From NCBI GenBank assembly GCA_043822705.1, contig JBDRBK010000069.1, positions 1 to 44,851 of the forward strand: 44,851 bases of DNA, given 5' to 3'. The notes under the pieces were generated by a model. It saw only the letters and a list, made by a program, of their open reading frames with translations. It was not told the origin of the DNA and did not search any database. Below, one piece after another: positions 1 through 44,851 of this stretch. Source of the stretch: Fidelibacterota bacterium. Lineage in GTDB: Bacteria > Fidelibacterota > Marinisomatia > Marinisomatales > TCS56. Each line of letters opens with the position of its first letter. Positions within the stretch are counted from its first letter, which is position 1. A program made the translations under genes and the position numbers.

Positions 1-2
1 AG

Positions 3-1241
3 AAGTATTATCAGGACAGTTATAACCTCCCTGATGAATGGTTCGCTGGCGCCCTGGACGATTCGGTGACTTACGCCGATTCCGTCTATTCGGCGCAACT
101 GGACATACTGGTTCCGGATATCCGTGGAATCAGTCCCGGGGTGAAAGTGCTGGTTTTTGACGAATGTTTCAACGGTGCCTTTATTTATGATTCCTATGTG
201 GCCGGGGAATATATCTTCGGTTCCGGCAATTCGGTTGTCGGGATCGCCAACACGGTCAATGTCAAGCAGGACATCTGGCTCAGCGAAATGATTGGTCTGC
301 TGAACTATGGCGTCAGAGTTGGGAACTGGCACCGCAATTTCAATTTCATCGAGTCGCATATTATCGGCGACCCTACTTATCACTTTTCCGGTAGCGGCAA
401 AACCGATCTGAACCGCGCGCTGACCGTCGATGCCGGTAAATTATCGCTATGGAAGAAAATGTTACGCAGCGCTGATGTGCCGCTGCAAGTATTGGCTATC
501 AATCGTTTGACAGAATTAAGCGGCGAAGCATTCGCCGACGATCTGGTCGATATTTACCATGCCAATCCTTCCTTTACGGTCAGAATGTCGGTCTTGCTGG
601 CACTGGCGCAATTGAACACACCGGAATTTCACTCGCTGCTGACCGAATCGATCAAGGATCCCTATGAACTGATCCGCCGGATAAGCACCGTCTGGATGGC
701 GGAGATCGGCAGTGATGCGTACCTACCGCTACTGGCTGAAGCAGCTGTGAGCGATAACGGCAAACGGGTGTCCTTCCAGGCTAAAAATGCCCTTCAGACC
801 CTAAACCCCGCCGCCGCCGCCGTTGCCGTCGATCAATACCAGGCAACCTTGCCGGGTCCGGAAATGGCCTATACCTATGATTACCGTGGTGCGCTTGAAC
901 GAACCGTTGCTAATCTTGAAGAAGATTTTGCCGTAATTAGTGATACGACCACGATCGCCAGCAAACGAATCTCGAAAATCAGGACTTTCCGGAATTACAA
1001 ATATCATAATTCACTACCGGCCCTGTTTGAACTGGCGGCTGATAATTCCGAGGACATCGCCGTCCGTACGGTAATCATCGAAGCATTGGGCTGGTACCAT
1101 TATTCTTGGCAGCGCCCGGCGATTGAGAAAGTCTGCCAGTCGATTGTTGCCGACAGCGCCGTTCCCGAAGCAGTGCGTCTGGAGGCGGTCAAAACACTGG
1201 CGCGGCTGGATCAGGGCTGTAATAATCCCCTGGCGCCCTGA
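3..1241 (+). CDS. 5'-truncated peptidase C25 (gingipain)-like protein with C-terminal HEAT repeats
   Basis: Frame is open from position 3 (KYYQDSYNLPDEWFAG...). FDECFNG and HIIGDPT resemble the C25 catalytic Cys region and its closing GDP motif. HEAT-like helical repeats follow (VRMSVLLALAQL, VRTVIIEALGW, VRLEAVKTLARL). Confidence 0.65.
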   Translation, partial: KYYQDSYNLPDEWFAGALDDSVTYADSVYSAQLDILVPDIRGISPGVKVLVFDECFNGAFIYDSYVAGEYIFGSGNSVVGIANTVNVKQDIWLSEMIGLLNYGVRVGNWHRNFNFIESHIIGDPTYHFSGSGKTDLNRALTVDAGKLSLWKKMLRSADVPLQVLAINRLTELSGEAFADDLVDIYHANPSFTVRMSVLLALAQLNTPEFHSLLTESIKDPYELIRRISTVWMAEIGSDAYLPLLAEAAVSDNGKRVSFQAKNALQTLNPAAAAVAVDQYQATLPGPEMAYTYDYRGALERTVANLEEDFAVISDTTTIASKRISKIRTFRNYKYHNSLPALFELAADNSEDIAVRTVIIEALGWYHYSWQRPAIEKVCQSIVADSAVPEAVRLEAVKTLARLDQGCNNPLAP

Positions 1242-1373
1242 TATCCTCAGATAGGTTTTTGAGCATGATTTTTGCTAATAATAAAATCCTATTTTCCGGT
1301 CCGGTTAACCGGTTATCGAACACTCAGAATATTTTGACAATGGACATTACTGCAACGTACGAAGGATGACGGA

Positions 1374-4193
1374 ATGAAGCTGAAAATACAATTTATCGCT
1401 GCTATTTTAATCGCAGCCGCTTTGACCAATCTGAGAGCCATCGATGATTCCCAGGTGCGGGAGTTTACCCTCAATAACGGTCTGCGGGTAATCACCTACG
1501 AGATGCACAACTCGCCGGTGATTTTCTCGGAATTGACCTATGATGTCGGTTCCAAGCATGAATCTTACGGACAGACTGGTATATCACACGCCGTTGAGCA
1601 CATGATGTTCAAGGGCACCAGGCGTTTTGATAAAGGCAGCATCGCCGAACTGATCTCGGTCAACGGCGGCGTGTTCAACGCCTTTACTTCCGCCGATCGC
1701 ACCTGTTATTACGAATTACTGCCCAAAAACAAGATCGAGCTGGCTTTCGATATCGAATCCGAACGCATGTTCAAGTGTCTGTTCGATCCGGAAGAGTTCA
1801 CATCGGAAATGAATGTGATCATGGAAGAGCGCAAAATGCGGACGGAAAATTCTGCCGCTGGTCGCCGTCGGGAAGAAGTAAACACACTGCTTTACAAGAG
1901 TCATCCCTATCGGAATCCGGTCATCGGTTGGCCTGAGGACCTGAAGAGTATTACCAGGGAGCAGGCTTACAAATATTACCATACTTATTATACGCCCAAT
2001 AACGCCACCCTGGTACTGGTGGGAGATTTCGATACTGCGGCGATGTTGAAACTGGTGGAAAAATACTTCGGTCGGGTACCTCGCGGGCCACAGATCGAAC
2101 CTAAAAAATTCGCCCGTGTACCTCAGGACGGCAAGAAAATCCTGGAATTTTCGCATCCCGATATTCTGCGCGAATCGGTGCAGATGTACTTCGCGGCGCC
2201 GTTGCGCTTCAGTGCCGACGGTCCGGCGCTGTACGTAGCCGGTACGCTCCTGAGTGGCCGCAGTGCCACTTCGCGGCTGTATAAAAAGCTGGTCCGTGAA
2301 GAAAAGCTGTGCGAAAGCATCAGCGGCGGTGCCGGCTTCAGCAAGGATCCCGGCACTTTCCAGATTTCCGCCAGCCTGATGGATGGCGCTGACATGGCGG
2401 AGGTGGAACGGCTGATTTGGCACGAAATCGACAGTCTGGGCAATTATCCCGTTATCGATTACGACCTGCAGAAAATCAAGAATAAACTGGCCTTCAGCGA
2501 ACTCACCGGCGATCAGAAACCGGGTGATGTCGGTCCGCGCCTGAGCATGTATGAAAATTATGTCGGTTGGGAAGCGATCAACTCCTGGAGCGACCTGATC
2601 ATCGCCGTCACCAAGGAAGATATCATGCGGGTGATAAAAACTTACATCCGACCCGAAAACATGGTGGCGGTCTATTCCCGTCCGGCGGTCAAGGACAGCC
2701 TGGCAACGGTTTCCGGAACCGTCGCAGCGGTCGATGAGGAAGAGTTGGATGAAACACCGGCGGATAGTACCGGAATGGGTGAGCTGGCGATCGATTTTGA
2801 GGCGGACGTCGTCGCCAAGACTGGTTTGCTGGCCCGGTTGTTCGGGAAAGAAAACGTTCGAACACTGTACAAACCCAGCCTGGAAGATATACTGCCGGCT
2901 AATCCGGTGGGTCCACGGATCGATTCGTTGCGCCTCAATAACGGTGTCCCGGTCTATTTCATCGAAGATCATAATTTCCCCACATTCTACCTGCTGGGGG
3001 CGCTCGAGACCGGGCGTTTGCAGGAGAACAAGGACCAGCCCGGTCTGCGTCAGTTCATGAACGCCATGCTGGGAAGGGGTACCGAAAACTATACCTATGA
3101 TGAAATCGTCGAGGAAAAATCGTATACGCCCTATCAGTTGAAGGTCAGCCAGAGTTGGAGTCGGATTACACTCCAGGGCTATAGCCTGACCAGAGACGCC
3201 GATAAAATGCTGAACATGACTTATGAAACCCTGGCGTACCCGTCATTCCCTGAAGAACAGATGGAAAAAGTCCGGCCAGTGATGATATCGTCGGCGAAAA
3301 AGGTCAAGGCAACCGAGACCATGCAGGCATTTTATGCCATGTTCGAACAGGTTTTCGCAGGCCACCAGTATGCGCTGCCCTATGGTGGCGATCCTGATGT
3401 TTTGAAGACGATCACACGCGACGACCTGCTGGCAATGCATGATAAATATTTTTCTCCCGCTAACCTGAAATTGATTGCCGTCGGCGACTTCGATCGGGCC
3501 TGGCTGGCGGAAAAGCTGAATGCGACTCTGGGTCAATGGGAAAAACCGTCCGGGGATGAATGGCTGACCTTCGATCAGATCCATGCCATTTCCGGGAAAT
3601 CGGTCCATGTATTTACCAATCCCGAATACAAACAGTGTCGGGTGGATATCGCCTTCAACCCGGTAGAGGGGGGCCTGACCAGCGCCAATCCCGACCGGGA
3701 GGCGATTGCGATACTGGAACATATCCTGTGCGGCAGTACGCTGACATCAAGGATGGGTATCAAGCTGCGGGATGAACAGGGACTCTGCTATGGTATTAAA
3801 AGTAACCTGTGGGTCCGGGATCACGGCGGCTACTGGAACATTCGCACCAACGTCGATAAAGAAAATGTTGCGCGCATGATTCAGGGAATGCTGGATGAAA
3901 TCGCTCTGATCCAGGGTGAAGGAGTCACCGACAAGGAATTGCTGGAGGCCAAGACCCGCAAGATCGGATTACTGCCTTTGCTCATTAGCACCGCCGATGA
4001 CATCGGCGCCACTGTTTTCGATGCCATGACTGAAAACAAACCGTTGGATTACTTCGACGGCCGTCGCGAGCGTCTTATCGCCGTCACCAAGGAAGATGTA
4101 CAGCGGGTTGCCCGGCAGTATTTGGATGTCAATAATTATATTATCGGCGTGTCCGGTGATTTGGCAGAAGATGCTTTGGATGAGTTTAAGTAA
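1374..4193 (+). CDS. Exported M16 (pitrilysin) zinc metallopeptidase, fused two-subunit type
   Basis: Signal peptide, HAVEHMMFKGT (HxxEH), NAFTSADRTCY, HPYRNPVIGW. The second half starts LNNGVPV, lacks HxxEH and carries LRDEQGLCYG. Confidence 0.95.
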   Translation: MKLKIQFIAAILIAAALTNLRAIDDSQVREFTLNNGLRVITYEMHNSPVIFSELTYDVGSKHESYGQTGISHAVEHMMFKGTRRFDKGSIAELISVNGGVFNAFTSADRTCYYELLPKNKIELAFDIESERMFKCLFDPEEFTSEMNVIMEERKMRTENSAAGRRREEVNTLLYKSHPYRNPVIGWPEDLKSITREQAYKYYHTYYTPNNATLVLVGDFDTAAMLKLVEKYFGRVPRGPQIEPKKFARVPQDGKKILEFSHPDILRESVQMYFAAPLRFSADGPALYVAGTLLSGRSATSRLYKKLVREEKLCESISGGAGFSKDPGTFQISASLMDGADMAEVERLIWHEIDSLGNYPVIDYDLQKIKNKLAFSELTGDQKPGDVGPRLSMYENYVGWEAINSWSDLIIAVTKEDIMRVIKTYIRPENMVAVYSRPAVKDSLATVSGTVAAVDEEELDETPADSTGMGELAIDFEADVVAKTGLLARLFGKENVRTLYKPSLEDILPANPVGPRIDSLRLNNGVPVYFIEDHNFPTFYLLGALETGRLQENKDQPGLRQFMNAMLGRGTENYTYDEIVEEKSYTPYQLKVSQSWSRITLQGYSLTRDADKMLNMTYETLAYPSFPEEQMEKVRPVMISSAKKVKATETMQAFYAMFEQVFAGHQYALPYGGDPDVLKTITRDDLLAMHDKYFSPANLKLIAVGDFDRAWLAEKLNATLGQWEKPSGDEWLTFDQIHAISGKSVHVFTNPEYKQCRVDIAFNPVEGGLTSANPDREAIAILEHILCGSTLTSRMGIKLRDEQGLCYGIKSNLWVRDHGGYWNIRTNVDKENVARMIQGMLDEIALIQGEGVTDKELLEAKTRKIGLLPLLISTADDIGATVFDAMTENKPLDYFDGRRERLIAVTKEDVQRVARQYLDVNNYIIGVSGDLAEDALDEFK

Positions 4194-4311
4194 CAAATAA
4201 ATATTTATCGGAAGTGAAGACGATCTATTTCCGGTGACTGAATGGAACAGCAGAACAGGAATCGATGCCGTTTGTGATGCCGGCACCGATAATTCACAAT
4301 CGAGGTATTGC

Positions 4312-6921
4312 ATGAACAGAGTTGGCAATTTCATTTTTGGAAGAAAATGGATATATCGATTACTGACGACGACTATCATATCTGGAATCATTAGTGCAGG
4401 GAATCTGACTGCGGCCACGATCACCGGTCTGGTGCAGGATCACATGACCAAGGTAATAATCGATGGTGCAATTGCAATTCTGCTGCAACCGGGTAATGAC
4501 GAATTCCTGGTATCCACCGTATCCAATCAGTATGGCGAATTCAGATTTGATGATATTGAGGTCGGCGTTTATAATATAGAAATCAGGAAAGATGGATATT
4601 TCAGTAATGTTTTATTTGATCTGACAGTGATTGGTTATGATAAGTTTGAAGTAATTGTCAACCTGTTGAAGAAAGAGAGTCGTCATGGTGATGATTTCTG
4701 TTTCATGTTAGGTGGAATCGAGGTCAAAGCTCAGGAGCGATCGATTGTTCCCGATGAAATCGAGACAGTCCGAAAAATTGATTCCGGTGAAATTGAACAT
4801 TCCCAAGCCTCTAGTCTGGGTGATATTATTTCATTGTTGCCGGGGGTTGAAAAGAGTGGAAAACCCGGCCTGAATGGTAAAGTCATGCTGGGGGCTCGTT
4901 CGGTCGCCACTGGTGGTGGTATTGTGGATGCATTGGACGCTTTCGGCACCACGATTGTAATTGACGGAGTCGAAATGACTAACGATGCCAATGCCAAACA
5001 ATCCGGTGAGCCCGGTAATACCGGCATTGACTTGCGTGCAATCCCGGCCGATAACATCCAGTCGGTCGAGGTTCTCACAGGAATCGGTTCGGTGGAATAT
5101 GGTAATTTTGCCGAGGGCCTGGTAAAGGTAAAAACCAAAACCAATATCATCAGGCCCAAGTTAAAGGTTAAGATGAATCCGGATACAAAAACTGCCAGCT
5201 ACTCTGCCGGACATAAATTGAAAGCTTCAGAATTCAATTACACATTAGACTATGGGTACAGTGAACGTGATTTGCGAACTAAAGGGGACGAATACCACCG
5301 GTTTTATTTCAAAACCAACTATAACAAAAATATTCTGAGTGATCGTCTGAAATTGCGCCCCAGTTTCAGCATTACAAAAAGGATTGACAGTGTCGAACCA
5401 CAGGGACCGCAGAATATTATTGACTACGATACTGGTTACCGCGCCAGTGGCAGCCTATTACTAGACTATGATAGAAACAAATATAATAATACGACTGTAT
5501 TGATCAGTCTTGATTTGGATAATAAAGAATATTACCGTGAGATGTGGGTGGATGAGCAAGTTGTAATTAATGATAGTATATATGCCGGTTATGTAGGTGT
5601 TAAAGAAGAAATTGGCAAGGAAATATATGTCAGTGGTAAGTTACTGCGTCAATTGACCCTAAATAGCAGAAGTAGTGAACACAAGCTAAAATGGGGCGGT
5701 GAAATTGACTACCAGAATAATACTGGTCCGGGCCTGATTCTTGATTCACTGTGGAATTATTACGGACCCTATTCTTCCAGAAGATCATACTCGTTTGACG
5801 AATTTCCGGCCTTTGTTGAATACAGTATTTATGCCGAAGACCGTATCAAAAGGCTAATCTTCGGCAATTCATTTGAACTGATGTTTGGACTAAGGTATGA
5901 TGTCTTTAATCCCACCGGTTTCAATTTCGCTAATATGTTTGAAGAGCGCGCTTTTTTAAAGTCAAAACACGGTGACTTCCTGAGTCCGCGTTTTAACATG
6001 AGTTATGAATTGGGTGAAAATATAAAAATCCGACTTGGGGCTGGTCGTAGTGTTAAGGGAATATCGCTGGCACAAATCTACAAAGCACCGGCATTCTCCA
6101 GAATATTATACTATGGTGGAACCGATTCGTCCTATGTTGCGGAAGAGTCTTATCAACAATATAATCCCGATTTGCAGGCTTATGCCACCGATAAATATGA
6201 ATTATCTCTGGACTGGAGTCTGTTTGATTTCATAGGATTAACAGCTACAACCTACTGGTCAGAATCACAGGATCGCCCAATAACTGTTGGGTATCCCTGG
6301 GGTTATGATGTAAATCCTGATTCCATTACTTCGATGACATACGATATATATGAGAATCACGGCTGGCGCGAAGCTTGGGGCGTGGAAACCAGTCTGCGTA
6401 CCAAGCGCTATAAAGGTATTCAATTTAACATGAACGCCACCTATCAATTTAGCCATACCGGTCGTCATGGATTAAAATATGATAGCGCGCCGGACACTAC
6501 TTTTGAATCGATCTGGTACCCGGCTTCGTCAAACTGGAAAGAAAAAGTGATCTTGGATTATCGCTTGACCTATATCAGCCAGCGTTTTGGTATCTGGCTG
6601 ACATTTGAAGCACAGCATATTCCTCTATCACACAATAGAGAAGTATATTATGGGAATAAAGCTATCAAGGTTCAGGATGGCGTAACCTATGAATCTATCC
6701 AGAACATGTCCAACTGGTACGATAATTTACTGGATGACTATGGTCAGAAGTGGGTATTGAATTTCCGACTTTCCAAATCAGTATTTACAAACACGGAAGT
6801 GTCCCTATATGTAAACAATGTTCTGGATGATCGGGCTGAGAGGACCGATCCCTATACCAATATCACCAGCAGTTACAATTCACCAATCTATTACGGTCTG
6901 GAGATGTGCACGACATGGTAA
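4312..6921 (+). CDS. TonB-dependent receptor with N-terminal carboxypeptidase-regulatory-like domain
   Basis: ATG at 4312 follows GAGG. Plug motifs SLGDIISLLPGV and GIDLRAIPADNIQSVEVLTGIGSVEYG. Barrel motifs FGLRYD, LSPRFN, LYVNNVLD. Terminal aromatic residue (W). Confidence 0.92.
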   Translation: MNRVGNFIFGRKWIYRLLTTTIISGIISAGNLTAATITGLVQDHMTKVIIDGAIAILLQPGNDEFLVSTVSNQYGEFRFDDIEVGVYNIEIRKDGYFSNVLFDLTVIGYDKFEVIVNLLKKESRHGDDFCFMLGGIEVKAQERSIVPDEIETVRKIDSGEIEHSQASSLGDIISLLPGVEKSGKPGLNGKVMLGARSVATGGGIVDALDAFGTTIVIDGVEMTNDANAKQSGEPGNTGIDLRAIPADNIQSVEVLTGIGSVEYGNFAEGLVKVKTKTNIIRPKLKVKMNPDTKTASYSAGHKLKASEFNYTLDYGYSERDLRTKGDEYHRFYFKTNYNKNILSDRLKLRPSFSITKRIDSVEPQGPQNIIDYDTGYRASGSLLLDYDRNKYNNTTVLISLDLDNKEYYREMWVDEQVVINDSIYAGYVGVKEEIGKEIYVSGKLLRQLTLNSRSSEHKLKWGGEIDYQNNTGPGLILDSLWNYYGPYSSRRSYSFDEFPAFVEYSIYAEDRIKRLIFGNSFELMFGLRYDVFNPTGFNFANMFEERAFLKSKHGDFLSPRFNMSYELGENIKIRLGAGRSVKGISLAQIYKAPAFSRILYYGGTDSSYVAEESYQQYNPDLQAYATDKYELSLDWSLFDFIGLTATTYWSESQDRPITVGYPWGYDVNPDSITSMTYDIYENHGWREAWGVETSLRTKRYKGIQFNMNATYQFSHTGRHGLKYDSAPDTTFESIWYPASSNWKEKVILDYRLTYISQRFGIWLTFEAQHIPLSHNREVYYGNKAIKVQDGVTYESIQNMSNWYDNLLDDYGQKWVLNFRLSKSVFTNTEVSLYVNNVLDDRAERTDPYTNITSSYNSPIYYGLEMCTTW

Positions 6922-8024
6922 AAAACATCATTATTTCAATTACAGTTCTCGGTCTGTTAACTGGTTGTATGAAAGATTTCATAGAAGAACGCCCGGAAGA
7001 ATACGATGGTACTTATAGCATAGAGGTTACCACTGTATACGAAGATAGTATTGTTACTAATATTACTGTTAGTCTAAGTACTACCGAATATCAATTTGAA
7101 GAACTAACCGCTATCAGTGATTCTAACGGCAAGGTTGTATTCAGTGAATTGCCCTGGGCTAATTACCGAGTGCGCGGTAACGGAATAATATCACTTCCCG
7201 ATCTTGAAGACCCGACTATTTTTGATAATTATCAGGTATCGGATACGTCGCTATATCTTAGTCCGGATAGCAATTGTACTGTAGTAAACGATATAATACA
7301 TGTTGTCGCTACCAATTTGCCACTAGTACTGACGGGAACGAAACCAGGTTTAAAAATTAATGAAATCTATACCTGTGGACCGGTGAATAATTTCTATTAT
7401 TTTTATGATCAGTTTTTTGAATTGTATAATTCGTCTGCCGATACGATTTATCTGGATGGGATGGTATTCTGCCGAATGGGGTCGTTTCTGGCGAACGTAA
7501 CATATATTTTTCAATTCCCGGGTACTCCCTTGACCGGCCGGGACTGGCCGGTTGCACCGGGTGAATATAAAGTATTAGCCGGTGACGCTTATGATCATCG
7601 TATGATTGTAAGTGGAAGCGTTGATCTTTCGCAGGCTGATTTCGAATTTCGCAATCGCTTGGATTATGGTGATTATGATAATCCTGATGTGCCTAATCTC
7701 GACAATATCGAAGTAGGACACACCAGGGATTTTTTAGTCGGTGTGACTGCTGACGTATTATTAATTGCCGACGGTAGCGATTTGAATTACCTTGATGGAA
7801 TGGATATAAACTCCGTGATCGATTGCGTTGAGTTCAGTGCTTCAGCCACTCATGAAAAAGATATCGAGAAAGAACTTGACCGTAGTTATGGTGGCATTGG
7901 CCAAATTAAGTATAGTGGTAGCTCACTTGAGCGTCGCCTGCCCGGTTTCGATTCCAACAGTTCCGCCGATGATTTTGTGATTATCACGGCGCCGACTCCT
8001 GGCTATCACCACACCGATGAATGA
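6915..8024 (+). CDS. DUF4876-like lipoprotein
   Basis: MVKNIIISITVLGLLTGC lipobox. KINEIYTCG..DQFFELYNSSADTIYLDG and C-terminal DSNSSADDF are typical of DUF4876. Overlaps the receptor stop codon. Confidence 0.75.
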   Translation: MVKNIIISITVLGLLTGCMKDFIEERPEEYDGTYSIEVTTVYEDSIVTNITVSLSTTEYQFEELTAISDSNGKVVFSELPWANYRVRGNGIISLPDLEDPTIFDNYQVSDTSLYLSPDSNCTVVNDIIHVVATNLPLVLTGTKPGLKINEIYTCGPVNNFYYFYDQFFELYNSSADTIYLDGMVFCRMGSFLANVTYIFQFPGTPLTGRDWPVAPGEYKVLAGDAYDHRMIVSGSVDLSQADFEFRNRLDYGDYDNPDVPNLDNIEVGHTRDFLVGVTADVLLIADGSDLNYLDGMDINSVIDCVEFSASATHEKDIEKELDRSYGGIGQIKYSGSSLERRLPGFDSNSSADDFVIITAPTPGYHHTDE

Positions 8025-8074
8025 TAATGCAAATTTTGAGACAAGCACGCACTGAAGTTGTAGACGGAAAGCTT

Positions 8075-9526
8075 ATGAAAACAAACAGAATAGCACCAAT
8101 AAGTCTAATAATCGTATCGATAATCGTACTAGGCCAGTTTACGCTGGGCTTCGAATCAGCACCAGCCGTAGCGGTTCCACTAACCTTAAGATGGAATATT
8201 TCGCCATTATTGTACCAGATATCCAGTAATCCGGTCATGGTGCTGGTCGAAGATTTACCAAATCACGCCCGTTATATATCTGAAACCAGTTATCAGGATA
8301 ATAATTACAGACGGTTTTACGACCCGGCAGCATTTGCGCAGACTGAAATTGCACTGAATTTTATCAAGAAAACCGATGCCCGTACTACAGCTAACGGTGG
8401 CATTCGTTATACCTATTTACAGCAATATGATTTGTTTTCTTCTTTGGAAAAATTTCATTATCGAAATTATTTCGGTTTAATCGATTCCACCAATGGCGAT
8501 ACACACTACGATGGCCCGGAGTTATGGATTAACTTCGGTCGGTTGATTGGTAACCATATCCTCATAGGGACAAACTTGGAATACAGCGTAGAACGAAGTC
8601 TTAAGAGCCGATATACGGAATGTGAATCGATCGTCCGTAATACTTCAGGTGGTGGCGGGGTTGGATTCCTGTCAACAAATAAAAATGTTTTTTCCGGTAT
8701 CAGTTTGAAATATGACAATCGTCAAACCACTTATGAGCCCTATGGAGAATACAGCTCGGCAGTTGTTTACAGCTATTCCGGCAATAATGTCTTGATGGGT
8801 GCTGTAACAAGTAAAACACCGGATAAAAATGTCCAGATCAATGGCTATGATATTGAGTATCAATTAAATTGGAAAAAATTCTTATCATCATATTTTGACA
8901 TTCACATTATAGCAAATCAATATGTAAGGGAAACTGATGTTGAATTGGGCGGTGATAAGCGTAAGCCGATTGGCTACTGGTCCCGTACTGGTAATAGATA
9001 TGCCGCTACTGTTTCGTACAAACCAGAAAATAGACTGATCAATGGACGTTTTATAGTTGAGAGTCGCCAGGTAATTGACTGGGCGCGATCACTGGATTAT
9101 AATGCCGTCAGTCTGGAAAACGACGAAAATTCGATTAACTATGACTTATTATTATCATTACGGGCAGGGAGCGATTGTTCGATTTATAGCAAATTTGAAT
9201 ATCTTATGCGAGATATCGACTACGCGGAATTTATTGTCCCGTTTAATTACACGGATATCTTGAATAGTCAGTATCTGGCCCTGGGATTGGCTGGAAAGTC
9301 CGGGCTACTTACTAAGGTTTACATGGAAGCTACAATCGGCTATGAGGAGCTGGATTATCACTGGGATGCGGATAAACTACAGTACAGCGGCGTCGGAATA
9401 GGAGTCGAGCGGATGTATAGTTTTGGTACTGCCGGACTGGATGCTGTCTTGAAAATAGCCATTCCAAGTTCGAACCAGTCCGGTTCAATTCAATCTTTCA
9501 ATCTGCAATTATTCATTCTACGCTAA
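8075..9526 (+). CDS. Putative outer-membrane beta-barrel protein (DUF6850-like)
   Basis: Signal peptide, alternating amphipathic strands, position directly after the TBDR-DUF4876 pair. Alternative start at 8021. Confidence 0.55.
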   Translation: MKTNRIAPISLIIVSIIVLGQFTLGFESAPAVAVPLTLRWNISPLLYQISSNPVMVLVEDLPNHARYISETSYQDNNYRRFYDPAAFAQTEIALNFIKKTDARTTANGGIRYTYLQQYDLFSSLEKFHYRNYFGLIDSTNGDTHYDGPELWINFGRLIGNHILIGTNLEYSVERSLKSRYTECESIVRNTSGGGGVGFLSTNKNVFSGISLKYDNRQTTYEPYGEYSSAVVYSYSGNNVLMGAVTSKTPDKNVQINGYDIEYQLNWKKFLSSYFDIHIIANQYVRETDVELGGDKRKPIGYWSRTGNRYAATVSYKPENRLINGRFIVESRQVIDWARSLDYNAVSLENDENSINYDLLLSLRAGSDCSIYSKFEYLMRDIDYAEFIVPFNYTDILNSQYLALGLAGKSGLLTKVYMEATIGYEELDYHWDADKLQYSGVGIGVERMYSFGTAGLDAVLKIAIPSSNQSGSIQSFNLQLFILR

Positions 9527-9540
9527 AAAATATTTACCTA

Positions 9541-9574
9541 ACTAAAAAGGCCCTGTGCACAGGGCCTTTTTAGT
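9541..9574. terminator. Bidirectional intrinsic terminator
   Basis: actaaaaaggccctgtg/cacagggcctttttagt is a perfect 34-bp palindrome with A/T tracts, lying between convergent genes. Confidence 0.9.
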
Positions 9575-9593
9575 ATGACCTATTTTCTGCAAT

Positions 9594-11543
9594 TTATTCG
9601 TTGACTGACTTTCCTGCTTCCGGAAATTTGAAGGGATTGACAATCTTGCCGCTTTTTCCGTCACTGTACTGGACAATCAATGTGTCCTGTGCCAGGGCAG
9701 AGTAGATTTTGGCGGTGTCGGTTAATTCCTTGACAAACGTGATCCGGGCGTTGGGCCGGTCGGTATATTCGGTAGTGAAGCGGACGATGCCTTCGTCCCA
9801 GGAAAGGTGGCTCACCAGCGATGTCAACCGCCGCCGCAGGGCGATATTACCGGCTTGGGGCATGTAAACCGAATATAGCGCAAGCTGTTCCGGGGAATAG
9901 GTCTCGAAATCATTGAACGACAGATCGTAGGGCATGAACATCAGACGCTTGAATTCGAGTATGTCGACCGTGTTAACGGTTTCTTCCGTGTAACCGACAC
10001 CGAATTCCAGTTTCTGAGTGATTTCCTTGCCCTGACTCTCATAGGTCAGAAGCGGTGACTCGATGACCTTGCGGATTTTATCCACGGTGATTGTGCCGGG
10101 ATCGAAATAGATAGTCGTACGGACCGGCTCACCGAATTCGGTAGCCAGACCGAAGATTCCTTCCTGCTGACTCAATAACCGGATCAGGTAGGAAGAATCG
10201 TAGGCGTCAAACAGTTTGTTGATGCCCATGACGACCGCCGTGATTTCAGTAACCCCCGCTGGTGGATTCCGCAACAAGCGGCGGGTGGGGGAGAAAATGG
10301 CCGATTTAAGCTGATCCTCCGACAATATGTTCGGATCGTACAAAACTTCGACTGAGTGGGTCTGCACGAATGTTTTGGCGCCATAAACGCCTTCGACTTT
10401 TTTCATGCTGGTGACGAACGAAGCCGAACTGCCGTAACATTTGATATTTTTCAGGCCCGATACTGAATAAACCGCCGCGTTCGCGAGCTGTTCATCCGTG
10501 CCCCAGCGCTCGTTGATCGTCGGCAGTTCTACCGTGGTTCCCAGAAACAGCCCTATCAGGATCAGACCAACCGTGGCGGCCGGTGGTAACCAGCTCATTT
10601 TCCGCTTGTTGATTTTCAGGGCGCCCTTTTCCGGGCAGGATTCGATGCAGTCGGTGCAGAGATGGCAGTCGATATGCTCAACCGTATCCAGCTTCGACAC
10701 CGGAATTGCCATCGGGCAGGCCCGGTCGCATTTGATACAGCCGGTGCAGATGTCGGGATCACGGGTAATCTTGAACAGCGGGAATACCAGGCCCTTCATC
10801 CGGATCGTCTCCAGCGCAAAGCCCAGGATCACTACTGCGGTCAGCAGCCAGACCCAGTTGATCGGAGCTCCTATGGCAACCAGGATGGCATAAACGACTA
10901 CCACGCCGGCAAAGGGAATCACGTTGGCGAAAATATTAGTGGCCGCTCCCAGGGGACAGAGATACTTGCACCAGAACTGGCGAACAAAAATCGAGCCCAG
11001 GATTACCGCAATCAGCGCCGGCACGGCAAACCACAGTTTAACGTCATGACCAAAACCGCTGAAAATGGCGTAGAAGGGGTCCCACTCGCGGCAAAACAGT
11101 TCGCTGGAGCCGACCGTGAAATAGAAAGTCAGGAACAGCAAGATGTATTTCAGTGCGCGCAGCAGGTGGTCGGCCAGTCCTTTAATAGTGTAGCGTACCT
11201 TGTACTTCTGGCCGATCCGCCCCAGCCACTCGGTGAAAGTACCGATGGGGCAAATGAAACTGCAGAACAGTTTACTGAAAATGATAACGCCAGCCAGCAA
11301 CATCACGCCCATGAAAATCTGGGCTTCGGTCATACTGCAGGCCAGGGTATTATTCTCGAGCAGACTGCTGAGCGCCAGCATGCCGCCGAAGGGGCAGTAG
11401 GCTTCGAAATCGTAAACATAATTGGAATCGACGAATAATCTGATTACCATGTAGGCCAGCAGCGCAATCGTCAATAGTTGTAAGGGGAGGCGATAGTAGT
11501 TCGTCGGCTGTTTTCTTTTTTTCCGGCGTTTAATATTATTCAT
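9594..11543 (-). CDS. Membrane polyferredoxin (NapH/MauN/RdxA-like 4Fe-4S binding protein) with C-terminal HMA-like domains
   Basis: Several transmembrane helices. FCSFICPIG and WCKYLCPLG (CxxxCP), plus CTGCIKCDRACP and CHLCTDCIESCP. C-terminal GLKNIKCYGS...VEGVYG...VEVLYDP is HMA-like. Confidence 0.85.
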   Translation of the reverse strand: MNNIKRRKKRKQPTNYYRLPLQLLTIALLAYMVIRLFVDSNYVYDFEAYCPFGGMLALSSLLENNTLACSMTEAQIFMGVMLLAGVIIFSKLFCSFICPIGTFTEWLGRIGQKYKVRYTIKGLADHLLRALKYILLFLTFYFTVGSSELFCREWDPFYAIFSGFGHDVKLWFAVPALIAVILGSIFVRQFWCKYLCPLGAATNIFANVIPFAGVVVVYAILVAIGAPINWVWLLTAVVILGFALETIRMKGLVFPLFKITRDPDICTGCIKCDRACPMAIPVSKLDTVEHIDCHLCTDCIESCPEKGALKINKRKMSWLPPAATVGLILIGLFLGTTVELPTINERWGTDEQLANAAVYSVSGLKNIKCYGSSASFVTSMKKVEGVYGAKTFVQTHSVEVLYDPNILSEDQLKSAIFSPTRRLLRNPPAGVTEITAVVMGINKLFDAYDSSYLIRLLSQQEGIFGLATEFGEPVRTTIYFDPGTITVDKIRKVIESPLLTYESQGKEITQKLEFGVGYTEETVNTVDILEFKRLMFMPYDLSFNDFETYSPEQLALYSVYMPQAGNIALRRRLTSLVSHLSWDEGIVRFTTEYTDRPNARITFVKELTDTAKIYSALAQDTLIVQYSDGKSGKIVNPFKFPEAGKSVNE

Positions 11544-11587
11544 TATTTTTCGTCACTTTCATCTTGGTTCACGTAGCGGCGTCCGGT

Positions 11588-12820
11588 TTAATCCTCGATA
11601 ATCGATTTAAAAATATTGACCGCGATTAAACCATACAACCCGGTGGCCCCCACAATCAGCAAATTGGCGGGAATCAGACGTTTTTTACGAAAACGTACGA
11701 TCAGAATGTGCAGACCAAGGAACAGTACCATTCCGATTAATCCGGCTAATCCGGAAAATTCCCAGTAGGTATCGACATAGACGCTGGATTCGTCAGTCAG
11801 TGAAATTGTAAAAGGGAATAGAATTTTGGCAATTTTACCAGCCGCCCGGTCGGCGTTTGTTTCCCAGGTTTCCCGGTATTCATCGATGACCTGGTAATTC
11901 CGGTCGGTCACGACGGTGTGAATCGAACCTTCATTGATCTGGGAGAATGTCCGGTAGAAGATATTGCCCATCCAGAACAGGTTGGTCTGATCCAGCTTAT
12001 AAGATGTCAGCGGTAATTCGATCAAGCGGTAATTATCATAACTGATGAGGAAAACACGACTGTCTTCCGTAATCAGCGTGCCGTAAAATTCCCGCAGGTT
12101 CATTTCCTTGATGATTATCCTGCGAATATCCAGATTGGCAGGAATACCGGTGTTCACGCAGAATGGTTCACCCTGAATCATTTTGATCTGAAAAACCTGA
12201 TTGGCGCCGTCAACCACAAAATAACCTTCGTCGAATGGTTTACGGGTGCTGGGATTGCCGCAAATCAACTGTGCCGGGAAGGTGAATCCCCGGGCGATCA
12301 GAGCATCGCTGAAGGCAGCCGATAGCTCCTCGTTGACGCGGTTGCTGACGGCATCGATGAATTCCATCCGTTCCCTGATCCGGAACATTTCCGCCGGCAT
12401 TTCCAGGTTGACACGACCGGATTTCGATTCGAACAGGGGGTAGAGGTCAATCTGTGGTGAATCCAGGGTGTAGGGCTTGATCCGATCCATGAGATTATTC
12501 AACCGGATTTCTTCCAGCACCATTTCCCGACCCTGAATTTTTTCCGGGAATTCACCGTTCAGGGTCAGTTGGCGATAATGAATCAGAGGCAGGGTACGCT
12601 CAAATTCATCACGGCTGTACTCCCGGCCGCTCTGGTCGGACATGACGTATTTTTCGCCGTCGTGGTGACCCAACATGAACTGCTGGGTCAGGGTGCTGTA
12701 ATAGACTTGTGGCGTACGAATATTTTTATCAAAAATTTTCCAGTAGAATTCCGGCAGGTAAATGGCGGCCACGAAAATGACCACGATCACCATCATCAGG
12801 CGGGCGATTCGCGTAAGCAT
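11588..12820 (-). CDS. DUF4857-like membrane-anchored periplasmic protein
   Basis: Likely start MLTRIARLM at 12820 (TAATG overlap with the upstream stop). N-terminal and C-terminal TM helices. LYPLFES.SGRV.L and GNPSTRKPFDEGYF motifs. Confidence 0.7.
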   Translation of the reverse strand: MLTRIARLMMVIVVIFVAAIYLPEFYWKIFDKNIRTPQVYYSTLTQQFMLGHHDGEKYVMSDQSGREYSRDEFERTLPLIHYRQLTLNGEFPEKIQGREMVLEEIRLNNLMDRIKPYTLDSPQIDLYPLFESKSGRVNLEMPAEMFRIRERMEFIDAVSNRVNEELSAAFSDALIARGFTFPAQLICGNPSTRKPFDEGYFVVDGANQVFQIKMIQGEPFCVNTGIPANLDIRRIIIKEMNLREFYGTLITEDSRVFLISYDNYRLIELPLTSYKLDQTNLFWMGNIFYRTFSQINEGSIHTVVTDRNYQVIDEYRETWETNADRAAGKIAKILFPFTISLTDESSVYVDTYWEFSGLAGLIGMVLFLGLHILIVRFRKKRLIPANLLIVGATGLYGLIAVNIFKSIIED

Positions 12821-13488
12821 TAGGCCACCCCCTTCCGGAAACGATGGCCTGACAGCAGCAGGGACAGGCAGAAACACAGGCCGATCATGAAGAAGAACAG
12901 GATCGAGCGCTGATAAATATTGTACCAGTGGTTGGTCGTTAACAGATTCAGGAAGCCGATGCTGACGGCGGTGATGAAAAAGCGCTGCCACCAGTTGGGT
13001 TCCAAGATCACCGCCGCCGCCGCCAGGTAAATCACCAGGCCGGCCAGAAACCAGGGCAGGGTGGTCAACATCATGCTGATGACCACCTCTCCGGGGAAGT
13101 ATATCCCCGTCAGAACCGCCAGCAGGATGAAAGATATAACAAATATACTAACCAGGCTGATCAGGCCGACGGCGAGCATCTGCAGTAAAACATTGTTTTC
13201 TCCCAGCGGCAGATGAAAAGTCAGCTTAATCCGTTTGTCGGTCGTTTCCGGTACGAACTGCGCGGCTGCCAGCACCAGACCGATGATCATCGGAATGAAC
13301 AGGTAACTGGAATAGAACTCCAGTCCACGGAATATGACATTGTACCAGTAATTAATGGCTTCGGTGAATTTCATGCTGTGATTGACATTCAGGAAGATAT
13401 TTCCCATCCACAGCAGCGACAGTATCCCGGTGCCGATAACGAACCAGCGGATTTTCAGCCATTCCTTGTATGCAATTGCCTTGAACAT
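12820..13488 (-). CDS. ABC transporter permease (ABC-2-like, about 6 TM)
   Basis: KEWLKIRW, AQFVPE...RIKLTFHLP. Highly hydrophobic and adjacent to the ATPase. RBS GGAGAA. Confidence 0.75.
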   Translation of the reverse strand: MFKAIAYKEWLKIRWFVIGTGILSLLWMGNIFLNVNHSMKFTEAINYWYNVIFRGLEFYSSYLFIPMIIGLVLAAAQFVPETTDKRIKLTFHLPLGENNVLLQMLAVGLISLVSIFVISFILLAVLTGIYFPGEVVISMMLTTLPWFLAGLVIYLAAAAVILEPNWWQRFFITAVSIGFLNLLTTNHWYNIYQRSILFFFMIGLCFCLSLLLSGHRFRKGVA

Positions 13489-13496
13489 GGATTCTC

Positions 13497-14387
13497 CTAA
13501 TATTTCCCGGACAAGCCGATGATTGCGTCTTCGAGTGTCATTGGTACCTCATTGAGATTGTCGAATTGAATTCCCTGCGAATTCAAGTAGGATTTAATCT
13601 CATCCAAGGCGGCAAATGAATAGACGACGGCATGCTTACCGATAATTTCAAAATTTCTGACCAGATTATCCTTGGTCAACTTCAGATCAGGCGTGGTATC
13701 GAAGCGGTACTCGTGGAATGTCTCCTGAAACTCCTTGACCGCCATCGACAACAGGACACCCCGGTAATCGAGCACGACAAAATCGTTGATGATCCTTTCC
13801 AGGTCCTGAATAATATGGGAAGTCACAAATACCGTTTTGTCTTCGGCCGTGGCGTACTCCGCCAGATAATCCAGAAACAGGCGGCGGTAACCGACATCGA
13901 GGCCCATGGAATAATCGTCCAGAATCATCAAATCCGGATCCTGAGCCAGAATCAGTCCCAGGGCCACCTGGGAACGCTGCCCGCAGGACATCCGCGAAAT
14001 CTTCTGGCCCGGCTCGACTTGCAGCTTCGACATTAATTCGTAGTACGGTGCTTTCTTCCAGCGCGGGAAAAAGGAGGAATAGAATTTTTCAATCTGGTAG
14101 ATATTCATGAAGCTGTACTGGATGTGGCCTTCCATCAGGAAACCAATCCTGGTCTTGGTCTGGGGTGATAGCTTCTGCGAATCTTCCCCGAAAATCAGAC
14201 AGGTACCGCTGGCCGGCTTCAGGAAACCGTTCAGGATGTTGATGGTCGTGGTTTTCCCTGTACCATTCTTGCCCAGCAGGCCAAAAATACTGCCTCGTTT
14301 AATATTGAAATTCATGTTTTCATAAACGAGTTTTCGGCCATAATAATGAGTCAGGTTCTTACACTCAACGACGTATTCCATATTCAT
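13497..14387 (-). CDS. ABC transporter ATP-binding protein
   Basis: Walker A GKNGTGKT, signature MSCGQ, Walker B MILDD, H-loop TSH. Start at 14387 or 14381. Confidence 0.95.
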   Translation of the reverse strand: MNMEYVVECKNLTHYYGRKLVYENMNFNIKRGSIFGLLGKNGTGKTTTINILNGFLKPASGTCLIFGEDSQKLSPQTKTRIGFLMEGHIQYSFMNIYQIEKFYSSFFPRWKKAPYYELMSKLQVEPGQKISRMSCGQRSQVALGLILAQDPDLMILDDYSMGLDVGYRRLFLDYLAEYATAEDKTVFVTSHIIQDLERIINDFVVLDYRGVLLSMAVKEFQETFHEYRFDTTPDLKLTKDNLVRNFEIIGKHAVVYSFAALDEIKSYLNSQGIQFDNLNEVPMTLEDAIIGLSGKY

Positions 14388-14506
14388 GTTCTTTCTTTTG
14401 TGTCGTGAATTAGATATCAGGATCATCTTATGTGGCAAAGATGACCCAATCTGGCTACCAAAAATTAAGATTTATGGCTAATAAATACTATCTTAAGTTT
14501 TATCCG

Positions 14507-15367
14507 ATGATTGTGGACAGTTACGGCAAATTTTCGCGGAATCGCCAGAAGTTGGCCAGCCTGATACGATTGTTTCGGTCCTTGCTGAAAGGTGGCCTGA
14601 TAATCGTCGCACTTCTGGGTTGTGATGACGATCCAGGAAACCAGGAGCGCAATGTAAAGGAATACACGCTGGTCGATCAGGATGATATTGAAATTCACTA
14701 TTTTCTTTCATTTCCGGCCAATTTTACCAAGACGGATCAATATCCCCTGATGATTGCACTGCACGGTGGTGGGATCGGTGATTCTCTGTCAGGCTATCGT
14801 ATCCTGAAGGCCATCTTCGAACCTGCCCTGGAAGAGACCGATTTCCTGATTGTCACGCCCAAGTCGACGGCCCGGGTCGGCTGGGAACCGGTCATCGGTG
14901 CCGGCAACATCAGGACCGTTATCACCGACCTGCAAGCGCGCTACCGGATTGATACTACCCGGATATTTGTGACCGGCTATAGCCAGGGGGCTATCATGGC
15001 TTGGCAAATGGTCGAATCCTATCCGGAATTGTTCACCGGGGCGATCCCGGTGTCGGGCCGCTATGGCTTCGAGGCGATCCCCTACGATCCGCGCTTCGAC
15101 CCAATACCCCCGGAAAATGCTTATCCGGCGGCGCAGTTTGCCGCTATAATCGATGTGCCGTTTTATGTCATCAATAGTCGGCTGGATTTAACATTTTTGT
15201 TCGATATTATCCACTGGCAGATCGAGCAGTTACAGGAGGTCGGGCTCGATATCACCTTTCACATTGTCGACGATCTGGACCATAGCGATGTAACCGGTTT
15301 CATCGAACATTTTCAGGCGGCACTGCCCTGGATGGAAGCGGTCGCCGCTGACCGGTCGGCTGAATGA
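14507..15367 (+). CDS. Alpha/beta-hydrolase (esterase/peptidase), probable lipoprotein
   Basis: YPLMIALHGGG, RIFVTGYSQG (GxSxG), candidate Asp and His in SRLD and DLDH, lipobox-like LLGC. Start codon uncertain. Confidence 0.8.
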   Translation: MIVDSYGKFSRNRQKLASLIRLFRSLLKGGLIIVALLGCDDDPGNQERNVKEYTLVDQDDIEIHYFLSFPANFTKTDQYPLMIALHGGGIGDSLSGYRILKAIFEPALEETDFLIVTPKSTARVGWEPVIGAGNIRTVITDLQARYRIDTTRIFVTGYSQGAIMAWQMVESYPELFTGAIPVSGRYGFEAIPYDPRFDPIPPENAYPAAQFAAIIDVPFYVINSRLDLTFLFDIIHWQIEQLQEVGLDITFHIVDDLDHSDVTGFIEHFQAALPWMEAVAADRSAE

Positions 15368-15375
15368 CCGGAGTG

Positions 15376-15452
15376 GCCGCCGGTACAAAACGCCGCTGCA
15401 AACCTGCCCTACGGCGAATTCACGGCGGCGAATCGTTCCCTGTACCGGCGGC
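15376..15452. repeat. GC-rich inverted repeat (hairpin) between convergent genes
   Basis: gccgccggtaca (15376-15387) and tgtaccggcggc (15441-15452) are exact reverse complements. An inner cgccgc/gcggcg pair is also present. Confidence 0.7.
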
Positions 15453-15470
15453 TGGACCAGATCGGTTCCG

Positions 15471-16934
15471 TCACATCGGTTCTGCGGTGGTTCCGAATTT
15501 GTCGCGGATAAAGGAATAATTCAAACTATTCAAAACATTGAAGTTCAGCGCCTGTGACCGGAAATCCCGGGCCTGCCCTGGATTTCCGCTTTCCTTATAG
15601 GCTTGGTGGAGTCGATATAAATTATAGGGATTCTGTTGATTAGCCTGATTCAGTTCAATAATCGCTGTTTCATGTTTGCCTTCGCGCAGGGCAATGATAC
15701 CGTACAATTCATGGGTCAATTTGGTCTGGAACGGATTATTGACCACCGCTACTTTGGCACTGAATTTATCGGCTAGTTGATGCGCCAATTCGAAATCCTG
15801 GTTTAGGACGGCAACCCGGCTTTTGTTGTAAAGATAGGCACGCCGGGTATTATTTTTCACATCTTCGGCCAAATCCGAAGCTTCGACAATTTCTACCGCC
15901 TGGGCATAGTGTTTCGCAGCTGATTTTGAATCACCCATTTCCAGGTTGATCAAGCCCATCAGCACCTGGTCCCCGGCCAGATTAGTTGCATCATTGATTT
16001 TTTGTGCCAGCCCGGACATGGTCCTGATCTCTTGCAGGGCTGCTGCATAATTTCCTTCGTCAATGTAGCTTACGGCAGTGGCAAAATGTGAAGCCCTACG
16101 TTCACCGTCGTTGCGGGCGATTCCGTTGAGTAAAACCAGTTGGCTGCGAGCCTGAGTATGCCGGTTCAGCAAATTCAGATTAGTGGCAATACCAATGTGA
16201 GAAGCGACAAAATTAGGATCGATTTTCAATGCTTTCTGATACTGTTCGATCGATGCTTCATACTGTCCCATCTTCAGCAGCAGTTCCGCGTACGAGTCCA
16301 GCGGATTGGGATCGTCGGGAATCAGTTCAATGTATTTCCTGAAATCCGTTTCGGCCAGTTCATATTGTCCCAGGAAACGATGGGCATAACCGAGTTGGTT
16401 ATAGCATTGGGAGAAGGCCGGGTTGATGGCAATTGCTTTATTGTACTCCTCGATTGACAGTAAATATTCCTGTTGACCGAAATAGTGATTACCGAGCAGG
16501 TTGTGAGCCCGCTCATCGAGGGGAAACATCTTTGTCAATTCTGTATAAATCGCCCGCTGTTTCATCAGGAAGCCGTTCACGGCCGCATCCAAGCCGCTTA
16601 TCATCAGCTTCTCGCCTTCGGAAATATGGCCGGTTAATCCTTTGGCAATTTCCAGGTTGTCGAAAAATTCCTTGGCCGAAGGAACCACCTGTGCCAGGTT
16701 CAGGTAGGCCAGGGCGAAATTAGGATCAATTTCCACCGCTTTCTGAAAATATTGAATCGACTCCTGGCCGCGGAGTTTTTCACTTAAATCACGACCGGTC
16801 AGGTAATTCTGTAGTGCCGCATCAGAATTGGTAGTGATGGGAATTTTAGTGCTGTCGCGGTCGGTGCATCCTGAAAAAATTAGTAAAATAGCGGCGGTCA
16901 GCATAACAACAGCAAATTTGAAATAAGTAAACAT
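15471..16934 (-). CDS. Tetratricopeptide-repeat lipoprotein
   Basis: Strong RBS AGGAGG, lipobox IFSGC, many TPR units (FQKAVEIDPNFALAY, YQKALKIDPNF). Confidence 0.9.
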   Translation of the reverse strand: MFTYFKFAVVMLTAAILLIFSGCTDRDSTKIPITTNSDAALQNYLTGRDLSEKLRGQESIQYFQKAVEIDPNFALAYLNLAQVVPSAKEFFDNLEIAKGLTGHISEGEKLMISGLDAAVNGFLMKQRAIYTELTKMFPLDERAHNLLGNHYFGQQEYLLSIEEYNKAIAINPAFSQCYNQLGYAHRFLGQYELAETDFRKYIELIPDDPNPLDSYAELLLKMGQYEASIEQYQKALKIDPNFVASHIGIATNLNLLNRHTQARSQLVLLNGIARNDGERRASHFATAVSYIDEGNYAAALQEIRTMSGLAQKINDATNLAGDQVLMGLINLEMGDSKSAAKHYAQAVEIVEASDLAEDVKNNTRRAYLYNKSRVAVLNQDFELAHQLADKFSAKVAVVNNPFQTKLTHELYGIIALREGKHETAIIELNQANQQNPYNLYRLHQAYKESGNPGQARDFRSQALNFNVLNSLNYSFIRDKFGTTAEPM

Positions 16935-17301
16935 GGACTCCTCCTTGATTGAATAAAAAGATTATATAACAGGATTATGGAGAACGCAAGGATTGATCGC
17001 CAAACGGTAGCCGCAATTTTATTCGCTGTTCGCAGAAATCATTCTGGCCGTGAAAGGTAGTGTGTAAACTGTGTAGTCGTAGGCACTGGCTGGGGGCGCT
17101 GTCCGGTCAGTGGACGAACAGGATTGACTGTGGTACCCAACAATACCGCTGGGATTTGCGATCATTTTTTATTCAATTGCTATCGGATAATAATTATACT
17201 GCCGTAAATTCCCCGGCGATGGTATATGCCAGATCAATCCATCGAGAGTACAATACGCTAATACACTTGATTCAATTATTCCAATCAGTGCGGGGCAAGC
17301 T

Positions 17302-19449
17302 ATGAAATCGATTCTTAAAACATCCGTTTTACTGATCTTAATAGGGACGATTAGCTATGCCGGTGGCGGCATTAGGCAACATAATCTGTTGCCGGTTCCC
17401 AGTGATATCGAATTCGGCGAAGGCTGGTATGTCATTGACAACGATTTTAAGATTGAAATACCAGACACTGCCGGTATGCGCTGCCCGGCGGCGGCGACCC
17501 GCTTTCTGCACCGGTTGGCGGGCCGAACCGGTATATTCTTTGAGCAGGGATTCGTCAGCGCCGGGGATAAAAAATCCACTGCTGTAACCATCGAATGCGC
17601 GCGGACCGGCCGGCTCGTAGTGGGTGAAGATGAAAGCTACACGCTGACCGTCACAACCGATCGGATCAGTCTGGTGGCCGAAACTGATCTGGGCGTGCTG
17701 CACGGACTCGAAACACTGCTGCAATTATTCGACAGCGATGGCACTAACTATTATTTCCAGGAAGCCACTATCAACGACGTGCCGCGCTTCCCCTGGCGCG
17801 GTTTAATGATCGACGTCTGCCGCCATTTTCAACCGGTTGAAGTGATCAAGCGAAACATCGACGCCATGGCGGCAGTGAAGCTTAACGTACTGCATTTACA
17901 CCTGAGCGAGGACCAGGGCTTTCGGGTTGAGAGTAAAATCTATCCCCGGTTGCAGCAGTACGGGTCGGACGGTGATTATTTCAGTCAGGAACAGTTGCGC
18001 GAGCTGGTTGCCTATGCCGGCCGACGAGGCGTCCGGGTTGTGCCGGAGTTCGATATGCCGGCCCACACCACCGCCTGGTTCCCCGGCTACCCGCAGCTAT
18101 CCAGTCGCGACACGGTCTATGCTATCGAGCGCCACTGGGGCGTGATGGACCCGGTGATGGACCCGACCCGTGAGTCGACTTATGAATTCCTCGATCAATT
18201 CATTGGCGAGATGGCCGCTGTGTTTCCCGATGAATATTTTCATATCGGCGGTGACGAAAACAACGGCGTTCATTGGGGCGCAAACCAGGCAATCCAGGAT
18301 TATATGCAGGCCAACGGTTACCAGACGGTCCACGAGCTACAGAGTTATTTTATCGACCGGGTCCGGCAGATCGTCAATAAGCATGGTAAAAAAATGATCG
18401 GCTGGGATGAAATTTACGATCCCGAAATGGACCGGGAAATTATTACGCAATTCTGGTCCTGGAACGGCTTGAAGCAATTGCAACCGGCGCTGGAACAGGG
18501 CTTCCGGGGAATAATTTCCAATGGTTACTATATCGATCTGTTCTGGTCGGCCGAGCAGCACTATTTGAAGGACCTGCTAAGAGCCGGTTTCATCACTGAT
18601 CCGGAATTCTCTGCCAATATCCTTGGCGGCGAAGTCACTGCCTGGTCCGAATTTATGACCCCGGAACTGATCGACGGTCGGCTCTGGCCGCGCACGGCGG
18701 CTGTAGCGGAACGGTTCTGGTCTCTGGCAACCGTAACCGACGTAGACGATCTGTACCGTCGTCTGGAAAATGTCAGCTTCCGGCTGGAGGAAGTGGGGTT
18801 GCAACACATCAAGAATTATTCGATGCAGCTCCGACGTCTGACCGGCAACCGTGTCAGCGCTCAATTGAAATTACTGGCCGATCTGGTCGAGCCGGTGGAC
18901 GGTTATCAGCGTCACCGCTTCGATTCCAGTCGCGTTTATACGTCCTATGCACCACTGACCCGGCTGGTAGACGTGGTCCAGGCCGATGCTTTCGCTGCCC
19001 GCCGGTTCCGGTCGCTGACGGCCGATTATCTGCAGGAATATACCGCCATAGTTGCCAATTCGGCTGATCTGCGGGGCCGCAAACGGGTGGCAGCCTTCAA
19101 GAAACTGGGGCAGGGTCCGGCCGGAATCGAACTGGCGCAGGTTCTTCGGATGTACCTGGATAATCATTCTGCCCTGGAGGAGGTTATCACAGCTAACCCG
19201 ATCCTGCAGGAAATCCGTCCCTTGTCTGCCGACCTCAGTGCTGTCGCTGCGGCTGGTTTGTGGGCGCTGGAATATCTGCAAACAGGAAAGACCGCCCCCG
19301 CCGATCACACCGCCGAACAACTGGAATTGCTGGAACGGGCGCTGCCGCCGCGGGCCGAATTGGAATTACGAATAGTGCCGGCCGTCATCGATCTGGTACG
19401 CGCAGCCGGCAACCTGCCTCCGGCTGATAAGGAAACCACATCACCATGA
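17302..19449 (+). CDS. Beta-N-acetylhexosaminidase, GH20, exported
   Basis: Signal peptide, DVPRFPWRGLMIDVCRHF, KLNVLHLHLSEDQGFR, PEFDMPAH, catalytic HIGGDE, WSE, WPR. Confidence 0.96.
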   Translation: MKSILKTSVLLILIGTISYAGGGIRQHNLLPVPSDIEFGEGWYVIDNDFKIEIPDTAGMRCPAAATRFLHRLAGRTGIFFEQGFVSAGDKKSTAVTIECARTGRLVVGEDESYTLTVTTDRISLVAETDLGVLHGLETLLQLFDSDGTNYYFQEATINDVPRFPWRGLMIDVCRHFQPVEVIKRNIDAMAAVKLNVLHLHLSEDQGFRVESKIYPRLQQYGSDGDYFSQEQLRELVAYAGRRGVRVVPEFDMPAHTTAWFPGYPQLSSRDTVYAIERHWGVMDPVMDPTRESTYEFLDQFIGEMAAVFPDEYFHIGGDENNGVHWGANQAIQDYMQANGYQTVHELQSYFIDRVRQIVNKHGKKMIGWDEIYDPEMDREIITQFWSWNGLKQLQPALEQGFRGIISNGYYIDLFWSAEQHYLKDLLRAGFITDPEFSANILGGEVTAWSEFMTPELIDGRLWPRTAAVAERFWSLATVTDVDDLYRRLENVSFRLEEVGLQHIKNYSMQLRRLTGNRVSAQLKLLADLVEPVDGYQRHRFDSSRVYTSYAPLTRLVDVVQADAFAARRFRSLTADYLQEYTAIVANSADLRGRKRVAAFKKLGQGPAGIELAQVLRMYLDNHSALEEVITANPILQEIRPLSADLSAVAAAGLWALEYLQTGKTAPADHTAEQLELLERALPPRAELELRIVPAVIDLVRAAGNLPPADKETTSP

Positions 19450-20927
19450 AATTGTCGGTAGTAATGATGAATCGCCTCATATTATTGGTTTTCCTGATAA
19501 CGCAATGTGGTTATTGTCTGGCTCAGCCGGCTTTAAACGAGCGGCTGCAGTTCATCACCGCCAATGACACTCTTAGCCGGGCCCAGTGGGGTATTTTCGC
19601 CCAGTACGTGGATGACGGCACAGTGCTGCTGGAGTATAATCACGATTACCCGCTGGCGCCGGCATCGGGCCTGAAAGCGCTCACTACCGGGCTGGCACTA
19701 CATACTCTGGGACCGGATTTCCGGTTTGAAACCGATCTGTATCTGGACGGTAAAATCAGTCGCAGCGGGGTACTGAACGGGAATATTCTGATCCGGGGCG
19801 GGGGCGACCCGACCCTGGGGTCGGATCTGGTGCCGGGTTCAACAGGTCTGGACAGTCTGATGCGGCGCTGGACCAATGCCGTCAAGGCCCGCGGTATTAA
19901 AAAAATCACCGGTGCCGTAATCGCCGATATTTCCCTGTTTGACGGGCAGGTTTTGCCCGATTACTGGCCCTGGACCGATATGGGTAATTATTATGGAGCG
20001 GCCACCAATTCGCTCTGCATCAACGATAATCTGTATTACCTGACTTTCAAACCCGGGCAGGTTGCCGGTGACCCGGCGCAGGTCCTGCGCTGTGAACCGG
20101 AGATACCGGGTCTGAAATTTGAGAATCACATGCGCACCGGCCCGATCGGGTCCGGTGACAACGGCTATATCTACTGCGCGCCGCGACAGTATCTGGCCAC
20201 GCTACGCGGCACCGTTCCCGCTGGTGTCGATGAATTCACAATCAAGGGATCGATACCGGATCCGGCCCTGTTCGCCGCCCAGTATTTGTCCGGCCGGTTA
20301 GCGGCGGCTGGAATCACCGTAAACGGACGGGCTAATGCGGATTCTGGACCGCGCAATTATGACCGGCTGGAACTGGTGGATCGCGTCAGTTCCCCGTCCC
20401 TGATCGCCATTATCAATCTGGTGCATCAGAAAAGTGTCAATCTTTATGCCGAACAATTGCTGAAGATAACGGCAGAAGTTACCAGTGATACGGGAAGTAT
20501 CGACCAGGGCCTCAAGCTGCTGTATGCCATGTTTGATTCGTTGGGGATCGAGCGCTTTGGGCTGGAACTTTACGATGGCAGCGGCTTGTCCCGCACCAAC
20601 CAGATTTCGGTCCGCCAGTTCAGCGCTTTTCTGCGGGCCATGGCCGATTTGCCGGATTTTGAACAGTACCTGACATCGTTTTCATTAGCCGGTGACCCGG
20701 CCGGAATTGGGTTTCTGAAGTCGTTCGGTAGTGGTACCGAACTGGCTTTCAACGGGAGGATCAAGACCGGTCTGATTAACGGCGCCCGGAGTCATTCCGG
20801 TTATCTGCGAACCCGTTCCGGGCGGCTGGTGACTTTTTCGATGATCTGCAATAATTACCCGGTACCTACCAGCCGGATAAACCGGATCCACGAACGACTG
20901 CTGATCGAATTGGCGCAACTGCCCTGA
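19446..20927 (+). CDS. dacB: D-Ala-D-Ala carboxypeptidase/endopeptidase (PBP4, peptidase S13)
   Basis: PASGLK (SxxK), SVN (SxN), KTG, GGGDPTL, DGSGLSR. ATGA overlap with the GH20 gene. Confidence 0.95.
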   Translation: MKLSVVMMNRLILLVFLITQCGYCLAQPALNERLQFITANDTLSRAQWGIFAQYVDDGTVLLEYNHDYPLAPASGLKALTTGLALHTLGPDFRFETDLYLDGKISRSGVLNGNILIRGGGDPTLGSDLVPGSTGLDSLMRRWTNAVKARGIKKITGAVIADISLFDGQVLPDYWPWTDMGNYYGAATNSLCINDNLYYLTFKPGQVAGDPAQVLRCEPEIPGLKFENHMRTGPIGSGDNGYIYCAPRQYLATLRGTVPAGVDEFTIKGSIPDPALFAAQYLSGRLAAAGITVNGRANADSGPRNYDRLELVDRVSSPSLIAIINLVHQKSVNLYAEQLLKITAEVTSDTGSIDQGLKLLYAMFDSLGIERFGLELYDGSGLSRTNQISVRQFSAFLRAMADLPDFEQYLTSFSLAGDPAGIGFLKSFGSGTELAFNGRIKTGLINGARSHSGYLRTRSGRLVTFSMICNNYPVPTSRINRIHERLLIELAQLP

Positions 20928-23257
20928 TGAGGATTATTCTGATGAAAAAATTCAAGTGGATATTGACAGCGCTGCTATTGATATTTTGCGGATCGGCCGC
21001 CGCCGGTCCGGCGACTATCAGGATTCTGGCAAGTGAGCGGGGTGGACCGTTCGTGTTGAAACTGGCAGAAATCAGTTCGGCCGGTGATTCAATCCGAATC
21101 CTGGATTCGGCGGTTCCGTTACCGGTGGTGATTCCAGGGCTGCAGGACTTGGGCTGGTTCCAAATGACATTACCTGTCGGCGATTCGACGATTCTCGCTA
21201 CGATTTTTACGGAAGATTCGGGGCTGGACACGGTCACAAGAGATTCCCTGGAAACGATCTACAAGTCGAGTCTGCTGCGGCGCGATCGCCGGTTGCTGCA
21301 GCACCTGACGCCGCCTTCCGACAGCACTGAATTTGCGTTCTTTATCCGGGACACCACACAGGCGGAAACCGGTCCGCTGGAAATACCCGCTTTTTACCGG
21401 ATGCTGGCTGATTCGGCCACCGGCACGGGATTAATCCGGTTGCTGCTACCGGGCCGGGCCGATACGCTCAACTGCCGACTGTTTCCGACCAGCTATCCGC
21501 CGGATTGGATCGAACTTTATTCAATCGAGACACTGTTCGCCGACATGATTGCCACCCGCGATTCCATCGATCATCTGTTGTTCACTTTTCCGGCCGATTC
21601 GGACACCATATACCAGGTGCAAGTCCGTTTCGGTGGCTGGGCCCGGGACACGGCAGCGGTCCTCATCATCGCCGGTGACACAGTGGATATCTACGCCAGT
21701 GGAGCTTTCGCCGGATTGTATAAGCTGGAACCGGGCTGGAATAACTATCCGGTGATCGTCACCACCGATACCAGTCGTCGGGAAATGGTCATGCAGCTAT
21801 ATAATCCACCGGCCAAGTACGAGTTTACCGGCGATCGTCCGGTACTGGTGGCGGAGTCGATCTATCCCGGTGAAAATATAATCTTCCGGCAACCGGACCG
21901 CCTGATCGTCCGGGTCCGTGGCAGCGCCGGCGGTACGGCGGAATTCAAGATACCCCATCTAACCGGCGGTTTCCGGCCGATGATGGAAATTACCGACGGA
22001 AACGGCAGCGACGGCAGCACCCTGTATGAAGGTGTTTTCGACATTTCCGGCTCCGACCGCTGCCGGCAGCAGCCGATCATTTTCCGGTTGAAAAACGCCG
22101 ATGGTAAGTCCGGTACGATTAGGTCCAAGGCCCGGATATCGGTGGCGATCGACCGGCAGCCGACGCTGGTGGTGACCGCCGACAGCGAGAGCCTGCTGAG
22201 GTACGCTCCCGGTGGTGAAATTCTTACCATCCAGCCCGCCGGAATTGTCCTGGAAACAATCGCGGAGTCGGATCGCTGGCTCAAAGTCCGTCTTTCCGAA
22301 AACCGTAGTGCCTATATTTACCGCTATTCGGTAAAAAATCTGCCGGCCGGCGGCGGTGCCCGCGAGGCAGCGCTTTACAGTATTTCTTCCACGGTGGATT
22401 CCGACTGGGTTTCGGTCAATTTTAATCTTTCCGCCCAGGTACCATTCCGGATCGTTCAGGGCAGCGACCCCCAGCGCCTTTCGGTGTATTTTTACTGCAC
22501 CCGATTTCAGGATGAGTGGACGGTCTATCCCGACAGCAGCGACCTGATCGAACAATTCGACTGGAACGCCGAGGATGACGACCTGCTGCGTTTCGATATC
22601 TACCTGAATACCAGTCAGCAGTGGGGCTATCGTGGTTATTACGAGGGCAACCGCTTTCGGCTGGATCTGAAGGTGCCCCCCCGGATCAATCCGGAAAATC
22701 CTTTTGCCGGCCTGACCTTCATCTTGGATGCCGGGCACGGTGGTCGGCACCGGGGCGCCGTCGGCAGCACCGGACTGATGGAAAAGGATGTGAACCTGGT
22801 CTACACCCAGTACCTGGGAAAAATGCTGCAGGAACGCGGCGCCCGGGTGGTTGTCACCCGACAGATAGATACAACGCTGTCACTGTCGGAGCGAATGGAC
22901 ATCGCCCGCCAGGAACATGGTGATATTTTCGTCTGGATGCACAATAACGCCGCCGGCTCGAGCCGCAATCCGCTGGAGGTTAGCGGGACCAGTACCTATT
23001 ACACCAGTCCCCAGAACTGGCCCTTCGCCCGTGCCGTCTATCCACGGCTGCTGGAGCTGGGACTGGAACCATTCGGTCAGGTCCACCGCACCTATTACAT
23101 CACCCGGCAGACCGATATGATCATCTTCCTGGTAGAGGGGGCGTTCATGCCCCATCCCGGTGACGAATTATTCCTGTTGTCCGACGACAACCTGCGGCGG
23201 CTGGCACAAGCGGTGCTGCAGGGATTGGAAGACCATCTGACCAGTCTGGCTAAATGA
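20927..23257 (+). CDS. N-acetylmuramoyl-L-alanine amidase (Amidase_3) with long N-terminal extension including SH3-like and AMIN-like regions
   Basis: ILDAGHGG, EKDVNL, WMHNNA, LVEGAFM (Zn ligands and catalytic Glu). WLKVRLSENRSAYI is SH3b-like. TGATG overlap. Alternative start at 20942. Confidence 0.92.
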   Translation: MRIILMKKFKWILTALLLIFCGSAAAGPATIRILASERGGPFVLKLAEISSAGDSIRILDSAVPLPVVIPGLQDLGWFQMTLPVGDSTILATIFTEDSGLDTVTRDSLETIYKSSLLRRDRRLLQHLTPPSDSTEFAFFIRDTTQAETGPLEIPAFYRMLADSATGTGLIRLLLPGRADTLNCRLFPTSYPPDWIELYSIETLFADMIATRDSIDHLLFTFPADSDTIYQVQVRFGGWARDTAAVLIIAGDTVDIYASGAFAGLYKLEPGWNNYPVIVTTDTSRREMVMQLYNPPAKYEFTGDRPVLVAESIYPGENIIFRQPDRLIVRVRGSAGGTAEFKIPHLTGGFRPMMEITDGNGSDGSTLYEGVFDISGSDRCRQQPIIFRLKNADGKSGTIRSKARISVAIDRQPTLVVTADSESLLRYAPGGEILTIQPAGIVLETIAESDRWLKVRLSENRSAYIYRYSVKNLPAGGGAREAALYSISSTVDSDWVSVNFNLSAQVPFRIVQGSDPQRLSVYFYCTRFQDEWTVYPDSSDLIEQFDWNAEDDDLLRFDIYLNTSQQWGYRGYYEGNRFRLDLKVPPRINPENPFAGLTFILDAGHGGRHRGAVGSTGLMEKDVNLVYTQYLGKMLQERGARVVVTRQIDTTLSLSERMDIARQEHGDIFVWMHNNAAGSSRNPLEVSGTSTYYTSPQNWPFARAVYPRLLELGLEPFGQVHRTYYITRQTDMIIFLVEGAFMPHPGDELFLLSDDNLRRLAQAVLQGLEDHLTSLAK

Positions 23258-23279
23258 ACACTGTTATTGAAGGTAACCC

Positions 23280-24815
23280 ATGCTGAAAATAATCAAGCGC
23301 CATATTTTTTTAACGCTGACCGGTATCAGTGCATTGGTATATTTTTCCGGGTGCGCCCATTTTCGTCCGGTCGAACCGCCTGCCAGCGAAATGCGGGCAG
23401 TCTGGCTGTCGCGGTTTGAATACTGTCGCTACACTTCCAGCCACGATCAGGATTCGATCCGGGCCTATATTTCCGACACGATCGAAAAAGCCGCGCAGTC
23501 GAATTTCAACGTGGTGATCTTCCAGATTCGCGGCAGCGGTGACGCCTATTACCGTTCCGGTATCGAACCCTGGGGGCAGTTGCTGACTGGTAAGTTGGGG
23601 CAAGACCCCGGCTGGGACCCGCTGGAATATGCGGTTACTGAAGCCCACCGGCAGGGACTCGAACTGCATGCCTGGTGTAACACTTTTCCGGCCTGGCGGG
23701 GGCCGGGAGTACCACCAGAAACGGTACCGCGGTCGCCTTTTCTGGAACATCCCGAGTGGTTGGTCTGCGATTCCAGTGGCGTGCCGATGCCGGTGACCGA
23801 TCATTACGTTTCATTTTCGCCGGGAATACCGGCCGTCCATGATTACCTGGTCCGGATCGCCACCGATGTTGTCCGGCGCTATGATATCGATGGCTTTCAT
23901 TTCGATTACATCCGCTACCCCGAGCAGTCGCCGGAATTGGGCTATAGCCACGATTCGATCAGCGTGGCGCTGTTCAATTCATCGGCGGGCAATCCCTGGA
24001 AACTGGATTGGGAAGACTGGCAGCGTGAGCAGTTGACCCAATTTGTCTGCAAGGTTTATGATGCCATCACCACGATCAAGCCCTGGGTCAAGGTGTCGGC
24101 GGCCGTGATCGGTTCATACACCGGCAATGGCTGGACAGCCTACAACTCGGTTTATCAGGATGCGCGGCGTTGGACCGAACTGGGCAAGATTGATTTTATT
24201 GCCCCGATGATCTACCACCCGCGGTCGCACCCAACGGCTCCGTTCATGAAGCGATCCCTGGCCTGGAAAAACTATTATACCGTGGATCGCTACGTTTTTC
24301 CCGGAATCGGCAGCTATCGTTACAATACTGACAAAAAACCCTACACATGGCGCGAGACGGAAGGGCAGGTAAATGACCTGCGTAAAGAGGGTTTCCCGGG
24401 TATGGTCTTCTTCAGCGCCGGCAGCCTTGATGGTCACTGGGAGTCGATGCGAGCGAAGTATTTTTACAATCACGCCGATATTCCCGCAATGGACTGGAAA
24501 CCGGCGGTGGTATTATTGGCACCCCAGAATGTGATTGCCGACCTGAGTGAAAACCTGCTTACAGTCAGTTGGATGGATACATTGAATACCACTCAACTTG
24601 TCGCCTACGATATATATTGGGATGCGGACAGCAGCCTAAGCGATTCCACTTTGCTGTTAGGTACGGTTCCGGCCGATTCCGCCTTTATTTGGAGTACGGA
24701 ATGGGAAGGGGCGCCTGATTCGGTCAATATCGCCCTGAAAGCCCGGGACGGGCGGAGGAATGAGAGCCCATTTTCGCCGGCTGAGCGATTAGGTGTTGCC
24801 CAGCCTGAATATTAA
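23280..24815 (+). CDS. GHL10/DUF187 glycoside hydrolase lipoprotein (YddW/DigH-like) with C-terminal FN3-like domain
   Basis: Lipobox FSGC, EMRAVW, DPGWDPL, LELHAW, YDIDGFHFDYIRYP, DFIAPMIY. Ends with RRNESPFS. Confidence 0.9.
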   Translation: MLKIIKRHIFLTLTGISALVYFSGCAHFRPVEPPASEMRAVWLSRFEYCRYTSSHDQDSIRAYISDTIEKAAQSNFNVVIFQIRGSGDAYYRSGIEPWGQLLTGKLGQDPGWDPLEYAVTEAHRQGLELHAWCNTFPAWRGPGVPPETVPRSPFLEHPEWLVCDSSGVPMPVTDHYVSFSPGIPAVHDYLVRIATDVVRRYDIDGFHFDYIRYPEQSPELGYSHDSISVALFNSSAGNPWKLDWEDWQREQLTQFVCKVYDAITTIKPWVKVSAAVIGSYTGNGWTAYNSVYQDARRWTELGKIDFIAPMIYHPRSHPTAPFMKRSLAWKNYYTVDRYVFPGIGSYRYNTDKKPYTWRETEGQVNDLRKEGFPGMVFFSAGSLDGHWESMRAKYFYNHADIPAMDWKPAVVLLAPQNVIADLSENLLTVSWMDTLNTTQLVAYDIYWDADSSLSDSTLLLGTVPADSAFIWSTEWEGAPDSVNIALKARDGRRNESPFSPAERLGVAQPEY

Positions 24816-25825
24816 AGATTTTTCAACCCAATCCCCGGCCGGTCCGACAGGGTGATTTTACCATCGACAATTGTCGTACCGTGGTAGGGATCGTTGCTGA
24901 TCAGCAGGTTGCCGTCCAGGTCGGCCCAGTCCACCATTGGCGATAGCTGTGAAGCCGCCGATACCGCGCAGGAAGTTTCGGTCATGCAGCCAAGCATCAC
25001 CTGCATGCCCAAGCCCCGGGCCAGCAACAGCATTTTGTGAGCTTCCCGCATACCGGTGCATTTCATCAGTTTGATATTGATCCCTGAGTAAACACCCTGC
25101 AGGCGCGGCACGTCAGACAGGCGCTGCAGAGCCTCGTCGGCGATCGTCGGCAGGGGACTGTTTTCCGTGAGCCAGGCCATATCATCAATCACGTCTTTCG
25201 GCATCGGCTGTTCCACCAGCAGGCAATTGCGCTCATTCAGCCAGTGGATCATTTCCAGCGCCCGGTTTTTATCGGTCCAGCCTTGATTAGCGTCCACTGT
25301 TAGCGGTTTGTCGGTGACAGACCGGATCGTTTCGACGATCTCGCAATCGTTGGCGCACCCCAGTTTGATTTTCAACAGATTGTAGGGCTCGGCCTCGGCC
25401 ACTTTTACGCGGATCATTTCCGGGGTGTCGATACCGATGGTGTAAGTCGTGTCGGGCGTCCTGGCCGGATCAAATCCCCAGATTTTATACCAGGGTTGTC
25501 CCAGCATTTTACCTACCAGGTCATGCAGGGCGATATCCACCGCCGCCTTGGCGGCGCCGTTGCCCTGTGCGATGGCATCAACATAATCGAGGATATTTTC
25601 CAACTGGAAGGGATCGTCGAACTGTGTCAGATCGACCTTGTCAAGAAAGGCCGCCACTGATTCCTGGGATTCACCCAGGTAGGGCGGCATTGACGCTTCG
25701 CCGTAACCGGTCAAACCTTCATGCTCAATTGTGGTCATCATAGCCGGTGTGGTGCTTCGGGAGTGCACCGCCACCGTGAACACATGCTTCAATTCCAGGG
25801 TGTAGGGCCGGTAGGTCAGTTTCAT
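24812..25825 (-). CDS. ykfB: L-Ala-D/L-Glu dipeptide epimerase (enolase superfamily)
   Basis: GYGEA, AAVDIALHDL, KIK, VDANQGW, VEQP, ADE, NIKLMK, GCMTET, DLDG. ATGA overlap with the NlpC/P60 gene. Confidence 0.93.
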   Translation of the reverse strand: MKLTYRPYTLELKHVFTVAVHSRSTTPAMMTTIEHEGLTGYGEASMPPYLGESQESVAAFLDKVDLTQFDDPFQLENILDYVDAIAQGNGAAKAAVDIALHDLVGKMLGQPWYKIWGFDPARTPDTTYTIGIDTPEMIRVKVAEAEPYNLLKIKLGCANDCEIVETIRSVTDKPLTVDANQGWTDKNRALEMIHWLNERNCLLVEQPMPKDVIDDMAWLTENSPLPTIADEALQRLSDVPRLQGVYSGINIKLMKCTGMREAHKMLLLARGLGMQVMLGCMTETSCAVSAASQLSPMVDWADLDGNLLISNDPYHGTTIVDGKITLSDRPGIGLKNL

Positions 25826-27027
25826 TCTGATCGTACCTGGACGTAAGCCGGGTGATCTTTTACCAGCCTGATGCCGTTTTCATTCAGCGATGTCAAAATC
25901 CGGCGCGCCCGGATGAAAGTATCGAAACGGTACTGGTTGAAATTTGCGCGCGCCGGATCGAGACTGTTGATCTTGACCAGTCCTGAGGCATGGATGAATT
26001 CCGTATCGCCCAGGTACAGGCCCACGTGAGTGATTCTTTCCCTGGTCGAGTCAGTGGCGGCCTTACCGAAAAACAGCAGGTCGCAGGGTTCCAGTTGATC
26101 GAATCCGTTTTCCGTATCAATGGCATGCCCGGTAAAAACCTGCTGCGAGGCATCCCGGGCCAGGATGACACCGTTCAGAAAGAAAACCGTCTTGGTAAAG
26201 CCACTGCAGTCGAAATTTTTGCTGGATGTACCACCCCAGAGATAGGGCAGGCCGATATAGCGCCGGGCATCTCGGATGATGCTGGCGGCCTGGGGCTCGC
26301 CGGCAGCCAGCCAATCGGCAAACAGTCGAGCCGTTTCCATGGGAATGTAACCACTGCGGCCGTCAGGGAAACCGATCCGGTAGTGACCAGACTCGGTTCC
26401 CAGCAGCAGCAACAGGTCGCCAGCCACCAGGTCCGACACTCGTTCGGCGTCCGGCTTGGGAGCGGCAGTGGCAAAACCGTAATCGGCGGTAAAGATGATT
26501 TTACCCGCATCGATCCATTTGTCGGCCATTCCTTTATCACTGCGCTGGATACCGCTGGCGTCGACCCAGCCCAGGTAATAGTCGGGTGTCTGCACCAGAT
26601 ACCAGTAATCTTCATTTTTATAGACTTTCAGAACGGTGCCCAGCAGGGCCTGGGTCGCCAGTTCGGCCGAGTGGGCCGGCTGGGAACGGATATTGGCCAC
26701 TGACAGGCGGACGATCGCATACTGTTGGTCACCCAGGGCTGGGTCCGGCAGCAATATGCTGTGGTCTTCTACCGGAAGACCCAATTGCCGGATTTCCGCC
26801 AGCAGGGATGAATGGGCTTCCGGCAGGTTGGTCTCACCGGTCAAAATAATTTTTCCGTCACTGACGGTGCCGGTAATATCAAACAGCGCTACCCGTTTAT
26901 CCGGGGCAAACCGTTCTTTCGTTGTTTGGATAATATCGTTCAACTCGTTCATTTTTTTACTCTCCGGCGTCGATTGGCAGGAACCCAATAGACAGGTGAG
27001 GATCAATAATGGAATTATTTTCTGCAT
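25822..27027 (-). CDS. ykfC: SH3b + NlpC/P60 (C40) gamma-D-glutamyl-diamino-acid endopeptidase lipoprotein
   Basis: Lipobox LGSC, ELATQALLG, YLGWV, PYLWGGTS..FDCSGF, RDASQQ, HVGLY, FIHASG. Confidence 0.92.
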   Translation of the reverse strand: MQKIIPLLILTCLLGSCQSTPESKKMNELNDIIQTTKERFAPDKRVALFDITGTVSDGKIILTGETNLPEAHSSLLAEIRQLGLPVEDHSILLPDPALGDQQYAIVRLSVANIRSQPAHSAELATQALLGTVLKVYKNEDYWYLVQTPDYYLGWVDASGIQRSDKGMADKWIDAGKIIFTADYGFATAAPKPDAERVSDLVAGDLLLLLGTESGHYRIGFPDGRSGYIPMETARLFADWLAAGEPQAASIIRDARRYIGLPYLWGGTSSKNFDCSGFTKTVFFLNGVILARDASQQVFTGHAIDTENGFDQLEPCDLLFFGKAATDSTRERITHVGLYLGDTEFIHASGLVKINSLDPARANFNQYRFDTFIRARRILTSLNENGIRLVKDHPAYVQVRSE

Positions 27028-27295
27028 CTGGCTGTCCGTTTCTTGGTGCGATTTTAGGACTATCCACCCGAACTATTAAACCGAAATCTTGCCCGGAAAA
27101 TATTCTTTAGAAAAGTCGGTTTTAGAACCCGTTTAATTGTCCGTACGGAATGGAGAATCAATCACGATACGACGGACCGTGACGAATAACACTATTAATA
27201 TTAAGGAGTAGAAAATTCCCCTAGCATGCTTGTCACGACCCGGTTCGGGTGCTCTTAGTTGTTTACATATCCTGAAAATAACTGTGATAATTAAC

Positions 27296-27325
27296 TTGCA
27301 ATTCAATGCAGGGTCGAATTAGTTT
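27296..27325 (+). promoter_or_regulatory. Possible sigma70-type promoter for the 27512 gene
   Basis: TTGCAA-N18-TAGTTT in an AT-rich divergent intergenic region. Confidence 0.3.
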
Positions 27326-27511
27326 TATCCGGGATTTGGAGAAGAGAAGCCAGTTCTTTCTCTGGTATTTAATTCCCACAAATCTGATCTTCTCAAGCAG
27401 TTAATCGGGAGTGGTGCCATCCATTCCGGTCACTTTGCCTGAGTGTGCCGAGGAGCAAAATGGCGATATCAGATTTTTCACAACCACTTTTAAAATTGGA
27501 GGTTTTGGCCC

Positions 27512-30500
27512 ATGAATACACAGCTAAAACGTCTTTGGCCGTTTATAGCTATATTGTTGATAGCTGTTCCGGCCCTGGTGCTCGCCCAGACCACTTACGA
27601 CGGTTTTACCGTTGCCTGGGAGCTGGATCCGAATACCGCAGACAATATCATGGCCCGCGAGGGTTACGGCGGTTATTCCGTTAAAACAGGAATGGATTTC
27701 GATCACGACGGACGTCGTGAAATTCTGCTGACGCTTGACGAGACCCTGGCGCCGGGCGGACCCGATCCAGGTCACATAGACGTCTATCTCTATGAAAATG
27801 ACGGTGACGATAGTTACAGCTATGTCTGGAGCTTTGGTTCCCCTGAATTGGGTAATTCACAGCCCGGCCTGGCCTATGGAGACATCGATGAAGACGGCCT
27901 GTACGAAATCTATTTTGGCATTCCGCCGGCAGTCGGCAGTAATGACAATACCTGGGGTACCTACATATTTGAACAGAATATCGATGGTACTTTCCCGGCC
28001 GCCCCGACCCTGATTTACACCCATGGTTACGTAGCGACCGATAATTTCCGTCCGGCCGGTTATCAGTTGGGGGACGTCGACAAAGATGGCGACATCGAAT
28101 TATGTGCCGTAGACCGCGGTACGCGTAGAATGCAGATTCTGTCGTTGAGCACTGAAGGTTTGGATGAATTTGCCGATTTCACCATTGAATTTGAATTAGG
28201 CCCGGACGTTCTTGGCGGCGGTGGTGTCTATGACCTGATGATCGTCGACTTTGATGGCGACGGCTTTGATGAAGTCTGGGTTAACACCTGGGACCTGTGG
28301 AGCATGGCGGTGGTCGAGAATACCGCAGCCGATACCTATGTTCTTCAATTGGACCTGAACCAGATCTTCTCACAAAACAATGATCCCGGTTCTTTTAACA
28401 TGCACGACTTGTTCTTCCAGGACGTGGATGGCGACGGTCTGCTCGAGGCCTGGTTCCCCATGACCGATGGCAAGTTGTACTTTTTGGATGACGCTACCGA
28501 TGTCTCCGCAATTGTCGGTACGGATGTTGTCGAAGTTCTGACCTTCAATGAACTGGGACACAGCCGTGGCGCCGATATCGGTGACATTGATTCCGATGGA
28601 CGCCCAGACATCATTACTGGTACGGGTGTCGATGAGGAAATTATCTGGATCGAATACCAGGAAATCGGCGATCCGGCTCTGGCCTCCAGCTATACCGTGA
28701 AAACTATCTACAGCCTGAAAGATACCGAATTGCCCGATCGTTTCTATTCACCGGCAATTGCCCCGGTCGATCTGGATGGCGATGGCAAGAAAGAAGTCAT
28801 TCTGTCCAATATCAAGGCTTCCGGAGTTGGCCAGGCAGCGTTCACCGTGCTCGAATTCGATCCGTTCACGGCCCCGACGCTGGCCACGAACTGGTCGGTC
28901 GACACGCAGGTTATGCATGCCGATGCCGATTCACTGTTCGGCGTTGATTACTCCGGTAATTCCCGGACCGGTATTGCCGGTATGGATATGGATAAAGACG
29001 GCAAGCATGAGATGATCCTGACCGACTATGCCGGGGCCCGCGTCATCGTTTTCGAGTATGATGCGATCAATGGTGTGTTCGAAGAGGTCTGGTCTTCGCC
29101 CGAAGCCCGCAGCACCAGCCACGACGCTAATAATCCCCGTACGGTCAGCGTCGGCGATCTGGACAGTGACGGCAAAGAAGAGATCGTTTTCCCGCTGGCC
29201 CAGACCGGCTTTGAAGGCTGGCACATCTATGAATGGGACGGCGTGACCGGCAGCGACAATTACGGCACCACCTATTCTTCGATCTGCGCCGTGGAAGTCG
29301 ATACCTGCTGCTTTGCCGACCTGACGGCTTTTAATGCCGACCATGAAGCAATGATGATCTTCGATGTCGATGGCGACGGTCAACAGGAGTTAATCAGCGC
29401 AATTCGCCGCAACTCCGGTGGAAAACGTGGTACCCTGATCATGCACGTCGAAGACGATATCGAACATAATGCCGGCGGTTCCGGTTTAGAAACCTGGGTC
29501 GCGGAATTCTTCGTTGACCGGGTCAATTACGGTGGCGGTTCTCCGTACCACTGTATTCCAGCCGACCTGAATGGCGACGGTAGCTATGAACTGGTTAACC
29601 ATACCTGGAATTATTTCAACCTGTTCAATATCGCGGCTACCGGCACGGATACCTATTCCATGGCGGCCGTCGATTCGCCCACCCGTTATTACCAGGCTAC
29701 CTATCCTTCGGATCATGTATCACTGTTTGGTGGGACATCAGCGGATATCGACGGCGACGGCAATGATGAAGTCTATCTGGTTAATTACAATAACGCCGGT
29801 CTTTATGTCGTCGATTATGATGCGACCGATGATGTTTTGGTAATCGACGGTAATCATGTTGTAAAGATCGCCGATAATGTTGGGAATTTCTATTCAACGG
29901 TATTCGACGTTGATCAGAATGGCCACCAGAATATTTTCGTTGGTGCTGCCTATCCCAAGACGATCACCAGCACCGAATTCGTCGGTACCGATCCGCGTAA
30001 TCCCGATGATTATGTCACTTCCGTGATATATTCCGGTGAGGAAGATGTGATCCGGGATATCGTTGTCACCGATTCCGCTGGTGTAATGTCTACCACCTAC
30101 CTGCATACCAGCGCATTCGCGTCCAAAGTGCAGAGCAACTGGAACGGCATGCCGCTGGATTTTGATGGCGATGACAATTATGAAATCTTCGCCAGCTTCC
30201 AGAGCAATGCCGACAGCGTCCACACGACCAATTATACCTGGAATGCCACATCATCCCAATGGGATACGGTCGAGACCGCGGTTCTGAATGATAAGAACTG
30301 GGTCGCCATGCTGTTCGAATTCGCCGGCGGTGCCGTGAGTGTCGACGAGATCGTTATGATCACGCCCGACTCTTACAAACTGCTGCCGAATTATCCCAAT
30401 CCGTTCAACCCGGTGACCAATATCGAATTCGTTCTTCCGATCGATAAGCAGGTCTCCCTGAAAGTCTATAACATGCTGGGACAACATGTTCGCACTCTGG

Positions 30501-30649
30501 TCGGCAATGAGCTGCGCCAGGCCGGACATCATCAGGTCCAGTGGAATGGCATGAACGAAGCCGGTACTCCGGTGGCGAGTGGCGTTTACATCTACTCGCT
30601 GGAGTGGGGCAATTTCCGCAAAACACAGATGATGACATTATTGAAATAA
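27512..30649 (+). CDS. Secreted FG-GAP/VCBS repeat protein (14 Ca-binding loops) with FlgD/T9SS-A-like C-terminal domain
   Basis: RBS GGAGG, signal peptide, 14 D-x-D/N-x-D/N-G-type motifs. C-terminus NYPNPFNP...VYNMLGQHVRTL...WNG...SGVYIY...MTLLK. Confidence 0.88.
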   Translation: MNTQLKRLWPFIAILLIAVPALVLAQTTYDGFTVAWELDPNTADNIMAREGYGGYSVKTGMDFDHDGRREILLTLDETLAPGGPDPGHIDVYLYENDGDDSYSYVWSFGSPELGNSQPGLAYGDIDEDGLYEIYFGIPPAVGSNDNTWGTYIFEQNIDGTFPAAPTLIYTHGYVATDNFRPAGYQLGDVDKDGDIELCAVDRGTRRMQILSLSTEGLDEFADFTIEFELGPDVLGGGGVYDLMIVDFDGDGFDEVWVNTWDLWSMAVVENTAADTYVLQLDLNQIFSQNNDPGSFNMHDLFFQDVDGDGLLEAWFPMTDGKLYFLDDATDVSAIVGTDVVEVLTFNELGHSRGADIGDIDSDGRPDIITGTGVDEEIIWIEYQEIGDPALASSYTVKTIYSLKDTELPDRFYSPAIAPVDLDGDGKKEVILSNIKASGVGQAAFTVLEFDPFTAPTLATNWSVDTQVMHADADSLFGVDYSGNSRTGIAGMDMDKDGKHEMILTDYAGARVIVFEYDAINGVFEEVWSSPEARSTSHDANNPRTVSVGDLDSDGKEEIVFPLAQTGFEGWHIYEWDGVTGSDNYGTTYSSICAVEVDTCCFADLTAFNADHEAMMIFDVDGDGQQELISAIRRNSGGKRGTLIMHVEDDIEHNAGGSGLETWVAEFFVDRVNYGGGSPYHCIPADLNGDGSYELVNHTWNYFNLFNIAATGTDTYSMAAVDSPTRYYQATYPSDHVSLFGGTSADIDGDGNDEVYLVNYNNAGLYVVDYDATDDVLVIDGNHVVKIADNVGNFYSTVFDVDQNGHQNIFVGAAYPKTITSTEFVGTDPRNPDDYVTSVIYSGEEDVIRDIVVTDSAGVMSTTYLHTSAFASKVQSNWNGMPLDFDGDDNYEIFASFQSNADSVHTTNYTWNATSSQWDTVETAVLNDKNWVAMLFEFAGGAVSVDEIVMITPDSYKLLPNYPNPFNPVTNIEFVLPIDKQVSLKVYNMLGQHVRTLVGNELRQAGHHQVQWNGMNEAGTPVASGVYIYSLEWGNFRKTQMMTLLK

Positions 30650-30661
30650 TATAATGTATTG

Positions 30662-30697
30662 ACGGCAGGGTCCCGCTGGGGCCCTGCCGTTTTCTTT
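30662..30697 (+). terminator. Intrinsic terminator
   Basis: acggcagggtccc-gct-ggggccctgccgt followed by tttcttt. Confidence 0.85.
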
Positions 30698-30765
30698 ATG
30701 GTTCCGCGCCACTGCTATGATGGCATAGGTGGGCGGACGAGCCAAGTTGATGGAGATGAATTCCG

Positions 30766-33459
30766 ATGATGATCAGAAAACGTAATTTAGGGATTGTAAA
30801 GCTTTCAATCCTGGGTGCGCTGCTGTTGTCTTATGCGCTGGGTGCCTCGGGGAAGATCGCCGGAAAAATCACGAGTGCCGAGAATAATGATCCGTTGCCA
30901 GGCGTGAACGTGATCGTAGAAGAGCTGTCCATCGGCGCCGCCACCGATATCGATGGTAACTACGTGATTCTGAATGTTCCTCCGGGTGACTATACCGTGC
31001 GCGTGACTGCCATTGGTTATCAGAATGTCCGGTTAAACGATCTGCGGGTAAGCATGGACCAGACCAGCCGGCAGGATTTCGCACTGGCGCTGGAGGTGCT
31101 GGTGGGGCAGGAGGTGGTCGTGACCGCCGAACGTAAAATGGTTCGCAAGGACCTGACTGCCACCCAGAAAATCACCACATCGGATGAAATCAAGGAATTG
31201 CCGGTCGAAACCTTCCTCGGCGTACTGACAACCCAGGCCGGTGTCAACGTCGGCGCCGACGGCGCTCTGCATGTCCGCGGTGGCCGCTCCAATGAAGTCG
31301 GTTACTATATCGATGGTATTTCCGTAGCCAATCCCTTCACCACCAACGGTCTGGCAGTGAATATCTCCAACAAGGCTCTGGAAGAGATGAAAGTGGTCAG
31401 TGGCGCCTTCAATGCCGAGTATGGTAATGCCATGAGCGGGATCGTCAATATCCAGATCAAGGAAGGCGATGCCAATTATGAGGGCAGCTTGACGGTCCGA
31501 ACCGGTGATTACGTCTCCGGAAACGATCAAATCTTCATGAATATCGACGATGTAAATCTGATCACCAACAAAACCGTGGACTGGGCGCTTTCCGGTCCGA
31601 TACCATTCCTGACCAAACCGGGAATATTTACCTTCAATTTCAGTGGTCGTTACGCTAACAATGAAGGTTATCTATATGGCATGCGTGAACACAATCCGGA
31701 TGACTGGGCTTTCTTCCTCTTTGCCGATTACTGGTTTTATATGATGGGCGGCGACAGCAGCTATGTGGCGATGAATCCCAATACCAGGTTCAATACTTTG
31801 ACCAAGCTGACCTATCGTATCACCCCCAAACTGAAGATTTCGGCCCAGTATATAAATGATTCCCGTGAATATAAAGAATATACTCATGATTATAAATACA
31901 ATCCCGATGGCACCTACCAGTATTTCACGAATAACTCCAATCTTTCATTCAAACTGAATCAATCATTAGGCAATACTTTTTATACTATCAACGCCTATCA
32001 CAGCACGACCGACCACAAAAAGTATTTGTACGAAGATCCTTATGATAGTAATTACGTTTCATCATTTCAGATAATGGGAACGCCACCGACGACGACCTTC
32101 CTGTTCGGTGGTACGCAGATGGATCATGTTTACCAGACCTCGACCACCGACGGCGGTAAATTTGATATTACCAGCCAGGTTTCGACCATGCATGAAGTAA
32201 AAATCGGAGCCAGTGTCCGCGTCGACCAGTTGCAAGACGATAATTTTACAATTCTGTATGACAGCCAGGAATATGTCGAACCGACCGTTCTGGAGGCCAA
32301 CGATTCCCCCTGGCATAATTATTACGATGAGCAAGCGACATTCTATTCGGCTTACATCCAGGACAAGATGGAATATCCGAATATGATCGTCAATGTCGGT
32401 ATCCGTGGTGATTATTTCGACCCCCACGCTCGTTACATCGATGACCTGCTGCACCCCGAAGCCGATGAAAGCTGGAAAGATGCCGATCCCAAAACCATGA
32501 TTTCACCACGGTTGGGCGTGTCTTTCCCGATTACCGATGAAGGTATTTTACACTTTTCCTACGGCCACTTTTATCAATTACCGTCGCTGTCCAATCTTTA
32601 CCGCACCCGTATTTTCGGGGCCGGTCTGGCGCCGACTGTCGGCAACGCCAATCTTAAGCCGGAAAAAACCATTCTGTATGAATTTGGTCTGCAGCAGCAG
32701 TTGACCCGGATTCTGGCCATCGAGACCAGCATTTTCTATAAGGATATCCGCGATCTGTTGGCTACTCAGTCGATCCGCTACGACTCACCTAATTACGGTC
32801 CATCGAACTATGCCATTTACCTTAACAAGGATTATGGTGCCGTCAAAGGTATCGCCCTATCGTTGACCAAGCGCTGGGATCGCGTCTCCAAAACATCGGC
32901 CTTTATCGATTATTCCTACCAGGTCACGGAAGGTAACAGCGTCAGTTCCGGATCGTTTTATTTTAACGCTTTGACCGGTGAGGAAGAAGAGAAGAAGATC
33001 GTACCCCTGAGTTGGGATCAGAGTCATATTTTGAATGCCACGGTGACGTTCAGTGAGCCCGGTAGTTGGGCTCTGAGTCTAATCGGTGGTCTTTCCACTG
33101 GTTGGCCCCACACCCCGAATATCCCTACCGCCAATTACGTTCCGCGGGAAAACAGTGCTCGCAAGCCGATTCAACAGAATGTCGACCTGCGTGGCTCGAA
33201 AAATTTCCGTTTTGGCGGCCTGAACCTGACCCTCCTGGTCCAGGTTTATAACCTGTTTGATATTCTGAACGAACGGTATGTATACGACGATACCGGACGC
33301 GCGGGATACACTTATGTCAATCGTTCAGCCGAAGAAATCGCCGCTTTTATTGCCCACTATGGCGAGCCGGGTATTCATACCTGGGAGGAGTACCAGGTAC
33401 GCCCCAGCTATTATACGGCGCCGCGCTCGGTTCAACTCGGCCTGACGGTAGAATTTTAA
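30766..33459 (+). CDS. TonB-dependent receptor with carboxypeptidase-regulatory-like N-domain
   Basis: GKIAGKI..PLPGVNV, HVRGGRSNEVGYYIDG, SGAFNAEYGNAMSGIVN, ISPRLGVSFPI, GNANLKPEKT, YNLFD. Terminal F. Confidence 0.95.
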   Translation: MMIRKRNLGIVKLSILGALLLSYALGASGKIAGKITSAENNDPLPGVNVIVEELSIGAATDIDGNYVILNVPPGDYTVRVTAIGYQNVRLNDLRVSMDQTSRQDFALALEVLVGQEVVVTAERKMVRKDLTATQKITTSDEIKELPVETFLGVLTTQAGVNVGADGALHVRGGRSNEVGYYIDGISVANPFTTNGLAVNISNKALEEMKVVSGAFNAEYGNAMSGIVNIQIKEGDANYEGSLTVRTGDYVSGNDQIFMNIDDVNLITNKTVDWALSGPIPFLTKPGIFTFNFSGRYANNEGYLYGMREHNPDDWAFFLFADYWFYMMGGDSSYVAMNPNTRFNTLTKLTYRITPKLKISAQYINDSREYKEYTHDYKYNPDGTYQYFTNNSNLSFKLNQSLGNTFYTINAYHSTTDHKKYLYEDPYDSNYVSSFQIMGTPPTTTFLFGGTQMDHVYQTSTTDGGKFDITSQVSTMHEVKIGASVRVDQLQDDNFTILYDSQEYVEPTVLEANDSPWHNYYDEQATFYSAYIQDKMEYPNMIVNVGIRGDYFDPHARYIDDLLHPEADESWKDADPKTMISPRLGVSFPITDEGILHFSYGHFYQLPSLSNLYRTRIFGAGLAPTVGNANLKPEKTILYEFGLQQQLTRILAIETSIFYKDIRDLLATQSIRYDSPNYGPSNYAIYLNKDYGAVKGIALSLTKRWDRVSKTSAFIDYSYQVTEGNSVSSGSFYFNALTGEEEEKKIVPLSWDQSHILNATVTFSEPGSWALSLIGGLSTGWPHTPNIPTANYVPRENSARKPIQQNVDLRGSKNFRFGGLNLTLLVQVYNLFDILNERYVYDDTGRAGYTYVNRSAEEIAAFIAHYGEPGIHTWEEYQVRPSYYTAPRSVQLGLTVEF

Positions 33460-33483
33460 TCTCGGCTTAAGGAGCAGATTTCG

Positions 33484-36400
33484 ATGAGAACACAGAAACA
33501 ATCTTTATACTCCCGATGGAGCCTGATATTTGTCATCATCATGGGGGTCGCTTTACTACAGGGCAAAGGCCTGTTCTCAAAAGAGCAGCAGACCGAAATA
33601 CAATACCCGGACGGTCCCAAAAAAGAATGGTCGCCGTCACAAATGGCGAAATATTCCGACTGGTATCAGAATGTAATGGCCCGGCAGATCGCTGCCGCCG
33701 AGGACGATCAGTTATTGCGGCGCCAGAAGGCGATCCTGATGGGTAATAAAATCACGACCGAAATCTGGAATTTCGGTTCCATCAGTTCACCCGGCAACAA
33801 GACTACCGATATCGTCTGGGAAGGTCTGGGCTATGGTTATGAATTCGGTCCGTTTATCTGTGCCGAAGTGGAAGTCGATTCCGGCAGTCATCTGGATGCC
33901 TACCCGGTCGAGGTTAACGGCACGACCGTTTGGAAAGCACGGGTGATCAGTGATGGTCTGGTCTCTCTGGAAGGCGAACGTTCTCCGGATGGTAAAGAAT
34001 TCTGGGCCTGGGAACCGCTGGTGTACAGCGATAACGGTGTGCCCTACGCCGACCCCGAAAGCGAATACATGCCGGTTTCCACCGATATCGACCGCGACGG
34101 TGATGGTAAACCGGACAGTTGGCCGGAAGGCTGGTATAATCCCAATATCAAGCAATATGTCTGGCCCGGCGCCCTGAAACAGGGTTCCTCCAACTCCGAC
34201 ATGGAGTCATTTTTCGTGGTCGATGATCGGGCCAATCGCGAATTTACCTATTATCCTTTCCCCGATGACAGCAGCCGCCGGGGACTGGGCCTGGAAATCG
34301 AATGCCGTTACTACCAGTGGGCCAACCCCCTGGCCGAGGATATCATTTTCCTGATTTACAAGGTGACCAATAAGAGTCCCAAGGATCTGACCGAAGTCAT
34401 CTTCGGTATGTGGGGTGACCCGCATATCGGTGGACCGCTCAATTATGGCGACGACCTGTCTTTCTTCGATCATAATTTAAATATGGTCTATGCCTGGGAC
34501 GAGGACGGTAAGAGCGACAAGGTGGGGGTAGCGCCGGGGTATTTTGGTTACAAATTCCTGGAAAGTCCGGGCAATCCCTTTGATGGTATCGATAATGATG
34601 AAGATGGAATGATCGATGAGGCCCAGGACAATAACATCGATGACGATGGCGACTGGAATATCGATAAGGATGACGTAGGTGTAGACGGCGTACCCAACAC
34701 CGAGGACGAAGGCGAAGGTGACGGAGTACCTACCGCCGGCGACCAGTTCGACATCCGCAAACCGGGCGAACCGAATTACGAATGGACCGACCTGGACGAA
34801 TCCGATATGGTCGGCCTGACCGGTTTCTCGGCACCGCCATTTGTCAGCCAGAACAAAATCTCCAATGATCATTACGTTTATGAAAATTTCCTGAATATCG
34901 GTGTTTTCGACTCGGCCAATTCCAATTCCGCCGGTGATTATGTTTTCATTTACAGCTCCGGAAAAATCGACCTGCCGGCCTACTCGTCGCGGCGCTTCTC
35001 GATTGCTCTGCTGATCGGCCAGAATTACTCTGACCTGACCCTGAATGCAGTCACGGCCCAGGATATCTACGAGAAAAACTATCAATTTGCCAAACCGCCG
35101 GAGAAACCGACTGTGACAGCGGTGCCTGGCGACAGTAAAATCACGTTGTATTGGGATGATGTGGCGGAGGCTTCCGTCGATCCGATTTCGGAGAAAAAGG
35201 ATTTTGAGGGCTATGTCATCTACCGCAGCATCGATCCGCAGTTTGCCGACCAGCAGAATATTACCGATTCCTATGGTTCGAGCTTTATGCTGGAACCTTT
35301 GGAACTGATAACCGGCGCACCGGCTAAATTCGACCTGGATAATGAGTATTTCGACTTGTCCAGTGTACCGTTCCCGGGTCGGGGGGTCTTCTACAATCTG
35401 GGCAACAATACCGGCCTGCGGCATTCCTTTGTCGATTCGAACAAGGTCGATAACGGCCAGAATTATTATTACGCCGTCGTGTCTTATGACCACGGTGACG
35501 ACAGCTTGATGATACCGCCAACCGAGTGCTCGCGAACAATCACCCTGAATCCGGAAACCAATGAAGTGATTCTCGATATCAACACCATCAAGATCATGCC
35601 GCGAGCACCGGCGGCTGGTTTTACCGAAGGCCATGTCGAGGCTAATGCCATCGATCATATTGCCGGTTATTCCACCGCCAATGTCGATCTTGAAATCATC
35701 GACACGCGCATGCTGGAGGAAGATAATCTGTTCGAAGTTACGTTTAAAACAGCTCCGACACGTTATTCGGTCGAGGACCTGAAGCCGGTGAAAGACACGA
35801 TCTATGTTCGCCTGGAACAGTATGTGCGAACCACCTACGAGCACCTGAATGATACTACTTTTGTATTGAGTACACTGGATGGCAGTCAGGTTTTTCAGGA
35901 CAGTATCGATTACGTTCTGATTCCCGAAACCGGTCAGTTTCTGGCCTGTTCGACCGGAGCGCTGCAGGACCGGGAATATTATCTGGCGACCTATCGCTAT
36001 TTCCCGGTTATCGAGAGCGAATTGTTGAATATGGAAGAAAACAACCCGGTGTTTGATGGTGTGAAAATCTATGCCAAAGATGTAACACTGGATTTGGATA
36101 CGAATAAAACCGGATGGACCGCTACCAGTTATTCGAACTGGGTTGGTGCCGTTAAGCCATATAACAACATCATTACCAAGAAGTACCCGGCCGATTATGA
36201 AATTCGCTTTTTCGATACGCTGGTGGATTCCAGCAGTCAACCAGGGAAAGGCTTTATTAAGTGTAATTTCGAAATCTGGGATGTGACCCCGGGCCGCCTG
36301 CCCACCAAGAACCGAATGGTGATTCTCGAAATAACTGCAACTAAAGATAGTCTTTTCACCCCCGGTGAACGTGTCGCCATCCTGCTGGGGGATACCCTTG

Positions 36401-36888
36401 TCGTAACCACCTGGGAATTCACCTTCACCTACCCGACTTCCGGCGATACGATCGCTCCGGGGGCCGGCGATGTATTTTATATCGCCACATCCCGGCCGTT
36501 CACAAGTGAGGATGTCTACCAGTTTACCACCGTTTCATCGAAAATCGATCCCCGCCAGGCCAAGATCGACCTGGACGATATCAACGTCATTCCCAATCCC
36601 TATAACGTGACCAATACACTGGAGCAGTTGGATCATCAGAATCCGCGGGATCGTGGTCCCCGGCGGTTATACTTCAACAATCTACCGCGTCAGTGTACGA
36701 TCCGAATCTATACCATATCCGGTGAACTGGTCCGGGTGTTGGAGCATGATGCTCCCGCCGATAACGGAATCGAATACTGGGATTTAACTACCCGCGATAA
36801 TTTCCCGATCGCATATGGCGTTTATATTTACCATGTCGACGCCGGCGACCTGGGCGAAAAGATCGGTCGCTTCGGGGTGATAAAATGA
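33484..36888 (+). CDS. Large secreted protein of unknown function with Asp-rich Ca-binding insert, FN3-like domain and T9SS-like C-terminal domain
   Basis: RBS AAGGAG, signal peptide. GDSKITLYWD..FEGYVIYRS..NYYYAVVSYD is FN3-like. C-terminus VIPNPY..YFNNLP..IRIYTISGELVR..WDL..AYGVYIYHV..FGVIK. Confidence 0.8.
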   Translation: MRTQKQSLYSRWSLIFVIIMGVALLQGKGLFSKEQQTEIQYPDGPKKEWSPSQMAKYSDWYQNVMARQIAAAEDDQLLRRQKAILMGNKITTEIWNFGSISSPGNKTTDIVWEGLGYGYEFGPFICAEVEVDSGSHLDAYPVEVNGTTVWKARVISDGLVSLEGERSPDGKEFWAWEPLVYSDNGVPYADPESEYMPVSTDIDRDGDGKPDSWPEGWYNPNIKQYVWPGALKQGSSNSDMESFFVVDDRANREFTYYPFPDDSSRRGLGLEIECRYYQWANPLAEDIIFLIYKVTNKSPKDLTEVIFGMWGDPHIGGPLNYGDDLSFFDHNLNMVYAWDEDGKSDKVGVAPGYFGYKFLESPGNPFDGIDNDEDGMIDEAQDNNIDDDGDWNIDKDDVGVDGVPNTEDEGEGDGVPTAGDQFDIRKPGEPNYEWTDLDESDMVGLTGFSAPPFVSQNKISNDHYVYENFLNIGVFDSANSNSAGDYVFIYSSGKIDLPAYSSRRFSIALLIGQNYSDLTLNAVTAQDIYEKNYQFAKPPEKPTVTAVPGDSKITLYWDDVAEASVDPISEKKDFEGYVIYRSIDPQFADQQNITDSYGSSFMLEPLELITGAPAKFDLDNEYFDLSSVPFPGRGVFYNLGNNTGLRHSFVDSNKVDNGQNYYYAVVSYDHGDDSLMIPPTECSRTITLNPETNEVILDINTIKIMPRAPAAGFTEGHVEANAIDHIAGYSTANVDLEIIDTRMLEEDNLFEVTFKTAPTRYSVEDLKPVKDTIYVRLEQYVRTTYEHLNDTTFVLSTLDGSQVFQDSIDYVLIPETGQFLACSTGALQDREYYLATYRYFPVIESELLNMEENNPVFDGVKIYAKDVTLDLDTNKTGWTATSYSNWVGAVKPYNNIITKKYPADYEIRFFDTLVDSSSQPGKGFIKCNFEIWDVTPGRLPTKNRMVILEITATKDSLFTPGERVAILLGDTLVVTTWEFTFTYPTSGDTIAPGAGDVFYIATSRPFTSEDVYQFTTVSSKIDPRQAKIDLDDINVIPNPYNVTNTLEQLDHQNPRDRGPRRLYFNNLPRQCTIRIYTISGELVRVLEHDAPADNGIEYWDLTTRDNFPIAYGVYIYHVDAGDLGEKIGRFGVIK

Positions 36889-37940
36889 TGAGACAAACAA
36901 TGATCAAAACAAATTTAACGGGACTGCTGGCAGTCTCATTACTGGTCGTGCAATTCGGATGGGCACAGATAGCGAATACCCAAACGATTACTAAAACCGG
37001 CACCACCGCCGCCTCATTTCTGAAGATTGGCGTCGATGCCCGCAGCACGTCTATGGGTAACGCCTATGTGGCCATGCCCGGCGATGTCAATTCGATTTTC
37101 TGGAATCCGGCGGGTCTGGCCGGGATCAAGGGAGTAGAAGCGGCCTTCAATTCCAGTGACTGGTTAGCCAGCACGGATTTAACCTTCATTGCGCTGGCCT
37201 TCAACGCCCCCGGTGTCGGCGTGCTGGGTCTATCCATAACCCAACTGTCGATACCGGAATCGCCGGTGCTGACCGTATCCGATCCCAAAGGGACCGGCGA
37301 ATTATGGGATGCGTCTGATATCGCTATCAACCTGGCTTTCAGCCGTAAACTTTCCGACCGTTTTTCACTGGGAGTCAACGCCAAGTACGTGCAAGAGCGC
37401 ATTTGGCACTCTTCCGCAAAAACGATGGCTGTCGATATCGGTGCTTTGTTCGTCACTCCGATCAAGAATATTCGTCTGGGCGCAACGATTTCCAATTACG
37501 GTGGAACGATGCGGATGTCCGGCCGTGACCAGTATTTCGATAACGACCCCGATCCGGACAACCAGGGTAACGTGGAAATTGTTAATGCGACCTACGAAAC
37601 CGACAAATTCCCGCTGCCACTGCTGTTCCGCGTTGGAATCTCCGGCGAACTGATCCAGACGGCGAACATGCGCCTCAGTTACGGGCTGGATGCCATGCAT
37701 CCCAATGACAATGTGGAAGCCGTCAATGCCGGTATGGAGTACGCTTTTGCCGAGACATTCTTTCTTCGCGGCGGTTATGCCAACCTGTTTAACGAGGATG
37801 CCGAGGAAGGATTGAGTATCGGTGGCGGTATCAACTACCGGATCTGGGGCAGTTCCAGTATTCTCAAGGTCGATTACTCCTACACGGTTTTTAACCGGCT
37901 GGTTGGCGTCCCGCGGGTTTCCGTTGGAGTAAAATTTTAG
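36885..37940 (+). CDS. PorV/PorQ-family (UPF0164) outer-membrane barrel
   Basis: KTGTTAASFLKIGVDARSTSMGNAYVA..IFWNPAGLA, FLRGGY, VDYSY. Terminal F. ATGA overlap with the upstream gene. Confidence 0.88.
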   Translation: MMRQTMIKTNLTGLLAVSLLVVQFGWAQIANTQTITKTGTTAASFLKIGVDARSTSMGNAYVAMPGDVNSIFWNPAGLAGIKGVEAAFNSSDWLASTDLTFIALAFNAPGVGVLGLSITQLSIPESPVLTVSDPKGTGELWDASDIAINLAFSRKLSDRFSLGVNAKYVQERIWHSSAKTMAVDIGALFVTPIKNIRLGATISNYGGTMRMSGRDQYFDNDPDPDNQGNVEIVNATYETDKFPLPLLFRVGISGELIQTANMRLSYGLDAMHPNDNVEAVNAGMEYAFAETFFLRGGYANLFNEDAEEGLSIGGGINYRIWGSSSILKVDYSYTVFNRLVGVPRVSVGVKF

Positions 37941-37962
37941 TCGGGATGTCGCAAATGGAATC

Positions 37963-37993
37963 AAAAAGCCCTGTTATTTGCAGGGCTTTTTTT
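37963..37993 (+). terminator. Intrinsic terminator
   Basis: aaaaagccctg-ttatttg-cagggcttttttt. Confidence 0.85.
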
Positions 37994-38074
37994 ATATTCG
38001 CCGGAATTACTTAACCGAATTGATTGGATTCAGCAATGAAAAATGACGTTCTCGATCAATTTCCGCTCCGTGGC

Positions 38075-39505
38075 ATGGTCAAAACAGGTTTAGTTTCGTG
38101 GCCGTTATGGATAACCTTAATGATCATGTCCTGCGCAAAACCCGGTGACGATTACCACACGCTGATCGACCGCGGTGAATTTACCGCCGCCGCTTCCGCC
38201 ATCAGGAATCGGTTGAGCGCCATGCCGACACCCGGCGAGCGCCTGCAATTGGAATTCGAGCTGGAACGCCTCAACCGCATCCGGCAGGATTTCCAGGGTA
38301 TGGAGGAGGAGGTCCGGGAATATGTGCGCCAGTATATACCCCAGGCAACCGCCGCCGATTTTGCCCGCTGGGAAGCCAGTCGCGCCCTGGAATCGCGCCT
38401 GATCGATGGTGAGAAACGCTATTTCAACCGGGCCGGACGTAACCTGTTTCGGATTGACCCGGAAGCGCGAAAAATCTGGGAAAAGCTGCACCCGGAAGAT
38501 GACGCCGCCGGTTCCGGTGTCGCTAAGGGAATCGATAGCCACAACGCCGAGATCATCGCTTCCATAACCGGTGGGGAATCGGGATTCGTCAAACCGGTGC
38601 GTTTGAAGATCACCCAAAGCATTGCCGTGAACGCCGACGCCGTCCCGGAAGGTGAGACTGTCCGCTGCTGGATACCTTTCCCGCGGGAAATCGCCGGGCG
38701 GCAGGATGACATAAAATTGTCGGTGACCGAACCACGACAATATATACTGGCACCGGGCGACCAGTTACAACGGACGATCTACCTGGAAAAACCTGCACGG
38801 GCGGGGGAGCAAACGAAATTTTCCGTATCTTATGAATACACCAGCAGGGGCGCCTGGATGGCTATCGTGCCCGAGCAGGTGACTGCGGTTGCCCGGGACG
38901 ACCTGCAACCATACCTGCAAGAGCGACCGCCACATATCGTTTTTACGCCCGCATTGCGGGCTATATCGCAGGAAGTGTTGGGGGGTGAGACCAACCCCTA
39001 CCGGATTGCGCAAAAGCTGTTTAAATGGGTCGACGATAATATTCCCTGGGCCTCGGCGCGGGAATATTCTACGATCCGCAATATCCCACAGTATGCCGTT
39101 GACAACCGCCACGGCGACTGTGGTATCCAGACTCTGACGTTCATGACCCTGTGTCGGTTGAACGGCATTCCGACCCGCTGGCAATCGGGCTGGGAGTTCA
39201 AACCGCCCGATGACAGCATGCATGACTGGGGTATGATCTATTTTGAGCCTTACGGCTGGCTGCCCATGGATGTTACCTACGGCATCCGCGCTGTCAGCGA
39301 CGAACGGGGGCGGTGGTTTTATCTCGGTGGTATGGACAGCTACCGTACGATCTTCAACGACGATTATTCCCAGCCGTTTTACCCGGCCAAGATTCATCCC
39401 CGCTCGGAAACGATTGATTCCCAGCGCGGCGAAGTGGAATGGCGGGGCGGCAACCTGTATTTCGATCAGTGGGACTGGTCCCACGAATGGGTGATTATTC
39501 AATAA
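38075..39505 (+). CDS. Transglutaminase-like cysteine protease domain protein, probable lipoprotein
   Basis: HGDCG, CRLNGIPTRWQSGW, HDW, GWLPMDVT give a Cys-His-Asp triad. Lipobox-like IMSC. Alternative start at 38036. Confidence 0.88.
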   Translation: MVKTGLVSWPLWITLMIMSCAKPGDDYHTLIDRGEFTAAASAIRNRLSAMPTPGERLQLEFELERLNRIRQDFQGMEEEVREYVRQYIPQATAADFARWEASRALESRLIDGEKRYFNRAGRNLFRIDPEARKIWEKLHPEDDAAGSGVAKGIDSHNAEIIASITGGESGFVKPVRLKITQSIAVNADAVPEGETVRCWIPFPREIAGRQDDIKLSVTEPRQYILAPGDQLQRTIYLEKPARAGEQTKFSVSYEYTSRGAWMAIVPEQVTAVARDDLQPYLQERPPHIVFTPALRAISQEVLGGETNPYRIAQKLFKWVDDNIPWASAREYSTIRNIPQYAVDNRHGDCGIQTLTFMTLCRLNGIPTRWQSGWEFKPPDDSMHDWGMIYFEPYGWLPMDVTYGIRAVSDERGRWFYLGGMDSYRTIFNDDYSQPFYPAKIHPRSETIDSQRGEVEWRGGNLYFDQWDWSHEWVIIQ

Positions 39506-39536
39506 CACGTCCAAACGGAAATAAGGAAACAACACG

Positions 39537-40646
39537 ATGTACGGACCCCGAGCAGTAATTCATCTTGATAATCTGGTTCATAACTATAATGTAGTTAAAA
39601 AACACCTGGGCGGTCGCCGATTGATGACCGTGGTCAAGGCCGATGCCTATGGTCATGGCGCCGTCGAATGCGCCAAGGCGCTGAAACAGGCCGGCAGCGA
39701 TTATTTCGCCGTGTACACCGTCGGTGAAGCGCTGGAATTGCGCAATGCCGGGATTACCGACGAAATCCTGATTTTCAGTCGTACCGACCGCGACGAGATC
39801 GCCGCCGCCGTCAATAACAATCTGACCCTGATCATTTCCTGGAAGGACGATCTGGACTGGTTCGCCGACCATTACCGGCAGACCGGCCGGAGCCCGAAAC
39901 TGCACCTGAAAATCGATACCGGCATGACCCGCCTCGGCGTTGCCTGGCAGGAGGTACCAGCCCTGTTGCAGCAGATTCAAAGCACGCCCGGAATTGAGCT
40001 GGAAGGCATGTACTCCCATTTCGCCACCGCCGATGAAGGCGATCCTTCTTATGCGAAATTTCAACTGGACAATTTCAACGCCTGTGTCGCTGCCGCTAAA
40101 AAACTGGAAATGGCAGTCAAATATGTGCATTTTTCAAATAGCGGGGCGGTTTTGAACCATCCCGACGCCTGGTTTGATCTGGTGCGGGTGGGACTGCTGC
40201 TCTACGGCGCTTTCCCCTCCAGTGAAGTGCCGCAGGACCTGCCGATCAAACCGGTGATGGATTACCGGGCCTCGATCACCACCGTACGGTCGGTGAAGGC
40301 CGGTATCCAGATCAGTTACGGCGGTGTATACGCCCCGCCGACCGATACCACGATCGGTGTGATCCAGTGTGGATTCGCCGATGGTTTCCCCCGGCCCTGG
40401 TTCGCCATGGGACACGTCATGTACAAAGGCCGCAAATTCAAGATTGCCGGGCGTGTCTGCATGGACCAGTTCATGGTAAATTTCGCAGGGGAACAACCGC
40501 CGGTGGGTGATGAGGTGCTGATTTTCGGTGACGATGGCGAGAACGTCATCCGCACCGAGGAAATTTCCGTTGCTATCGGTCTGACACCCTACACGCTGCT
40601 GACGGCGATTCATGGCCGGACGAGAAGGGTCTATATCGGAGAATAA
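39537..40646 (+). CDS. alr: Alanine racemase
   Basis: VVKADAYGHG (PLP Lys), HLKIDTGMTRLG, SHFATAD, ISYGG, GRVCMDQ. Confidence 0.97.
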   Translation: MYGPRAVIHLDNLVHNYNVVKKHLGGRRLMTVVKADAYGHGAVECAKALKQAGSDYFAVYTVGEALELRNAGITDEILIFSRTDRDEIAAAVNNNLTLIISWKDDLDWFADHYRQTGRSPKLHLKIDTGMTRLGVAWQEVPALLQQIQSTPGIELEGMYSHFATADEGDPSYAKFQLDNFNACVAAAKKLEMAVKYVHFSNSGAVLNHPDAWFDLVRVGLLLYGAFPSSEVPQDLPIKPVMDYRASITTVRSVKAGIQISYGGVYAPPTDTTIGVIQCGFADGFPRPWFAMGHVMYKGRKFKIAGRVCMDQFMVNFAGEQPPVGDEVLIFGDDGENVIRTEEISVAIGLTPYTLLTAIHGRTRRVYIGE

Positions 40647-40670
40647 ATAGCTCTATATTACGCTTATTAG

Positions 40671-40705
40671 AAAAATGCCGGGTACGTCATAGTACCAGGC
40701 ATTTT
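40671..40705 (+). terminator. Probable intrinsic terminator after alr
   Basis: aaaatgcc-g-ggtac-gtcata-gtacc-a-ggcatttt. Confidence 0.65.
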
Positions 40706-40796
40706 GTCAGGTTTTTTAATTATATTAATTGAGTGTATATTAACCTGTTTAAATTACTACAATAAACGTGCTGATATTTGCATAGGAGGGACTGCT

Positions 40797-43700
40797 ATGA
40801 ATTTATGTTTTAACCGTTTGCCACGGTTGTTAGTTACCGTTATACTTCTGATTATTAGCCTGAATCTGACGATTGCCAAAGATCTATCAACCAATTTGGT
40901 TTACTCCACACGTAGTATGGATGCCGGTTATTTCGATGGTAACCGGATTCGCACTGATCTGGAAAATGACAATATGCTGGTCTCCCATCGTGTATCCGGT
41001 CATTCCGGGATGGAATGGCCGAAAGGGGCCGGCACCTATATCAATTATGCCTCGGGATTGGGATTTGCCGGTAAGATCGGTGATGAGATACGCACGGCAG
41101 TTGCTGAATATCAGTCGGAATTTATTCCCGGCCCTTTTGGTTCTGATCCTTCCATGCCAGAATATAAACTGTATAAAATCAACCGTCGTGATCTGGAAGA
41201 TCCGCTGAGTAATACCGATATCCAGAACTGGCCGGCAGAAGATGGGGCGCCCTGGACCGACGTCGATAACGATGGTGTCTATAATCCCATTCCAAATGGT
41301 GTTGATCATCCGGATTTTATCGGCGATCAGGTTATCTGGTATGTTTGCAATGATGGCGACAGCTCTCGTCATGTTAACTTCAGGACTAGACCGTTGGGTC
41401 TTGAAATTCAGAATACCATTTGGGGTTACGACCGCTACGATCATTTCGGCGATATCTTGTTCTTAAAGTCGTTGATTATTAACAAAGGCGGCAATCAAAT
41501 CGATAGTATGTATATGGGTATCTGGGATGACCCTGATATAGGGGATGCTGGTGACGATTTTGTCGGTTGCGATTCGACTTTGGGATTGGGATTCTGTTAC
41601 AATGATGGTTTTGATGAAGATTATGGTAGTGAGTATGTTCCGGCAATCGGATATGATATTATACAGGGCCCGATCGTACATTCTCTAGGTGATAGCGCGT
41701 TTGCTTATGGCAAGATTATTCCAGGTCGTAAAAACTTAGGGATGACCGCTTTTGTTAAAGATATTGATTTGCCTGGATCCGAGTTTTTCAGTGCCCCAAA
41801 TGATGGCTTTCAGTTGATGAATTTCATGCGCGGATTGGGGTTAAACGGCACACCCTACCCAGTTGAAGTTACCGGCGGCAGTACATTTTCTCATCCTGGT
41901 GATCCAAGTCTCGATACCGGTCCGAATGATTCAGAATATGTTGATCATGATATCCATACATCGGACGATCGTCGTTTTCTGATGAGTTCCGGTCCGTTCA
42001 GCATGGCTCCCGGTGATTCGCAGGAAGTAATTGTCGCAATGATCATCACCCGCGGAACCGATGCTTTGAATTCCGTAGTCAAGTTAAAGGAGTTGGATCG
42101 ATTGACGCAGGAATTGGCAGATAATTCTTTTAACCTGTCGCAGGATACGACATACGTCGAATATATCCAGATACAGGGATTAACAGTTATTGCGGATAAC
42201 CTGAATGATAATGGTATTGCCAATAACGGGGAACTTATAAAACTTACATTCGCAGTAATTAATCATCATTACAATCCACAGGATGTGATCATTAGTATTT
42301 CACCATTATCTTCGTATGTAAGCTATTATAGTGGCAATTCTAAGCTAATTAACGATCTAATGCCGTGGCCAGTCGTTTATGAAGTACCGGAAGAGGAGGC
42401 GCAATACTTTTATATTCAACCGGATTATTCCCAGGCAACACTGGAGCTCAAATTTGATATCGGACTAACTGCATTGAATTCTTGGACTCGGCAGATTATT
42501 ACCCTACCGGTGGAAATTTTGGATTATCAACCAGACCCAACCGTTTATGAAGTTACTCATGTGCAAGGAAGATCCGCATCAACTGTTGGTTATCGTGTTA
42601 TAGATCCGTCTGCTCTCCTGGGACATGAATACCGGATTTCTTTCTCTTCCAAGCGTTATGCCGATTACCCCTATTATCGCACTGTTAAGGCAGCCAATAC
42701 CTCAAAACCGATCAGAACGCTTGATAAAAGAGCTGATTGTTCAGCTGCATTGATTACCGGCAGTGCAGTTTACGGACAAGACAGCACGGTCGATTTGGTT
42801 TTTAAGCTCGATTTAAATTGTGGTAATAATTGGGCGGATGGCATAAAGGTTGATTTGCCAAATGATTTGATCATTAATTGGTGGGATCTGGTCGGCGACT
42901 GCAGTTATGGTGCAGTTCAAGGTCAGAATTGTGTGAACATGGAAGGGACACTTGACCCGGAAAATAATTCTATCGTATGGGGCGACAGTTCTGTATCGCT
43001 GTTTGGCATGATCGAGTCTTCCAAAATCTTCAGGGTGAATATTGACCAGCCCGCAACTTATCCGTTTACCGTTGGTTGGAAAGTATGGGATGATGGATAT
43101 GATGGTACGGTGGCTCATGCCACGGGATATTTTTATATCGACAGCATTGAAGTCGAAATGGTGGATGAGCTTGGGATTAATCTTTTTGACCTGACGACCG
43201 GGGAATGGTTACTGAAGCAGCATGAGTTACCGGATGCGGACCAATTTAATTTCCCGGTAATTGATGGATTTAAACTGGTTGTCCAAGAAGTATCACGAGG
43301 GATGGAAGGCGTTGTCCAAATATCAAATGGTAGTGGCCCGATCGATCCAATGGCGGGTAATGAGGATGTTCTATGGCTGAATATAAATAATGTCTCCGGA
43401 TACCCTACTGAACAGGCTCAAGGTGGATGGTTTTTTATAACACATGGCGGTGGATTTCCCAATGATGTTGAATCCTTTACTTGGCGCGTGTTTCGTGGAT
43501 CAAATTGGGATCTAGCTAAAACTGGAGTTTTCGAGATGCGTTTTACAGCCGATGCAATTACGAACGGTATGGCATATAATAGGTTTAGCGATAGCAAGAT
43601 AATTAACGTTCCATTTGAACTGTGGAATATCGGTAAACATAGCGAGGATACCAGTGATGATTATCGGATGCTGCCTGCTATATTACCTATCAATGGTAAT

Positions 43701-44474
43701 AATACAGCCTATATTTTTGGTGGCGATGATTTGAATTCACCTGCTGAAGATGATCCAGTCAGCGATTGGGTCTACTGGGGAAACCCGGACGATACTTCAC
43801 CTGGCAGTAACGGTTATGATACATTCTTTTCTCCGGGTATTGGACAGTTCCCTAATGGTGGCTGGACTGAAGTTATGGCGCGTTTAACGCTAATGAATTG
43901 GGATGGAAGTGTTAGTCGAATCGATTCGCTGTCCCTAACTCAGTTGAGTAGTCCTGATCCCACCAATTGGACCGAATCCGATACTCTGGTCTTTATTTCA
44001 CGTGGTTGGTTTATTGATTCCAAGAATAGCCTTGGAATTGTGACTGTCTCCGGTAATTATGCCTATGGAAAAATACTCGGCATCCCTGAAATCGGTACGA
44101 CCTATCGATTTATCCCTAACTGTATCTTAGATACAACCGATGTTTATCAGTTTACCGCATCAAATATCGGTGTCGATCCGGTAGTATATGTACCAGTCGA
44201 ATATACACTAAAGCAGAATTACCCTAATCCATTCAATCCGACTACTACAATTGAATTCACTTTACTAGCTGCTGGCCTCACTAAGCTTACCGTATATGAT
44301 CTATTAGGTCGGGAGGTTATAAATTTGGTCAATAGACCGCTAGAAGCCGGCACAATGCGTATAATCTGGAATGGCAGGAACTCTACTGATCAGATGTTGA
44401 GTTCGGGCATTTATTTTTACCGCTTGCAGGCCAACGACTATATTGAAACAAAGAAGATGATAATTTTGAAATGA
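40797..44474 (+). CDS. Large secreted protein with FlgD/T9SS-A-like C-terminal domain, paralogous in core to 33484-36888
   Basis: RBS AGGAGG before ATG 40797, signal peptide. GMEWPKG, GDQVIW, WDDPDIG. C-terminus QNYPNPFNPTT...YDLLGREV...SGIYFYRL...KMIILK. Confidence 0.85.
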   Translation: MNLCFNRLPRLLVTVILLIISLNLTIAKDLSTNLVYSTRSMDAGYFDGNRIRTDLENDNMLVSHRVSGHSGMEWPKGAGTYINYASGLGFAGKIGDEIRTAVAEYQSEFIPGPFGSDPSMPEYKLYKINRRDLEDPLSNTDIQNWPAEDGAPWTDVDNDGVYNPIPNGVDHPDFIGDQVIWYVCNDGDSSRHVNFRTRPLGLEIQNTIWGYDRYDHFGDILFLKSLIINKGGNQIDSMYMGIWDDPDIGDAGDDFVGCDSTLGLGFCYNDGFDEDYGSEYVPAIGYDIIQGPIVHSLGDSAFAYGKIIPGRKNLGMTAFVKDIDLPGSEFFSAPNDGFQLMNFMRGLGLNGTPYPVEVTGGSTFSHPGDPSLDTGPNDSEYVDHDIHTSDDRRFLMSSGPFSMAPGDSQEVIVAMIITRGTDALNSVVKLKELDRLTQELADNSFNLSQDTTYVEYIQIQGLTVIADNLNDNGIANNGELIKLTFAVINHHYNPQDVIISISPLSSYVSYYSGNSKLINDLMPWPVVYEVPEEEAQYFYIQPDYSQATLELKFDIGLTALNSWTRQIITLPVEILDYQPDPTVYEVTHVQGRSASTVGYRVIDPSALLGHEYRISFSSKRYADYPYYRTVKAANTSKPIRTLDKRADCSAALITGSAVYGQDSTVDLVFKLDLNCGNNWADGIKVDLPNDLIINWWDLVGDCSYGAVQGQNCVNMEGTLDPENNSIVWGDSSVSLFGMIESSKIFRVNIDQPATYPFTVGWKVWDDGYDGTVAHATGYFYIDSIEVEMVDELGINLFDLTTGEWLLKQHELPDADQFNFPVIDGFKLVVQEVSRGMEGVVQISNGSGPIDPMAGNEDVLWLNINNVSGYPTEQAQGGWFFITHGGGFPNDVESFTWRVFRGSNWDLAKTGVFEMRFTADAITNGMAYNRFSDSKIINVPFELWNIGKHSEDTSDDYRMLPAILPINGNNTAYIFGGDDLNSPAEDDPVSDWVYWGNPDDTSPGSNGYDTFFSPGIGQFPNGGWTEVMARLTLMNWDGSVSRIDSLSLTQLSSPDPTNWTESDTLVFISRGWFIDSKNSLGIVTVSGNYAYGKILGIPEIGTTYRFIPNCILDTTDVYQFTASNIGVDPVVYVPVEYTLKQNYPNPFNPTTTIEFTLLAAGLTKLTVYDLLGREVINLVNRPLEAGTMRIIWNGRNSTDQMLSSGIYFYRLQANDYIETKKMIILK

Positions 44475-44596
44475 TGAAACAGCCGGCAAAGTCAAAATTA
44501 GTTGACGGCTTGACTGGTGACGGATTGTTAATCGCGGGAAAAATGATCACTGTTAATATGCAAAGCATATCACATTGAAAATATTGGTAATATAGA

Positions 44597-44746
44597 ATGA
44601 AACCCACAAATATGATCGTTAGTGTTCTATTGCTTTTTATGATGACATCGAATCTCCTTTTTGGAGGTAATATTTACCATATTTTAACCACTGATGGTGA
44701 AGAATATAACAGCCGCGCGATTTTTAATTCTTGTCGTGTTTTGTAG
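44597..44746 (+). pseudogene. Short 49-codon ORF with signal peptide, possibly a truncated secreted-protein gene
   Basis: MKPTNMIVSVLLLFMMTSNLLFG is followed by GNIYHILTTDGEEY and an early TAG. Confidence 0.35.
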
Positions 44747-44851
44747 GATTTAATAAGCTATAGCAATAAGATTGTAATATGGCGTGAGCGTAGCTGACGG
44801 AGCATTACAATCATGGCCTGAACCATTTCCTCAAGCAATAGAGGAACCATG

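What the first reader, a model, noticed from the sequence alone, without database searches (positions are those of the whole stretch)
17302..40646. Candidate peptidoglycan utilisation locus built around a SusD-less outer-membrane uptake module
Seen: enzymes for nearly every peptidoglycan bond flank both sides of a TonB-receptor module. Established family activities: GHL10/DigH-type (glycan strands), GH20 (terminal GlcNAc), Amidase_3 (MurNAc-L-Ala), DacB (DD cross-links and D-Ala-D-Ala), YkfC (gamma-D-Glu-diamino acid), Ala-Glu epimerase (L-Ala-D-Glu) and Alr (D-Ala). All the hydrolases have signal peptides or lipoboxes, while the epimerase and Alr do not, which fits outside-in catabolism. No division or wall-synthesis genes are present. 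Inference: recycling of the cell's own wall needs no outer-membrane importer, so this looks like a system for feeding on foreign cell walls (necromass or prey) with a non-SusCD architecture.
Basis: partly seen in the sequence, partly recalled or inferred. Interest (0 to 1): 0.88.

Follow-up and report, generated by a model that had tools for sequence, protein, structure and literature searches.

The report
Cell-wall fragment uptake and digestion locus
A little-studied group of marine and subsurface bacteria carries a cluster of cell-wall-digesting enzymes around an outer-membrane importer whose surface partner seems to be clipped on by a secretion-system barrel instead of the usual SusD lid, which suggests a way of feeding on other bacteria's cell walls.

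Summary
All twelve genes are real and catalytically intact. The genome is a Marinisomatota (Fidelibacterota) member. The core is a cassette: TonB-dependent transporter, an 1134-aa orphan (X) with a predicted type IX secretion tail, and a PorV-like barrel; a secreted FG-GAP double propeller lies upstream. The cassette type is generic (about a dozen per genome), but paralogues sort by substrate. Orthologues of this copy have a peptidoglycan gene within 10 kb in 24 of 32 loci with enough flank, mostly different, non-orthologous enzymes (19 of 20 PGRP-type amidases carry secretion tails), whereas a sister clade sits with alpha-glucan genes (12 rows). X's tail is predicted to bind its barrel (0.93; best control 0.42), like type-B cargo/shuttle pairs. 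Corrections: alr is the single housekeeping copy behind a terminator; this locus's own hydrolases are periplasmic or lipoproteins; the link fails in five KSB1/Calditrichota-type loci; the organism still makes its own wall (murA). Best reading: a SusD-less utilisation locus importing and catabolising exogenous peptidoglycan fragments (about 0.66); substrate, expression and X-transporter contact are untested. Not found in ten literature searches; this scan noted the same cassette earlier on another genome.

The parts
17302..19449 (+). GH20 beta-N-acetylhexosaminidase, Sec signal; removes terminal GlcNAc (inferred periplasmic)
   Evidence: Pfam PF00728 E 1e-91; HIGGDE motif; orthologues 60-61% in the same operon in G002, G005
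19446..20927 (+). DacB/PBP4 DD-carboxy/endopeptidase; second, divergent DacB elsewhere in genome
   Evidence: TIGR00666 above cut-off; SxxK, SxN, KTG intact; C177 paralogue 26%
20927..23257 (+). N-acetylmuramoyl-L-alanine amidase (Amidase_3) with long N-terminal region; accessory, patchy in the order
   Evidence: PF01520; Zn ligands intact; found in 17 of 61 genomes; separate AmiC-like amidase on C33
23280..24815 (+). GHL10 (DigH/Cwp19-like) glycan hydrolase, lipoprotein
   Evidence: PF02638; Cwp19 5oq2 E 3e-39; lipobox FSGC
24812..25825 (-). L-Ala-D/L-Glu epimerase, cytoplasmic
   Evidence: PF13378/PF02746; PDB 3iji E 1e-153 (its identity as the Bacteroides thetaiotaomicron dipeptide epimerase is recalled); single copy
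25822..27027 (-). YkfC gamma-D-glutamyl-diamino acid peptidase (SH3b-SH3b-NlpC/P60), lipoprotein
   Evidence: PF00877, PF18348; dipeptidyl-peptidase VI 3npf/3pvq E 1e-70; Cys-His-His intact
27028..27511 (.). 484-bp divergent intergenic region, probable promoters for ykfC-epimerase and for the cassette
   Evidence: spacing; consensus promoter-like match at 27262-27291, not evidence of function
27512..30649 (+). FG-GAP double beta-propeller with type-A-like T9SS tail; candidate surface glycan binder that travels with the cassette
   Evidence: Pfam/NCBIfam; model pLDDT 79.7; two propellers, Foldseek top hit PorZ 5m11 E 3e-13
30766..33459 (+). TonB-dependent transporter (CarboxypepD_reg, plug, barrel); not SusC family
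   Evidence: PF00593, PF07715; TIGR04056 73.9 bits vs cut-off 368, N-terminus only
33484..36888 (+). X: orphan 1134-aa protein; beta-supersandwich (about 75-530) with acidic repeats, further beta domains, C-terminal T9SS sorting domain; proposed SusD-analogous surface partner
   Evidence: no Pfam/NCBIfam/PDB sequence hit; model pLDDT 74; N-domain Z 18.2, rmsd 3.2, 250 aligned to 9ju0; residues 1028-1134 to PorZ 5m11 Z 12.3, rmsd 1.9, 88 aligned
36885..37940 (+). PorV/PorQ-family outer-membrane barrel, overlapping the X stop; proposed cognate shuttle and anchor of X
   Evidence: NF033709 204.6 bits vs cut-off 90; below PorV equivalog cut-off; predicted complex with X tail 0.93, best control 0.42
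37963..37991 (.). bidirectional terminator-like hairpin closing the cassette
   Evidence: 12-pair stem with T runs on both strands
38024..39505 (+). transglutaminase-like protein (Cys-His-Asp), probable lipoprotein from a later start; linked to the cassette only in family f1; role unclear
   Evidence: PF01841; triad; synteny in G002, G004, G005, G006, G008
39537..40646 (+). alanine racemase, the genome's only copy; housekeeping gene adjacent to, not a dedicated part of, the locus
   Evidence: TIGR00492; single copy; 58 of 61 genomes, on the cassette's contig only in G002, G004, G005 among those compared

Best explanation
The locus is a polysaccharide-utilisation-locus-like system for peptidoglycan fragments that come from outside the cell. 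[quoted passage not shown] Large walls are first cut outside by T9SS-tailed amidases and GHL10 enzymes, encoded next to the cassette in relatives and on contig C82 in this genome. Periplasm (from family activities): GHL10 and GH20 shorten the glycan, DacB opens cross-links and trims D-Ala, the amidase frees stem peptides, YkfC cuts them to L-Ala-D-Glu plus diamino acid. Cytoplasm: the epimerase makes L-Ala-L-Glu; AnmK/MurQ and a NagB-like fusion elsewhere handle the amino sugars; LysA turns diaminopimelate into lysine. Shown: genes, intact motifs, linkage across families, substrate-sorted paralogues, T9SS translocon and sortase in the genome, predicted folds. Inferred: substrate, direction of transport, surface location of X, X-transporter contact, nutritional use.
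For: Linkage: 28 of 53 orthologous cassettes, and 24 of 32 with at least 7.5 kb upstream, have a peptidoglycan gene within 10 kb; 15 different marker families, six of seven families. The neighbours are largely non-orthologous to the window's: PGRP-type Amidase_2, LdcA, NamZ, AnmK, VanX, MpaA, LysA, DUF1460, SpmA/B-like Gate proteins, another DacB. Secretion tails on 19 of 20 Amidase_2, 11 of 17 GHL10, 6 of 10 Amidase_3 sequences, none on LdcA, DacB, NamZ, NlpC. Control: a 14-row paralogous clade has 12 rows with alpha-glucan genes, 1 of them also near a peptidoglycan gene because the two cassettes adjoin; no orthologous row has alpha-glucan genes. T9SS: SprA and PorU above cut-off; 9 of 12 X-type tails but 5 of 76 ordinary tails are followed within two genes by a PorV-like barrel; X tail with barrel scores 0.93 against best control 0.42, runs agree in at least 83% of contacts, partner pLDDT at least 76; the mark was reached by 116 of 157 solved and 2 of 215 mismatched pairs (may reflect likeness to solved PorV-tail complexes). 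No SusD in the genome. No mpl above cut-off, so freed tripeptide is probably broken down rather than re-ligated. The one cultured phylum member uses exogenous muropeptides for wall, carbon and energy (PMC11652737).
Against: All five non-Marinisomatota-type loci with enough flank (KSB1, Calditrichota, 'Cytophagia'-titled) keep the cassette at 59-68% identity but have no peptidoglycan hydrolase within 10 kb (two have alr); one Marinisomatota locus also has none, and in G002 and G008 the enzymes lie 15-22 kb away. Rows are related, and 20 of the positives rest partly or wholly on one amidase family. The marker list was drawn from genes first seen near these cassettes. The window's hydrolases lack secretion tails and could act on the cell's own wall. 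No inner-membrane transporter or regulator lies in this locus. nagA and GH3 nagZ were not found in this 93%-complete genome. In murA-less family f25 the related cassette sits beside a sodium symporter without hydrolases. Nothing tests X-transporter contact.
Confidence: 0.66

Rival explanations
1. The cassette imports muropeptides, but mainly to recapture fragments shed from the cell's own wall or its clone-mates, for salvage rather than feeding on foreign walls.
For: anmK, murQ and an AmpG-like permease serve anhydro-muropeptides, typical of turnover; the window's enzymes are periplasmic; Xanthomonas NixC was proposed to import bacterium-derived muropeptides (PMC4173781, passages).
Against: Secreted, tail-bearing amidases and GHL10 enzymes make sense only for polymer outside the outer membrane; no mpl; YkfC, epimerase, LysA and NagB-like genes destroy rather than reuse building blocks.
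Confidence: 0.13
2. The cassette imports another GlcNAc-rich or peptide substrate (chito-oligosaccharides, N-glycans, glycopeptides); peptidoglycan genes gathered beside it in Marinisomatota because they share amino-sugar catabolism and regulation.
For: GH18 and GH20 enzymes occur among the neighbours; KSB1/Calditrichota orthologues lack the linkage; X has no substrate-diagnostic domain.
Against: Most linked genes act on stem peptides or MurNAc (amidases, LdcA, MpaA, VanX, NamZ, AnmK), and a secreted amidase often directly flanks the cassette.
Confidence: 0.12
3. A contact-dependent lytic (predatory) apparatus: surface adhesins hold live prey while secreted hydrolases lyse it.
For: Large surface propeller and beta proteins, secreted amidases, about 76 tail-bearing proteins in the genome.
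Against: Same cassette architecture serves alpha-glucans; peptidoglycan of diderm prey is shielded; no gliding motor found (control silent, so inconclusive).
Confidence: 0.05
4. Chance adjacency of housekeeping wall-remodelling genes and a generic TonB cassette.
For: alr is housekeeping and single-copy; the cassette type has about a dozen paralogues per genome; YkfC and epimerase are single copies.
Against: Recurrent linkage with different enzymes in six families and a clean alpha-glucan control; the amidase is patchy (17 of 61) and duplicated by other copies; division genes cluster on another contig.
Confidence: 0.04

Closest known systems
Bacteroidota SusC/SusD polysaccharide utilisation loci
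   Same: TonB-dependent transporter with an adjacent large surface partner, flanked by hydrolases for one polymer; paralogues sorted by substrate (alpha-glucan, peptidoglycan).
   Different: Transporter is not SusC family; partner is an all-beta protein with a T9SS tail, not a TPR lipoprotein; a dedicated PorV-like barrel is part of the core; secreted enzymes carry T9SS tails instead of lipid anchors.
T9SS type-B cargo with cognate PorP/SprF shuttle (SprB-SprF, PG1035-PorP; PMC12618676, PMC9143113)
   Same: Cargo gene with a distinct tail class immediately followed by its own barrel gene; barrel proposed to hold the cargo on the surface.
   Different: Barrel scores as PorV/PorQ family, not PorP/SprF; tail matches neither TIGR04131 nor TIGR04183; the pair is in an operon with a TonB-dependent transporter (no mention of TonB or SusC in PMC12618676); host phylum lies outside Bacteroidota.
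Fidelibacter multiformis IA91 muropeptide dependence (PMC11652737)
   Same: Same phylum; exogenous wall fragments used for carbon and energy through MurNAc-6P etherase.
   Different: IA91's class lacks wall-synthesis genes; this genome has murA and a division/wall cluster. The text read names no outer-membrane importer; the primary 2024 paper was not held.
Xanthomonas campestris GlcNAc CUT system, TonB transporter NixC (PMC4173781)
   Same: SusD-less TonB transporters with glycoside hydrolases; NixC indirectly implicated in uptake of peptidoglycan fragments.
   Different: No T9SS partner or PorV-like barrel; centred on GlcNAc glycans, not on stem-peptide enzymes.
ykfB-ykfC pair of Bacillus and Bacteroides (recalled; PDB 3npf, 3pvq, 3iji matched)
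   Same: Adjacent YkfC peptidase and L-Ala-D/L-Glu epimerase for stem-peptide breakdown.
   Different: Here embedded between a hydrolase operon and an outer-membrane cassette; close orthologues found in only four genera of family f1.

Membership tests
SusC/SusD PUL | TonB-dependent transporter present | tested here: met
   PF00593, PF07715
SusC/SusD PUL | Transporter belongs to SusC/RagA family | tested here: not met
   TIGR04056 73.9 bits vs cut-off 368, residues 30-236 only
SusC/SusD PUL | Adjacent SusD-family lipoprotein | tested here: not met
   PF07980 not found in the genome, control rang; X has no lipobox and an all-beta model
SusC/SusD PUL | Co-located hydrolases for one polymer, conserved with the transporter | tested here: met
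   24 of 32 orthologous loci; alpha-glucan control clade
SusC/SusD PUL | Co-induction by the substrate | not testable with these tools
   no RNA holder listed
T9SS type-B cargo/PorP-SprF shuttle pair | Cargo has a T9SS C-terminal domain fold | tested here: met
   X 1028-1134 vs PorZ 5m11 Z 12.3, rmsd 1.9, 88 aligned
T9SS type-B cargo/PorP-SprF shuttle pair | Cognate barrel gene directly downstream | tested here: met
   4-bp overlap; 7 of 12 X-type tails directly, 9 within two genes
T9SS type-B cargo/PorP-SprF shuttle pair | Tail scores as type B and barrel as PorP/SprF family | tested here: not met
   X has no NCBIfam hit; the barrel's six hits are PorV/PorQ-type, FilD and BamG models
T9SS type-B cargo/PorP-SprF shuttle pair | Tail binds the barrel | tested here: inconclusive
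   prediction supports binding, 0.93 vs best control 0.42, but like complexes are solved and cognate specificity was not tested
Type IX secretion system host | SprA translocon and PorU sortase | tested here: met
   592 bits vs 200; 593 vs 420
Type IX secretion system host | GldL/M motor | tested here: inconclusive
   GldM model found nothing, but no control genome rang
PorV equivalog (NF033710) | Score above curated cut-off | tested here: not met
   86.7 vs 250; NF033709 subfamily met
IA91-type peptidoglycan auxotroph | Loss of de novo wall synthesis | tested here: not met
   murA above cut-off on C187; Mur ligase cluster on C214
YkfB/YkfC stem-peptide pair | Adjacent SH3b-NlpC/P60 peptidase and epimerase with intact catalytic residues | tested here: met

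The most novel reading that the evidence does not exclude
TonB transporter + T9SS-exported all-beta partner + cognate PorV-like anchor is an undescribed, SusCD-independent class of outer-membrane nutrient-capture machine used across Marinisomatota, KSB1, Calditrichota and Ignavibacteria; the clade found here is a dedicated peptidoglycan importer that lets widespread marine Marinisomatota (SAR406) eat bacterial cell-wall necromass, and its deeper relatives are the route by which wall-auxotrophic members of the phylum take up the muropeptides they depend on.
Probability: 0.4. Interest if true: 0.9.

Novelty: new variant of a known kind. Interest (0 to 1): 0.76.

Why it matters
Peptidoglycan is a large pool of bacterial necromass carbon and nitrogen, and who degrades it and how fragments cross the outer membrane is poorly known (own knowledge). 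This names candidate genes in an abundant, nearly uncultured marine and subsurface phylum whose only isolate lives on other cells' muropeptides. It also gives a marker for predicting substrate niches in phyla where SusC/SusD-based PUL finders see little, and points to a use of the type IX secretion system, outside Bacteroidota, for building transporter lids.

Tried and rejected
Sequence searches gave X no family: Pfam, NCBIfam, PDB by profile, ESM Atlas (only unnamed clusters). Foldseek on the whole X model gave only weak, partial matches. The idea that the FG-GAP protein is a PVL-like GlcNAc lectin (recalled lead) was not supported: no such lectin among the 50 listed rows in either fold search, which does not exclude it. 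'SusD-lacking phylum' rejected as a general statement: 18 of 61 genomes of the order have one to three SusD matches. 'alr is catabolic part of the locus' rejected. 'Organism is a wall auxotroph' rejected. 'Cassette is the importer of the murA-less families' is left open: related cassettes (about 40% identity) occur in 11 of 15 f25 and 12 of 13 f23 genomes, where murA was found in 0 of 15 and 2 of 13, but only the two f23 loci read have a GHL10 neighbour. The primary 2024 paper on strain IA91 was not held. Ten paper searches listed no description of the three-gene cassette or of a peptidoglycan utilisation locus in this phylum; most listings were judged by title and abstract start only, and subscription papers are not covered. 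A look-up of earlier scan notes on look-alike stretches returned nothing.
Full report
Observation. The window is a whole contig (C69) of a 3.34-Mb, 93%-complete, 6%-contaminated genome. They form four probable units: GH20-DacB-amidase-GHL10 (gaps -4, -1, 22), ykfC-epimerase on the other strand (overlap -4), FG-GAP protein-transporter-X-barrel (gaps 116, 24, -4) starting from a 484-bp divergent gap and ending in a hairpin at 37963-37991, and transglutaminase-like protein-alr. Signal peptides were judged by eye. The closest relatives of X group with records titled Marinimicrobia/Fidelibacterota, so the host is taken as Marinisomatota.

The cassette is generic; this copy is specific. The genome holds 13 PorV/PorQ-family genes above cut-off as separate genes (14 table rows) and about a dozen transporter-X-barrel cassettes, so adjacency alone proves little. 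I therefore fetched flanks of orthologues and paralogues, annotated neighbours with Pfam and NCBIfam (representatives, not every ORF), and counted marker genes within 10 kb of each X. Of 98 distinct X sequences, 7 under 800 aa were left out of the tree and counts. The orthologous clade (53 rows, support 100) has a peptidoglycan gene nearby in 28 rows, and in 24 of the 32 rows with at least 7.5 kb upstream; 17 rows without one are short contigs. By GTDB family the counts are f1 3 of 7, f2 1 of 1, f5 1 of 1, f8 3 of 3, f10 2 of 3, f14 4 of 4, f11 0 of 1 (2.8 kb of flank) (which includes two fragments). Only family f1 keeps the window's own enzymes (G002, G004, G005, G006 at 55-81%). Other families place different genes there: PGRP-type Amidase_2, tailed GHL10 and Amidase_3, LD-carboxypeptidase, NamZ, AnmK, D-Ala-D-Ala dipeptidase, MpaA and LysA (both above NCBIfam cut-off), DUF1460, a second DacB type, a NagB-like protein and, further off, an AmpG-like permease. 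Replacement of the enzymes with retention of the substrate is the strongest argument. The control clade (14 rows) has alpha-glucan genes in 12 rows and a peptidoglycan gene in 1, where the two cassettes adjoin; no orthologous row has alpha-glucan genes. Two nearer paralogous clades are peptidoglycan-linked in 7 of 16 rows.

Results against. The eight long-flank negatives are five loci titled or grouping as KSB1, Calditrichota or Cytophagia (two with alr about 10 kb upstream), one Marinisomatota locus, and G002 and G008, where the enzymes lie 15-22 kb away behind other cassettes. Rows are kin, 20 hits are one amidase family, and the marker list came from genes first seen near these cassettes, although control neighbours were scanned against all of Pfam. 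alr is single-copy, present in 58 of 61 genomes and elsewhere unlinked: housekeeping. The window's hydrolases carry no secretion tail; in this genome the tailed ones lie on C82 beside another cassette and C177. The amidase, by contrast, is accessory (17 of 61), and other amidase, DacB and GHL10 copies exist.

What X and the barrel are. X has no sequence family. Its model (pLDDT 74) shows an N-terminal beta-supersandwich like the N-domains of GH15/GH94 enzymes (Z 18.2, rmsd 3.2, 250 aligned), without their catalytic barrel, and a C-terminal domain matching the T9SS tail of PorZ (Z 12.3, rmsd 1.9, 88 aligned). The genome has SprA and PorU above cut-off, no SusD (but 18 of 61 genomes of the order have some), and GldM was not found with a silent control. 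Tails fall into two classes: 12 X-type, 9 of them followed within two genes by a PorV-like barrel (one more is at a contig end), and 76 ordinary, 5 so followed. This is the gene logic of type-B cargo and cognate shuttle in Bacteroidota (PMC12618676, abstract and passages; PMC9143113, abstract). The X tail (1005-1134) and barrel were predicted to bind: 0.93 against best control 0.42, at least 83% shared contacts, partner pLDDT at least 76; the mark is reached by 116 of 157 solved and 2 of 215 mismatched pairs. PorV-tail complexes have been solved (recalled), so this shows likeness, not cognate specificity. The FG-GAP protein models as two propellers plus tail, the PorZ layout.

Mechanism. Shown: anatomy, linkage, substrate sorting of paralogues, secretion machinery, folds. 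Inferred: tailed amidases and GHL10 cut walls outside; X, held by its barrel, and the propeller protein capture fragments; the transporter imports them; periplasmic GH20, GHL10, DacB, amidase and YkfC reduce them to amino sugars, L-Ala-D-Glu and diamino acid; epimerase, AnmK, MurQ and LysA finish in the cytoplasm. YkfC's need for a free N-terminal L-Ala is recalled. mpl scored below cut-off, favouring breakdown over re-ligation; nagA and GH3 were not found, a gap possibly filled by GH20, NamZ and a NagB-deacetylase fusion. murA and a Mur ligase cluster are present, so the fragments are food or a supplement, not an essential wall source.

Comparison with what is known. It works like a SusC/SusD PUL (PMC13543919, passages) but fails membership on both SusC and SusD. 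Fidelibacter multiformis IA91 uses exogenous muropeptides for wall, carbon and energy, and its class lacks wall synthesis (PMC11652737, parts 1-2 of 4 read); the primary paper and its supplements could not be seen and may name uptake genes, which bears on novelty. A 2017 preprint noted expanded Por-tail proteins, TonB receptors and possible peptidoglycan degradation in SAR406 without linking them (10.1101/095471, passages). Xanthomonas NixC is an indirect precedent for TonB-dependent muropeptide uptake (PMC4173781, passages); a 2024 muropeptide-transporter review has no mention of TonB (PMC11509177, term search). In murA-less families related cassettes are common (only four candidates scored per genome), with GHL10 next to them in the two f23 loci read and a sodium symporter in three f25 loci, so the link to wall auxotrophy is open.

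Verdict. Observation confirmed; interpretation supported with corrections. New variant of a known kind (a PUL-like locus with an apparently undescribed capture core and an unusual substrate). Confidence 0.66 for exogenous peptidoglycan uptake and catabolism; about 0.8 that the cassette handles wall fragments in some way. Interest 0.76.

Noticed in passing
window 24812-27027: The epimerase and YkfC are unusually close to Bacteroides proteins (PDB 3iji E 1e-153, 3npf E 6e-71) and close YkfC orthologues are confined to four genera of family f1, with 42-46% relatives in f7: probably a horizontal gain from Bacteroidota. No tree built.
   Followed up: partly
window 4234-9526: A second, lower-GC (0.42) TonB receptor module with DUF4876 and a 501-aa orphan, without a PorV-like gene; paralogous receptors on C48 and C125.
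   Followed up: no
window 40704-44474: 1256-aa T9SS-tailed orphan whose N-terminal 450 residues are 50-55% identical to three proteins on C51 and C75, one of which is the X-type partner of another cassette.
   Followed up: no
G000:C82:14743-55749 (L095-L097): Three tandem cassettes, with corrinoid methyltransferase genes (MttB, B12-binding) between them, followed by two tailed Amidase_3 proteins, a C92 peptidase and a tailed GHL10: a second peptidoglycan-linked cassette in this genome.
   Followed up: partly
G000:C177:1-8157 (L112) and C167:822-2786: Further peptidoglycan clusters at contig ends: LdcA, DacB, NamZ, tailed GH18, LysA, tailed M14; and SpmA/SpmB-like Gate proteins with LdcA.
   Followed up: partly
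L003, L007, L022, L025, L032, L060, L117: SpmA/SpmB-like (Gate domain) membrane pairs recur beside LdcA and the cassette; candidate inner-membrane transporter for wall fragments.
   Followed up: no
G000:C36:7473-9848 (L109): 791-aa NagB-like protein with an HxDD deacetylase-type motif near anmK and a sodium symporter; may stand in for the missing nagA.
   Followed up: partly
G000:C30:10000-29999 (L098) and L124-L133: Paralogous cassette clade with GH13, GH57, GH77, phosphorylase and TrmB: an alpha-glucan utilisation locus of the same SusD-less design.
   Followed up: yes
G000:C70:70000-87608 (L100): Cassette flanked by gamma-glutamyltranspeptidase, Asp/Glu racemase and an M14-like peptidase; possibly a poly-gamma-glutamate or D-amino-acid polymer locus; its X gene is in two pieces.
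   Followed up: no
L032:4771-6882 and L001:9234-10391: A 700-aa tailed orphan and a 385-aa orphan recur next to DacB and the cassette in several families and in f23; no Pfam family beyond the tail: candidate unknown wall hydrolases.
   Followed up: partly
G114:C34 (L148): A related cassette lies directly upstream of murB-murA and downstream of a sodium symporter.
   Followed up: no
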